A stretch of DNA of 58,428 nucleotides from Asterionella formosa (GCA_002256025.1 NKIB01013397.1:1-58428), one strand, 5' to 3'. Positions 1 through 58,428 are shown, counted from the stretch's first letter. Made by a program: numbers and translations. The notes: a model not told the origin generated them from the sequence alone.

Positions 1-76
1 TACATTTTTGCTCTTTTCTTGTACATAAAGTTCCTACATCAACCTTCTGAATGAGTATCTGGGACTATGTCCAACT

Positions 77-1942
77 TTATGAAGCACACCATCCACCACT
101 CGTAGGTCGGCAAGTTGTTTTACCACTGCTCACGTCAGCGGGTGCCACACAGCAGGTATACCCACCACCACAGGTGTCGACATTTCTTCTACAGTTACTC
201 CAGTTGGGCACAGTCGAAGACGAAGCGCAATATGCAGCACTTAGGTTTGGTCGACAAGTGGCTTTGCCACTGGAAACATCAGCAGGTGCGACGCAGCAAA
301 CCCAATTATTAGCGCAAGTGCTGGATCCTCTTGTGCAGGTACTCCAGTTGGGAATGAGGGGTTGCGATGGTTCCACACTAATGCAGCTGCTACCAGCAAG
401 GTAATTGCTAATGACTTGATTATTGTTGGGATTACCATGAGTGGCACCTATAGCAAATACAAGGGAGGTTAAGTGTTGGCAATAAGAAATAGGCAATCAC
501 GACCGGCACTGAAAACGTACCACAATTGTGCCCCAGTTCATGAGCAAGGAGATCTGATTGCAGTTGGCGATCTGTAAAGAAGGTTATATGGTTCACACCA
601 TATGAGGATCTTGTGTCACAAAGACTTTGAACGTTGGCACAACCAATGACACAAGAACCAGTATTATCGCATTCAAAACTAGTCCCAGCGAATAAATGAG
701 CCGCGTCTCGCCTAACCGAGCCTCTGTTGGTGCTCCAGAAGTTTGAAAAGAACTGGAGCAGGCCACTAATTCCACATCCAGATTGGTTAAGTCTCACACC
801 GGCTGCGTATGGATCGGTAGATGGATCACAAAAGCCTTCTATGTAACTAATCTGGACCTTGCCACAAAAGTCATTCTGATACTGGGTGGAGACCCTAGCA
901 ACAATCTGCTGAATTACAGCATTGGCATTGCTAGCCCCATTCATTTTCGAACAAAATGATGAATCATACGCAATAGCGACTTCAATAACCCTGAGCATCG
1001 AGCACCTGGATTGCAAGTGCCTTTCTTCCCGTGAAGAATCCGATTGTTCCATCAACTTTCGCCACCCAAGGCCAATTTCCTTTGCGTTGCCGCTGCTACT
1101 TCCAATTTGAGGTTCACTGGAATTGTTACCACTCTCACCAATTAATTTAGTATCGGCCATGAGGGATTTACTGATTGCTTCTTTGTCGCGAGCCTCAGGG
1201 AGCATGACAGCAAGTACTCCACCTGAAACTTCTTCCATGTACGTATTTGATCCATCGGCAAAGGTAATATCAATTGTTTGCACGTTTCCTCCAGGTCCCT
1301 TTGTCACCAACATAGTGGTATCAGAATCAACTTTCATAAATGTTGCAACCGCAGGAAGTGGCTTCTTCTTTCCGTCATACACATATGTGGCATCAGGCGA
1401 AAACACATCCATCGGGAGGAGATCATCCATCGAATGTACAGCGCCATTAACCTTGATTGTATTACGTTTAGAAATCTTTATCATGGGCAAGTCTATACCC
1501 TGTTTCATTTGGTGGCTTTTCTTGAACTCATCCATGACCTCTTTGGAAGGGACCTGAAACAATGGCTCATGTTCATCCTTTATAATATTCATTTCCTTGG
1601 CGCGTCCGTTCAAGGCTCTGTCCACGACTCCTGTATCCATCGCCCCTTCCTCCATGGGAGGAGTGAGAAAATCGGAAGAGGTTGCATCTTTGTCGGTAGC
1701 CTCTTCACGAGATAAATTTTTTCCACGCAGTTCGCTCTACAGTCAAATACAGAACACACAACATTGTTAGGAAACCTGGAGCAGAAAATGTCGGGGCATG
1801 GCTGGAATGCCGCCGAATTAGGTGGCTCAAAGTGATTTTGGTATTATCAGCTACTTACTTGCTTTACTGCTTCGACAGCATTGATTGACACCGAAGCCAA
1901 GAGGACTACAAAAAGGACCGCTTTTGTCAGGAAGGTGGGCAT
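77..1942 (-). CDS. Secreted metzincin (reprolysin/M12B-like) zinc metalloprotease with two C-terminal Cys-rich repeats; exons 1942-1859, 1736-521, 447-77 (~556 aa)
   Basis: ATG at 1942 opens a signal peptide (MPTFLTKAVLFVVLLASVSINAVEA). GT-AG introns 1858-1737 and 520-448 keep frame. Splicing yields HELGHNCGATH (HExxHxxGxxH). Also IEVAIAYDSSF, RDAAHLF and an RHLQ propeptide-like site. Confidence 0.88.
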
Positions 1943-2019
1943 CTTGTTGGTGTAGAAACGACGTTATGAAAATAGCTAAGCAATGACTGATTCAATGAAA
2001 AATTGCAATGCAGGGTTTT

Positions 2020-2280
2020 TGATTTTATGAGTCGTAGCATGTTGATTCTGCAAACAAGTCATGACTCGAGTCATCTCAAAGGTTTCGCTTGCATACATAC
2101 AGCATTTCGTGTATTTCCTCTGTCTGATTCATGATGTGAGTGGTGAAAGAGGAATATGATTAAATTAAGAACGATGTCATGCATATAAAACATTGTCATT
2201 ATGATATTCTTGAGTCATACAAACGTGCATATCAAAAATTTATATGGATATGTTTTTATTTGTACTAACATTTGACTCAT
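2020..2280. promoter_or_regulatory. Cluster of AP-1/bZIP-like sites upstream of the metalloprotease
   Basis: 14-bp palindrome ATGACTCGAGTCAT at 2061-2074, TGAGTCA at 2211-2217 and TGACTCA at 2273-2279. Confidence 0.35.
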
Positions 2281-2636
2281 GTGGTACAAGCACAAGAGAC
2301 TTCATGATTCAGGTGAGGATACTACGAGGTACCAGTGAGAAACTGCTGTGACCCTCTCCATAGCTACCGGTAAGTTCTCCTATTCGTTTGATTAGTTCGA
2401 CTAAACTTATTCCTTGGCTTGCGAGAATCAAACTTCCTGGTAGGTCCGGTAATCAGCGAGTTGCGCGCACTATATACTAAAAATTCCACGCAGTGGTTTC
2501 AACCTACTTAATTGGAAGTCTGTCCGGCTCACCAATTCCGAAATAATGAAAATCTCAAATTATTTCAATTTATTTAGGTTACCTGTAACTGTTATAAACT
2601 TTCAAGCAGAAAAGCGCCGCCACCTTTCACCGCAGA

Positions 2637-3170
2637 ATCGCTGACTACCGACTTCAACTTGCTGACTGCTTCTTGTTGCTAACTGCTGACTTGATTTGCT
2701 GAAAATTTGAAAATATTCGCTGACTGCTGACATGCTGTCGCTGACTGCTTACTTTAACATGCTGATGTCAAACAAGCTACTTTGTACATAGGAAGAGACC
2801 GACTACTGGTACCGGTGTACTAATCGTGTCTACTTTTCTTATTAGAATAACGATGGAAATGCATCATCTTTCTGTTGTTGGGATACTAAAAGTGATGCCT
2901 TCTACGTTCATACTATACTATCGGGAGTAACATAGTAAACATACCTGGTACTCCGTACATGATAATAAACTGTGAAATCGACATTGATGCCTAAAAAAAT
3001 TCATTGCTATCTACTTCGTGATATTGCTACCACCATGTACCGGTACTATCATAAAAATGATGACTTCATCTTGCTAACTACTGACTGCTGACTTGATTCG
3101 CTGAAAATTTGAAAAAATCGCTGACTCCTGACTGCTGACATGAAATCGCTGACTGCTGACTTCAAGTTCA
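2637..3170. repeat. Two diverged direct copies (~2637-2770 and ~3060-3170) of a GCTGACT-rich repeat
   Basis: Shared core ACTGCTGACTTGATT(T/C)GCTGAAAATTTGAAAA..TCGCTGACT with many GCTGACT heptamers. Confidence 0.8.
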
Positions 3171-3770
3171 TTTTGACAATAAAACGAGTAACGGCTTAAC
3201 GTCTATAGAAACGACTATTTAAAGAATATCGGAGTGGCACAAAATTTATGGGTTCGAAAATTTTTGGGGTATACCCCTTCCTTTTTCTCGTTCGTGACTC
3301 GATGAAAAGAAAACGAGCAACCTGCACGCTATGTGCGCTGATTACTGGACCTTCCTGGTCTTGTTAACCTAAGGAGTCAGCAGGTTGTGGGTCTGTCGAT
3401 ATTCCCATTGAAGGTCAAGGTACTGAGATACAAACCCTTATACCATACATGGACGAAATTTGGCGGTAATGGGTCACAGCAGTACTTAGCTAAATTTTTA
3501 TCTATAATTGAATAAAATTTTATATACCATTACAATCAAGGATTACCCTGTTTAGTTTTTGCAAAAAGAATTATTCAAATTTTCGCATCCAGATTTAATG
3601 CAAGTATATATATCACAATCACATCCAGCACACAAATGCATTCAGTCACATTAAATGCTGCACCCATCAACACCACTGCACCATTATCATCCTCATGATC
3701 CCTACACCCCTGCCCTTCCACAAGCACAACATCAAGAGGTAGGTCAACATCTGCAAATGAAAAGGTACAT

Positions 3771-3816
3771 GTGGCTGTGGCTGTGGCTGTGGCTGTGGCT
3801 GTGGCTGTGGCTGTGG
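3771..3816. repeat. (GTGGCT)n hexanucleotide microsatellite
   Basis: About 7.5 perfect units upstream of TFIIS. Confidence 0.95.
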
Positions 3817-4020
3817 GTTTCCCTGTGGCTGTCCTCTTGTTCGTATCCACAATCTAATCGCACATCCTACCAGGTACTGGGATACGCACACGCCCAACCA
3901 CTCATCACTCCTCCACTCACTCACTACTTGTGATGCTGCTCACTGCTTGCTTGTTGTGCTCACCTCCCTCAATTCCCTTTGTGTTGCATAACAGCGAATC
4001 CCAACAATTGCTGCAACACA

Positions 4021-5037
4021 ATGGCAACGTCGAAGCGACTCTTGCAGGAGGTTCAAGAACTGAAAGGCTCCTTGTCCAAGGCCCTGAAAGTGATTAGCAG
4101 TGGCACTACTAGTACTAGCAGTACTAGCATTTCTACTAACGGGACGAACAAGGACGACGTGGTTTCGACCGAACAATGCTTGGACATGTTGAAGCGTTTA
4201 GAAGAAGTCCCCATGACTCTTTCCATTCTTACTGAAAGCCTTATAGGAACGGTCGTTTCCAAGTTGAAACACCATGACACGTTGGGTCCATCCGCGAAGT
4301 CCTTGGTGAAAAAGTGGAAGAAACTAGCCAAGGATGAAACCACTGGAAATAGCAGTAGTGCTAGTGCCACTGCCACTACTGCTAAAAGTGCTACTGCTAG
4401 TTCTTCTAAACAACAACAACTACTACAACAAGAAGAAGAAAAGCTATTACAACAACAGCAAGAACAACATTGGGATGAGTTGCCTCCCTTGAGAAAGAAC
4501 ATTTGCATCAAACTTCACCAGTTGTTGACATTGGAACGGACTGCCATGTTGAGTAATGGTATGAATGACACTGCGTTTGATCATCTGACACTATCACGAG
4601 CATCAGAAGTAGAAGCTGCCATTCAAGCAAAGTACACAAATAATAAGAGTGGGTACACGGAAAAGGCAAGATCCTTGTGTTTTAATATTAAGAAAAATTC
4701 GACATTACGACGGAACATTATCATGGGATCGACACCTGCCACTGACTTGGTTACCATGACGAGTGAGCAATTGTCCACTGCTGAAGATGCTGAAGCAAGG
4801 AATGCTGAAATTAGTAGGTTGCAAGAATCACGACGATTGGATTGGGAAACAGCCAATGAAGGAAAGATTAATGAAATGTGTGGAATCAAAGGAGACTTGC
4901 TACGTGCATCACTCTTTACATGTTCACGATGCAAGTCGACAAAGACAACATCGACACAAAAACAAACGAGATCAGCAGATGAACCCATGACTGTTTTTGT
5001 ATTGTGTATAAATTGTGGAAAGAGATGGAAGTGTTAA
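4021..5037 (+). CDS. TFIIS: Transcription elongation factor TFIIS
   Basis: N-terminal TFIIS/LW domain (LTESLIGTVVSKL...AKSLVKKWK), central domain (YTEKARSLCFNIKKN) and Zn ribbon with QTRSADEPMT and CxxC pairs. First ATG is 4021. Confidence 0.96.
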   Translation: MATSKRLLQEVQELKGSLSKALKVISSGTTSTSSTSISTNGTNKDDVVSTEQCLDMLKRLEEVPMTLSILTESLIGTVVSKLKHHDTLGPSAKSLVKKWKKLAKDETTGNSSSASATATTAKSATASSSKQQQLLQQEEEKLLQQQQEQHWDELPPLRKNICIKLHQLLTLERTAMLSNGMNDTAFDHLTLSRASEVEAAIQAKYTNNKSGYTEKARSLCFNIKKNSTLRRNIIMGSTPATDLVTMTSEQLSTAEDAEARNAEISRLQESRRLDWETANEGKINEMCGIKGDLLRASLFTCSRCKSTKTTSTQKQTRSADEPMTVFVLCINCGKRWKC

Positions 5038-5440
5038 AGAACGACCATTTGGGGGGAGCGAGGGAAACTATTAGAAATGGGATGATGGTCTATGCATTTA
5101 TATTTATGTAACGATAGTAGTATTATACACGCCAGTAGTTATCTGATGACTTATGTTTTTAGTTGTATGTTAATGACCAAGTTGCAATGCATGAACAAGA
5201 AACCATTTTGCTTCTCCCTGGAAATGTTTCGTACACTTTTCTCTAGTTTGCAATTCAGTCTGTTGTTCAACTAACATATCATACACACACATTTACACTC
5301 TAAATACGTATTGTGACAAATTCAATGATTCTTGACAATTCCTTTTTTCTAACTAATTCAAGAGTCATGGCTCTGCTATATGTGCATTAATCGGGCAAGT
5401 TGGAGGTTACCAGTTCTTGACTTTTAGGACGTAATCCGCT

Positions 5441-8400
5441 TCATCGCTTCGCCCGAACAGGGACTTTTAGTGCATCAGCAGCAAGATCAACACAGTCTGA
5501 TTTTTGCACACGGAGACCATGTGTTCCGAGAATTGCATCAACTTCAGGAATGGCAGGAAGTTCCACCATAATATCATCACCTTCGACCTTGACAGGGAAG
5601 GTCAAAATCTTGAGCTCGTCATCGCCACCAATTTGTTCTCCACTAGAGAGACTAAACTGCTTTTTATGCAGAGGACAGGCAACCTTGGAAATACCCTCAG
5701 AATCTCCCATGATACCTTGCGAAAGAACAAATGCCTGCTTGTGGGGGCACATATTTTGAGTGCAGTACCACTCTCCACGAATGGCGTTGTTAAAAATAGC
5801 AAGCTGAGTATCACCATAGAGAATTGGAGTTCCAACATTTGGAACAAAGTCAGAAATTGTTCCGACTTGGACCCAAGACTTTTCGGAGTTGGCAAACACA
5901 TCAGTTTCAGGAGCTTTCCAGAGTGTCTGACCAGAACCATCCTTGGCCCAGTCTGCTGGACGCTTCTGTCCTCGAATGTCAACAAATTCGATCATATCTT
6001 CCTTTTCAATATTCACATCCGTATTGGCAAATTGCTTGAATTTGGCGCGGAGCTCTGGGTTATTGACAACCTCTGCCCATTCATCGTGGTATGAGTCAAC
6101 CAGCTTCTGCATGCGAGCATCAAGTTCATCATTAATTCCAAGAGAGTCTTCCATGATGACCTCCTTCAAATGCTCGATTGGCCCACCTCCATTCTTTCCA
6201 CTGGGGAGCTTTGCTTGCCAAGGGGCAGTTCGCTCAAGCTTATCAGCAGTGAGAATGTAGTACATGAGGTAGCGGTCAAGGTACTTGAGAACAGTGTCTT
6301 CGTCAATATCTGTGGCGAGGAGCTCGGCATGGACTGGGTTGGCACCACCGTTACCACCAACGTAGAGGTTGTAACCATTCTCAGTTGCAATCATTCCAAA
6401 GTCTTTTCCAACGGCTTCAGCACACTCGCGGACACACCCAGATACTCCACCCTTCAGCTTGTGCGGAGAGCGAACACCCTTATAACGGTTCTCGACACGG
6501 ACTGCAAAGGACACGGAATCCTGGACTCCATATCGGCACCAAGTTGATCCAACGCAAGATTTGACAGTACGAAGAGCCTTTCCGTAGGCATGTCCAGATT
6601 CAAACCCAGCCTTGCCAAGCTCCTCCCAAATATCAGGCAACTGATACTTGGCAGCACCAAAGAGATCGACACGCTGAGCTCCGGTTACCTTGGTGTAAAG
6701 GTTGTACTTTTTAGCAACCTCACCCATTGCGATTAGCTGATCGGGACTTAATTCTCCACCAGGAACACGAGGAACGACAGAGTAGGATCCACCCCTTTGC
6801 ATGTTGGCCATGGCACGATCGTTGGTGTCCTGTAGTTGGTCACGACCACCTTCAAGGATGATTCCATTGTTGAGAGATGCTAAAATAGACCCAACCGCAG
6901 GCTTGCAAATCTCGCAACCATCTCCTTGACCATGTTTATGCAAAATCTTTTCAAACGAGTCCACACTAGATGGATCAGCATCTGTTCGGACCTTGGCCAT
7001 TAGTTCAGGCCGAGACATGTGAAAGTGTTCGCACATGTTGTTGGAGAGCTTTCCTCCCATGGAAATCAATGTCTCAGCAAGGATAGACTTGACTTGAGGT
7101 TCGCATCCGCCGCATCCAGTTCCGGCTTTGCTGCACTTCTTGACTGCCCCCAAGGTGGCTCCGTCGACACCAAGTTGCATAATTGTATCTACAATGGCAC
7201 CTCGGGATACATCATTGCACGAGCAAATCTGAGCAGCAGCATCGGTTGAGACAGCTTCTTCTACGACTGCTGAGCCACGAGCCGAAGGAGGAGGAAGGAG
7301 CATGGCTGGGTTTGCAGTAAGGCCGGCATCGCTGCCTCCCACCGCCAGCTTGTGAAGAACAGAATAGTCAGACGCGTCTCCGACAAGGATGCCACCACGA
7401 AGTTTGGTTCCGGCCTTGTTGAAGATAAGTTTACGGTAAATGGAGTTGATGGGGTCGTTCCATACAAGTTCCGTCACGTCGGTGTCATCAGGTCCAGGTT
7501 GGTTGACACCGAATGATGCGACATCACAACCCAACAGCTTGAGTTTAGTGGAAAGGTCGGCACCTGTAAAGGCGTTTTCACCTTCGATACTGCCAATGAT
7601 ACCAAGGTCTTCAGCAGTACACTTGGCAGCAACATCAGCCATGGTGTAGCCAGGAGCAATCAACCCGTAGATAAAGTTCTTATAGAGGGCAATTTCTCCA
7701 ACGGCATAGACACCATCGGCTGATGTACGGAGTTGCTCGTCAACAATGACACCACCACGTTCGCCAAGGGCGATGCCGGCAACTCGGGCCAACTCGTCAC
7801 GAGGCTTAATGCCACAACTAACCACCACCATTTCCACAGGAAGGTCGTCCCATCCATTGCTAAATTTGAGTGCGGCCACAGGGGACATGCTTTCATTGTC
7901 GTCAGTACCATCTTGACCAACAAAGGCTTGAGTGCGGGCATCGCAATGCACTTTGAGGCCCAATTCTTCAATCTTCCCCACCAAGGCATTGTGTCCACCT
8001 TGGTCAATCTGTCTCATCATGAGAATAGGTGCAAACTCAATGATGTGCGATGTAATTCCCATATCCTTGACAGCCTTTGCCGCTTCAAGGCCTAAAAGAC
8101 CTCCTCCAATGACTGCGGCTGATTGAACATTGTTTGCCTTGGCGTAGTCCAACATGGCTTCGAGGTCTTCAATGGTGCGGTACACAAAGACTCCCGGTCG
8201 TTGTTTTCCTGGAACTGGAGGGACAAATGGGAACGATCCCGTGGCAAGTACAGCAACATCATAGGGTAATACTTTTCCAGATGCTCCAGTCACAGTCTTG
8301 GCCTCCGTGTCCATGGCAACGGCCTTGTCATTGAGTAGAATCTCCACATTGTTCTCATCGTACCATGCTGTTTTGCCCTCTGCATCAAACTCCGATGTCA

Positions 8401-8803
8401 TGGACAGGCTCGATGGATCCCGCGTTTCAAAGTAGGATGTAAGTCGAACTCGATTGTACGCCGCTCTTGGCTCTTCACAGAATGTACTAATTATGCATTC
8501 CTTTTTCGTGTCTAGCTTCAAGAGGTTCTCCATGAAACGTTGACCCACCATGCCATTTCCAATAACCACAACGCGCTTCTTCGCCTGCTCTGCAGCGTAC
8601 AGTCGCGACGCTGATCTTCGTGGGCCAGCTGTGGAGTGACGAATGGATGGGGCAAAAGCGAATGCTGTTGCGGCCTCTGTTTGTAGGAGGAGGAGGAGGA
8701 GGAGGACTGAAGCGCATACTCCTGAGGCGCCGACGAGACTGTTATTATTACTGGACGGTCTCGTTGTTGCTGTTGTAGTTGCTGGTGCAGTGGTTGACAA
8801 CAT
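5441..8803 (-). CDS. nirB: NAD(P)H-dependent siroheme nitrite reductase, NirB fused to a Rieske NirD domain, with a bipartite plastid-type presequence
   Basis: FAD motif VVVIGNGMVG, NAD motif IGGGLLGLEAA, BFD-like CSCNDV/GTGCGGC, siroheme motifs KSCVGSTWCRYG and SGCVRECAE, Rieske CPH...VACPLH. First ATG is 8803; the ORF-track start at 8866 is GTG. Confidence 0.96.
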   Translation of the reverse strand: MLSTTAPATTTATTRPSSNNNSLVGASGVCASVLLLLLLLQTEAATAFAFAPSIRHSTAGPRRSASRLYAAEQAKKRVVVIGNGMVGQRFMENLLKLDTKKECIISTFCEEPRAAYNRVRLTSYFETRDPSSLSMTSEFDAEGKTAWYDENNVEILLNDKAVAMDTEAKTVTGASGKVLPYDVAVLATGSFPFVPPVPGKQRPGVFVYRTIEDLEAMLDYAKANNVQSAAVIGGGLLGLEAAKAVKDMGITSHIIEFAPILMMRQIDQGGHNALVGKIEELGLKVHCDARTQAFVGQDGTDDNESMSPVAALKFSNGWDDLPVEMVVVSCGIKPRDELARVAGIALGERGGVIVDEQLRTSADGVYAVGEIALYKNFIYGLIAPGYTMADVAAKCTAEDLGIIGSIEGENAFTGADLSTKLKLLGCDVASFGVNQPGPDDTDVTELVWNDPINSIYRKLIFNKAGTKLRGGILVGDASDYSVLHKLAVGGSDAGLTANPAMLLPPPSARGSAVVEEAVSTDAAAQICSCNDVSRGAIVDTIMQLGVDGATLGAVKKCSKAGTGCGGCEPQVKSILAETLISMGGKLSNNMCEHFHMSRPELMAKVRTDADPSSVDSFEKILHKHGQGDGCEICKPAVGSILASLNNGIILEGGRDQLQDTNDRAMANMQRGGSYSVVPRVPGGELSPDQLIAMGEVAKKYNLYTKVTGAQRVDLFGAAKYQLPDIWEELGKAGFESGHAYGKALRTVKSCVGSTWCRYGVQDSVSFAVRVENRYKGVRSPHKLKGGVSGCVRECAEAVGKDFGMIATENGYNLYVGGNGGANPVHAELLATDIDEDTVLKYLDRYLMYYILTADKLERTAPWQAKLPSGKNGGGPIEHLKEVIMEDSLGINDELDARMQKLVDSYHDEWAEVVNNPELRAKFKQFANTDVNIEKEDMIEFVDIRGQKRPADWAKDGSGQTLWKAPETDVFANSEKSWVQVGTISDFVPNVGTPILYGDTQLAIFNNAIRGEWYCTQNMCPHKQAFVLSQGIMGDSEGISKVACPLHKKQFSLSSGEQIGGDDELKILTFPVKVEGDDIMVELPAIPEVDAILGTHGLRVQKSDCVDLAADALKVPVRAKR

Positions 8804-9143
8804 GATGATGATGAAGTGACTGACTTTGGTCAGTTTTTTTTTCGTGGCTTTCGTTTGGGTCTTCACAATGAGTTTCTTGTGTACAATTTTGTGAGCGACT
8901 ATTTGCTTGATATGTTACTGATATGATATGCCTACTCCTAAAACGTAACCCGCATCCTCAGCTTTTGTTGATGATTATAGCTGTAATAGAGCTACATAAT
9001 TCTTCTTCTTCCCTTGCCTCTGGAAGATCCGATACCTTTCCTTCCTACTAATACCGGTAAAACAACCCAAAATGTGCAGCTGTTCGCACAGTCCGCTCCA
9101 ATTCCTGCCGGTATTTTTGTCATCCATCACGTTGTGACTATTG

Positions 9144-9151
9144 TGACGTCA
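9144..9151. promoter_or_regulatory. TGACGTCA (CRE/aureochrome-box-like) palindrome in the nirB upstream region
   Basis: Perfect TGACGTCA about 340 bp upstream of the nirB ATG. Confidence 0.3.
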
Positions 9152-9684
9152 TGGATGTCTTTTCTGTGACACTGGCGGCAACCTCTCTTCCGGAACCTGG
9201 GCTGTCTTTTGGCCGGCAGAGGAACGAATGCTACCTGGTACCAGTAAAAGAATGCACGCGGCATGTTTACTACCTACAGTAGACTACTCCAGCAATGTTA
9301 CATATTTACCGTAAATTTAGTTACAGTACCTGCTACCAGGTACCTGGTACCAGTAGTAACCATTCCGGCAGCGTGGCTTGGAAGGAAATGTATTCCTCAG
9401 GAGCATAGATCAATGTTCATTGCTGCACAATGAAAAGTAATTGATACTGTAACTATGTAGCTGGTAATATCAGGACTACACTCTCGTTATTCGGTTTGGA
9501 ATACATCCGTTGTTGATTTAGTAGTGGTAGTGAGGCAGTCGGAGTACCAGGTACTGATAACAGCCGGCAGCGAACACATGCAGGACGAACGGCAACTACA
9601 ACAACGACTAATGCCGGTGGAGAACGGAAGTACTTCTTTATGTACATATTCGTCTATTGCTATGTAGATAACAACCGCAATACT

Positions 9685-9815
9685 GGGGAATGCCTTAGTG
9701 GTTAGCACACCCTTCTACGGTGGCGGGTTCGATTCCTGCATTCTCCACCTGTCTTTTTCATGCAGTCCCTAGGGTTTCGGGGGGTGACGAAAGACAGGTC
9801 CGGTCGTATCGTACG
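9685..9815 (+). mobile_element. tRNA-headed SINE-like element, family A, copy 1
   Basis: A-box-like TGCCTTAGTGG, B-box GGTTCGATTCC and acceptor-like pairing GGGGAAT/ATTCTCC, followed by a 10-bp stem ACCTGTCTTT (9747-9756)/AAAGACAGGT (9790-9799). Homologous to 20110-20245. Confidence 0.7.
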
Positions 9816-9918
9816 AATGTAATAGAGTGAAACACGATCAGGATTCCTTCTCCGGCTGTTTGAAAAAAAGTGTAAGGTTTTTCTATTTAAAATGGGATAT
9901 TTCTGTTACGATAAAAAT

Positions 9919-9991
9919 TCTCTGTTAGCTCAGTTGGTAGAGCGCGGGACTGTTAATCCTGAGGCCGTAGGTTCGATCCCTACACAGAGAG
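9919..9991 (+). tRNA. trnN: tRNA-Asn(GTT)
   Basis: Cloverleaf with acceptor TCTCTGT/ACAGAGA, D-arm GCTC..GAGC, anticodon loop CT-GTT-AA, T-arm GTAGG-TTCGATC-CCTAC and a downstream T-run. Confidence 0.97.
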
Positions 9992-10409
9992 CCTCTTTTG
10001 CCCTTTCTTTCTTACTACCGATCGTCACCATTACTGCTTAAACTAACATTTTAATCTGGGGTAAAGATAGCTAAATCTTTAGTTTCAGCAAAGTTACCGC
10101 ACCTTGCTGGTACCAGGTCCTGACACTCCTGTCTTACTTATTATATTCTATGTACACTCAGTACCCCAAGTGGAGCTTGTTGTATTTGAAAGGAGCTTGA
10201 CACCACTTTTGCGAACCTTATTACATACCAGTATTTACTGGTAGTACATACGGTGAATGAGGTACTCCTGTTTTGATGTCAATAAAATTGGGTCGAAACA
10301 TGTGATTAGGTATTAGTATTGGAACCGTATTGTTACCGGCAGTCTATTTGTTCTTTCTTGTACATCACATCTACTATATTCGCTAGATTAAAATGATACT
10401 TGTCTCATC

Positions 10410-12233
10410 ATGATGGATGATGACACTGCTCCTCAAGAGGACGTGGACAATACAACTACCATGACGGAGGAAGGTTCCACAATCATGACTACAGGTAGTC
10501 CACCGCGAACAGATTCCAAGCACAATCACAACAAAATCGGAACCACGTCGAAGCGCCAACGAAACCAAACGATTCCGACTTTGTTACATGCCAATACCGA
10601 TGCTGCAGCACGACACGATAAGAAGAATATTCCACAACTATATCTTCGACATGCAGCAGCAACAACAGCAGCAGCCACATCGTCGGATTCTTCATCCAAA
10701 CAGCTCATTTCCAAACTCAAGATTCTCTACAAGTACAAAGTACTTCCTATAGAAACGAAGAACCATTTGTATCACTTTTGTTTACCAACCTCGGGACCTA
10801 TTCTAGATGCAGAATTGGATGCCAGGCCAATGGTACTACTCCTTGGACCGTACTCGACGGGAAAGACTACATTTATACGGTACTTGCTTGGCGGCGATTT
10901 TCCCGGGGTTCATATCGGACCAGAACCCACCACGGATAAATTTATGGCGCTCGTACATGGTAATGATGACGAAGAAGGGGATGACGAAGACGACGAGGAC
11001 AAGGATTACTTTCGAAGCACTACAAACTGCGTCAAAGAACTGGAAGGAAAGATTGTTAAAGGTAACACATTGACTGTAACTCCGGAATTACCCTTTAGCT
11101 CTCTCGCGACATTCGGGTCTGCCTTTCTCAACCACTTTCATGGATCCATATGTCCATCCCCTCTGCTTCGCACAATGACACTCATTGATACACCTGGAAT
11201 ATTGTCAGGAGAAAAACAGCGTGTTTCACGAGACTATGACTTCGCCGCTGCGGCCAAGTGGTTTGCCGACCGGAGTGATTTGATTCTTTTGCTAGTCGAT
11301 GCCCACAAGTTGGATTTTAGTGATGAACTGAAAGAAGTCATTGCAACGATTCGGCCGCACAATGATGATAAGATTAGATGCATTCTCAACAAGGCTGATG
11401 GAGTCAGCAAAGATCAGCTTGTACGAGTGTATGGAAGTCTCATGTGGTCCCTTGGAAGATTATTCCACTCTCCTGAAGTGGTTCGGGTGTTTACAGGGAG
11501 TTTCTGGGAACGTCCATTAGAGCATCAAGACTTTCAAACTATGTTTGAGGCAGATGAATGGTTTTTAATGAATGAGTTGATGAACCTCCCTTCTGTATCC
11601 GCGGAGCGCAAGGTGAATGCCATGGTACAACGAATTCGAATAATCAAGGTTCACGTCTGTATCCTTGGATATCTGCGCTCACAAATGCCTCGCTGGTACG
11701 GCAAAAAAAAGGCTCGTGGACGTCTCTTGGAAGCCTTGGACGGCGTATTTACTCATGTCCAACACCACTATTCCTTGCCGGTTGGTGATTTTCCAAACGT
11801 TGATCGCTTCCGAGAATGTTTAGAGAATTTTGACGACTTTACTGTCTTTCCAAACATTGATCACAATGCATTGCGACAATTAGATGACTTGATTGGAAAA
11901 GATATTCCTGCTATAATGAAGGGATCTGGTGGAGTTAGTGATTCTAAATCGACACTGACCCGAAGTAGACGTCGAATATTCACGGGAGCAAAGTCAACTG
12001 TGAAGGACCACGATTTTTCACCAACAGTACACGAAGGGACAACTCCAATGAAATCAATGGACGACGCTCCATCACATTCTAATGCTTTAGCATCAATGGG
12101 GGGAGGAAATTTTTTCTTTCGAATGTTTCGTGGTCTTTTCATTGCGACAGTCACAGCTACAATTGTCTCCTTTGGTTTGATGCATATTCTCCTTGCATCA
12201 AGGTCACAAAGTCGTGCCATGGCCGAACTCTAG
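10410..12233 (+). CDS. EHD-family dynamin-like ATPase with no recognisable EH domain and a C-terminal hydrophobic segment
   Basis: EHD N-terminal LKILYKYKVLPIE, P-loop GPYSTGKT, IGPEPTTDKF, DTPGILSGEKQR, LNKAD, and LVRVYGSLMWSLG. Confidence 0.88.
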   Translation: MMDDDTAPQEDVDNTTTMTEEGSTIMTTGSPPRTDSKHNHNKIGTTSKRQRNQTIPTLLHANTDAAARHDKKNIPQLYLRHAAATTAAATSSDSSSKQLISKLKILYKYKVLPIETKNHLYHFCLPTSGPILDAELDARPMVLLLGPYSTGKTTFIRYLLGGDFPGVHIGPEPTTDKFMALVHGNDDEEGDDEDDEDKDYFRSTTNCVKELEGKIVKGNTLTVTPELPFSSLATFGSAFLNHFHGSICPSPLLRTMTLIDTPGILSGEKQRVSRDYDFAAAAKWFADRSDLILLLVDAHKLDFSDELKEVIATIRPHNDDKIRCILNKADGVSKDQLVRVYGSLMWSLGRLFHSPEVVRVFTGSFWERPLEHQDFQTMFEADEWFLMNELMNLPSVSAERKVNAMVQRIRIIKVHVCILGYLRSQMPRWYGKKKARGRLLEALDGVFTHVQHHYSLPVGDFPNVDRFRECLENFDDFTVFPNIDHNALRQLDDLIGKDIPAIMKGSGGVSDSKSTLTRSRRRIFTGAKSTVKDHDFSPTVHEGTTPMKSMDDAPSHSNALASMGGGNFFFRMFRGLFIATVTATIVSFGLMHILLASRSQSRAMAEL

Positions 12234-12874
12234 ATATATCCAAGGGAAGGTGTGGCAACTTGTGTGTTTTTCTCTTGCTATAGTGATGATAGAGCAAGAA
12301 GAAAAAGCATAGAAAATAAATAAACAATAAGCATATTTGGGTTTTCTGTTGCATGGTTTTCCCCGACACCCTCGAAGAACAAGGACAGGAGATGGAATTT
12401 GGTTCATCTTTTGTAATATATTTTGTCAAACTCATAATGTCTCGCTTTTGATTCGCCCCATCTGAGGAGATCTTTTATGCTTCCAGAATTTTTGGTAGCC
12501 AATCTTGTCATGCATCAATTGACCTCGGGGCTGGTGTTATTTCTTGCAAACGGATGGTGTTGTGTCCACAGTTTGATGTGAAGCATGAACAATTTGTATG
12601 GTTTTGATTGAAGTTATGGAACTCATCGCCATGAGTGTCAATAAAGACGAATGATAATTATTTGAAATTCAATCTGTTCTGTTTAGTGTCGTAGGTTGTG
12701 CCACTCTTTGATGAATTTTCTCGCACTGACTTCAGTGACTCCAGTTGATGAGACGATAATTGAATACACGAGACAGAATAATCACTAATTCAGTTTTAAA
12801 AGATATTTGTGATCACTTATGAGGAGAGATGATTTCGTTGGCATAAAGAGAAATCCGGCTTGTTCTTAGATTCA

Positions 12875-15800
12875 CTACGTAAATCTTGAGGCGCAAGATA
12901 CTTGAGCAGTTTCCTGTTCCTCGAATTTGCGCGCCTCTATGAGTTCCGATTTATTCTTCAAGTATTGACCTCTTGCCTGCACGACAAAAGACCCAAGAAG
13001 GAGTGAAAAGGAACCAACAAGTATCAAAACTGTAGTTGCTGCCGACGCTTGAATGCGAAAACATTTTGTATTAGTCTGCTCAACTAAACCAATATAGGAA
13101 AGGGCATCAAAAAGTGAACCCAGTATATTGCAATAATTGTGAATCACATAGGCGGTCAAGGCGCCAAGTTGCCAAATGGCAATCACAAAAGAAGTAATGT
13201 ACACTTCCATGAATTTCCAAGCTCGAAGTCGATGGAAATTATCACAAGTTGATTCCAACGACTCCATCGAGCCATCGTCATGTCGATTTTTTGCAGATTT
13301 ACGTAGCCTCAGCCATTCACGGATCTTCCAGTATGCTTGCGTGGCAGGAAATGCCGCTGAAACGAAAATTGCAATGAAGAGACATATGCCAAGACCAACA
13401 TAGTCCCATTTGCTGTTCAAGACAAATCTCGCATTGAGGAGGATAAGTATGATCAACTGAAAGACATTATATTCGCTGACAGCTTCTTCATATGTTCTCC
13501 CTGAATCGAGGGCCAGATTAAGGAGGCTGTTGACTTCTAGTGAGATGGCAGGAGCTAAAATGATCCCGATAATGAGCAAGATCAATGCTGCAATTCCAGC
13601 CAAGATCACTCCAATTGTGCCTGCAACAAACCGCCGTCGTTTGAGAACAACTCGAAAGCTTTTTCGGGACGAGGCCCCAATTGAAGTTATGCTATCGTTT
13701 GGATGTTGGTCCCCATAATAAACCTCTACTTGCCTCGGAATGCTTATCTCATCATGAAACGATTCTTTAATCCAACTGACAGCCTTGTCCAAATCTTCAG
13801 GGTTGAATGTGATGACTTCTTCGGCTCGCTCGATTTTACTAGTTTCGTCAATTGCATCGTCGCCAGTCTTTTCTTCTTCGTAGACTTCAGAATCGCTGAG
13901 AGTCAAAGTAGTAGGGAATGGCAAATCGTTTGCATTGTCGTATGGAATGGGATATATGTTTGCAACATCCTTGAGTTTCCTTAGATTGTACTCTTTCAAT
14001 CCCATTGACACAATTTTTTTGTGGTAGTCAAGAAAGAAACGTGAGCTTACTCGATTAAGGCGCTGGGCGATCAGGATGCTGTAGAACGCCGCGAACGGCA
14101 CACATATAATCTTTACATTGTACAGATCAGCGTTGGTTTGAAGCTGGTCACTAGGCCCACCGATGTATATAAGCACTGCAGAAACAGCTACCGACATCAT
14201 GAATATATCAACAATACTAAGTTTCGTCAGCACATCCATCCAGAGAAAGATAGTCCCTCGGCGCGATACGGATATCCGCTTGGGCGGAAGAAACCATAGA
14301 ACCAATGCTAAAGTGAGTTTGATGTACGGCCAGAGGCCAGTGAAGATGATCACAAGTACTGCCATTTCTCTCCCGCCATTGTTGAATGCCTTAATCATAT
14401 TATCAAAAAATGAAAATTCCAGAAAACGTTCAATATAGACTCTGTCAAAGGAGGAAATAGTGTGTGAGCATGGCTGCCTTTCCGTCTACACTGCTTATTA
14501 GACAAATTGGCTAACTCTGTACTCACGCTTCTCCGGCAATTTGCCCTTGAACACTAACATATGCTAGCAACCCTAGGTGTCCACCAAGATAAAGGCCACA
14601 GTTGAACAAGATGACAACGGGAACCATCAATCGAATCGTGCGCGGAATGCATTGACACTCAAACATTGCAACAGTGTGCTCGTTGAGATACGCTGCTTCT
14701 CGTTGCTCCGCCTGCTCTCTTTTACGTATCATGGCGGTGTCGTCTTTCGACAATGATTCGGTCCACTTGCGTTCCCGCTCCTTGAGAATCCTTCGAATGA
14801 GAATTGCTGCAATGAAGATCAATGCCGCAATAACCAAATTCGCTATAGAGAATGGGGACAACTTTGACGAGCGATCGAGCGGAACAAATCCAAGATATGT
14901 CGCCGGGCTGAACAACCATTTCCCAATTTGAGCATTAGGATCATACATCTCATTATGCGGGCATTGTGTAGCAGCATCGTCGAGAACTCGACGGACAGCG
15001 TCCTTAAGGAAATCGCTGCCAATTAATAGCTTGACTGTATTCAATGTATTGTTTACGAAGGAGCTCGCGTCGCCTTCGCTGTCTCCAGGCGAGTATAATT
15101 CGTCGATGAGAGTATCGAACCTTGGACTTGAACAAGAAACACACGAAATGTTTAGATGAACCAATCGAGCTGTGACGCCGTACTGAAGTAAGTCATCACC
15201 GGACACGAGACTCATTGCGTCAGTTGAAAGCGACGATAGCCAACAATGGACATTCATTGCATCTTTGAGAGGAAAGGAATAAAATTGCCGCTGCGAAAGT
15301 GCAAGATAAATGCTGAAAAAAACAACAGCTGAATTGATTTCCAATGCAATATTTACTTCATTTTCGATTTCTACCCCCTCTGTAAAGCAGTTGGGAAATA
15401 TGAGAAAAGTGCAAAACAACGCACTGTAAAACACTAGTTGAGCTGTGAAATAACACTTACTGCCATCAGAAATTGCAACCAGCAATTTCGCGGTCATCCG
15501 GATTGGTCGTGATCCAACACCAAGCGCCACTGTATTGTTAAGAGTACTTGCCTCTTCCGATAATGGCTGAAGTAGCATCATGGGTTCGCCGATACTGTCA
15601 AGATTTTCGAAGCGAGCGTCGCTTATCCTGAACTTCAGTTTGCCATTGAATCCACCGACAATGACACTTACGTTGGTATTGATAACCATGCCATCATATG
15701 ACAGAGTGCCGCTTGCGTTTGATTGTTCCACTGTCCATGGTCGAATGATCATGCCATTGATAGTAGATTGATTCGTTGCATCGACCGCAGATAATTTTTC

Positions 15801-18800
15801 TTGTATCGCACTGAATAGCATTCGGAAGGTGTTCCCATACGGAGAGTCTCCGCTTCCACCGAATCGCTTCGCTAGTGCCTCGGAAAGAAAAAGGTCTCGA
15901 AAATCTATCGTGTCGGCTGTAACTGGTGCGGACACACAATACTCACCCGCTCGTTCCCGGTAGTGCATGAGGAAAGCATTGAAAACTTCCCTGATTGTTA
16001 TGTCACAAATCTTTGGAATTGCATTCGCCAAATCTGTTCGAAATGAATCGAAAAGAATTCTTCCAGATGATGCAACCTTTTCTGCTAGGTGTTTCGGCAG
16101 GAACCCTTCAATTTTCGGATCTCCAATGGCGCCCACAGAAACTAACAATTGAGAAATGGAGAAGTCATGCAATTTGGACAAGAAACAAGATAGAAGCTGA
16201 TCAATGCTCAACAGCGATTGCAGCTCGATTTCTCCCAGCTGAACCAAATCTACAGCAACAAGAGTAGACATATTTACAGCAATGTTAGCCATTCCAATGG
16301 AGATGGACGCTTTATCGAAACGCGCCCTGTGGCTTGACTTGATTTTCAAGGTGATATTAAAGTCAAGTCGGTCGAATTCGATTTCATGTCGGAATGTTTG
16401 GGCACCAATGGTCTTCAGCAAATCTATTTTCGAAATAGTGTCCAGTCCACTGACGCTGATGGAGGCGATAGAAAATGAAGTGCCAGCTACATCAAAGCCA
16501 GTATTGTCAAGCTCCATCACCAGTAGGCCGTCCAAGTTAAGGACGCTGTCCCTTAGTAACTTATTAGCTCGAAGAGTTAGCTCACCATCAACCGTCTCGT
16601 TGAGATTAATTCTGGCTTCTTCCAAAGCTTGTTCGGCCCAGCTACCAATGGTTTCATTGAGATTGAACCAGTCTAGAATGCGCATAGTATCCGACATTTG
16701 AAGTGATGCCTGTCCGGACAGAGGATTTGTTGGTACGGCCTGTCGCAACAAGTGGCTTTGTGCCGTCGAAATTAAAGCTATTTCCGCAGCGAAAAGACTT
16801 AGTGCTAAGCCTGATGCAATAGACTCCCTCGAGAGAGTCGGAAATTCTGGCACTGTAAAATTAGAGATTGCGCTTTTGTCGTAGTCTGGACTATGTGGGC
16901 ATAACGTTTTGGATTCCCGAATCAAAAGAGGAATTTTTAGCTCTTCCCAATAACGCTGTGCCACTTCCTCAATGAGCTGTTCCAGGGAATCTTCGAATAT
17001 TTTCATAATTCCAGCTTCTTCGACAGCGTTGATAATACCGGGTAAAGCGCTCCCTCCTGGACTTGTACAGGAAACACAAGTTGCGTTTACCTTCAAATTG
17101 GTAAAGGAAATATTCAAGCCAGATAACGCTAAGGCAATGCCATATTCCGGGTTTACGAGGTTGCCTCCTTCGTCGAAAGCAGGGACCGGGAAAGTGGCCA
17201 ACCAACAGTGAATATCTCGCAGGTCTTGCAATGGAAATTGTAGTAGGTTCTTTGTAAGAATCGATGCATTGAAATTTGCATCAACGCTTGCCGACGTGAA
17301 GGAAAGTGAGATTTCAACGTCGTTCGTCATACTTAGCGGTGAATTGTCGCCAAAGACATGAAACAATACTCGTGTTCCAAGTTGTATCGGGCGAGATTGA
17401 ACTGGTCCAACAGTTAGTTTATTCATAAGGGAAATTGCATCCGTTGGGCTCATAATTACCAGAGGAGATTGGAGAGTGTCAAGGTTTTCCACGGAGGCAT
17501 TGAAAACATTGAATTCAATGGTTTTGACCAAATTTGCAAATTCGCTGGCGACCATCTCTCTCTGGAATTTGAAAATTTCTGTTGAAATAAGCAATTCATT
17601 CGACTTTCCCGATTTTGATTCAGTAAACGATCGAATAATGGAGTTCAACTTGGGTTCACCATTCACATCGTTTGCGATGACCCTTTCCTCAAAAGCGTCA
17701 TAAAGCATGGAAGTGACGTTTCCGTATGGTTGCTTTCCAGTTGTTCCAGCTGCTACAGCACCCACGGGATTCAATAGTAGATCGCGAAGGTCCACGTATT
17801 CCCCCACTTTCGACGAACCCACAGGGCAACCTGACGTATCCTTCAACACATAGTTTCGAATCGCTGTATTGAGATAATCCCGTACGGCAATCTGAACAAA
17901 TGCTGGGAGTGCCGCCAATGCCGTAGCCTCGTACATATCCAAGGCAGCCGTCACAGAACTGCTCACAACACGGTCAATTCCTGGAGACACAAAGCCCTCC
18001 AGTGTCGGTGGGACCAGATTTACGACATCAACGGACAGACTCGCAATGGAAAGGTCAACGATGGAAGACAAAATACATGGAAGTATATTCTCTGTCATCA
18101 TGAGTGATCCAAGATGAATAGACCCCAAAAGCTCTTGGTTTACGGCAAGGAAGAATGTAGCAATGGCTTCAATCTGTTCCAACCCAAACCGAATAATAAC
18201 GTGCTCGACCACGTTCGTATCTCCTGATGGATTCACAATATACGAATCACCCAATGTAGATGGTCGAATGTCAAAGGTAGCGTTCATTTCGAAGGTCAAG
18301 TAGTTCCATGAAATCTTGTTTTGTAATGTTTGGTTGCCTATATCTTCCAGTGGCTGGAACATGGAAATTGAATCCAACCCCAACAACTTCACACTATCCA
18401 ATGCAACACTAGTCTCTGTAAGCCGATCGTGTCTATAGTACAGTAGCCCGTCTGGAGCAAAATCTGTCACATTCAGAAGCAAGGCTTGTTCTTTTAAGAG
18501 CCATTCTCTAAAGAGGACATTAATCCGCATATCATGGGTTCCATCATTGGGTGAAAGGACACTTGTAGACAAATAAGTGACAGTTTCATTCAATCCCCAT
18601 TTAAAGATGCTGTCATCATGCCAATTCAAAAGTGGCTGGTCGATTTCGGGCGATTTATTCCGTTCCATATCTAGTGGTTCAATTACATAATCTGCTGGGT
18701 ATTGTGCCAACGTCGTGGACGCTTTGGTCAAGGCATCCACTAAATCCGTCGTACTGACCCGACTGAGCTTGTCACATAACAGACCTTTAGCTTGATTCTC

Positions 18801-19328
18801 GATGACTCTCGACATGAATGACTCCACAGGAGCAGCACCCAAAATTGCACTGGACACAGACAAGTCATTGATATTGACAGTAGCTGAACAAGTGTCCACT
18901 TGCGATAGTGTCGGTGGCGAGTAGGAATAGTCTTGCGATGTGAAACTGGTAATCGTTTGGATGGTATTGTCATTTGATGTGATTTGGAACGTCCCGCTTC
19001 CTCGAAAGAGCCAAGTTCTGTATGAGTACGAACCATCGCATGTCATGCTCACTTGTAGGATATCCAATTGCACTTGTACAATCGTCGAGGAAATGACTTG
19101 ATCTACCAAAACAATGTCTCCAATCACAAAGTCCCTACATTGAATATTGGTCAATGTCATGTCAAGAATGAGTCCATCTCTTCCGGAAAAATCAGGAAGC
19201 TGAAAGACAGCTCCCTTTACTAAATCATTGAGTGCCGAGAAATCCCCAATGGCCAAATCCCGTTGAAGCGGAATTGCGGCAGCTTGGAACAAAAATAAGA
19301 CTAGGCCGATCCAGAAATGAGCGTGCAT
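12875..19328 (-). CDS. Giant (~2095 aa) membrane protein with signal peptide, BPI/TULIP-like N-terminus, duplicated ~650-aa module and C-terminal PqiA-like multi-TM region; exons 19328-15461, 15379-14527, 14441-12875
   Basis: GT-AG intron 14526-14442 joins the 1601-aa and 507-aa ORFs in frame. An in-frame 81-nt intron at 15460-15380 is likely. PqiA-like motifs are IFTGLWPYIKL, LTKLSIVDIF and WKFMEVYI. Confidence 0.8.
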
Positions 19329-20036
19329 GATGTTTTTATACTGCAGTGGAGTCCGTGGGAGCGCAATTAGTAGTGATTAGTTCTGGATGGGATAGGAAAG
19401 TGAATACGGTAAGCGCAATGGGGATGAGATCAACTCAAAGCAAGAATGGAAAAGGACAAATCAGGATGATGATTGTCCTTTTTTGTCAAATTTGTGTGAG
19501 TATGATAATTGCGGCGCATCTGTTGATATATACCGATAAAATAATTAAAATAATAACGAAGTAAAGAAGATACATGCAATACACTTCGTGACATTCGTGT
19601 ACTTTGTGCTACGGTACCAGGTAGTAAGTACAACTACCAGGTACCTTGTACCTGGTACCGGAATATCATTGTCACGCCGGTACATATTTAGAGCTAAAAC
19701 ACACCCTGGACTTATAGTATGTACTTGGTATATACTGGACGGCAATGACAATGAGCCATCAATCCCGGGAATTCATAAGGAGTAACCTGATAGATCAGTT
19801 CAAACCCACAAAAGCATTGATACATATTTATAAAGGAATACTATAAATGACGGTGTAATTTTGGGTTGCCAAGACTCAAGCCATCATCGATGCAAATCAC
19901 GATTGCCAGGCAGAAACATCGGATCGTGCCAACGAGCATTATAGCATCATCCATTTGGACATGAATTACCAGGTACCAGTATGCCGGTAATATAATACAG
20001 TTACCTGTACCAGTAGTCCAAAGGTACCTCCTGGTA

Positions 20037-20580
20037 CTCCCTCTGGTTGAAAATAATTGCGTCAAATCGCCAGCACCACTGACATTAACCTTCAAACAGA
20101 CTTCAAAGAAGGGAATGACTTAATTGGTTAGCACACCTCATGAGGTGGCGGGTTCTATTCCTTCATTCTCCATCTGTCTTTCTTTTATGTGGACCCTAGG
20201 ATTCCAGGGGGTGAGGCTGATGGAGAGACAGATCCCCTTGTACTGGTGTACAGAAATATAACACTGGTACTAAATGTGTCTATTCAAGTGGTCACAAGTG
20301 TGATTATTGGAAAGCTTTAATGAACTATAAAAATTTAATTTTAACTCAAACAGAATTCAAACATAACAGCTGGGTTGAATAATGTAGTTCTGACACAAGC
20401 AATAGGTCTGAAATTGAATCCAATTTTGTGATTGTTTGAGCTGTCAAATGAATCCACTAACTCATTGATACCAGGTAACCAGGTACCATGTTAGACGCTT
20501 CCCCCCCCCCCCCCAATCACTGACACTGTTCTGATGCAAAAAGGGCAAAATACAGTATTATCATACATCATAACAGGGAG
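20037..20580. mobile_element. Degenerate Stowaway-like (Tc1/mariner) MITE carrying a SINE insertion; a related left end follows at 20588
   Basis: Left end TA|CTCCCTCTGGTTGAAAATAATTGCGTCAA, degenerate right end ACAGGGAG, and a similar left end TA|CTCCATCTTGTTGAAAATAATTGCGTCAA at 20588. Confidence 0.5.
20108..20345 (+). mobile_element. tRNA-headed SINE-like element, family A, copy 2, with a 16-bp TSD
   Basis: Head homologous to 9685. Flanked by TCAAACAGACTTCAAA (20092-20107) and TCAAACAGAATTCAAA (20346-20361). AT-rich tail. Confidence 0.72.
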
Positions 20581-20705
20581 CAAGCTACTCCATCTTGTTG
20601 AAAATAATTGCGTCAATTCTTAAAATTTCTCTGGGGCAACTTTGATTCCTTCAATCTTCTCTGACTCAATTGACCTAATGAGAAATTAATTAAAAATGGC
20701 AACTA

Positions 20706-21870
20706 CTCCCTCTGTTCTGGTGAAGTTGCAACACGCTCAGCAACTAGCCCAGCTTGATTGATGTCCTTCAAAGACTCCCTCGTCGTACAAGCAATATGCA
20801 ATTTCGACACAAGACAATGCAGTTTACAGGTACATTTGTATATTTAGGCAGTATGATGCTAAATAGCGATACATGTGCATCCTTTAGGGCTATTGATTTT
20901 CGATGGCCAGAGTACTGATCTGTATCCAAATACTACCAAAGAATACAGCTAAATAAACTAACGAGCATGCGTTTCTGGACAAAATTATTTCGATCTCCAG
21001 ACGTTGTTGCGTAATATAGTAAATGTTTTGTGCACGCCCAGATTTACGATGAGCTGGTCATGCATGTTGACGGTCTTATCAGCCTACCTTTTGAGGTTGG
21101 AAAACGAGCAATCGGCAATGCATTGCCTCTGTTCTGGTGTTAACTTCTTCTGCTCATGTCTATTGATTAATGAATGGTCAACGAAAAGGGGGGGAGGGTC
21201 CAGATCAAACATTCCAATCAGGGCGCAAAATTTACAAAAAACGCGCCAAAAAAGCTTTTCGAACATATTTTAAAACACCATTATGAGGGAATGGCTTAGT
21301 GGTCTAGCACTTTGCCTTTGATCTGAGGTTGTGAGGTTCGATTCCTGCAACTTTTTTGAGAATCAATTGTTGGGCTCAGCTCCCACACTCCTTATTGTCC
21401 TGCATGATGGTCTTGCCTGGTGTGCCAGAAATAGTGGGTTGCCCCCGACAAGCAGATTGTGCCGCCATCCTAGGCGGTCGGAGTTTCCCCTAGCTAACAC
21501 TGCGACTAAGACAATCACCTTTCGCGAAAGTTGGTTGGGGACTCACCTATGCTATCAAAGCTAGGGAAGCACAGGTCTTGTCGGAAAGTAGCATAATGTC
21601 GGAATTGCCAAGAAATAGGGGAGTACAATTTGGCTATGAAACATACTTACTTTTTACATACACCATTATGTGCGAAATAATTTTTAAATGGGAGGGGCTA
21701 CTACAACACTCACCATCCACCGCCCCAATCTGGCTGGGCCATGGAGCGCAATGAATACAATCCTGTAGCTAGGCTAGTACTAATGAGCTATAAAAATTAT
21801 TGAAATATAGACGGAGAATTGTGCTTCATGTGAGCAAGTGACCTAAAGTACTTAACCAGAACAGAGGGAG
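20706..21870. mobile_element. Stowaway-like MITE with 21-bp TIRs and a nested SINE
   Basis: CTCCCTCTGTTCTGGTGAAGT (20706-20726) versus ACTTAACCAGAACAGAGGGAG (21850-21870), 1 mismatch. TA on the left, CA on the right. Confidence 0.8.
21286..21659 (+). mobile_element. tRNA-headed SINE, family B, with an 11-bp TSD
   Basis: A-box TGGCTTAGTGG, B-box GGTTCGATTCC, structured body and degenerate (TAC/ACAT) tail. Perfect ACACCATTATG at 21275-21285 and 21660-21670. Confidence 0.82.
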
Positions 21871-22029
21871 CACATTTCAAAAAGCTTTTTAGCTTTTTCG
21901 AGTTTTTCGATTTACCCTTTTGCCTATCTCTAGCAAAATGCAGATGCTCGACCCCCAATTTTTCGCCACAACAACTAAATGTTAACAAGCGTACGAGAAA
22001 AGATTACTTTGTCAGTTAAAGAGCGTCAA

Positions 22030-23900
22030 ACTTTGAGGCTGTTAGAAATGACATTGATGGAACATCGATTGACACAGTATTTTACAGAATGATAACTGAA
22101 GCTGTGCGATTCCTTGATCAGTAAATGTTTCTGTAAACCCAAAAACCCCAGATTGGGCGGTTTAAAGAACAGTGGGCGTTTGGTCATTTTATTAAAGCTC
22201 ATATGTGCAAGCAAAGTAGGGAGGTAAGATCGATCTATTTGGTGATATTATTTCATGGTGAATGTCGATGCACATAGCGGATATTTCATAGCTGGTCGCA
22301 GCATATTTTGATATGATATCAGCACTTTGTGGCGGAGGAGTTTGGAGGCTGATATGTTCATACTCATGGTTTTACCTTGCTGAGTAAGTGTCCGAAGTTC
22401 GTCATTATTATTACCCTCTGGGGACAGCATTGCCCCTAACTCTCTTGGTCCTTCCCGTGCATCTTTCTGCGGTATTGTGGTGATGTGTTGGTAGTCATCT
22501 CCTGATTTTAACTGTATTTCGAAATTTATCTCCGATTAACTCTTTAATTTATATTCATCATTTTGAAATGGGTACGAAAAAGCACTTCTCCAATGCTAAA
22601 GCTCTCTCTGTTGTGTACAATAATTGCTCCCAAAATTGAGCTATGCTTTGCATTTCCTTTGTTATCATGTTCAAGTGAGCGTGATCCATGGATAAGATCA
22701 ATTCTGTGTCATCTACATAGGTTTCCGCTGCACAGTGTTGACACCGATTTTTCCGTGAACTACAATTTGTAGGAATTGCCCCTCGGTTTGCCAGCCCTGG
22801 CATTGCCGAAATTGGCAAGGGGTCTACTTGGTAAGGAAACCATTTCATATACTCTACAGATTTTTATAATTTATATCTAGAATTCACCTCGTTTTTGTTC
22901 GTCTCCTGAAAAGTGGACTCCGGCAATTCACCTTTCACCATGCCGATCGTCATCCATCATGACCGGTTTGAAGCGAAATCAGTTCAGCCATGACGCCAGT
23001 AGCGAATGGTTGTCTAACGGATGCGGTTGGTTTTTGGATTGCTTGTCTTCTCGAGAGATTCTTCATGTAGTCGCGTCGTCCATATTTTGTTGGACAAATG
23101 ATGATATCGATACATCTGATGTTGTTGGCAAGTTTTTGCTCCGGTCATGCATGTGATGATGCTTAACGGATATTCTACCAGTATTCATCTAGCCTATAAC
23201 GTACGTCGTACTGAAAACAACCATGCATGGTTTAAGCTAAAATGTAATGCTTACTTTGAGCACCTTATAATTTTCTCTCTGTAGACTCGGTATTATCTTT
23301 ACGAGACCTGAAATGTTGAATTGCTGCCTTTTCATCATTGTTAAATATTATGGCAAATTTTTTGAGAATTCTTATCCCATCGTAAGTTAGCCGCTTCATG
23401 AGAATTGCATGTGTCGATGAACTATTTGGCCTGGATCCCCATTGAAGAGAGTAAATAGTCTTCTGGTCCTCAGCTATATGAATTAGCCTCCTTCCAAAGA
23501 AAACTATTTGTAATACCATATTCAAGTCTGCCTCCAACAGTTGTGTCACTCGCAATTTGTCCAAATGTGATATCCCATTTGTCTTAATAGCCTGGTTCAA
23601 GTCCAAATGTGTGAGATCCACAGTCCCATTAAGCATGGACCTGGAAAAGTCATCAAATTGGAAAGGAGAAACAGATTGTCCAAACTTTCCTTCAACAAAG
23701 GGGATTCACTTGCTTGAGCAAAGTGTATGATGTTTCTTTGAATTAAGTGACTGAAAATCTCTTCTGAATCCGTAATGGTTTGAAACTCTAAGATCTCCCC
23801 TGTCTCATCACACATGGGTTTTTCTAACCGATTAAGGCTTATTCGAATTCCACCCTTTGCGCAAGACCTCCTTCAGCATCATCACCAGTATCATCAAGTT
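22030..23900 (-). mobile_element. Decayed non-LTR retrotransposon (Ambal-like LINE) reverse-transcriptase fragments, interrupted
   Basis: Fragments LDKLRVTQLLEADLN, QWGSRP, IFNNDEKAA, ETYVDD, ALALEKCFF and YQNMLRPAMKYPL in broken frames. Confidence 0.8.
22775..23322 (-). repeat. ~550-bp repeat, inverted copy of 28153-28712, inserted in the LINE
   Basis: Continuous reverse-complement similarity, e.g. AATTCACCTTTCACCATGCCGATCGTC versus GACGATCGGCATGGTGAAAGGTGAATT. Confidence 0.9.
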
Positions 23901-24634
23901 CCCATATAGCATCAGAATATGCCTTGGAGAAGATTAACAGGCAGTGGATATATGCATGCCAGCAAGCTATTTAACATCATCTCATGTATCAGCTAAAGCA
24001 GGTGTACATCCATAATAAATTCTATATCAGTACCAGGTAACTGGTACCTGGTACCGGTTCCAGTAATCCAGCTTTGTACACAGTTTTAGTTGAGCACTAC
24101 GAGTTGTACACTTGCGTTCATTACTGTCGAATAAGGTTGGACAAAAAATGTACAATCCTACCTGTAGTATAGTTTCCTAGTACCTGGTACGCCATGTACA
24201 TACGTTGCGAAAAGAGAGTTAAATATTGCATACAGCTATTTGAATTCCAGAAACTGCAGGAAAGATTGTCGTACCTGGTACCAGAAGGCAAATACATTAC
24301 TACAACAAATCCAAGAGACTTAAAAAGGAAACTGAAATACGTAGACTCGACTTCCTGACATGTACCGGTATTATAATGACATTTATGTCAAATCTATCAT
24401 ACATAGAATACATAATAGTATTGCATCATGACAACGCTGCCACGTCCCCCTACCGGTACCAGGTACGAGCATAAAGGTCCGAGACGAACAACACGACTAC
24501 AAATGCACGTGATCTCTAGAGAAAAGATGGTGTCTGATGCTACTCTATATGGAAATATTTCTGTTGTTCAACAAAACAAAAATTACTGATATTCTCAAAA
24601 ACTTGCCTTAGCATCAAAAAGGTTAATCACGAAA

Positions 24635-25426
24635 ATGACAAGTCCTAAATTGAGAGCTTCAGATCAATCCGATCATTCTCGATCGTTCGGGGACAGAATC
24701 TTGTCTCGCATCGACAGTCTTAATGAAGGCACTCAGTGGAAACCAAATCCGAAGAATAAAATCGAATATCTTGATTGGGAAAACTTAGAAGTTGACCGCC
24801 TCATTGGGAAAGGATCATTTTCGTTGGTTTACACGGTTCGCTTGAAGGAGGGACAACATTTTAATGATCGAGTCTATGCCCTGAAATCGCTTAGACCCCG
24901 GAAAGATGTTATCTCAGAAAAGTTTACCACTGGTATCGTTGATTTGATTCTAGAAGGCACCATTCTATCCAGTCTACACCACCCAAACATTATCAGGCTT
25001 TATGCTGTCAGGAAAGGCGATATTTCTGAAAGTTATGCACTTGAGGGAGGAGGTTGCTTTCTCGTATTGGATCTACTAGATTGTACCCTTGAATCAAGAC
25101 TTGACTCATGGAGAGATCACCGATGTTTCCCATTTCATAACATGACATCCTCCAAGGACATGATAAGTCGTATAGAGAAAGTGGGTCTCGGAATTGCAAG
25201 AGGAATGGAATATTTACATTCTCTAAACATCATTTTCAGAGACTTAAAACCGCATAATATTGGATTTGATGAAAATGATATCGTGAAAATCTTTGACTTC
25301 GGTCTCGCTCGGGAGTTTCACCATAACTTTCCCTCCGAGAATAGGAGAAATGAAGGTACAAGACAGATGACTGGAAATTGTGGAACTCCAAGGTAAGCAA
25401 GATAATAATCAATTTATACTCTTTGT

Positions 25427-25460
<34 letters not shown>

Positions 25461-26268
25461 CAAAGATTTTTATGATACAACTCAACTCTTCGTCGATTAA
25501 TTGCTTGATATCAGATATATGGCCCCTGAAGTTGCTGCAATGCAAGATTATGGGTTAGGGTGCGATGTTTACTCGTTTTCGATTACAATGTGGGAAATCT
25601 GCACTTTAAACAAGGCTTTTGAGGATGTGAAAGATAATCTTGTCTTCCTTGAAGAGGTCGTTAGGGGCAGCAAGAGGCCATCAATCAAGAGCATTTCTTT
25701 ATCAGCAATTGGAGCTCTTCTGGAACAAGGCTGGGATAAAGACCCGAGCAAACGACAATCATTTTCCTCTGTTGTCAAATCACTCGAAGAAGTGATCGAT
25801 ACTACCAGGGCGCCGGTTGCAAAACGGGTGCAACTGCGATCTTCTCCAAACCAGTCAAGTGCGACTACTTCCACCTTTCGAAATCGTTTGAGAGCTACTT
25901 TCAATCGAAGCAGTAGCACATCCGATACTCAGTTGAATGGAGCGTCAAACTTAAGCCGACTCAGCACAACTGATATCCAATGTAATGACGAGTCAGAGGG
26001 GCATTCTTGCCGTACCAGTGATCGACGAAGCTTTCGGATTCTTCGCTCTCGCAAGCAAGACCAAAGTTATATTCCTTCAGATGAATCAATCCCGCACGAA
26101 ATGACAAATGAAACTGCTGTGACAAGATTGATACGTCCTTTGATTCGCCGATTGAGCACCACTGACAATTTGAATAATGGCGAGTCAGAGATTTCTAACC
26201 TTGAGGGAAGGAGCGTTCGGAGTCTTGACTCCTACAAACAAAGGAGTCAGCTTTTGGATCTCAAATGA
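24635..26268 (+). CDS. TKL-like protein kinase, paralog 1; exons 24635-25392 and 25515-26268 (503 aa)
   Basis: [26 protein letters not shown], and GTPR|YMAPE joined by a 122-nt GT-AG intron. Confidence 0.92.
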
Positions 26269-27239
26269 ATCTCAGAATGAATACTCGGCGCGCAAGGCAC
26301 AAGGAACGCACCTCAGTATATGAATCAGGAGTCCCTGTCTTTCTTTCGCCGATTGAGCACAGCTGATATTTACTTGAACGAGTAACACAGATAGTAGGTC
26401 TTCTCGTAACCATGCGGGAGGGAGCGTGCCAAGCCTTGACTAGGCCACGACCAAGTGAGGCAACATGATTCTGCAAGGCAAATGTTAATTGTAAGAAAAT
26501 GGAGATCGCAGAACAAGTTCCTTGATTCTTCTACCCAATTTGTATTATTTGTTTTCATTTTTAACCTTTTAAATTTTGTTTTCATTTTTAACCGTTAAAT
26601 AATATTGCGTTTGCCTTTTACCTCCATTCTTGTTTTACTTTACTGTCCCTATTCTTTACAGACAAAGTCATTTATTTACTGTAACAGTCGCAGATAGTCT
26701 ACAATGAATCCAAATAGACCAGCCTGTTGCCTTTAAGTTTGTTTTTAAGTCCGTGGTGGTCTTAAAAGTCACCACCATGGTCGTTTGAAAGTCACTAGCT
26801 TTGTCGTCTTAATTTTTTTTCAGGGGATTAAATCAAGCAGTCATAAGAAAAACATAGGGATTCATTGACAAACATCATCAAAAAATTTGGTCAGAATAGC
26901 AAAATAAGTTTTAGGTTTAAGGTTGCGGCCCTCGGCTTAACCCTAGTTTGGAGAAAACGTCGCTAGGGTTCTAAAAATGGCATGGAACAGGGAGTTTGCT
27001 GCTATGAGTTCCCATCATTCGAGTATCCCTTTGAATATTTGAATTAAATAGGAGTCGGCGCCAGATAGGCAGAGTTCCATTTTAAACAAACAAAAATGAT
27101 ATTTAAACGTTTATATCTGAGTTGCTGCATGTAGACATAATTTTGTTCCACTCCATAACACATACCGGTATATAAATCAGGAGTATGCCTAAATGTATTC
27201 TAATGATATTTTTAATCCGTTTATACCCGCGTAACGGTG

Positions 27240-27720
27240 TACTGGGGTACCTGGTAGTACTTATTTTACCTACCAGGTACCGGTACATTATTGACGAAAT
27301 TCTACCAAAGTAGTCTTTTTCTGTAGGGCTCCGGTAGTGTTCTACTCTGGACAGGTCAATACTGTCCGGTACCAGGTACCCTGGTACCCCTCCCTTGCTT
27401 GACCGTGGTGAAAATATGGTATAGAGAATGGCAAAAATTCCACGTAGTAGTGCTGGGGGTAGAATTCTTTTTCACATTTTGGTAGAATATTCTACCAACG
27501 GACCGATGGAACCCTGCAGTATGCCATGGTATTGTCCAAGAAATTCTACCAGGGGTACCTGGTACCTCGTACTTGAGCACCGGTAGTGGTACCAGTACCT
27601 GGGTAACTGGTACAGTGCTGGTTCTTGTACCTGGTACCCTGGTACCAGGCATGTGTAGATGGTGAGTACTTTTGGGCACGACTCGTACCTGTACCTGTGT
27701 ACCTGGTGCACTGGCTGTCC
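27240..27720. repeat. Dense cluster of TACC(W)GGTA palindromic motifs
   Basis: Many overlapping GGTACC, TACCAGGTA, TACCTGGTA and TACCGGTA units, plus the 16-bp palindrome GGTAGAATATTCTACC at 27481-27496. Confidence 0.9.
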
Positions 27721-28152
27721 TGAGACAGAGTGTGTGGACCAATGCACTAACCCAAAAACAGTGGGTTTTCTGCTAAGAACTGACAATCCAGCAAATGCTA
27801 AAGAAAGACTTAGACAATTCTGCAAGATGATGTGTATGCAGGAAAATCATGAGTTTTGACAATTGAACAATGGTAAATTGTCAAAACAGGATCTCTAAGT
27901 AATCATTAGCACATACAAGTTGAAATGGATGCTCCTGAGATGATATTCTTTAAATGAGGATCGCACATGCATATCGTGGTGGTCAGCGCTGGGCAGTAAC
28001 AAGCAGCAGACGATGGGATCAAAGAAAGACGAACGTTGCCTATTGCAAGCCCAAATAGAGCAAAGGCAGGTAAGATAGAGTGAGAACTATATTTATGAGG
28101 ACGAAATCGGGCATACGGTAGTACGTAAAATCAATGAATATGTGAACGATAT

Positions 28153-28712
28153 AATTCAACATTTCAGGTCTCGTAAAAATAATACCAAGTCTACAGAGAA
28201 AATATCATTAAGTGTTCGAAGTAAGCGTTAAAGCATAGCTTAAACCATGCATGGTTGTTTTTAGTACCTCGTACGTATGTAGACTAGATGACTGCCGGTA
28301 CCGGTAGAATATCCGTTAAGCATCATTACATAAATGACCGGAGCAAAACTTGCCACCAACATCAGCCAGATGTATCGATATCATCGTTCGTCCGACGAAA
28401 TATGGACGATGCGACCACCGGTACATGAATACCTCGAGAAGACAAGCAATCCAACAACCAACCGCATCCGTTAAACAACGAATCGCTACTGGCGTCATCG
28501 CGGAACTGACTTCGCTTCAAACCGGTCATGATGGACGACGATCGGCATGGTGAAAGGTGAATTGCCGGATTCCACTTTTCAGGAGACGAACGAAAACGAG
28601 GTGAATTCTAGATATAAATTATTAGAATCTGAATAGTATAAAAATTGGTTTCCTTAAGAAGATTCCTTGCCGATTTCGGCAATCACAGGGCTGGAATACC
28701 GAGGGGCAATTG
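28153..28712 (+). repeat. ~550-bp repeat, inverted copy of 22775-23322
   Basis: Reverse-complement similarity along its length. Confidence 0.9.
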
Positions 28713-30605
28713 GCGTCTGCTGTCTTGCCAAAATGCGAACATATGAAATATACAAAATATATTTTAATGATGGGCAATATCGGACCTTTGGCAATTTTCG
28801 AGGTGAAGATAAGAAATATTCAAAATATATTTTATATGCTGATGAGCAAAAGTAGGCTAAAATTGACATTTTTGCTAAATTTGTGGGCAGTAGGTAAGCG
28901 AATGGTACCCTTCTCGGCGGCTACTTGCCTTCTCGTATTCATGTGCACTCACAGGCAAGAGATCACCTCGGGCGTGTATTGCCTTCAGCAAAATATACCT
29001 ACGCAAGACTCTAAGTCTACGAGAACGTTTTTGCATGTACTAATTCTCTTCCAATTTATGGCGACTGTTAAAAAATCCGATCGGGTCGACTTTTTGGAAG
29101 AGGATTGCTCTACATCTACAAACACACCTTACTCGGTACCGAGATTTAAACAGACACTCACGACGCCCATTACACCCATAAGAGTCTAGCAAGGAGTAGC
29201 ACTCACTCATCCTTCTCCTCGACCTTCTCCCTCTCATTCTTCAACACCTGGCCTTACCATACACCCCAGCATGTCTTCCCATCTACCAAGAATCGTCAAC
29301 CTTGCTGGCTTGCCAATTCTCTCAAATGGGGGGGAATGCTGCTGGATCTAGTCTGCACAGATGCTCACAGCACCAACAGAAGTACCATAACATGGGTTTT
29401 TAATCTATTATTTTACTCTCCCAACAACCAAGGACTTCCTTTGCCAGCATGTACAAGAACCCTACACTATGATGAGAGGGAGGCTGTGTTCTTGGATATC
29501 TTTCTTCTTTTCATCAGCCACTTGTCACTGGAACACCGCAGATAGGGGAGATATGTCCCATGGCATCAGAATAGCAGAAAGGAGAGCTTATTGCATCACA
29601 GAAATCAGGCAAATGAATAGATGAGATACTTCTCCATATTTGTTCAAATTTCAGATTGATTCCACAGCAAACCTGGGAAATCTTGTGACAACCACCATAC
29701 ATTGATTAACAGCTTGATTGAAGGGGAGTAGCAGAGAAATATTACAATGTGCCCCAGGTAAGCAAAGTCATTCAATAGTGAACAGGCACAGTATGGTGGA
29801 AATATGTATGACCAACATGTATTTATGTTGAACAACCCATGCATGGATTTATACTGGGCAGCCAACAGCTACCTGGCTGGTATCTGGTACCTGGTACCAG
29901 AAAGCAGTAAAACCAACAGGGGATGAAATTAATCATGGCACACAATAGTAGAATATTATTTGGTAAATAGTTTCTCTGTGTCCGGCGGCATATGGTATCG
30001 TCGTGATTGTCTCAACAGGTGTTTTATATTTTGCTTGCTATCATGTACAGTTATATTGTTTGATTACCAGGTACCTTTATATACTGTAAACGGTCTGCAT
30101 GTTCGGACAAATATTCGCAATATTCGGACTTTCCCGGAACTCCCTGACATATTTACCGCATTTATGTCATCTCTAGACTACATACAGTATTGCACCTCGA
30201 CTTCCTGACATGTTTTATGACATATATGTCAAGTATAGACTACATGCAATATTGCATCATGTTAACAACTCTGCCACATCGCCCCTGTTTCCATCATGTG
30301 GTATCCGTCATTCAAATGTACCCAAACTGCTTCTAGATGCTATATACTATAAGGAAGCATCAACAGCTGCTACTTAAATAATTATCAGAACTCAAATCGA
30401 AGAACAACACGTATGTAAGCCACAAATATGTAAGGAGAAAGGAAGGAATTAAAAGTAATATCAAGCCTTTAATGTATTGCCGAATTAAAAAGGGCCTTGA
30501 CATTTTTATTAGAACCTGATAACTGTTAAATACCTGGTACCGTATTTCTGTTATTCAACAAAAAAACAGAAATTACTGATTTTCAAAAAAAGGTTAATCA
30601 CGAAA

Positions 30606-31400
30606 ATGACAAGTCCTAAATTGAGAGCGTCAGATCAATCCGTTCATTCTCGATCGGTCGGGGACAGAGTCTTGTCTCGCGTCGACAGTCTGAAGGAAGG
30701 CACTCCATGGAAACCAAATCCGAAGAATAAAATCGAATATCTTGATTGGGAAAACTTAGAAATTGACCGCCTCATTGGGAAAGGATCATTTTCGTTTATT
30801 TACAAGGTTTTGTTGAAGGAGGGACTACATTATAATGATCGAGTCTATGCCCTGAAATCGCTTAGACCCCGGAAAGATGTAAGCTCAGAAAATTGTACCA
30901 CTGGTATCGTTGATTTGATTCTAGAAGGCACCATTCTAGCCAGCCTACACCACCCAAACATTATCAGGCTTTATGCTGTCAGGAAAGGGGATAAATCTGA
31001 TAGTTCTGCATTTGAAGAGAAAGATCACTTTCTCGTATTGGATCTACTAGATTGTACCCTTGAATCAAGACTTGACTCATGGAGAGATCAACGAGGATGT
31101 TTCCCATTTCATAACATGACATCCTCCAAGGACATGATAAGTCGTATAGAGAAAGTGGGTCTCGGAATTGCAAGAGGAATGGAATATTTACATTCACTGA
31201 ACATCATTTTCAGAGACTTAAAACCGCATAATATTGGATTTGATGAAAATGATATCTTGAAAATCTTTGACTTCGGTCTCGCTCGGGAGTTTCACCATAA
31301 CTTTCCCTCCGAGAATAGGAGAAATGAAGGTACAAGACAGATGACTGGAAATTGTGGAACTCCAAGGTAAGCAAGATAATAATCAATTTATACTCTTTGT

Positions 31401-31434
<34 letters not shown>

Positions 31435-32245
31435 CAAAGATTTTTATGATACAACTCAACTCTTCGTCGATTAATTGCTTGATATCAGATATATGGCCCC
31501 TGAAGTTGCTGCAATGCAAGATTATGGGTTAGGGTGCGATGTTTACTCGTTTTCGATTACAATGTGGGAAATCTGCACTTTAAACAAGGCTTTTGAGGAT
31601 GTGAAAGATAATCTTGTCTTCCTTGAAGAGGTCGTTAGGGGCAGCAAGAGGCCATCAATCAAGAGCATTTCCTTGTCAGCGATTGGAGCTCTTCTGGAAC
31701 AAGGCTGGGATGAAGACCCGAGCAAACGACAATCATTTTCCTCTGTTGTCAAATCACTCGAAGAAGTGATCGATACTACCAGGGCGACGGTTGCCAAACG
31801 GGTGCAACTGCGATCTTCTCCAAACCAGTCAAGTGCGACTACTTCCACCTTTCGAAATCGTTTGAGAGCTACTTTCATTCGAAGCAGTGGCACATCCGAT
31901 ATTCAGTTGAATGGAGCGTCAAACTTAAACCGACTCAGCACAACTGATATTCAATGTAATGACGAGTCAGAGGAGAATTCTTGCTGTACCAGTGATCGAC
32001 GAAGCTTTCGGATTCTTCGCTCTCGCAAGCAAGACCAAAGTTATACTCCTTCAAATGAATCAATCCCGCACGAAATGACAAAAGGAACTACTGTGACAAG
32101 ATTGATACGTCCATTGATGCGCCGATTGAGCACCACCGACCATTTGTATAATGACGAGTCAGAGAGGTCTAACCGTGAGGAGGGAAAGAGCGTTCGGGGT
32201 CTTGACTCCAACAAACAAAGGAGTCAGCTTTTGGATCTCAAATGA
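30606..32245 (+). CDS. TKL-like protein kinase, paralog 2; exons 30606-31366 and 31489-32245 (505 aa)
   Basis: Same motifs and intron as paralog 1. Duplicated unit spans about 30196-32490 versus 24345-26510. Confidence 0.92.
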
Positions 32246-33149
32246 ATCTCAGAATGAATACTCCGCGCGCAACGCACAAGGAACGCACCTCGGTGATATG
32301 AATCAGGAGTCCCTGTCTTTCTTTCGCCGATTGAGCACAGCTGGTATTCACTCGAACGAGCAACACAGATAGTCGGTCTCCTGACAACCACGCGGGAGGT
32401 AGCGCGCCAAGCCTTGACTAGGCCGAGACCAAGCGAGGTAACATGATTCTGCAAGGCAAATGTTAATTGTAAGAAAATGAAGATCACAGCATTAATCCTA
32501 GACATTGAACGATTTTGTTAAATAATTCTTTTAGCTTTTCTGGATACTCTTCTTTGCAGAAGTGACCTTGGGTGCTACGTAGCAGATTACTTTCGCAATG
32601 ACTTCATCCATAGCTAGTTTATCAATATAGATCAGAAATTGTAGACACCATCATTGACCCCTTGCCTTAATTCTCTCTTGCAATATCCGCCTTTATCTTA
32701 TCATCTAGAAATGCCTTCACGTTGATCACTTTCTCTTTTTCAATACCTAGATTTATAGAGGCAGCAGTCCGAAATATTTTCATAGCAGAGTTCTTCTCAT
32801 AGGACTTTCCAATGTTGGTCATACCCATGCTGGTTGTTGTTCTTGCATGAATGGCCGTTGCTCGATTGATTTGGTAATTGCGATTGATGCAGGCCTTCAC
32901 AGTTTGCATTTTACATATCGCAGCCTTGTGCATCCTTTCGCAAAGAATCTCGTGACACCTCTTGGGCCATTGCAACAGATAGTGGCCGCGTCTTAGGGTA
33001 GCCGGAATATGGCTGGGTGCACGCTTGTGACCTTGGACTCGATCGGGTAGCCACCATAGATCTAGTATGCGACTTTTTTACCTGTGCGTAGTCTAACTGA
33101 AAAAATTTCTATATTATGATATACAGCTATATACCCGGTGGTAGGTAAA

Positions 33150-33790
33150 AGGATTGATGCAACAGGACACTCAAGACCATCAATCATCACACTCCGAACG
33201 AACTTGTAGTCAAAGTCAAAGGCACATCGATGTGTCTTGAACTCATTGATGAGCCGTGTTAAGGCAACAGGGCCATATTTGGAATAGCCTTGCTTATTGA
33301 GTCTGTTGGTGATCTTTAGCAGGAGAATCAATGGCATGGTAAGCCATTAGGTACTGACGAGCTCACCATGCAAACTTTCATATTCTTCAAACTGTTATAA
33401 TTTTCTCTGAAAGACAATGGCGCACACTTGTATTGAAGTTTTCCTTCCCTTTTTTCTCTTTCAAGCTCAAATTTCGGTATGCACCTATGGAACAAGCAAA
33501 CATGTACTCTATCCCTTCCCCTGCAAGTTCAGCAGGACATTTTGGTGTCAGGAGGACCGTGATGCCAATCTTGGTTGCAATATATTGCAGCATTTTCCCT
33601 CTTCATTTAAAAAGTAAGCACAAATTCCCATTATGTGTCTCAAGCTGTTGACATTGTTGAAAAGTCTGAGTTCTCTCCTCCCTGTAAGCAAGTGTATAAT
33701 ATTTATTTAGGTAGGTGCTGTCAATGAATCCTCATTCCCAAAGAACTTGCAGCAAACTCTTCACTCTTATTCATTGCTCCCCCTCTTTCG
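33150..33790 (-). mobile_element. Decayed Tc1/IS630-like DDE transposase remnant
   Basis: Fragments LLQVLWE*GFID, LLTPKCPAELAGEGIEY and FKTHRCAFDFD in broken frames. Confidence 0.65.
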
Positions 33791-35981
33791 CTTTTTGGTC
33801 AGTCCAATCTATCTCCATTGCCATTGTTGATAGCATCATCAATCACTATAATTTCTTGTTCAGAAATTTTCGTTGACAATGGCTTACTCTGACTGCCTGC
33901 TAAAAGCCTTGTTGATGCACAATCTTGCTCCCATGATGACGCTTTCAACTGTAAAGGGAGGTCAGGATCGAATTTCAATTTGGTAGTGACAAAGAAGAGA
34001 CAGCGACATCTCCGATTTTGGAAGGAATGCCTGTATACTTGCACTTGTTGGCCACCTTGAATCTCTAGAATGTTTGGTGCAGAACTCATGAGAGGAAGCA
34101 CCCCCTTGTTGACCACCCTTATCATCGAAGCTAAATTAAACTGTGCTGCATCCTCAATTGAGAACTTCTGGAGCATGTATAACCTCAATTGGTCTGCTGG
34201 TAGCCAGCAATCATGAAGTGCATGTTGACTTATGGCAGCCTTGAAAGAAGTCAATATAAATGGATGAGTGCATTGTTTGCTGTGTGCACCGATGTCTCTT
34301 TGGCTGATGATGGTGAAAATGGTCAGATACAGCTAGCGGTGCACGTGGGAAACAAAATAGATCTGGAGATATTCGCCACTATTGTCAGAGGGAATGAAGC
34401 ATGCGGGAAAAAGGAGCCATGGCGTTGGCTGATGGTATCAGGAGAGGGTGCGCTGTGACCAAACTGTATTTGACTGGAACCGATTAGGGTTAGATGGAGT
34501 GATTTCAGTAACAGAAGCCATTCAAGAAGATGAACTGAGAAGGAGAAAAACGTCATATGGAGTCAATGACACTCAAGGGATCCAAGAGCTCTTTTTAGGC
34601 GGAACAAGCATGGGACTGATGGGTTGCCACGCAGTTGCTACAATGCTCTGAATGTACAAATCACACAGAATTGAGGAAGACACAAATTTCATCATGCGAG
34701 TGAATTGGTTAACTCATTAGTTGATTGTATTCAATATAAAATCCAGGCGTATTTTTGCTATAGTAAGACAAGGCTTATGGTAGATCATCCAGTGCATGTG
34801 CAATTAGGAAGAGTAACTATTGGCTGTGTCCTCTCCCTCTTGTCATATTTGTTCAAGTCACACTTGTAGCCTCAGAAATTTGTCCCAACGAAATTGTTAG
34901 CAAGACTGCGCCAGATTTTTTCGTGTAGATTGTAGGTTTTGTTGGTACAAAGAGCAAGTCATGGCTGCGCCAGGATTTTTGACCCCCTCTGAATTCATAA
35001 AGAAAACATTTAACCACCACTGTACACAATGTGTTTTCAACATGGGGACGACTCTAACAACTAGTATCCCCCTTCCAGATTTTCAGCGCCTCACCATTAA
35101 CAAATCCTTCATCAGCCAAGAACTCACATATTGTTTGTTGCAACAACAGAAGGTGGAACGATGGCTGCAACATTGAGATTGTAAGCAATTGATGCTTTTA
35201 AGGTAAGATTTATTTGCTTGCTATTTTTGCTATCACATCACCAAGCCAGGGATAACTCATACTGATATGCTGTTGTTTTCAACATTCATTTGACATTTGA
35301 ACAGGCCTTTTCAGAAAAGGAGTGCTCTTTTGAAAGCAGGAGTGATAGAAGGTGAAATGATGCAATATGGAGACCCGCAATGGAAGATTTTACTAAGGTA
35401 AGCTTAATCCTCAGTTTTTGTCATCACATCAGCAAAGCGAGCGATAAATCACACGCTTTTGTTATTGTTGTCTACATTTATTTTACATTTTAGCCGTCCA
35501 TTTCACAACAGGAACATTCTTTTGAAGGCATCAGTGATTTGTTTTGCTGCCTGGCTGATACCGGTTTGTTGTTTCAATTCGACTGCCCCGAGAAACAGTT
35601 GAATACTACCACATCTGTGTGTTGTTTTCTGCTGTTGCTAGTTCTATAAATTGAATTACTGACACACTGTTGTTATGTAAATCTATGCAGGTCAATGAAG
35701 AAGTCATTTCAAGGACAAGAAGGAAGCCAGTGTGATGCATTCCGGTTGCAATTTCGCACCAGTATGTCTCTTCAAGAATGAATAATTTTTCCATTCAGAA
35801 TGAATGGCTTCTGTTTGTCTTTCATTTTCCTTACAGACGTCTCATAATGCCTGCCTTATCAAGACTGAAGATGCCATTCTGAAAGAACTGCTTTGTTTGA
35901 TTTCATATCGAGATTTGTTGCCCATGTAATGTGAAATACTGGTTGTTGAATTAGTAATCAACATATTTGATAGTACTTTTA

Positions 35982-36102
35982 AATTACGTAAACAAATTTA
36001 ATACATTACGTGAACTATATTATAGAATTACGTGAACAAAATTATAAGGCAATGTGAACTAAATTACAGAATTAATTGAAGTATTTCAAATAATTACGTG
36101 AA
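35982..36102. repeat. ~22-bp-period degenerate minisatellite (consensus near AATTACGTGAACAAAATTATAG)
   Basis: 5-6 diverged units with a recurring ATTACGTGAA core. Confidence 0.7.
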
Positions 36103-36339
36103 GGTGACGACGTAATATAGTGATGATCAGGAATGCATGCATGATACTTTGATGAAATAATTAACGTGATGTATTCAGATAATATATAGATATATTCAAG
36201 TAAGCATTTTGATGAATTCAACTAATTCATGTGATCCATTCAAAATCAATTAGGCTTATTTACGTGATGGTCACTTCAAGTAATACGCGGCTTAGATGCT
36301 CGTAGGGTGACCCTCTTGCAGCACCTGGGGCGCCACTTA

Positions 36340-36490
36340 TACAGCCAACCTACTTGCGCCACCCAGCCTCGAACATATGTATATTTACAGGCAAGAGACC
36401 ACCTCAGGCGTGTGTTGCATTCAGCAAGTATTCATTGTGCTGCCTGCCGACAAGACCTGTGCTTCCCTAGTTTTGTTAGCGTAGGTGACT
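36340..36490 (-). mobile_element. 5'-truncated SINE-related fragment with the family B core and a different 3' segment
   Basis: 36433-36490 is similar to the reverse complement of 21541-21598. 36387-36427 matches 28951-28991 at 37/41. Confidence 0.65.
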
Positions 36491-37783
36491 ACTGTATACC
36501 TCATTGTCCTGTACCCCCCTATGGTGTTGACACTATGGTTGCTGGTCCCCCTGTACATTTTTCTCGAGGTGGACCCAAACACCCAATAATTTTCTGGTCC
36601 TAGACAAAGTAAGGTGCTATATTTCTTTTTGTCCTCGTAGGCACTATTATATATATTTATTTAGCTATCTCGTTGCGTTCCTTTTGTACATACAAAACAC
36701 AAGAGAAGACAGGTAGTGGCTGTGAGCAGCTGGAGAATCCTTCATCATGTTGTTGCAACCTTGACCATGATGAGAAAACGAATTATCTCCACGAAAATAG
36801 AGAATGACACTTTGCTATTTGCTAGTTCTACAGGATAGCGCACAGAGAGAGTTCTTCACCTCACAAGAATAACTTGACTTCATGTTGTTATTGGCAATCT
36901 CAATTTTCGTTGTCATTATGAGTGTTATTACTTTTCTGTTTCTTGTTTCCCAATGCTAGTAGCAAAGCCAATTAATTCGAAACTTGCACATTAAGTCTTC
37001 AGGATGCCAACAATGTCAGCAACATATCTTGCCAGCACCAACAAAATATCACTCCATTGCTCCCTGTCATGCTACTCAACCTTGTCCTCCTAAAGTTACA
37101 AAGCCACAAACGCCCACATCAACCAGTAATTTTTTCGACGCATCCTGCTCCTCCTCCTGCCGGATATCAGCAGCCTGCACCACCAGCACCAAACCTCTAT
37201 ACATTTTTGATGTGGCTACGGACTACGGGTAAACTTTTTCCCTTGAAATTTCTATGTACTCCTGACGTTGCTCCTTGGTCCCTGCTCAAACCCAAAATTG
37301 GACTGCCGAAAAATCGTCCAATGTGCCCCATATTGCCCATAAATAAAAAATACTTAGAGATACCAAAAATTACTTACTATTCGTAGACACCCACAGTTTT
37401 TCATCGAAAGCAAGACGATAGCTAGGGTGGGGATTGCCTACTTAATAAAATACCCATCATGGATAGTGTCTAAGTAATCGAAGACGACCTCCGACCTCAA
37501 GCAAATTTTGTATCTGCACGCACGCACATCATCAGCCATTCAAATTAGATAATTTTCCGGGTCATGAAGGTGTATACCGGTAGTATAATGTCGTTATATT
37601 CTTTATTTGCTGGTACTATAATATGTAAAAGAACATTGCTCAAGGCAGTTGTCACGTTTCTATGATATTTGTGGCGGACGCGACGCTTGCTCACCTCTGG
37701 CCATCATGATGACATTGAGACCTCTTTGAAGGTTTCCATCCCCCCGCTTTCCTCCACATCACAGCCAAAGACTCTTTCCAATC

Positions 37784-39889
37784 ATGACGTGCCTATCAAT
37801 AACTATCAATCGTCGTCTCTCTGGATTTGTTGTAGTATTCCTGAGCGTCGCAGTGACTTGTACAAATGCTTTCACTAGCAATAGACACATCTGGTCGCAG
37901 CAGCAGCAGCAGCAGCAGCAGCAGCCCAAGCCCTTCATCCTCCACTCCTCTAGTACGGAAATCACAACTCCATCTTCTTCGGAAGCAGCACCACAAATGG
38001 AGATTGACCGTCGTCGCAATTTAGCCATCATATCGCACCCTGATTCAGGAAAAACTACCATGACGGAAAAACTTCTCCTGTATGGTGGAGCCATTCAACA
38101 AGCAGGAGCGGTTCGACAAAAAGCTGAACAACGAGCAACGGCGTCAGACTTTATGGAAATGGAAAAGGAACGAGGTACATTATTATATGAATCATGTTGA
38201 ACCTGCACTACTATGTAGGTCATTATTCCTTGTCCTCAACTTACTTATATTTCCATTTCTCCTCCCACAAAAAAAAACAGGTATTTCCATTTCCAGTACA
38301 GTTATGAACTTTGATTATCAAGGCCTTCGGGTCAACATTTTAGACACTCCCGGCCATCAAGATTTTTCAGAAGATACATATCGTGCCTTGGCGGCGGCAG
38401 ACAATGCAATCATGCTGCTAGATGCGGCCAAGGGGTTGGAACCACAAACGCGAAAACTCTTTGAAGTGTGTCGGATGCGACAATTGCCGCTCTTTACATT
38501 TTGTAACAAAATGGACAGACCTGCCATGTCCCCGTATGAAATTATGGATCAAATTCAAGAGGAATTTGGATTAGAAACATATCCTATTCTGTGGCCCATT
38601 GGAGATGGGGAGAGATTCAAGGGAGTGTTGGATAGAACAGAAGATATAGTACATCTGTATCAAAAACCAACAACACGAGGTGGCAAGGCAGAAGTTATTC
38701 AGGTGCCACTAGGAGACACTGAGCAACTGAAAAAGTTGATTGATGATCCCGAATTGTTCGGGAAATTGATGGAAGACGCGGAATTATTGTTGGAACTCAT
38801 CAGTCCCTTGGATATGGAACGGGTTTTGGCGGGAGATCAATCGCCCCTCTTTTTTGGTTCCGCTATGTACGTCACGTGTGTAACTGGAGGAATGGGTTAT
38901 TGCTATATTGTAATTTTCACTTTTTGGATTGGAGGAACCATTTTCTGACATTGTTCTCCTCCTTCACTCCTAACTCTCTCTTTGTGTGCACTTTTTCATA
39001 CAGGACCAACTTTGGAGTACAACTTTTTTTGGACAAATTCTGTGACATGGGAACAAAACCAGTGGGTCGAATGGCATCACTCAAGTCTGAGAACACAAAG
39101 AATTTGGATTTGGAACAAAAAACCATTGTCCCAGAACACAATGAGTTTACTGGATTTATTTTCAAGACACAAGCCAATTTGGATCCAAAGCATAGGGATC
39201 GATTGGCATATGTTCGTGTTGTATCTGGAATGTATGAAAAGGGAATCAAAGTGAGTCATTCCAGAAGCAAACCAGGCAAGAAGTATACTCTGGCACAAGC
39301 CCAGGCCTTGTTTGGAAATGATCGTACTAGTGTAGATGTTGCTTATCCTGGAGATATTATTGGGATCAACAATCCAGGCAACTTTGCCATTGGTGATACG
39401 TTGTTTACTGGAACGAGCAAACTTGCTTTTCCTGGTATTCCATCGTTTAGCCCTGAAAAATTCTCCTACATTCGCGCTCCAAACCCTTCCGACTATAAGC
39501 CATTTCGCAAGGGCATTGATCAATTGTTGGATGAAGGTGCTGTTCAAGCGTTGCGTCAACGAAACGATGATGGAGGTGGACCATTGATGTTGGCAGCTGT
39601 GGGTCAGCTCCAGTTCGAAGTCGTCCAAGCCCGTCTTGAGGGTGAATATGGAGTGGAAAGTATAATGGAACCTCTGGGATATAGTCTGGCGAGATGGGCC
39701 CTGGGCGGGTGGGAGGCGGTAGACAAGGCCGACAAGGCAGGCAAGCTGTTTGGAATTTTGATTGTGCAAGATCGTTGGAAACGTCCTGTCTTGCTGTTCC
39801 GAAATGACTGGAAAGCATCCTCCTTGTCAGAAGAGGAGACCTATCTGGAACTCATGCCTTGGTCGCAACCACCCGCGTTTGATGAATAG
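37784..39889 (+). CDS. prfC: Peptide chain release factor 3 (RF3), plastid-targeted; exons 37784-38174, 38281-38866, 39004-39889 (620 aa)
   Basis: [75 protein letters not shown] and AVGQLQFEV. Signal peptide ends TNA-F. Confidence 0.95.
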
Positions 39890-40023
39890 TATGTGAAACT
39901 AAAGAACTAGGCTGAGTCTAGGTCAAGTTTACTAATAAAACTGTCGGCCTAAATTCGTACCATTATACGACAATTGTACGTATGTAAATATAAGAAATCA
40001 GTAACAAGGATAGGCAATTCTTC

Positions 40024-41064
40024 TCATTCCATGGGTGCCAAAGAGTTCTGTTTGACATAGTCGTTCAACTCATTTGTCAGTTTTGTTTTCCCCGCGTCAT
40101 CCAAGAAAGAGGCGTCAATGCCATTCTGAGCAAAATGAATCACATCGGCTTGCGTCAATTTCATCGTTGGTTCATCCGCCAATGCTTGATAATTGTCCGT
40201 AATGTATCCACCAAAGTATGCTGGATCGTCACTATTGATCGTCACACACACACCGAGATCCAAAAGTTTCTTAATATTGTGATCCGCCATTTTGGGAAAG
40301 ATACATAAACAAATGTTGGATATGGGGCACATGGTAAGAGGAATTTTTTCACGTTTCAATAGTTGTACCACCTCTGGATCTTCGTAACAACGGACACCAT
40401 GATCCACACGTTGCACCTTCAAGAGTTCAACCGCGCCTCGAACGTAGTCCGCGGGTCCTTCTTCTCCCGCATGTGCTACAGTGTGAAATCCGTGGGCCCG
40501 AGCGGCATCAAATAGCTCCACATACTTTTCTGGATGATTTCCTTGCTCCGTTGAATCCAACCCAACCCCAGATATCTTATCCTTGTGTTGGCACGCCAAT
40601 TCCAACGTACGGAAGGCATCGTCGATAGGCATGTGTCTAACAAAGCACATGAGTAATTTGGAGGACATGTCGAACTGGGTTTTTGCTTGGACGCAAGCTC
40701 TATGAATGCCATTCACCACCACGTCAAAGGCAACGCCTCGATGCAAATGTGGCTGTGGATCGAAAAAGAGTTCGACGTGCCTGACATTGTCGTTTGTATG
40801 GACTCGTTCCAAGTAGGTCCAGGTCAAATCAAAGAAATCCTGTTCTTGAATCAGAACCTCCATGCCTTGGTAGTACAGCTTCAAAAAGTCCCCTAGGTCA
40901 TTAAACTTGTAGGCCGCGTGGATTTCTTCGACCGAATTGTGTTCCAGAGGTACGTTGTTCCGTTCCGCCAGCGCCATGAGCAGCGAGGGCTCCAACGTGC
41001 CCTCAATGTGCAAGTGCAGCTCCACTTTGGGGACGCCCTTGATGAACTCTGCGGAAACCATCAT
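40024..41064 (-). CDS. Adenine deaminase (adenosine-deaminase fold, Aah1/PA0148-like)
   Basis: PKVELHLHIEGTLEP, FLKLYYQG, FFDPQPH, AHAGEEGP, RVDHGVR and INSDDPAYFGG. Confidence 0.92.
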   Translation of the reverse strand: MMVSAEFIKGVPKVELHLHIEGTLEPSLLMALAERNNVPLEHNSVEEIHAAYKFNDLGDFLKLYYQGMEVLIQEQDFFDLTWTYLERVHTNDNVRHVELFFDPQPHLHRGVAFDVVVNGIHRACVQAKTQFDMSSKLLMCFVRHMPIDDAFRTLELACQHKDKISGVGLDSTEQGNHPEKYVELFDAARAHGFHTVAHAGEEGPADYVRGAVELLKVQRVDHGVRCYEDPEVVQLLKREKIPLTMCPISNICLCIFPKMADHNIKKLLDLGVCVTINSDDPAYFGGYITDNYQALADEPTMKLTQADVIHFAQNGIDASFLDDAGKTKLTNELNDYVKQNSLAPME

Positions 41065-41729
41065 TTGGATGTAATAACTAGATGTTCTTTTCGTTAGTCC
41101 TACCGGTAAACCTGGTGGTACTAACTATATAGAACAATAGACTAGTAGCTGCCTGCCCTGCTATGATAACACTAAAGATATGGCACAGGTATCCAATTAG
41201 CAAGTCGTACGTTTGTATCACTGACGAGGTATATTGTTGCTCCGCCTGCAGAACATTTTATTGTGACCAAGACGATGGAAATTCCCTTCTCATCAGCAGC
41301 AGTATACCGGTACGTAAGAATAGTGCTCCGAGAACTGCAACAGCTAGGATTCGTCATCCTCGTCGGATATTTGGATACAAAAATATATCAAGGGAATTTT
41401 AGGTCAACGTAACAGCCCCTTGGTGGTCATTTAATGTTACCGTTGGTATTCCGAACCTAAAATTCAGGAAATGATGAGAATTTTTCCCCGCCTACTTCAG
41501 ACGAATATTAGTAGACTACCGGGACAAGCAAGGATGCAAGACAAAATTAAACTTCCCTTTCAATCCTGGAATTTTAGGTGCTGAAAAAACTAAAAATGAC
41601 TCGATGCTTTCAATATATCCATACTTTTTCTGCTGTGTAAAACAAAACGTATGACGGATTTCGATGGTCCATAGATTGAGGTCTGCCTGTTGGTACGTTA
41701 TGAATTGGATCCACAGTACCACTTTCCTC

Positions 41730-41821
41730 CCTGCTTGTATACCTTTATGCTCTTTACCTAGAATCAAGATTCCTGCCTGCTTGTATACCATTATGCTCTT
41801 TACCTGGAATCAAGATTCCCT
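41730..41821. repeat. Tandem 46-bp duplication
   Basis: Two copies of CCTGCTTGTATACC(T/A)TTATGCTCTTTACCT(A/G)GAATCAAGATTCC. Confidence 0.9.
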
Positions 41822-42275
41822 GATCCCGCCTCAGTCATCATTAACTGCATGACTGTCGTCAGACATGCATACCGTAGCATGATGGCAACTTTTCATTTGA
41901 ACCCTAGCTCGAAGTAGTGTTTAAAAACAACGAGTCAGATTAATCAAACACGTACGTAATTGTAGATTCGATAGATGGAGATGGGGTCGACAGCATGGAG
42001 GTGTAGTGATGCACGCCATTTGAAGTGTTCAATTTTATCTATTATACACAAAAGATCATTGTTTAAAATCAAACCAGAAATTCGATTTATTTGACAGATT
42101 TAGTCTCCATTTGCTGAAGGGCATGCGAAAATAGATTTGTAAATATAATCTTTTTATGGTAGGTGAAAGCAATAGTACATGGATAGAGTTTGTTAATACA
42201 ATGATGAAAAATGCCTTCATCTAATTATTTCAAGTGAATATATTATAAATTTTACAAATCACACAAGAACTAGAC

Positions 42276-45245
42276 TTAAATATCATTCTTTTCCATATTT
42301 GCCTTTGCAAGGGAATTCACTTCTTCAGTCAATGCATGGTTAACTTGCATAACAGTTTCCAGTTGCATTTCTTTTGCGTTGACGTATTCCGTCAACTCCA
42401 GTATAACTCGCTCTAACTCACAAATCTTTTCCATAGCCTTCATGGCAGACCCATTCACGTTGCGCGACTTGAGTTGTGTGACTAAGGACTGCTGGTATGC
42501 TATTCGATACTCTGTCAAATCTTCCAATGCCTTTTTCTTTTGAGTTTTCAATATTTCGATTTCAGTGATTCTAGAGTCTTCATCAGCAAGAATCCTTTGA
42601 ACATCATGCAAGGTTCGCCCCTTACGACACAATAGAGCAATCTCCTTTGTGAGACTTTCGGCTTTTTGTTTGTAGCTATTTCGTTCTGATTTTAGAATTT
42701 GGTGCATATTTTTTGCTTCATTCAAATCAATCTTGATAGTTGCATTCTTCTTTTGTTCATCCTGAAGTTTAGTAGTCAGGATTTCAATTGTTTTTTGTGC
42801 TTCTTCCACTGCACGTTTGGAGTCATCTTCAGAAGCCGCTGATTTTAGGAGGGTTGCCGCTTGCTCTCGATGAAGTTGGTGCATTTTCTTCAATTCCTCG
42901 TGAATCGTGTGACTGCTGGCTAGTTTGCTGGATAGAGAATCCACGGTGGCTTGCAGGGCATCCATTTTATGCAGCTTACTTTCTCTGGCTTCAATCCCCG
43001 CTGTTAGGACTGCCTTTTCGTTTTGCAGGGACCGCACGTTCTTTTCCAACTGAGCAATGTTTCCCGTTTGGTCCATAATACGTGTTTCCAGCGAACCTAT
43101 TTGAAGCTTGTGGTCGTCTTGGAGCCGTCGCATCATGGCATCTTGTGCTGCCATGCGATTTTGAGTCTTGAGAATGGTGCTTCGAAGATCACTAGACTCG
43201 TCTCGGCTATTTCTCAATTCTTGTTGACACGATGCTAAAGTTTTTTCCGAGACCAACCGTTGAGATTCTGAATGAGCCACTTGCCGTTGAAGGTCCGAAA
43301 CAACCTTGTCCTTTCTTGTCATTTTCGAGAGGAGATGCTGTAATTCCAATTCTAGATTTCTCACTCGATCGTCCACCAATGACAATGATCGTTCCACATG
43401 TGGAGTGTCAGTTACTGGCTTGTTCTCCTCGAGGGGAGTAAAGAATTCCAATGGGGGCTCCGTGATCATTTCTCGCGCGGGCGTAACTGGAGCAATTGTG
43501 ATGATTTCTTCCAAATGCAAAGTGTCATCAAAGAGCACTGTTGATGTGGTCAAATCTGCAGGTTTTCCATTGAAATTGGCAATACCCAATGATAGCAATA
43601 ATGTTTCTCGTGTCAAACGATTTGGTGCTTCTAGTTCCAAACGGCCGTCGTTGGATGCCAATGCACTGACCATGCCTGCTGACTCTTGCAATCCCTTGGG
43701 AAACACAAGATCAAAGCACTTTGGGTTACACGGATCAGACACTGCTGAAATTTGCAAAATGGGCTTTGAGTGTAAAGGTTCTGAAGTACTTCCAGATACT
43801 TGGGAAATAGTCGTTGCACTCAAGACTGTCGTCTTGTCTGTCATGGCAATTTCTATCTGCACTCTAAAAATTCGTCCCTTGGCATTGCCCCGTCCCATCA
43901 AATTGCTGAATTGTGCCCCCCGTCCCAGCGCCTGGCGTGCCCCATTGAACAGTGCCATATCGGCATGAATGCGACCCTTAGTCTCGCACGAAACGACCAT
44001 TTCACCCCGGGAGTGTTGTGCATCAGTATCCTTTTCATCTTGAATCGTCACAATACATTTCAATTGATGGCCCACGTCGGTAGCCGTAGGCTGGTAGGCA
44101 GCGTAGGTTGCTCCTTTGAGCAGCGCCCATCCCATACGTTGCGTTTGATCTTCCGACCTATCAGAGGACGTTTCGACCTTGTTGATGTTTTGAACAGCTC
44201 TAAACCATTGAAATGAATATCCTTGAATGGGGCAGGCTTGAAGCTCTGAGCGCCTAACTGAAATGACAGAGGATGTTGTGGCTTTGCCATTTGTGATTGT
44301 AAGGGGTTCAAATTTATCAAAACAGGTTTGAAGATAGAGTCTGCAGGGTTGTTGTTGGTGTTGCTGAACGATGGTGGTGTCATTCTGTGGTTCCATTGTT
44401 GCAATGACGCTTGCTTCCGTGGCACTAGTAGTAGCAGTAGTAGTGGTGGAATTATTGGGAAGTTGTTGTTGAGCAGCACGGCGTTCCGTTGCAGCTGTAG
44501 CAACAGATTCTGCCACTGCCGATGCGGCAATATTCGCTGTAGCTCGTACACGGGATCCCCACGATGATAGTCGATCCAATGTAGATCGTTCCACAGCAAC
44601 GTCTTCGATGCTATTAATATTTTCATCGTCGACTTGTTTGCTAGGATGGTCGTCTTGTTTGCTAGGATGGTCGTCTTGTCCACGCTCATCTTTGTCGTCA
44701 TCTTCGTCCTTGACAAACCACAAGACAATCGGAGTCTCTGCTTCACGAATGGCTTTCAGAATATCAGTAAAGTCCATTTGTCGCCACTTGTCCTCATCGG
44801 CGTGGTCACTCATAATACCAGCCAACGTTGCACCTCCGACCGCTGCCTCCTTCGTCATTGCTTCGTCATCATCATCACCTTCTTCAGCAGTGTAGGATGC
44901 CACAATAGCTCCTTCGTCTTCTGTACATGGAAGCAACACTAGTCGTGTTTGAAGATCTGAAAAGTCTCGAAAGGTCAGAGAAAAAATTGCTGCAGTTGTT
45001 GTTGTGGGGGTTGTGACATCTGTTGCAATTTCATCTGTAGAAGATGAAAGAATCGCAGCTGATTCAGTTGTTGCAGTTGTGATATCCGTTGCTGTTCTGA
45101 TTTCATCAGAGGACGATGGAAGCACGTTAACAACAATATCATCATGCTCTGGAAGTTCCTCTCCCGCTTGCTCCTTGGCTTTGATGGTCACTGTTAGCTC
45201 TGAATCCACTAGAGACTTCCAGGAAGTGAAGGTTGATGGTGGCAT
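42276..45245 (-). CDS. Hypothetical ~989-aa protein with an A9/SCAB-like Ig(-PH) module and a long C-terminal coiled coil
   Basis: Long open ORF with first ATG at 45245 (ORF-track start is TTG). YSFQWFR...GATYAAYQPTATDVGHQLKCIV is A9/Ig-like. The C-terminus is heptad-rich. Confidence 0.8.
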   Translation of the reverse strand: MPPSTFTSWKSLVDSELTVTIKAKEQAGEELPEHDDIVVNVLPSSSDEIRTATDITTATTESAAILSSSTDEIATDVTTPTTTTAAIFSLTFRDFSDLQTRLVLLPCTEDEGAIVASYTAEEGDDDDEAMTKEAAVGGATLAGIMSDHADEDKWRQMDFTDILKAIREAETPIVLWFVKDEDDDKDERGQDDHPSKQDDHPSKQVDDENINSIEDVAVERSTLDRLSSWGSRVRATANIAASAVAESVATAATERRAAQQQLPNNSTTTTATTSATEASVIATMEPQNDTTIVQQHQQQPCRLYLQTCFDKFEPLTITNGKATTSSVISVRRSELQACPIQGYSFQWFRAVQNINKVETSSDRSEDQTQRMGWALLKGATYAAYQPTATDVGHQLKCIVTIQDEKDTDAQHSRGEMVVSCETKGRIHADMALFNGARQALGRGAQFSNLMGRGNAKGRIFRVQIEIAMTDKTTVLSATTISQVSGSTSEPLHSKPILQISAVSDPCNPKCFDLVFPKGLQESAGMVSALASNDGRLELEAPNRLTRETLLLSLGIANFNGKPADLTTSTVLFDDTLHLEEIITIAPVTPAREMITEPPLEFFTPLEENKPVTDTPHVERSLSLVDDRVRNLELELQHLLSKMTRKDKVVSDLQRQVAHSESQRLVSEKTLASCQQELRNSRDESSDLRSTILKTQNRMAAQDAMMRRLQDDHKLQIGSLETRIMDQTGNIAQLEKNVRSLQNEKAVLTAGIEARESKLHKMDALQATVDSLSSKLASSHTIHEELKKMHQLHREQAATLLKSAASEDDSKRAVEEAQKTIEILTTKLQDEQKKNATIKIDLNEAKNMHQILKSERNSYKQKAESLTKEIALLCRKGRTLHDVQRILADEDSRITEIEILKTQKKKALEDLTEYRIAYQQSLVTQLKSRNVNGSAMKAMEKICELERVILELTEYVNAKEMQLETVMQVNHALTEEVNSLAKANMEKNDI

Positions 45246-46139
45246 TGATGGAAATGCTGTTGTTGGTACTGAGCGATACAATCCCAATGGGTGTTGGTGA
45301 ATCCTGACACTCGATCGTCGTTTGTAAATTGTTTAGGCTATACAGGTATGTATACGGCTAATTTAATGTTTCATGAATATAATTTTTATACATACATTAA
45401 CATTGGTACATCTGCTTCTATGAGGTATGTGCGTCCGGAAAGCGTGTCTTGCAGACCATTTTCACAATTTACGTTGAGCGAGAATGAAATTGCTATGTCA
45501 TTCTAAAAATCAATATTCCGTGCTTCGGTTTGCTCATTGTGCCATTTATTCGTATCTTTGGATATGAGTATATTCATCATTGGAAGGGAGTGTCTCCAAA
45601 ACGAAAATCTAGGATTTTTCCATATACGAGTATATATATAAATGATTCTGTGAGTCGGTTTAGTTTACAAGACTTTTTATTTATTAAAACGACTACTTTT
45701 TCTTACGTGGTCAGACATGAAAATACGGTGCCGTCCTAACGAGAGTTTATCGTCTAAAAGCCAAAATGTATGAGTTGGATGTGCGGAGTACCTGGTACCA
45801 GGCACCGTACATGCATTCTTTGCACAACGTGCGACGAAATGAGACTACCTAATGTGCCTGTGATACCTTGTATGTACAGTTACAAGGTGTAATATAGTTA
45901 CTGCATAGAGTAGAACATACCGGTACGTGGATTTCAACATACATTTTTGATATTATACATTGATACAAGCGAGAGTCTGCCATCCTCACATCATTGTTTC
46001 GAAACAGTGCTGGTTTCATGTCAAGCATTCTTCCGACTTAACAGTGTATTACTTGAATGAATATATAACAACAGCATATTTAAAATGAAAATAAATATGT
46101 TGATATACAAATTAATAATACTTACAACCTCTGGGAGGA

Positions 46140-49090
46140 TGTAACTAAATATACTGCCTGGTAGTTCAAAAGTATGTCACAAATTGTCCATCAAAGAATT
46201 AACGCAAAGGTTATACTTTCCCCAACAAATAGCATCATCGGAGTCCAAACATGCATAGTAGTTAGGAGGGCGAAGCACAGGGTGAGGACAATGTAAATAT
46301 TGGGCGTGAATGGCAGTGTGGTGAGCAGCAGGATGGTGTTTGGTAAAGTAATCTGCATGATTTAAAATGCCCTTTTTCCAATAAATAAATAAATTTCCCT
46401 GGCACACCTGATCATGAACCAAATAGAAACACATGTCCATGGCCTTGGACCATTTTTGGTGCATGATATCATTGGCAATGCCGCTAGCAGTACAATTATC
46501 AGTGACAATAGGAGTGGAGGGTAGAGGATGTACAAGGCGCGATGTCATTAGGAATGATATGGAAGGGGGCGGGTGGGCGTTATCTCGTCTGGGGTAATGG
46601 CCACCCTTAGTGATGGGACATGAGCAGGAGGGAGTGGTAGGGAGTGGTAGGGGTACTGCATTGGGGAGGGTCTCAGACACCAGGGTGATGACTTGTTGAA
46701 GAGCTGCCTGCTTTGTGTCTTGTGGGGAGGGGAGCCACAGGGGAGCGCGGACTGGGGTGTGCTAAAGCATGTGCACCAATATCCTGCAAGCTTGTCGCAA
46801 TGATGTCTGTGGCATCACCCAACCTGGAAATGGTGAGTGCATCATCAGGGATTATTGTTGGGAATTTTTGGGTGGAGCGTAAGATTTGACGTGTTTGGTC
46901 TAAATGGCCCTTAATTTCTGCAATGGAATGATGTGGGGGGTGTTGGCAAAGAGTTGCTAATGTTAATCCAGGAAAATTGATGAGAAAACTATCTGCAAGT
47001 GCCTTTTCAAATGTTGAAAATGCAGGAGAAAACAATGCTGCATGGGCAAATGCCACAAGGTCAGCAGCTTTGGGAGTGCTAATAGCAGATGCAGCAAAAT
47101 ATGTGGGTATGCTTACAGGCGGGAGATTAGGAAGACACATGGATGTTACATGCCATAATCTGGTGGACTCGGAGCGACGGCCTTGGAGAATGCATTGGCT
47201 GGCTAGGAACACAGTCATAAGTGTACGTGTGAATGTGACTTCATATCCGGAGAGTCACGAAGTTGTACAATGGACAATAACGAGCAGTTATGCAATCCAG
47301 GGACAAGGTGCACATGGCGTGCGTGCAGCAAGAAGGAGAATAGGTATATCAAGTTCTGCCTCATGGGTAGAAACTACATGTTCCCCATTGGGAAGTTGAA
47401 TTGTAATAGGGCAGCTGGTAGGTTGTTGATTAACAACAGAGAGGTCGAATGTGGCATAGTTTCCGGAACTACCAGAATCAGTAAGTATTAAGCAATGTGA
47501 CGGGGGGACAAGTGGGCATAGTAGATAAACCAAGATTGGAAGTATCATCTACTATGCCTTCTTGCTCCCCCCCCCCTGGTCAACCACCAGGAGGAGGATT
47601 GGGGTTTCCAGGTAAAGGGGGAGAGAATACATTTTTTGCATAAAAGTGTCGGAAAATGCATAAAACCATCAGTCAGGGGAGTTTGTGATCATTACTGCGA
47701 TGCAAAGTTTTTATTCGCGTAAAGAACAAGCAGTGTATTGTTGAATGGCTGAAAGTATGTCTATAGTAAACTGTCAAATGACCTTATCAAGATTCCATAG
47801 AAATATGGACCACGACAATTAGTGTGTACATGAAACTCACTACAAAATTCACAGAGTTGATCATGATTTTGTTGCATCTTGAAATGTTGTAGTACCCTCT
47901 CCGAGAATACTGTTGCTCAAGTTTTCTCATCTATTTCTACAAAACATAGAAAACCTTATCTATTCAAAGTTATCAAGCTAATCACCGCGGACTCAACACT
48001 GTTGCGTTTTTGGTCATATCTTCAAAACAGAGCAAATGACGACCAAAAACAACTTTCAGCGCCGATTTCTTTTTTTTGTTGTCAATACTAGTGCAAAAAT
48101 TTTTATTATTGACCGATAATCTCGTCTATGTTACTCTGCATACACGTGCGAAATAGGAATTGTTCATTGTCAATATTCGTGAAGATATTCAAACCCATAA
48201 TTTCGTCATGGTCAAGATGGAGTTGCTGTCTCATCGACCCCATACGACTGGCAGCTGTACAAACACACATGGAAGTACTGCCTGGTGGTACCAGGTACCT
48301 GGTACCCAGTATTATGCATACCAAGAAGATAATATTTAACGCAATACATACAGAATCTACAAAGTTTATACGAGGTCTGTTGTATGTATGCTGTGTTCCA
48401 TGTCGAAAACCTAAGTACATCTGATACATTATGCATCCGATTTCTTGACAAAATGTACATTAGTACAATTTTTTAAATTATTTTTCGATTTTCATGTTAC
48501 TAAGTAAAAAGAGTTATTGAAATTTAGTTAGGAAAAGTTTCTATCATTTTAGAAATTAATATTGATTTGCTACAAATTTAGTCAAAAAAGTAATCCCGAA
48601 TTCCCCCGACTAACAACTCAATATGCATTTTCCGACACTTTTATGCAAAAAGTATAATGGACCGGTAAAGGGGTTGGACCAGGAAGACGATTGCGTTGTG
48701 TAGGCCGAGTACCATCACTAAACATGCGTGCACTGGTGCCACCCATGCTTTTTTAGTCTGGCAGTAGCCTGATGTCCTGTGGCAGGATGAGCACATGTAA
48801 CACTAGAGTGTTCATGATTTTTAGTGAGTCCATGCTTCCAACAGTAACCCAGTTGAACATTGTTGTAGGAATACGTAGTGTGGCTGGTGGTAACAGCAGC
48901 AGCAAAGCTGTTGACAGAGGAAGGTTGTCCATCAATACCAGGGATAAGAGAGAACAGAGGGACCCAGAGTGAAGAAAAGCGTGATGGGCACCATGATAGC
49001 CTGCAGTATTGGCTGTTAAGACTCGAAGACATTCCTTTTCATGCCATGCGTGATATGTGAAACAAAGTTGAGCCAAAACGTTCATTGTCG
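46140..49090 (-). mobile_element. Decayed, internally deleted Ty1/Copia (CoDi-like) retrotransposon split by a MITE
   Basis: Gag knuckle YCWKHG..H.S.TC (~48800), protease DSGSSGNY (~47480), pre-integrase HAALFSP...KGHLDQTRQ, and RNase H TDN...SKAMDM...ADYFTKHH. Integrase core and RT are absent. Confidence 0.88.
47630..48652. mobile_element. Non-autonomous TA-flanked TIR element (Tc1/mariner-type) nested in the Copia
   Basis: TTTTTGCATAAAAGTGTCGGAAAATGCATA (~47633-47662) and its inverse (48622-48651). TA at 47628-47629 and 48653-48654. Confidence 0.88.
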
Positions 49091-49119
49091 TGTCGTTTTT
49101 CCTTCTTGTAGCTGTATTT

Positions 49120-51454
49120 ATGCCGGCATGTAGATTTTGTAAACACTACGCTGGCGGAACATGCATATTACACTGCTGTGCTCTGTTCAACAATTACTAC
49201 ACTCGGTTACCATCACACCAGCTGCACCTCCACAAGCGCCGCAAAAAGCTCCGCATTTCCCTTCCACTGTTTTCCATCATGGTCTTCTGGCCCTTTGAAA
49301 ACTTTCCAAATGGCATTTCATGGATTTCATGCAAAGGATCATCAGTCAAACAAGAAACGTGACTTACTTCCATTGTTTACACTACACGACTTTATGTTTT
49401 CGGAAAAGAAGATGAAGACACTTATGAAATCAATCGAAGATTCCTTTGAAGACACTCAAAGATCAAATTAATTTGAACAGATTCATAATACTCCAGAAAA
49501 AATAATGAAGTATGCCGATACAATAGTGGGAGAGATTGAAAAGAAGGACAGATTGCTTTCGACAAGCCAAGGAAACCCAAACAGTTGTTCTTCGCGGATG
49601 AAGACTTTGCTCATTATCCTGAAATCGCTGATAATGAAGAAGAACTCCAGTGATTCTCATTCATTTGATGAACAAATTCATGCGATGAATGAAAATACCG
49701 GCGGAAATGTGGGAGACATCACTTCAGAAGAAGAGATGGTTAAAAAGTTGCAAAACCAAGAAATATACCTCACTATTTGTCCAGAACATCAAGATGACCA
49801 TCATGAAAGCAGAGAAACTATTGCATTTCTAAAAGAAAAGCAAGATATTCAAGAAAAAGTATGCGCTACATCGAGACCTCGAATTCAATAAGATCAATGC
49901 AGACAGAGATGTGATGCTGGCTAAGGCAGTTGATGCAATCATTCGGGAACGAAGTTTGAAGCACAAAATTGAATTTTTTTCCAAATCATACATGGAAGAA
50001 AAAGAATTTCTCTGTAAAATCATCGAGAACAATCCCGAAGGCAGCTACTTTTGTGAAGAGCCGGCATGTGAAATGTGTTGAGTTATTATGCCTAAGCAAA
50101 CAGCATTTTCCTTGAGTTTACCGAAATCGCATGAACAACTATAATTGTGGAAAGAATTGTACACACGTACCCCACAAGAAATATGCAATTACGCCTCTGT
50201 ATTTTATGGAGTCAAAGGTATCAAAAAATCATCTTCAGATTTTAAAGATCTTGCATATTGGGACCTTGAAACAATTACCTTGTTCTATGATCCATTATAT
50301 AATTCATGAACTTCATCCAACTGATGTAAAGGCTATACTATATTTGATCTCGATGAGAACCCAGAAAAAGGTAATAACAAACGGTATGTATACCAAGGTG
50401 ATTGTCATCCATTTAATCATGACATTAACTATGTGCTAATTTTGTATTGCAAAAGATCAGATGAGGAGGAAAACAACCATTTTGTGCATTATCTTTTTTC
50501 TATATATGATGGATTATGTCAAGTCCGTGATCCAGGAAAAGATGCAAGTTTGGATGAACATTATGATCAAGTATTTCACCTTACCCGTAAGTACGGCACT
50601 GCATCATCCCCGGATGCAGAAAAGAATTGGAATTTTTATGCACCGAAACAGGATATGTTCCACAAGAATTCCATATACCTGAAGAAATTGGGTTATCGGA
50701 ATCTTTCTATACTGGCACCAAAGCACCATTGCAGATCAGTATGGCCACTGAACATGATTCCATGTTATTTCAACCAGAAGATGACAGCGGATGGTCATGT
50801 GGACCTTTTACAATTGTGAAAGTGTTGGAAACTCTATTGCAATTAGAAAGGAATGGCAAAACCAAATTTCTTGGCAAACGGGCACAATCCTGTTTGGAGA
50901 CAGAGTCCTGGAATATTTTAAAACGTCAGGTGGTAGCAACTGATGGAACAGACTATTTGTTATCTGTGACATCTGAGCCACCAAGCAAGTCAACATACTT
51001 TCATCTTGGAACAGTTTGGCCTCAAGTGACAACAACAAATTCTCCTGAGGATATGTTTCAGTTGGAAATATCTGTTCTTCAATTTTGTATCGACAAAATT
51101 TTGAGCTCCTATTTAGATTTAAAAATGTTGAACGAATTATTTGGACGAGTTCCTTGCAATTCATCTTTCAAGAAGGATGATGTTGTCTACGTGAAATCCA
51201 TGATCCAATAAATGAATGAAAAACTTCTTCCCTTCAAATGGTATAATCATGCACCTCTTGGCCACATTTCTGGATGCATCAAAATTGACAAAATGTTGAA
51301 AAAATATTTGGTATCTGATGAAATTCCTTCTGGAATCAAATTGAAAAAGTTTACAGATTCATATCGAACTGCAGTTGAAAAGTGGAGAAGAAAAATTTCG
51401 GACGAAACAAGAAGGACCATCTTAGGTTCTTTGGGAGTGAAAAAGAAGAAATAA
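49120..51454 (+). pseudogene. Fragmented ORF with a coiled-coil region and Ulp1/C48-like protease motifs, probably transposon cargo
   Basis: NNHFVHYLF...VRDPG and QPEDDSGWSCGPF give H-D-Q-C order across a frameshift; many stops. Confidence 0.45.
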
Positions 51455-52317
51455 TGGACCATTGGGATCATCCAATCTCATAATTCCTTAGGACATTGTG
51501 GTTTGTGAAAACCCTCTAATCACTTAACTGCTATTTGAAACTATATTATCACTATTATTTATATTATTCTTGTATATTTATCAACGTTCACTTGTTAGTT
51601 TTTGGTCCCACCCGATTGATTTCCATAAATGACGTGGAGGCATGGCAACATAAAAATTATCTTTCCGTATCTGTGTCAAAACTTCTTGCGGTTTCAGAGA
51701 TTTCCTTGATTCCTGTGGTTTCAAAGCAGGAACAACCAACGCTGCCGAACATATGTTATGAAATTCAACAACGCTCAATTCAGTTGCATCATTGCATAAG
51801 GTGTCTCCTCTTGCAAAAAGCATACTTTTATGAATTTTCATTTCAGTTGAACTTTTCAAGGAACGAATACACGCCAACAAGAGAAGCTTTCCGGAGATCG
51901 GTGTTAATAGCGGATGCGGGAAAGGAAAGGCATACGAAGCCAAAGGAGGAGCTGTAATGAGGACAGAGGAAGTGGAGAAAGAGCAGTGCAGCGGTTGCAG
52001 CAGGGAATGGCAGCAATTGTTGGGAACCGGGTGGTGTTAGTCAATGCGTGGTTGCACTGTCGGTTTGGCGCAACTGTGCACTAAGCGTGGAAAGTCACAA
52101 TGTCGTGGGAGATGAAGGGATGAATAAGAAACAGATATTTTAGCTCTGTTGAGAGGAACCTTGTCATTAACAGAGGTGAGCTACAATATTATGATTTTTC
52201 TATTGCTGTCATTGCAGCATGATTGCCGGTGTACATACATGTACCTAATCTGGTGGTTATACTGGTCCGGTCCATGCTGAGCTTGTGTGGTGTGCGGTAT
52301 ATGGATATTAACACTTA

Positions 52318-53018
52318 GGCCGTTGCTAACCATTGACCCAAACCAAAACCCAAAAACTTATTTTTGGATTGGTTTTGGTTTTGGTCAACTGACGCAAAAA
52401 CGATGCTATCGGTTTTTGGAAAATCCTAAATGTTGTCAACCACCCATCTACTGTGACACAGGATGACAAAACCATTATAAAAAAAGTAAAATATTTCTAT
52501 TAGACTACTCTTACAAATGAAATATTATGATTCCTATTTGGGAAATAGTTAGTTTTCCCCGCAATTTACCGGTAGTGCCGTAAATATCATCCTCGATTGT
52601 TGATTCTGGTGAAATCAGCGATGATTTGTTGTTGTTGTTGTTGTTCTCGCCAGTGTGGCATGGTACCCTGGTACCTGGTACCAGAGTACCGGTACCGTAT
52701 AGCTATTGTTGTATATAGATATGATATACCGTTACCGGCATATGATGCGTCCTATACGTAGTGATTCTGCGACAATATTAATTGGGTTTCTAGTGACTAC
52801 ATTCAAAGTAGTCAATATGGAATCCTACGTTTAGGTAACTTTGGGAAAAAAAACCTAAACGTAATGCGTTTGGGTAACTTATTGGGATATGGGCACGGAA
52901 TCCCCTAAACGTAATGCGTTTGCGTTGGGTTTTTCACTCCCGATAGCATCGTTTTTTTAGGGTTACTGAAACCAAAACACTGTTTGGTTTGCGTTTTGGT
53001 CCACCGTTAGCAACGGCC
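52318..53018. mobile_element. PIF/Harbinger-like MITE (~700 bp)
   Basis: TIRs GGCCGTTGCTAAC/GTTAGCAACGGCC with imperfect extension. Flanks are TTA and TTT (TWA-like TSD). Confidence 0.8.
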
Positions 53019-53762
53019 TTTTGTACTGTAGCTTTGCGAGGTTTCATGACAAGGCTCACAAGTAATGTTGGATGCAAGCATGTACAAGTACCAGTATATA
53101 GGAGCGAATAGGGAGTTAGACGGAGTACCATTCTTGCTATAAATAATTCTATGTACCGGTATGATGAAAATTGAAGAAAGGTCGCTGTGCAGGATTGAAA
53201 ACAATTATGGAATTTGTCAAATGTTGCTGTTCGTTGTTGTGTCTGTTCTCCACGACCAAATCTAGTACCGTATGGACAAATGAAATCATATATTTGATAC
53301 CTAACGGTACCGGTATGTGCTAGCTTACCGGTATATCCGACTTTGTGGGTGATAATAAAAAAATAGAAGGGCTGTCTCGGAGACAAATATTTATGTATCA
53401 TTACTTATGTATGGCTACAGCCATAATGCAATATAAAATTATTATTTATGTTAGGCACAGTACTGGTAGTGGAGTATATAGTTGTTCCAACCGTGATCCA
53501 GAGAAGAGCTTCGTGGAACAATGTCCCCTACCGGTCGTACATCTCTTGTGTTCCTGCGTGAAGTTTGTCCCCGAAAAGCTGTACCAGTGAAATTCGATTC
53601 ACAAATAGACTACCCTGGTACCAGGTACCGGTAAAGAACGGTCCAGGTGCCACCAGGAACAGGATACAACCTCTGGGCGCATTAAGAATTCGGAGTACCA
53701 ATCTATGAGAGGTACAAACTTGTTCAACTTTATGAGAGGTAAAAACTTATTTAACTTTAGGT

Positions 53763-54584
53763 CTATGCTGCCCTAGAGTTGCTCGAACTTTGTGCCTTAG
53801 TCCGCTCTCCCTTTATCTTAATACTCCGTGACGATTTCGAAGAGGCAGTTTTCTGGCTTCGCCTTTCGATTTGCATCCGTAGGTTCCGGGCCTCCTCACG
53901 GGCATTCGAAACGTAGGGGTGGCTTTGGTCCAGTTCCGCCACCTCATAAATCATGAGCGCCTTATTCAACATGACGAGTGCTTCAGGATAATTCATCTTT
54001 CTTCCGTGGCAAATCGCAAGGCGATGAACGGCGAGACCAATTTCAATGGCTTCGTGATTCTTCGTCGATGTTTCAATCCATAGTGCCTTTGTAAAGGAAC
54101 CAATGGCACCGTCGTTGTCTCCAATGAGTTGTCGAGCCAGTCCAATGGTTGAATGGACATAAGCTACAAGCATGGGAGGGAGTTCTGGGCTGAACTGGAG
54201 AACCAGATTTAGAATGTCCACCAGTTCATTTATTTCATCTCTCGTTAGTTCACAGTTGCTGAAATGCTTTTGGGCTGCTAGTCCGTGGAATTGATGCCGA
54301 ATCGTGTCTGCCAGCTCTCGATCTTGGCAGAAATCAGGTGCGGTTTGAGTCAGCAACGCTTCCAGTTTTGTAAGCTGAAGGTCGACGCTGAGCTGCCGCT
54401 GATTGCGCTTATTGAAGGATTCTCCTGCTGAATTCTTGAGGGAGCGTCGAGACGACCGAGGACTGGTAGAAGTCAAATGACGAGAGGATGAGGTGCAGTT
54501 GACAGAAGAAGAGAGAGTCATTTCAGTTAAGGAGGACGAGCTTCGTTGCTTGGATAATGATGAGATGTGTCTGTTACCAAACAT
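53763..54584 (-). CDS. TPR-containing protein (~273 aa)
   Basis: VAYVHSTIGLARQLIGDNDGAIGSFTKAL and AVHRLAICHGRKMNYPEALVMLNKAL...HPYV match TPR pattern. First ATG is 54584. Confidence 0.78.
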   Translation of the reverse strand: MFGNRHISSLSKQRSSSSLTEMTLSSSVNCTSSSRHLTSTSPRSSRRSLKNSAGESFNKRNQRQLSVDLQLTKLEALLTQTAPDFCQDRELADTIRHQFHGLAAQKHFSNCELTRDEINELVDILNLVLQFSPELPPMLVAYVHSTIGLARQLIGDNDGAIGSFTKALWIETSTKNHEAIEIGLAVHRLAICHGRKMNYPEALVMLNKALMIYEVAELDQSHPYVSNAREEARNLRMQIERRSQKTASSKSSRSIKIKGERTKAQSSSNSRAA

Positions 54585-55689
54585 TCTGTATATTTTGTGA
54601 CTGGAATTGCTGGGGAGGAGCAACTATGATTCTTTGCATTGTTGTATAAAGAATGGCGAATACTGCACAGATCGAAGTACTCTGTACCACCTGTACCTCC
54701 ATATGTTTTTGCTTCCGTTATCAACGCACCACCTGGTACATACCTCATTTCACCTTATGTCATAATGATATGTCCTGTTCACAAATTAGAAATCACTTAG
54801 TCTAAATTGTTTGCTGTCATGCAGGAATTGGACGGCATAGTAAGTAGATTCGCTCCTACAAGAGTATTTATCGACCTCGCCCTTCAACGCGAGAACCTTT
54901 GTCAGCAAACGAAAAATGCACAGAGCAATGCCTTTGATAAATATATGTTCCGCGGTAATCCAACAAGGAGTCATGACGGGATATAGCGGTACCTGGTACC
55001 ATACGACGGACAAATTACTAAGCAAAGCTGATGTGTATTGTGTATTTCGGCATGAAAATGTCACAAGCATGTCACAAGCACAAAAGCTGCAAATGACTGG
55101 GTGGGCTGGCGCAATGAAACCAGGACTACCCGGTAGGTAGGTACCGGTGGGTGTGCTGGCCAAGCCATGCATACGTAAGCCCTTGCTTCACAGGAACACC
55201 AATTCACCAACCGGTACTGGTATATACCGGTACCTGGTACCGGTTTTACTCGCAACATATTTCGAGAGCGTAGCCGATAGCCAGAACTGGTAAATTTTCT
55301 ACGTATTCGGCTATAAAACTAAACAGCTGCTCGGGACTCGTTGCAAATCGATGCAATTATTATGCTTTGCACTGTGTGCAGTCTATGAATGAATAGCTAC
55401 TTGGTTTACCAGTATTTACCGGAAGGAACTGCCTGGTTGTAGTACCAGGGTAACTGGTACCTGGTGGCAATTGAACTGACAGTATTTTTTGATCTACGTA
55501 GACTGGGCGCGCTCTGAAAAAAAAATTATTATATCATGTGTATTATAACACAAATCGTTGTACCCAGCACCATAACCCCAAAATTTGTGTTTGTGTTGAT
55601 CAAATTTGGTAAACCTGGTAAGCACCTTGAAACACAAATTTTTACAGTTATAAATAACAGTGCAATATATAAAAAGATGTTTAGGCATG

Positions 55690-56625
55690 AATGACTATAT
55701 AGAATTTCCCAGGACACTGGTGCTGATGAGTTTGCCAGTGACGATGAGGACAGTAGGATGGGTGTCCCAGGTGTTTCTAAGGTTACACAGTCCCCATCAA
55801 GGAACAATAACGATTTTTCACGTGCTCCTACTAGTAGTTCAGTTGCAAGAACGGCAACTGCCAGGTGACCACCAATGTTTCCAAGAGCTTGCCGAAGCAT
55901 GCAGCCAGAGTTGGGGTCAACAATTGAGGATCAATGAGATTCTCTATTTCCTGGACACCATTTCTACTCACCTACCAATTGGGTCCCATGAATGGGAAGT
56001 TGTTGCTTCACAGCACAACAAGAATTTCCCAGAAAAAGAATGGACAGGACCTTCCCTTCGCTGAAAGTTTTCACAGCTGCACAAAGTTAAGAAACCAACT
56101 GGTGACCCAACATGCCCTTCTGAGGTGAGATATGCCAAACAAATTTTCGAAGAATCGAACAACAAACAGATGCAAGTGCTGAAATTGAATCCACTGATCT
56201 TGGAATAGAGAGGGAGCACAATGAGCCCAATATTGATGAGCCAAATGTGGATGATGATTTTATAGCAATTTCTGGGGAGAGTGAAGACAATGGTGGAGCA
56301 ACATCTGCCGCTTATGCTAATTTTTCTGGTTCAAGATTTCCTCGACCTGTGGTGTCCCCTAGATTTAGAGATAAGGCAGTGTCGAGAAATACTGGGCCTG
56401 TTAGAAAGTGCTTTCTCTTCTTTCGACGCAGTTGCTCGAAGTTGCTTCACAAGGCTACTCAAACTGATACTGATAACCTGCAGCAGCAGCAGCAGCAACA
56501 GCAACAACAACAGCAACAGCAACAGCAACAACAACAGCAACAACAACAGCAACAACAACAGAAACAACAACAGAAACAACAACAGCAACAACAACAACAA
56601 CAGCAACAACAACAGCAACAGCAAG

Positions 56626-56671
<46 letters not shown>

Positions 56672-56954
56672 GCAGCAGCAACAGAACATGATGAACATGA
56701 TGATGATGTCGATCATGGCATCATTGTTGAATCAGCATGGGGTATCTAAAACAACCACCTCCACTGACAGTGCTGATCCCATTCAGGCAATGATGAATTC
56801 AATTATTGCTTCAAACATGATTTCAATGCAGCAAACAATGCAAAGCCAAAATCCAACCTCAACAGCAGGTGCCAATGCACAACAAACTTTGTCTGCCTCA
56901 ACTCAATGTCAAACACCAAATAACAACAGTGTTAGTAGTAGTGATGATGAATAA
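55690..56954 (+). pseudogene. Harbinger accessory Myb/SANT-like gene, disrupted, with a long polyQ tract
   Basis: EILYFLDTISTHLPIGSHEWEVVASQHN...SLR*KFSQLHKVKKPTGDPTCP, with an in-frame stop and frameshifts. Confidence 0.7.
56480..56683. repeat. (CAA/CAG)n trinucleotide tract
   Basis: About 200 bp of CAR codons with rare interruptions. Confidence 0.95.
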
Positions 56955-57039
56955 CCTTAAATTAATTCATTCTAATATAATATGAAAGAAGTGGTGGTAA
57001 TTAATCATGAATGAATAATTTCTTTGAATTACATGGCAT

Positions 57040-58202
57040 ATCTATTAGCATTCCTATGCAAATACTAGGGCATATACACTGAAGCAATTTGGTTCTGACT
57101 AACTTTGCTAGCACAAAAGTTGTAGAGAAATACAATCATTAGGAGAATTAATTTTCTCTCACCTTTTTCTTCATAACAAAATTTGTCTTTGATTCTTGGA
57201 AATGATCCCTGAAGGCATCACATTCCCCATTCCGACAGCTGTTGGATTGAGGTTTCTTGGCGATTCATACCAAATCTTTGTCGAGGATTACCATTTGCAT
57301 CAACATTATTTTGATGCGATTTCAACATTGCATTTGATTTCTTAGATGCAAATGCTGAATCCAAAACTACTTTTTTACCTGTATCCTTGTAAACTGTTTC
57401 AATCTGATCATAGATCGATGACCAAATTGCCATGGTGGAGTCATGTAGAACACCAGGTGAATTGAAATATGAGCATCGAATTTTTCCATCAGGCGAAAAA
57501 AGAAAAAAGTTTGTCACATACTAGTGTTCATGAGTCCATCCATTGTAGAAGTTGTTCTGCTGTGTTTCATCTCCAGCCCGTTGCAGGGTCAGTTTCAGAC
57601 CATCCATTGCTCCTCCCCAACAATTTGTTATACTAAGTGGGTATTTCTGATTGATCATGGTTGTAAACAAGGTGGCTTCGTCTGCAGTAGGCAGTCTCAC
57701 AACGGCATATTCATATGTCAGCAGTGCTTTTACAGTCATTTGCCTTGAAAACCTCAACCAAACAATCAAAGAACCATGAGTTAATCCGAAAATAATCTGA
57801 AGAATCATATAGGAACCACAAGTCTTGGTCCATGCTAACTCAAGCGCTGGACAACTGATGGAACAGAGGTATCTTTGCCGACCTTTCTTGGTTGTTGAAT
57901 TTCTAACAATGAAATCCGTATTTTTCCTACAGGGAGTAAAGGAATAAAAGCAAGGTTTGAACAGCTGGTGTGGGAGCTCAAAAGAAGTATGGTGGTAAAA
58001 CCCACACAAGGTAATTAGAGCATCATCATGCTTGCTGTTGAACAAAGTCCAGAATGGACTTGATAATGGATGCTGTGGTGGGTGGCGACGGATTTTGCCT
58101 CTTCTTCTTCTGACCTCATCAACAGTCAAACTTTCCCTGAACGATGGCGTCTTATTTACTGGTGGATAGCACATTGCTAACAGTAGCAATGTGATCATAA
58201 TG

Positions 58203-58233
<31 letters not shown>

Positions 58234-58327
58234 GAGATGAGATGAGATGAAAGTCAACATGGTCAGTGACCAACAATGATGAATATATAGAACTCATGCA
58301 CATAATGAACAAGAGGCGGCATAGCAT
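57040..58327 (-). pseudogene. Harbinger DDE transposase (DDE_Tnp_4-like), disrupted
   Basis: WGGAMDG, QNNFYNGW, NSPGVLHDS, VVLDSAF and LSEWGM*CLQGSFPRIK, with stops and a frameshift. Confidence 0.88.
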
Positions 58328-58428
58328 ACAAGAGGATGCATCGATATGAAAATTTAACTGTTGAAAATTAAAGTTAAAAATATATATAATGTCAGAGAAG
58401 TAATCTAAAATATCTCTATTATCAGAGC

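Follow-up and report, generated by a model that had tools for sequence, protein, structure and literature searches.

The non-coding DNA of Asterionella formosa carries, across a stretch of 58,428 nucleotides (GCA_002256025.1, NKIB01013397.1:1-58428; the whole of this stretch is referred to as the window), a dispersed population of short perfect palindromes, TACCGGTA and TACCAGGTA/TACCTGGTA, which stand singly or are joined into chains. These units obey a TA-delimited grammar, are strongly enriched, are excluded from coding DNA, arrive as unit-sized insertions beside TA and turn over rapidly. The reading that we prefer, with a confidence somewhat below even, is that the units are excision footprints of a cut-and-paste transposon that targets TA and has CCAGG-type ends, with slippage or repair expanding the chains. 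Such a transposon, its ends, its target preference and its self-propagation may together account for the pattern.

Enrichment and grammar of the palindromic units

TACCWGGTA occurs at 31 sites in the window where 100 dinucleotide-preserving shuffles yield a mean of 0.19, and TACCGGTA at 19 sites where they yield 0.23; neither count was reached in any of the 100 shuffles. The top over-represented hexamer is GGTACC, with 50 sites against 9.8 expected from base composition and 34.8 under an order-4 Markov model; the observation made in the initial annotation is confirmed. Between flanking TA dinucleotides the window holds CCGG 19 times, CCTGG 17, CCAGG 14, CCAG 9 and CCCTGG 4, each expected at most 1.1 times. 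Palindromes in general show only a mild excess (13 with arms of at least 7 nt against about 4-6 simulated), and the effect is therefore motif-specific. The motif is present at all 13 places named earlier, the nearest exact starts being 9232, 9334, 19613-19659, 24031, 24451, 27246-27646, 29886, 45789, 48287, 52662, 53611, 55225 and 55456. The main sites are the following.

2328-3876: scattered units between diverging genes (432-1655, minus; 3979-5037, plus), with GGTACC at 2328 and 2808, TACCGGTA at 2365 and 3038, and TACCWGGTA at 2942 and 3868
9052-10114: in the gap between nitrite reductase (minus) and EHD (plus), units together with a chain of 16 nt that forms a perfect palindrome (9334-9349), with a tRNA-Asn gene in their midst
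19613-20487: seven GGTACC sites, including the chain 19635-19659, upstream of a 1601-aa ORF (minus)
24031-24465: chains and single units, at most 600 nt upstream of kinase copy 1; identical and without gaps in contigs of runs X2 and X6
27163-27710: 12 GGTACC sites, more closely packed than anywhere else in the window, in DNA rich in repeats on the downstream side of kinase copy 1; a 15-nt polymorphism of two units is found at 27368, and 27479-27498 form a palindrome of 20 nt
28297-28306: TACCGGTACCGG in copy B of a high-copy repeat, where copy A (22740-23360) has TACCAGTAT, a 6-nt unit difference
28416-28421: derived 6-nt insertion CCGGTG (minus strand) right after TA in repeat copy B
29877-30541: upstream of kinase copy 2, one chain (29886-29899) and two lone units (30065, 30531)
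37575-37582: single TACCGGTA upstream of an RF3-like gene
41101-41312: two TACCGGTA upstream of the adenosine deaminase gene (minus), at 37 and 241 nt from its ATG
45789-45925: palindrome CCTGGTACCAGG and one TACCGGTA, upstream of a 1003-aa ORF (minus)
48287-48306: 20-nt perfect palindrome GGTACCAGGTACCTGGTACC
52567-52696: chain with 8-, 7- and 6-nt units (52661-52696) and TACCGGTA at 52567
53154-53633: three TACCGGTA in an unsupported 155-aa ORF, and the chain 53611-53633
54988-55461: seven GGTACC sites between diverging genes (53763-54623, minus; 56247-56954, plus)

The same grammar is found in about 70 chain-rich metagenome loci of similar G+C that carry diatom-type genes (a few are bacterial). 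These loci (about 140 kb) were chosen by the motif itself, and their motif densities are therefore biased upwards; their flanks are mutually unrelated. The TA-delimited grammar described earlier is real: in the window and related loci together, TACCWGG is followed by TA in 1109 of 1257 words, the remaining 148 having no common continuation. The central position of the CCWGG units is A or T about equally often (14:17 in the window, 278:250 in the related loci). The units are also sharp, perfect copies being at least as common as copies with one mismatch: the ratio is 31:30 in the window (background about 12) and 528:197 in the related loci (background about 26), with the mismatches distributed over all unit positions. 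Unit flanks often go on with CC and so extend the GGTACC palindrome (window, 43 of 100 flanks; related loci, 642 of 1153).

The chains are not a product of one assembly. Parts of the stretch are present in runs from 14 studies, and 23781-24645, chains included, is covered by contigs from two other studies (X2 and X6) with 3-5 substitutions and no gaps. Since the same chains recur in independent public runs, the possibility of an assembly artefact raised with the original observation is not borne out. Viral contigs searched with a three-unit chain gave no matches.

Position relative to genes

With ORFs of at least 150 codons taken as the coding mask (29,419 nt, leaving 29,009 nt), GGTACC falls 4 times within the mask and 46 times outside it, TACCWGGTA 1 and 30 times, and TACCGGTA 4 and 15 times; other 6-nt palindromes in the window have no such skew. 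Of the few sites that the mask does contain, some fall in the unsupported 155-aa ORF and the others in a repeat ORF or where an ORF is extended upstream of its ATG. About 100 sites of the three motifs occur in the 29 kb of non-coding DNA, and none of the 100 falls in the 15 ORFs (about 24 kb) that have Pfam support or exceed 1000 aa, in agreement with the earlier statement that intact coding sequences are free of chains.

This exclusion bears on one proposed likeness, a eukaryotic counterpart of the cyanobacterial palindrome HIP1, iterated through methylation-linked mismatch repair. A short palindrome containing CCGG or CCWGG is indeed strongly over-represented, and there the agreement stops: the comparison does not hold, since coding DNA lacks the motif. 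The units arrive as insertions of 6-7 nt and not as point changes, and the one-mismatch neighbours lack any special depletion pattern. We regard such an origin as extremely improbable and close to refuted here; the enrichment in coding DNA that the likeness implied was not found.

Nearly all gene starts in the window have units in the 1.2 kb or so that precede them. The earlier claim that they occupy most intergenic gaps holds for gaps that face a gene start; it does not hold for the five convergent (3'-3') spacers (2.1 kb in total) or for 32246-37574, where no units were found. In the related loci, 99 of the 142 nearest ORF sides turn their 5' end to the cluster, and 7 of 126 clusters lie inside ORFs, which make up 46% of the DNA. 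This test of location is weak because the 5'-5' gaps are also the longest. Unit orientation is unbiased with respect to the neighbouring gene (CCAGG:CCTGG 121:144), which speaks against a transcript-level signal, and an Rfam and tRNA scan of the window returned only the tRNA-Asn gene. The two kinase copies were considered as natural replicates; their homology ends some 70 nt before the ATG, and the upstream regions with the chains are therefore independent sequences that cannot be aligned.

Such placement could reflect a palindromic cis-regulatory motif bound by a dimeric transcription factor or general promoter factor, with half-sites TACC and GGTA spaced by 0-1 nt, kept near gene starts by selection and clustered by local duplication. 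The gene-start proximity, the absence from convergent spacers and coding DNA, and the palindromic and orientation-independent form of the units all suit a binding site. Other observations do not: some units sit within copies of a repeat or in repeat-rich sequence behind a gene (27163-28421), all unit positions are equally intolerant where binding sites usually have a cloud of weaker versions around them, and a binding-site model has no room for truncated forms phased on TA. Moreover, in the one comparison of close relatives, loci L049 and L063, whose sequences agree at about 95% apart from the chains, neither the position nor the number of sites is conserved. We consider this explanation distinctly unlikely.

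Gain, loss and arrangement of units

Units are seen to come and go. The 6-nt insertion CCGGTG that follows TA at 28416-28421 is missing from over 90% of its repeat family, measured by depth, in all four runs (depth without it: X2, 6035.5 of 6333.5; X6, 803.7 of 856; X7, 695.7 of 708.3; X13, 155 of 155). The two repeat copies differ by 6 nt (CCGGTA) at 28297-28306, and where L049 has TA-CAGG-TA, L063 has plain TA. Unit-sized indels beside TA therefore do exist. Among the 12 listed of the 156 indels that separate other contigs from the window are four extra letters (TACA) that other copies have behind 27482, where these copies read TA-CA-TA, and a 15-nt (7+8) indel at 27368 in X6 and X13. Unit-plus and unit-minus states are thus both seen, with no filled site among these contigs as far as the 12 indels go, and skip joints in the read table (e.g. 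29815-29903) had no transposon-like ends on inspection. The chains of L049 and L063 differ by at least five indel events, including blocks of 25 nt and about 31-33 nt. Growth by one unit at a time, as initially proposed, therefore describes the 6-nt units beside TA; it does not describe the 15-, 25- and ~31-33-nt blocks.

Block changes of this kind are what would be expected from a self-expanding palindromic micro- or minisatellite that needs no transposon, in which GGTACC-based units of 6-8 nt arise by chance and spread by slippage, hairpins and misaligned repair. At six positions (9326, 19635, 24030, 29877, 48287 and 52661) Tandem Repeats Finder detects arrays with a period of 7 and 2.9-5 copies, the chains of the related loci are found together with runs of (GTA)n and (TAC)n, and the whole-unit variation in copy number between relatives (15 nt at 27368; 25 and ~31-33 nt between L049 and L063) is of the same character. 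Adjacent CCWGG units share their orientation 125 times against 69, which exceeds chance, three-unit chains are AA/TT 76 times and AT/TA 31 times, and no transposon was found in about 200 kb. Against this, head-to-tail copies of one unit are not the rule: of 44 core runs in the window, 6 are doubles and 38 consist of one unit, where less than one is expected by chance, single units are inserted beside TA in unrelated sequence, and 69 of 194 neighbouring pairs (36%) are inverted. The predominance of single units means that slippage cannot start them and, given the unrelated flanks of the ~70 loci, seeds would have had to arise independently hundreds of times. We judge this reading unlikely on the whole. 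The shared orientation and the multi-unit block indels do call for a second process, one of tandem duplication, beside whatever creates the single units.

The variant units are polar. In the related loci CCAG/CTGG outnumbers CAGG/CCTG by 145 to 12 (44 loci go that way, 2 the opposite way) and CCAGGG/CCCTGG outnumbers CCCAGG/CCTGGG by 28 to 0; in the window the same asymmetry is not significant (13 against 8, and 5 against 1). Also enriched near chains in those loci are CCG/CGG, CC/GG, CCA/TGG and C/G. To judge by their sequences, the truncated and extended units of the related loci are nested ends of CCAGGG/CCCTGG. Slippage does not predict this polarity, and the series counts in favor of footprints since random deletion or run slippage would be symmetric. 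TA-CAG-TA and TA-CTG-TA (153 in the loci) stand outside the prefix and suffix series.

The excision-footprint reading

Under the preferred excision-footprint reading, an element whose ends begin CCAGG(G) and finish (C)CCTGG would insert at TA, and its later excision would turn TA into TA, a few first or last element letters, and TA. TACCAGGTA and TACCTGGTA would represent the two orientations or ends of the element, TACCGGTA two letters from each end, and the shorter and longer forms would arise likewise. If the element prefers the TA at the center of GGTACC, one footprint would make two GGTACC sites, 6, 7 or 8 nt apart; each footprint would thereby supply a new GGTACC, sites would breed sites and chains would grow. 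The frequent continuation of unit flanks with CC fits such a target. Once two or more units adjoin, slippage or misaligned break repair of the self-complementary units could add or remove blocks. Selection would clear units from coding DNA, and the observed placement could result if the element favored open DNA around gene starts or if selection acted at other places.

In PMC6943129, Tc1/mariner footprints are described as the first or last 2-4 element letters flanked by TA, with 1-2-bp and deleted footprints also occurring, and those of Sleeping Beauty as TACAGTA or TACTGTA. The duplicated TA on both sides is present here (TA-CCGG-TA 19 times and TA-CCWGG-TA 31 times in the window). In the related loci the inner letters fit a CCAGGG/CCCTGG series; the element that would carry these ends was not found in the 58 kb of the window or the ~140 kb of related loci. 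The inverted repeats of Mos1-tribe mariners start CCAGGT (PMC3419177, Table 1), and the CCAGG inner letters equal the first five of these; we treat this as a resemblance only. The Mos1-like internal repeat word AGGTGTAC is not enriched (2 occurrences against about 5 expected).

No element of the form TA|CC...GG|TA was recovered: TA-flanked inverted pairs starting with CC were all chain against chain, and none was a TA|CCAGG...CCTGG|TA element. Pfam searches detected no transposase family in 47 small ORFs of the window (of 77) or in 45 ORFs of the related loci (of 62), a sample far too small to establish absence. Of the initial proposal of cumulative scars of a TA-targeting element, the TA phasing, the A/T balance and the nested ends agree with it, while the element and its transposase are missing from the ~200 kb.

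That gap leaves room for a sequence-writing process without a mobile element, for example a domesticated nuclease or transposase that would cut the TA of GGTACC, after which templated end joining would add CC(W)GG and TA. It would account for the grammar and TA phasing as well as footprints do, and needs no element or transposase in ~200 kb. This amount of sequence is nevertheless a small genome sample in which to miss an element, there is no candidate enzyme, and the nested-end series is most simply explained by real element ends. We consider it improbable. Mariner-like elements are known from diatoms. A more elaborate version of the footprint reading, which we offer as speculation and think rather unlikely, is an autocatalytic system in which a TA-cutting transposase, mobile or domesticated, has CC...GG ends that mimic the flanks of GGTACC. 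Each cycle would write a copy of the target, and the system would have filled the gene-proximal DNA of a diatom group, its units possibly co-opted as promoter or open-chromatin elements.

Significance

If the units are footprints, they would offer a rare case in which the scars of cut-and-paste transposition, and not its copies, account for a noticeable part of a genome. Such scars would keep a record of past transposition, create hypermutable DNA at gene starts and show how a target site can multiply itself. If there is no transposon, a new process of mutation or DNA writing would be acting on the genomes of an ecologically important group of algae. In both cases the motif provides a ready lineage marker in metagenomes and a candidate promoter-proximal element in diatoms.

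Comparison with known systems

In literature string searches, the chain sequences GGTACCTGGTACC and GGTACCAGGTACC matched no paper among the matches listed, CCTGGTACC and CCAGGTACC had no relevant link to diatoms among the matches listed, and ACCAGGT, ACCTGGT and AGGTACC combined with "microsatellite" gave no matches. The literature consulted, passages of PMC10138859 included, gave nothing on footprints of diatom mariner-like elements.

Tc1/mariner footprints and the units described here have in common that TA is duplicated at both borders, that few letters stand between, that the two mirror forms are equally numerous, and that shorter and deleted variants occur. The inner part here has 4-6 letters rather than 2-4, sites are enormously dense at about 1.7 per kb of non-coding DNA, the units are strung together into chains and the parent element is not seen. 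Micro- and minisatellites likewise have short tandem units, vary in unit number between relatives and are restricted to non-coding DNA, whereas here most units are single, over a third of neighbors are inverted, mixed 6/7/8-nt units share their TA, and the seeding of one unit type extends to hundreds of unrelated sites.

HIP1 of cyanobacteria also consists of short perfect palindromes that are dispersed and hugely over-represented. It is common in coding DNA, from which the present motif is excluded, and we know of no TA-phased chains of it. Bacterial REP units, imperfect hairpins of 20-40 nt tied to the RAYT transposase, resemble the units, as do BIMEs, in being intergenic, palindromic, clustered and alternating in orientation; the units described here differ in being 8-9 nt long, perfect, eukaryotic and joined through a shared TA.

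Enrichment and reality of the motif

Two TA-bounded perfect palindromes, TACCWGGTA and TACCGGTA, here called units, recur in the window and form chains where neighbouring units share a TA. The motif is present at all 13 places listed by the initial annotation, and the enrichment over background for which a check was proposed there is pronounced: with 50 sites where base composition predicts 9.8, GGTACC is the most over-represented hexamer. TACCWGGTA (31 sites) and TACCGGTA (19 sites) average 0.19 and 0.23 sites in 100 dinucleotide-preserving shuffles, none of which reaches either observed count. Among words running from one TA to the next, only CCGG (19), CCTGG (17), CCAGG (14), CCAG (9) and CCCTGG (4) are in excess in the window. 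Since palindromes overall show only a mild excess, the effect is specific to the motif. CAACAA and CAGCAG also rank with the commonest hexamers of the window.

An assembly artefact is contradicted by contigs from two other studies, which span 23781-24645 together with its chains, with 3-5 substitutions and 0 gaps. Many contigs of other loci join the window chains via 22-23-nt anchors, one run giving 33 distinct continuations past 29900, and chain words are thus common elsewhere in the samples.

Genomic setting and distribution of units

The window is eukaryotic and has a G+C content of 42%. Its genes include two tandem kinases and those for TFIIS, an EHD-type dynamin, a fused NAD(P)H nitrite reductase, an adenosine deaminase, an RF3-like GTPase and a PqiA-like protein. 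Among named relatives of the adenosine deaminase, the best comes from the diatom Fragilaria crotonensis (57% identity), and the public runs with parts of the window, from 14 studies, carry labels of algae, freshwater or lake metagenomes; a freshwater diatom is therefore the probable source. Bacterial-type genes lie in this eukaryotic setting at 40024-41064, 37730-39889 and 12875-14398 (adenosine deaminase, RF3-like release factor, PqiA-like protein); relatives of the deaminase are mostly bacterial, at 54-59% identity, plus one diatom and one EukProt entry. Further features of the window are as follows.

9919-9993: tRNA-Asn (GTT) gene, among units in the diverging nitrite reductase / EHD promoter gap
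22774-23322 and 28153-28711: high-copy repeat, inverted copies, 86% identical, no Pfam hit
24616-26511 and 30587-32489: two-exon protein kinase gene, tandem duplicate, 94.7% identical
56481-56688: CAGCAA/CAACAA repeat of polyglutamine type, about 35 copies, inside an ORF

With ORFs of 150 codons or more (29.4 kb) set against the remaining 29.0 kb of the window, units fall overwhelmingly outside the ORFs: GGTACC 4 vs 46, TACCWGGTA 1 vs 30 and TACCGGTA 4 vs 15, with no such skew for other 6-nt palindromes. The reported absence of chains from intact coding sequences stands: of the 100 sites, none falls in an ORF that has Pfam support or exceeds 1000 aa. The accompanying claim that chains occupy most intergenic gaps holds for gaps facing a gene start. 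It fails for the five spacers between convergent genes (2.1 kb in total) and for 32246-37574, all with 0 units. The latter stretch covers 5.3 kb without long supported ORFs; elsewhere, non-coding DNA has a GGTACC density of about 1.7 per kb. The distance from a site to a gene start is at most about 1.2 kb: two sites precede the adenosine deaminase ATG by 37 and 241 nt, and those ahead of the kinase copies lie 70 to 720 nt away. Repeat-rich DNA downstream of a gene holds one dense cluster (27163-27710) and a few other units. That the units are a promoter motif, as this placement might suggest, seems quite unlikely to us. Unit orientation shows no relation to the direction of the neighbouring gene. 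The kinase duplicates are homologous from no more than about 70 nt before the ATG onwards; the regions further upstream are non-homologous, and both contain chains.

Related metagenome loci and the grammar of units

A three-unit chain matched none of 2.9 million viral contigs and at least 124 stretches of metagenome contigs. Sorting 123 of these loci, we removed 4 as redundant (L017, L044, L098, L104), set aside 35 with G+C above 0.55, mostly holding the seed only, left out 13 of intermediate or very low G+C, and retained 71 (G+C 0.38-0.48, 139.6 kb in total). Because the loci were chosen by motif, their densities are biased, and we use them for grammar, not abundance. Chains in the retained loci are plentiful well past the seed (L040 has 23 TACCWGGTA in 2955 nt), and the flanks are mutually unrelated, so that the chains are no part of a larger repeat. 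ORFs in the loci include DUF6824 (three times) and the HA domain, which are typical diatom domains; bacterial loci are also present, though few. At L040 1380-2520 and in other low-G+C loci, chains lie inside long, strand-flipping (GTA)n/(TAC)n runs such as CTACTAGTAG.

The proposed delimitation of units by TA is confirmed: across window and loci, TA follows TACCWGG in 1109 of 1257 cases, and the other 148 show no consistent continuation. The central A and T are nearly equal (14:17 in the window, 278:250 in the loci). TA-to-TA words near chains include CCWGG (559), CAG/CTG (95), CCAG/CTGG (89), CCGG (69), CCG/CGG (60) and CCAGGG/CCCTGG (22), along with many lone C or G; single-substitution variants of CCWGG number about 10 each. 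About 25% of such words in the related loci are TA-C-TA or TA-G-TA. Polarity is strong in the loci, with CCAG/CTGG outnumbering CAGG/CCTG 145 to 12 (44 to 2 by locus) and CCAGGG/CCCTGG outnumbering CCCAGG/CCTGGG 28 to 0; the same trends are weak in the window (13:8 and 5:1). Perfect TACCWGGTA compares with all one-mismatch copies as 31:30 in the window (background about 12) and 528:197 in the loci (background about 26), the mismatches being spread evenly over positions. Neighbouring CCWGG units share an orientation in 125 cases and are inverted in 69. In 43 of 100 cases in the window and 642 of 1153 in the loci, the letters flanking a unit are CC, which completes GGTACC.

Changes between related copies

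The high-copy repeat reaches hundreds of times the single-copy depth; other high-depth stretches are 21285-21661, 26940-27316 and 27694-29201. At corresponding sites its two inverted copies read TACCAGTAT (copy A) and TACCGGTACCGG (copy B). At another place copy B has six extra letters, CCGGTG, immediately after TA (28416-28421). In four runs, the depth lacking these letters is 6035.5 of 6333.5, 803.7 of 856, 695.7 of 708.3 and 155 of 155 units, which makes them a derived insertion in copy B. A 15-nt indel at 27368 comprises two units, GGTACCA and GGTACCCT, and behind 27482 other copies carry four extra letters, giving TA-CA-TA; the read-table indels, 12 listed of 156, serve as examples, not rates. 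The metagenome loci L049 and L063 share about 95% identity across some 300 nt of ordinary sequence. Their chain regions differ by TA vs TA-CAGG-TA, by blocks of 25 nt and about 31 nt, by a chain of about 33 nt that stands in place of 7 unrelated letters, and by the rearrangement of a 37-nt stretch. Chains thus alter much faster than their surroundings.

Growth one unit at a time, as first proposed, is seen in single units at TA and is only part of the picture, with blocks of 25, about 31 and about 33 nt and a 15-nt pair of units changing as well. Block changes might be expected of a palindromic microsatellite independent of any transposon, a reading we consider possible if rather unlikely; single units make up 38 of the 44 core runs in the window.

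Several further blocks were observed. At 28904-28906, where the window has one G in a GGTACC junction, other repeat copies have about 36 further letters. Window 52317-52581 and L049 1335-1614 have a 265-280-nt block in common, 88-90% identical between unrelated flanks and with an internal hairpin-like CCAAAACC/GGTTTTGG arrangement; this block is possibly a small mobile element. Another locus, L009, likewise shares 76 nt with the window (10035-10110) at 93%. A 20-nt perfect palindrome, TTGGTAGAATATTCTACCAA, at 27479-27498 has the same GGTA/TACC ends, and the words ATTCTACC and GGTAGAAT are repeated nearby.

Origin of the units and comparison with known systems

Taken together, the TA phasing, the equal mirror forms, the nested-end series, the single units in unrelated sequence and the sharp definition of the unit point to a templated insertion process rather than point mutation or selection. 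Among known processes, the nearest is the excision footprint of Tc1/mariner transposons, the scar left at TA after cut-and-paste excision. The inferred target would be the TA within GGTACC, where a CC(W)GG footprint would turn one GGTACC into two; this would account for the chains, the 6-, 7- and 8-nt periods and the continuation of flanks with CC. The block changes and the same-orientation excess would then come from slippage between self-complementary units or from their misaligned repair.

Against this, a search of about 200 kb yielded neither an element with CCAGG-type ends nor a transposase, nor any internal words like those of Mos1; the CAG/CTG words fall outside the nested-end series, and the end polarity is not significant in the window itself. 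Tc1/mariner footprints, as the relevant passages of PMC6943129 describe them, consist of 2-4 letters from the start or the finish of the element, as in TACAGTA or TACTGTA for Sleeping Beauty, beside which a unit footprint of 5 letters is long. For these reasons we hold the excision-footprint model only tentatively, at somewhat less than an even chance.

An unknown process writing the units seems improbable, and one resembling HIP1, the comparison made in the initial annotation, very improbable. We also think it unlikely that the units represent a self-propagating footprint or writing system new in kind. Two-unit chain strings occur in no searchable paper, an earlier description being possible in subscription papers and supplements, which lie outside the search; within the same limits, no relevant paper ties the motif to diatoms or microsatellites, and the searchable literature holds nothing relevant on diatom mariner footprints.

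Footprints of known elements are themselves variable: 1-2-bp and deleted forms are described in PMC6943129, and mariner footprints are sometimes irregular according to PMC3770610. The inner letters of the units, CCAGG, are those with which the inverted repeats of the Mos1 tribe begin in Table 1 of PMC3419177, a likeness that we take as resemblance only.

What the first reader, a model, noticed from the sequence alone, without database searches (positions are those of the whole stretch)
12875..19328. Giant TULIP-like plus PqiA-like fusion: candidate single-chain lipid transport system
Seen: signal peptide, a beta-rich N-terminus (LPDFSG...LTNIQCRDFVIGDI...CDGSYSY..FRGSGTF), a long extracytoplasmic region and two C-terminal TM bundles with PqiA-like motifs. 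Known: BPI/LBP/CETP (TULIP) domains carry lipids, and bacterial PqiA/YebS(LetA) are membrane partners of MCE lipid tunnels. Inference: a eukaryotic fusion in which TULIP-like domains replace the MCE conduit, perhaps between complex-plastid or endomembrane bilayers.
Basis: inference. Interest (0 to 1): 0.7.

Follow-up and report, generated by a model that had tools for sequence, protein, structure and literature searches.

The report
Diatom five-barrel lipid transfer protein
This is one intact, spliced diatom gene for a 2,095-residue membrane protein that joins five predicted lipid-carrying barrels to a bacterial-type lipid transporter; the fusion class was recently published from malaria parasites, and what diatoms add is a barrel chain whose length varies from three to nine units and that likely passes lipids along to the membrane.

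Summary
Three exons (19328-15461, 15379-14527, 14441-12875, minus strand) are joined in RNA contigs into one 2,095-aa frame. It reads: signal peptide, RxL motif, BPI-like N domain, four ~300-aa repeat units, an anchor helix, and two PqiA/LetA four-helix modules. A confident model of one repeat pair (pLDDT 92) best matches TULIP proteins; the first membrane module best matches E. coli LetA (Z 13.1). The fusion is not new: TULIP+PqiA proteins were noted in 2017 and named TUPALs in a 2026 preprint, with one or two barrels. Not in the passages I read: (1) homologs carry 1, 2, 3 or 4 barrel pairs, and the number changes repeatedly on a tree; (2) the PqiA halves lie in the reverse of LetA's order; (3) an RxL motif is enriched (89 of 116), pointing to the late secretory route rather than the plastid; (4) an unexplained hydrophobic helix joins the pairs. 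A continuous tunnel, the cargo, the direction and the location are untested. The scan reported this family three times before on other DNA. Verdict: new variant of a known kind.

The parts
15461..19328 (-). Exon 1 (from the ATG)
   Evidence: Open frame; joint 15379/15461 in 3 of 4 RNA runs
15380..15460 (-). Intron 1, 81 nt, GT-AG, in frame and without a stop
   Evidence: Skipped in contigs of X1, X2, X4; ends
14527..15379 (-). Exon 2
   Evidence: table 8
14442..14526 (-). Intron 2, 85 nt, GT-AG
   Evidence: Skipped in 4 of 4 RNA runs
12875..14441 (-). Exon 3 to the stop codon
19275..19328 (-). Predicted signal peptide, residues 1-18
   Evidence: Hydropathy peak 1.8; inferred, no dedicated predictor
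19254..19262 (-). RxL motif (residues 23-25), likely pro-peptide processing site
   Evidence: RxL in the 24 residues around the N-domain start in 89 of 116 homologs; shuffled mean 21, max 35; motif described in PMC5525289
18684..19268 (-). BPI-like N domain, residues 21-215
   Evidence: Family profile vs human BPI E 1.4e-8; Atlas features: TULIP-clan clusters at 0.91 and 0.90, weak by the tool's own measure; not folded
17832..18653 (-). Repeat unit type 1, copy A (226-499), predicted TULIP fold
   Evidence: Model pLDDT 92; Takeout Z 8.4, carotene-binding protein 7.9, CETP 7.3
16884..17816 (-). Repeat unit type 2, copy A (505-815), TULIP-like, more diverged
   Evidence: Homologous to type 1 (hhalign 97%, E 3.5e-11); Der p 7 Z 5.1
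16761..16826 (-). Conserved hydrophobic, non-amphipathic helix between the pairs (835-856); role unexplained
   Evidence: 144 linkers, median hydropathy 1.8 vs 2.8 for the anchor helix; moment 0.12, central E/Q/H
15936..16721 (-). Repeat unit type 1, copy B (870-1131)
   Evidence: hhalign to copy A 100%, E 8.7e-50, 26% identity; not folded itself
14943..15926 (-). Repeat unit type 2, copy B (1135-1435; spans intron 1)
   Evidence: hhalign to copy A E 1.6e-68; top Foldseek rows of the model holding it are JHBP (E 1.2e-3) and Der f 7
14778..14867 (-). Anchor transmembrane helix (1461-1490), followed by a basic helix predicted to be cytosolic
   Evidence: Hydropathy 2.8; K+R 19.8% after it across 39 homologs
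14003..14660 (-). First PqiA/LetA module (1530-1720; spans intron 2), most like LetA's C-terminal half
   Evidence: VIA-align to LetA residues 258-418, Z 13.1, rmsd 3.5, 159 aligned; Pfam PF04403
14201..14227 (-). Degenerate LetA motif (1646-1654): Ser and Asp kept, Trp replaced by Leu
   Evidence: S1649 in 82 of 83, D1652 in 81 of 83; Leu in 18 of 18 rows of this protein's subclade, Trp in 45 of 46 other complete proteins
12953..13636 (-). Second PqiA/LetA module (1843-2070), most like LetA's N-terminal half
   Evidence: Pfam E 0.001, below cut-off; profile 29.9 bits vs LetA-N, 13.8 vs LetA-C; model confidence only 50-70 here

Best explanation
This spliced gene encodes one membrane protein with five predicted TULIP-type barrels joined to a PqiA/LetA-type membrane domain, and it likely moves lipids between a late-secretory membrane (vacuole/endosome, silica deposition vesicle or cell surface) and a lipid source on its lumenal side. 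Steps: (1, inferred from hydropathy) the signal peptide puts the 1,440-residue barrel chain in the lumen and nine helices cross the membrane; (2, inferred) the RxL site is clipped on the way out; (3, inferred from TULIP relatives and PfTUPA) the barrels take up glycerolipids or other hydrophobic molecules at the far end and hand them from barrel to barrel; (4, inferred from LetA) the last barrel passes them over the lumenal beta-strands to the PqiA pocket, where the conserved polar residues T1608, K1615, S1649 and D1652 guide head groups across the bilayer. I commit to uptake and recycling from lumen into membrane, as shown for PfTUPA. The number of barrel pairs would set reach or capacity.
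For: One transcript. Repeat pair folds confidently, pLDDT 92.3, pTM 0.81; the top 8 VIA-align rows and 11 top Foldseek rows shown are TULIP proteins. First membrane module: LetA is the top match, Z 12.3 against 9.1 for the next among 48,161 chains. Four of LetA's seven polar-network residues align: S321, K328, S364, D367 to T1608 (S/T 79 of 83), K1615 (81 of 83), S1649, D1652. The model has beta-strands on the loops after the first and third helix of that module, as in LetA. The fusion is conserved: 64 of 181 proteins examined run from N domain to second module. PfTUPA, the same domain pairing, faces the vacuole lumen and is needed to clear membranes there. Pair B has excess glycosylation sequons (258 vs 187 +/- 12 in 39 homologs), fitting a lumenal position.
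Against: TULIP Z-scores are middling (8.4 at best, about 5 for type-2 units, rmsd 5-7 A). LetA's K178 aligns to Gln and D181 is not conserved; T402 was not aligned. This protein's subclade is long-branched and has lost the motif's Trp. Pair A shows no sequon excess (ratio 1.04) and the N domain a deficit (0.68). The hydrophobic helix between pairs is unexplained and could break a straight chain. Location and direction rest on analogy only.
Confidence: 0.55

Rival explanations
1. Same machine, opposite direction: like bacterial LetAB it extracts lipids from the cytosolic leaflet and exports them along the barrels to an outer structure, such as the forming silica valve or the organic coat of the cell wall.
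For: The LetA paper's model is export from the inner membrane. RxL is typical of biosilica-associated proteins and is enriched here. Long arrays were named only in diatoms and Triparma among the named hits.
Against: The only tested eukaryotic member works from lumen to membrane. No energy-coupling part is visible. RxL marks a processing route, not a compartment.
Confidence: 0.22
2. The barrel array is a binding or sensing ectodomain (it holds hydrophobic ligands such as sterols, oxylipins or bacterial lipids, as BPI, LBP and Takeout do), and the diverged PqiA part in this subclade no longer transports.
For: Best structural matches are shuttle-type ligand carriers. Pair number changes often on the tree, as in surface proteins. 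The subclade is long-branched (1.36) with Trp to Leu in the motif.
Against: The polar Ser/Thr, Lys, Ser and Asp stay nearly invariant. No complete homolog examined lacks the PqiA part, though many are fragments and cannot say.
Confidence: 0.13
3. One reading: the chain bridges two membranes of the four-membrane plastid or an ER-plastid gap.
For: Diatoms must move lipids across closely spaced plastid membranes and the route is described as largely unexplored (PMC13235166). A signal peptide is the first half of the plastid-targeting signal (own knowledge).
Against: No room for a transit peptide and no aromatic residue at the likely cleavage site (sequence; the rule is recalled). TUPALs occur in lineages without plastids. 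RxL enrichment.
Confidence: 0.07

Closest known systems
TUPALs (TUPA-like proteins), N-terminal 2xBPI type; prototype PfTUPA (bioRxiv 10.64898/2026.09.11.750981)
   Same: TULIP/BPI-like domain and two four-helix PqiA halves on one chain, an extra anchor helix next to the barrel, N-terminal half resembling human BPI-N, barrels predicted on the lumenal side.
   Different: The sections read describe one or two BPI-like domains; here there are five, and 3 to 9 in homologs. PfTUPA has its barrel at the C-terminus. Diatoms are not named in the main text; figures and supplements were not seen.
E. coli LetA/LetB and PqiA/PqiB (PMC13017536; PDB 9n8w, 9n8x)
   Same: Four-helix module fold (Z 13.1), motif Ser and Asp, four of seven polar-network residues; a repeated lipid-conduit module whose copy number varies among relatives (6, 7 or 8 MCE rings).
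   Different: No zinc-ribbon domains; conduit is a fused TULIP chain, not a hexameric MCE tunnel; halves appear in reverse order; K178 and D181 not kept.
BPI / LBP / CETP, Takeout/JHBP, Der p 7 and SMP domains (TULIP superfamily)
   Same: Helix, long beta-meander, long helix in each unit; N domain matches BPI by sequence profile; one repeat pair aligns across both LBP domains (Z 7.3).
   Different: Units are larger (about 270-310 aa), match no Pfam TULIP model, and the two-domain alignments have high rmsd (9.9-16.7 A), so the pair's geometry is not BPI's.
PqiA-anchored CETP/BPI proteins of protists (Wong and Levine 2017, PMC5507252)
   Same: Extracellular CETP/BPI domain on a C-terminal PqiA domain, with the same suggested shared lipid ligand.
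   Different: The passage read mentions no long arrays and no diatoms.

Membership tests
TUPAL | PqiA domain made of two four-helix halves | tested here: met
   Pfam two stretches, 35.5 bits on the last exon but 23.3 on the whole protein against 23.8; first half LetA Z 13.1; second half by profile only
TUPAL | TULIP/BPI-like domain fused on the same chain | tested here: met
   Single spliced contig in 3 of 4 runs; BPI E 1.4e-8; fold matches
TUPAL | Barrel on the lumenal/extracellular side, same side as the PqiA beta-sheet | tested here: inconclusive
   Signal peptide, basic helix after the anchor and sequon excess in pair B support it; the hydrophobic linker helix leaves some doubt
TUPAL | Hydrophobic cavity in the barrel | not testable with these tools
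   Model coordinates are not returned
TUPAL | Lipid transfer activity | not testable with these tools
   Needs biochemistry or a knockout
Bacterial LetA/PqiA | GRWSM-x-D-x-F motif | tested here: inconclusive
   Ser, Asp and Phe kept, Trp to Leu in this protein; Trp in 60 of 83 first modules
Bacterial LetA/PqiA | Seven-residue polar network | tested here: inconclusive
   4 of 7 conserved, K178 aligns to Gln, D181 not kept, T402 not aligned
Bacterial LetA/PqiA | Two cytoplasmic zinc-ribbon (CXXC-Xn-CXXC) domains | tested here: not met
   The only CXXC sites are at 751 and 1369, in the ectodomain
Bacterial LetA/PqiA | MCE-domain partner (LetB/PqiB) | not tested
   No MCE hit among 14 window ORFs scanned; the genome was not searched for MCE
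TULIP superfamily | Tubular fold of long beta-meander wrapped round a long helix, for each unit | tested here: met
   Met for unit type 1 (Z 8.4); weaker for type 2 (Z about 5, JHBP E 1.2e-3) but tied to type 1 by homology; N domain by sequence only
Bridge-like lipid transfer proteins (VPS13/TamB repeating beta-groove) | Repeating beta-groove fold | tested here: inconclusive
   TULIP entries top the fold searches; the searches cannot exclude a family

The most novel reading that the evidence does not exclude
Diatoms have built a single-chain, length-tunable lipid bridge out of TULIP barrels: 3, 5, 7 or 9 barrels stack into one continuous conduit on a half-swapped LetA transporter, a eukaryotic counterpart of bacterial MCE tunnels of variable ring number and a kind of bridge distinct from VPS13-type grooves, with the inter-pair hydrophobic helix acting as a lost anchor, plug or second membrane contact, possibly serving the silica deposition vesicle.
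Probability: 0.25. Interest if true: 0.72.

Novelty: new variant of a known kind. Interest (0 to 1): 0.42.

Why it matters
Non-vesicular lipid traffic in diatoms is described as largely unexplored (PMC13235166), and diatoms matter for carbon fixation and oil production. This family gives a concrete, knock-out-ready candidate. TULIP domains are known as single or double shuttles, or as bridges assembled from separate proteins; a natural series with 3 to 9 barrels on one chain makes it directly testable whether they can form a long continuous tunnel and whether length matches a gap. If the barrels are only beads on a string, the gene is an enlarged TUPAL and of modest interest.

Tried and rejected
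Two separate genes: rejected by spliced contigs. Intron 1 as coding sequence (it is open and mimics a hydrophobic helix): rejected, it is skipped in 3 of 4 runs; the fourth has no contig across it. Single-sequence searches of the PDB found nothing useful; whole-protein self-BLAST missed the repeat, a split comparison found it (E 2e-58). Sequence homology between the N domain and the repeat units was not detected (hhalign under 1%). No VPS13/TamB-type entry ranked high in the fold searches; TamA rows at Z 4.4-4.5 are in the noise. A complex prediction of the linker helix with its two neighbouring units returned no verdict, score 0.00, alignment not used; it is evidence neither way. No dileucine or tyrosine sorting motif was found in four predicted cytosolic stretches. 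The half-swap test on this protein alone with two-sequence bacterial profiles was at noise level and leaned the other way (6.2 vs 3.3 bits). The careful tree did not finish; the quick tree was used. The third homolog search covered only 3,727-5,000 aa and gave one protein, so no wider taxon list was obtained. The preprint's supplements could not be read. Literature searches with no relevant diatom paper: PqiA+diatom 0, paraquat-inducible protein A+diatom 1 unrelated, paraquat-inducible+Phaeodactylum 0, bridge-like/TULIP/tandem/diatom 21 with 12 listed, one relevant review, TUPAL+lipid transfer 4, only the preprint relevant.

Full report
Gene. The minus strand holds two long open frames, 19376-14523 and 14485-12875. 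Two GT-AG introns join them into a 6,288-nt frame of 2,095 aa from the ATG at 19328. I laid 4 of the 22 runs listed: all 4 skip 14442-14526, 3 skip 15380-15460, and in X1, X2 and X4 one contig covers the entire coding region. Protein P0003, 2,095 aa, differs at 6 residues. Named homologs are from the diatoms Cylindrotheca, Nitzschia, Seminavis and Pseudictyota and from Triparma; RNA holders are mostly freshwater samples. The organism is therefore taken to be a diatom.

Ectodomain. Pfam finds nothing in residues 1-1460. Profiles of the family hit human BPI over the N domain (E 4.6e-6 with 25 sequences; 1.4e-8 with 58), with mouse LBP at E 0.005. The Atlas feature search gave TULIP-clan clusters at 0.91 and 0.90, below its recognition mark, so only a lead. 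After the N domain come four units: 226-499, 505-815, 870-1131, 1135-1435. First and third are homologous (E 8.7e-50), as are second and fourth (E 1.6e-68), and the two types are related (92-98%; 97%). An AlphaFold2 model of residues 222-830 from 60 sequences has pLDDT 92.3 and pTM 0.81, each unit showing helix, long beta-meander, long helix. Foldseek's best rows are CETP, BPI, LBP, Der f 7 and JHBP (E 5e-7 to 1e-4, with low TM-scores). Among 48,161 chains the top 8 VIA-align rows are all TULIP proteins (Takeout Z 8.4, rmsd 6.1, 191 aligned). These Z values are middling by the tool's own note, and type-2 units reach only about 5 (Der p 7, 129 aligned). In the second model, where the last type-2 unit is the only barrel, Foldseek's first four rows are JHBP and mite allergens (best E 1.2e-3). 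The N domain and third unit were not folded.

Membrane part. After an anchor helix (1461-1490) and a basic helix come two four-helix modules. The first matches LetA best: Z 12.3 against 9.1 for the next and 13.1 to chain 9n8w residues 258-418. The second is modelled with low confidence (pLDDT about 50-70) and is assigned by sequence (Pfam E 0.001). With LetA and PqiA taken from E. coli K-12, LetA's S321, K328, S364 and D367 align to T1608, K1615, S1649 and D1652, conserved in 79 (S/T), 81, 82 and 81 of 83 first modules; K178 aligns to a conserved Gln (72 of 76) and D181 is lost. There are no zinc ribbons, as the LetA paper says of eukaryotic relatives. The halves appear swapped: the first module's profile scores 26.2 and 32.8 bits on the C halves of LetA and PqiA against 14.1 and 5.0 on the N halves; the second scores 29.9 on LetA-N against 13.8 on LetA-C, but 22.2 on PqiA-C against 18.9 on PqiA-N. 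Sequence by sequence, 69 of 83 first modules prefer the C half and 58 of 76 second modules the N half; this protein alone gave noise. I rate the swap likely, not shown.

Family. A search of 50%-identity representatives with residues 19-1218 found 745 proteins at E 0.001 or better, 150 listed. Of 181 proteins annotated with profiles built from 25 of them, 64 run from N domain to second module: 20 have one barrel pair, 39 two, 5 three; the other 117 are partial or lack a recognised N domain. P0195 (3,784 aa) is complete with four pairs. On a quick tree of the membrane modules (68 rows) the label needs 17 changes, and well-supported branches force at least 7 each for one and for two pairs. Most sequences come from metagenome or transcript assemblies, so some counts may be assembly artefacts. 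This protein lies in a long-branched subclade of 18 rows, all with Leu for the motif's Trp. The genome has 5 PqiA-like loci including this one: a one-pair paralog (L006), a shorter divergent fusion (L007) and two in which no barrel unit was detected.

Targeting and topology. RxL lies just before the N domain in 89 of 116 homologs with a usable N-terminus, against a shuffled mean of 21 (max 35) and 15 in random ectodomain windows; the homologs are related, so these are not independent counts. Passages of PMC5525289 call RxL typical of biosilica-associated proteins and report its proteolytic removal. There is no room for a plastid transit peptide. One feature is unexplained: every link between pairs holds an 18-residue hydrophobic helix without an amphipathic face and with one central Glu/Gln/His (144 linkers). 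It follows the same Cys-Pro motif as the anchor helix, so it may be a relic of a duplicated anchor. If it crossed the membrane it would invert everything behind it in even-pair proteins, which the basic helix after the anchor and the sequon excess in pair B argue against. It is clearly less hydrophobic than the anchor but as hydrophobic as several PqiA helices, so the matter is open.

What is known. Wong and Levine 2017 (PMC5507252; passages) noted protist CETP/BPI proteins anchored by a C-terminal PqiA domain. The LetA paper (PMC13017536; passages) notes eukaryotic LetA-like proteins fused to a lipid-conduit domain. The preprint 10.64898/2026.09.11.750981 (abstract, passages, sections 6 and 11 in full and part 1 of 2 of section 10) names the class TUPAL, lists one or two BPI-like domains, and shows by knockout that PfTUPA clears membranes from the digestive vacuole. 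Its main text has no 'diatom', 'permut' or 'swap'; figures and supplements were not seen and might include diatom arrays. PMC13235166 was seen as passages. Three earlier scan notes, read only after this analysis, describe the same family on other DNA; they are not independent evidence.

Verdict. A real, expressed member of the TUPAL class by the features that could be tested, and a distinct variant: a barrel array of variable length on a probably half-swapped LetA domain. Shown: gene structure, repeats, family architecture, PqiA homology. Predicted: TULIP folds, topology. Inferred: lipid transfer, direction, location, any continuous tunnel. If each barrel is 5-7 nm long (recalled from BPI and SMP structures), five in line would span roughly 25-35 nm. 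Interest 0.42.

Noticed in passing
window 10392-12233 (+): EHD-type dynamin-like GTPase (Dynamin_N + DUF5600), an endocytic-recycling protein, converges on this gene; two RNA contigs run past 12300 towards it, probably overlapping 3' ends.
   Followed up: no
G000:C13927, C13594, C14603, C1113 (L006-L009): Four further PqiA-like loci in this genome: one-pair fusion (contig-limited), a 1,336-aa frame with N domain plus a weak unit, and two without detected barrels.
   Followed up: partly
window 16884-17816 and 18600-19274 (Atlas queries): A cluster of 73 bacterial 575-aa hypothetical proteins, mostly Actinomycetota, scored 0.92 and 0.89 by features against a repeat unit and the N domain; possible bacterial TULIP-like family, lead only.
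   Followed up: no
window 24616-26511 and 30587-32489: Tandem duplicate protein-kinase genes, 94.7% identical over 1.9 kb; also an 86% inverted repeat at 22774-23322 / 28153-28711.
   Followed up: no
window 5441-8914 (-): NAD(P)H nitrite reductase with fused Rieske domain (NirB/NirD type), ordinary for diatoms.
   Followed up: no
window 42276-45332 (-): 1,018-aa open frame with only a weak Ig-like Pfam hit (E 6e-4).
   Followed up: no
proteins P0041, P0042 (Triparma): Their distal ectodomain differs from the diatom pattern and their linker lacks the hydrophobic helix; P0042 carries a WW domain.
   Followed up: partly
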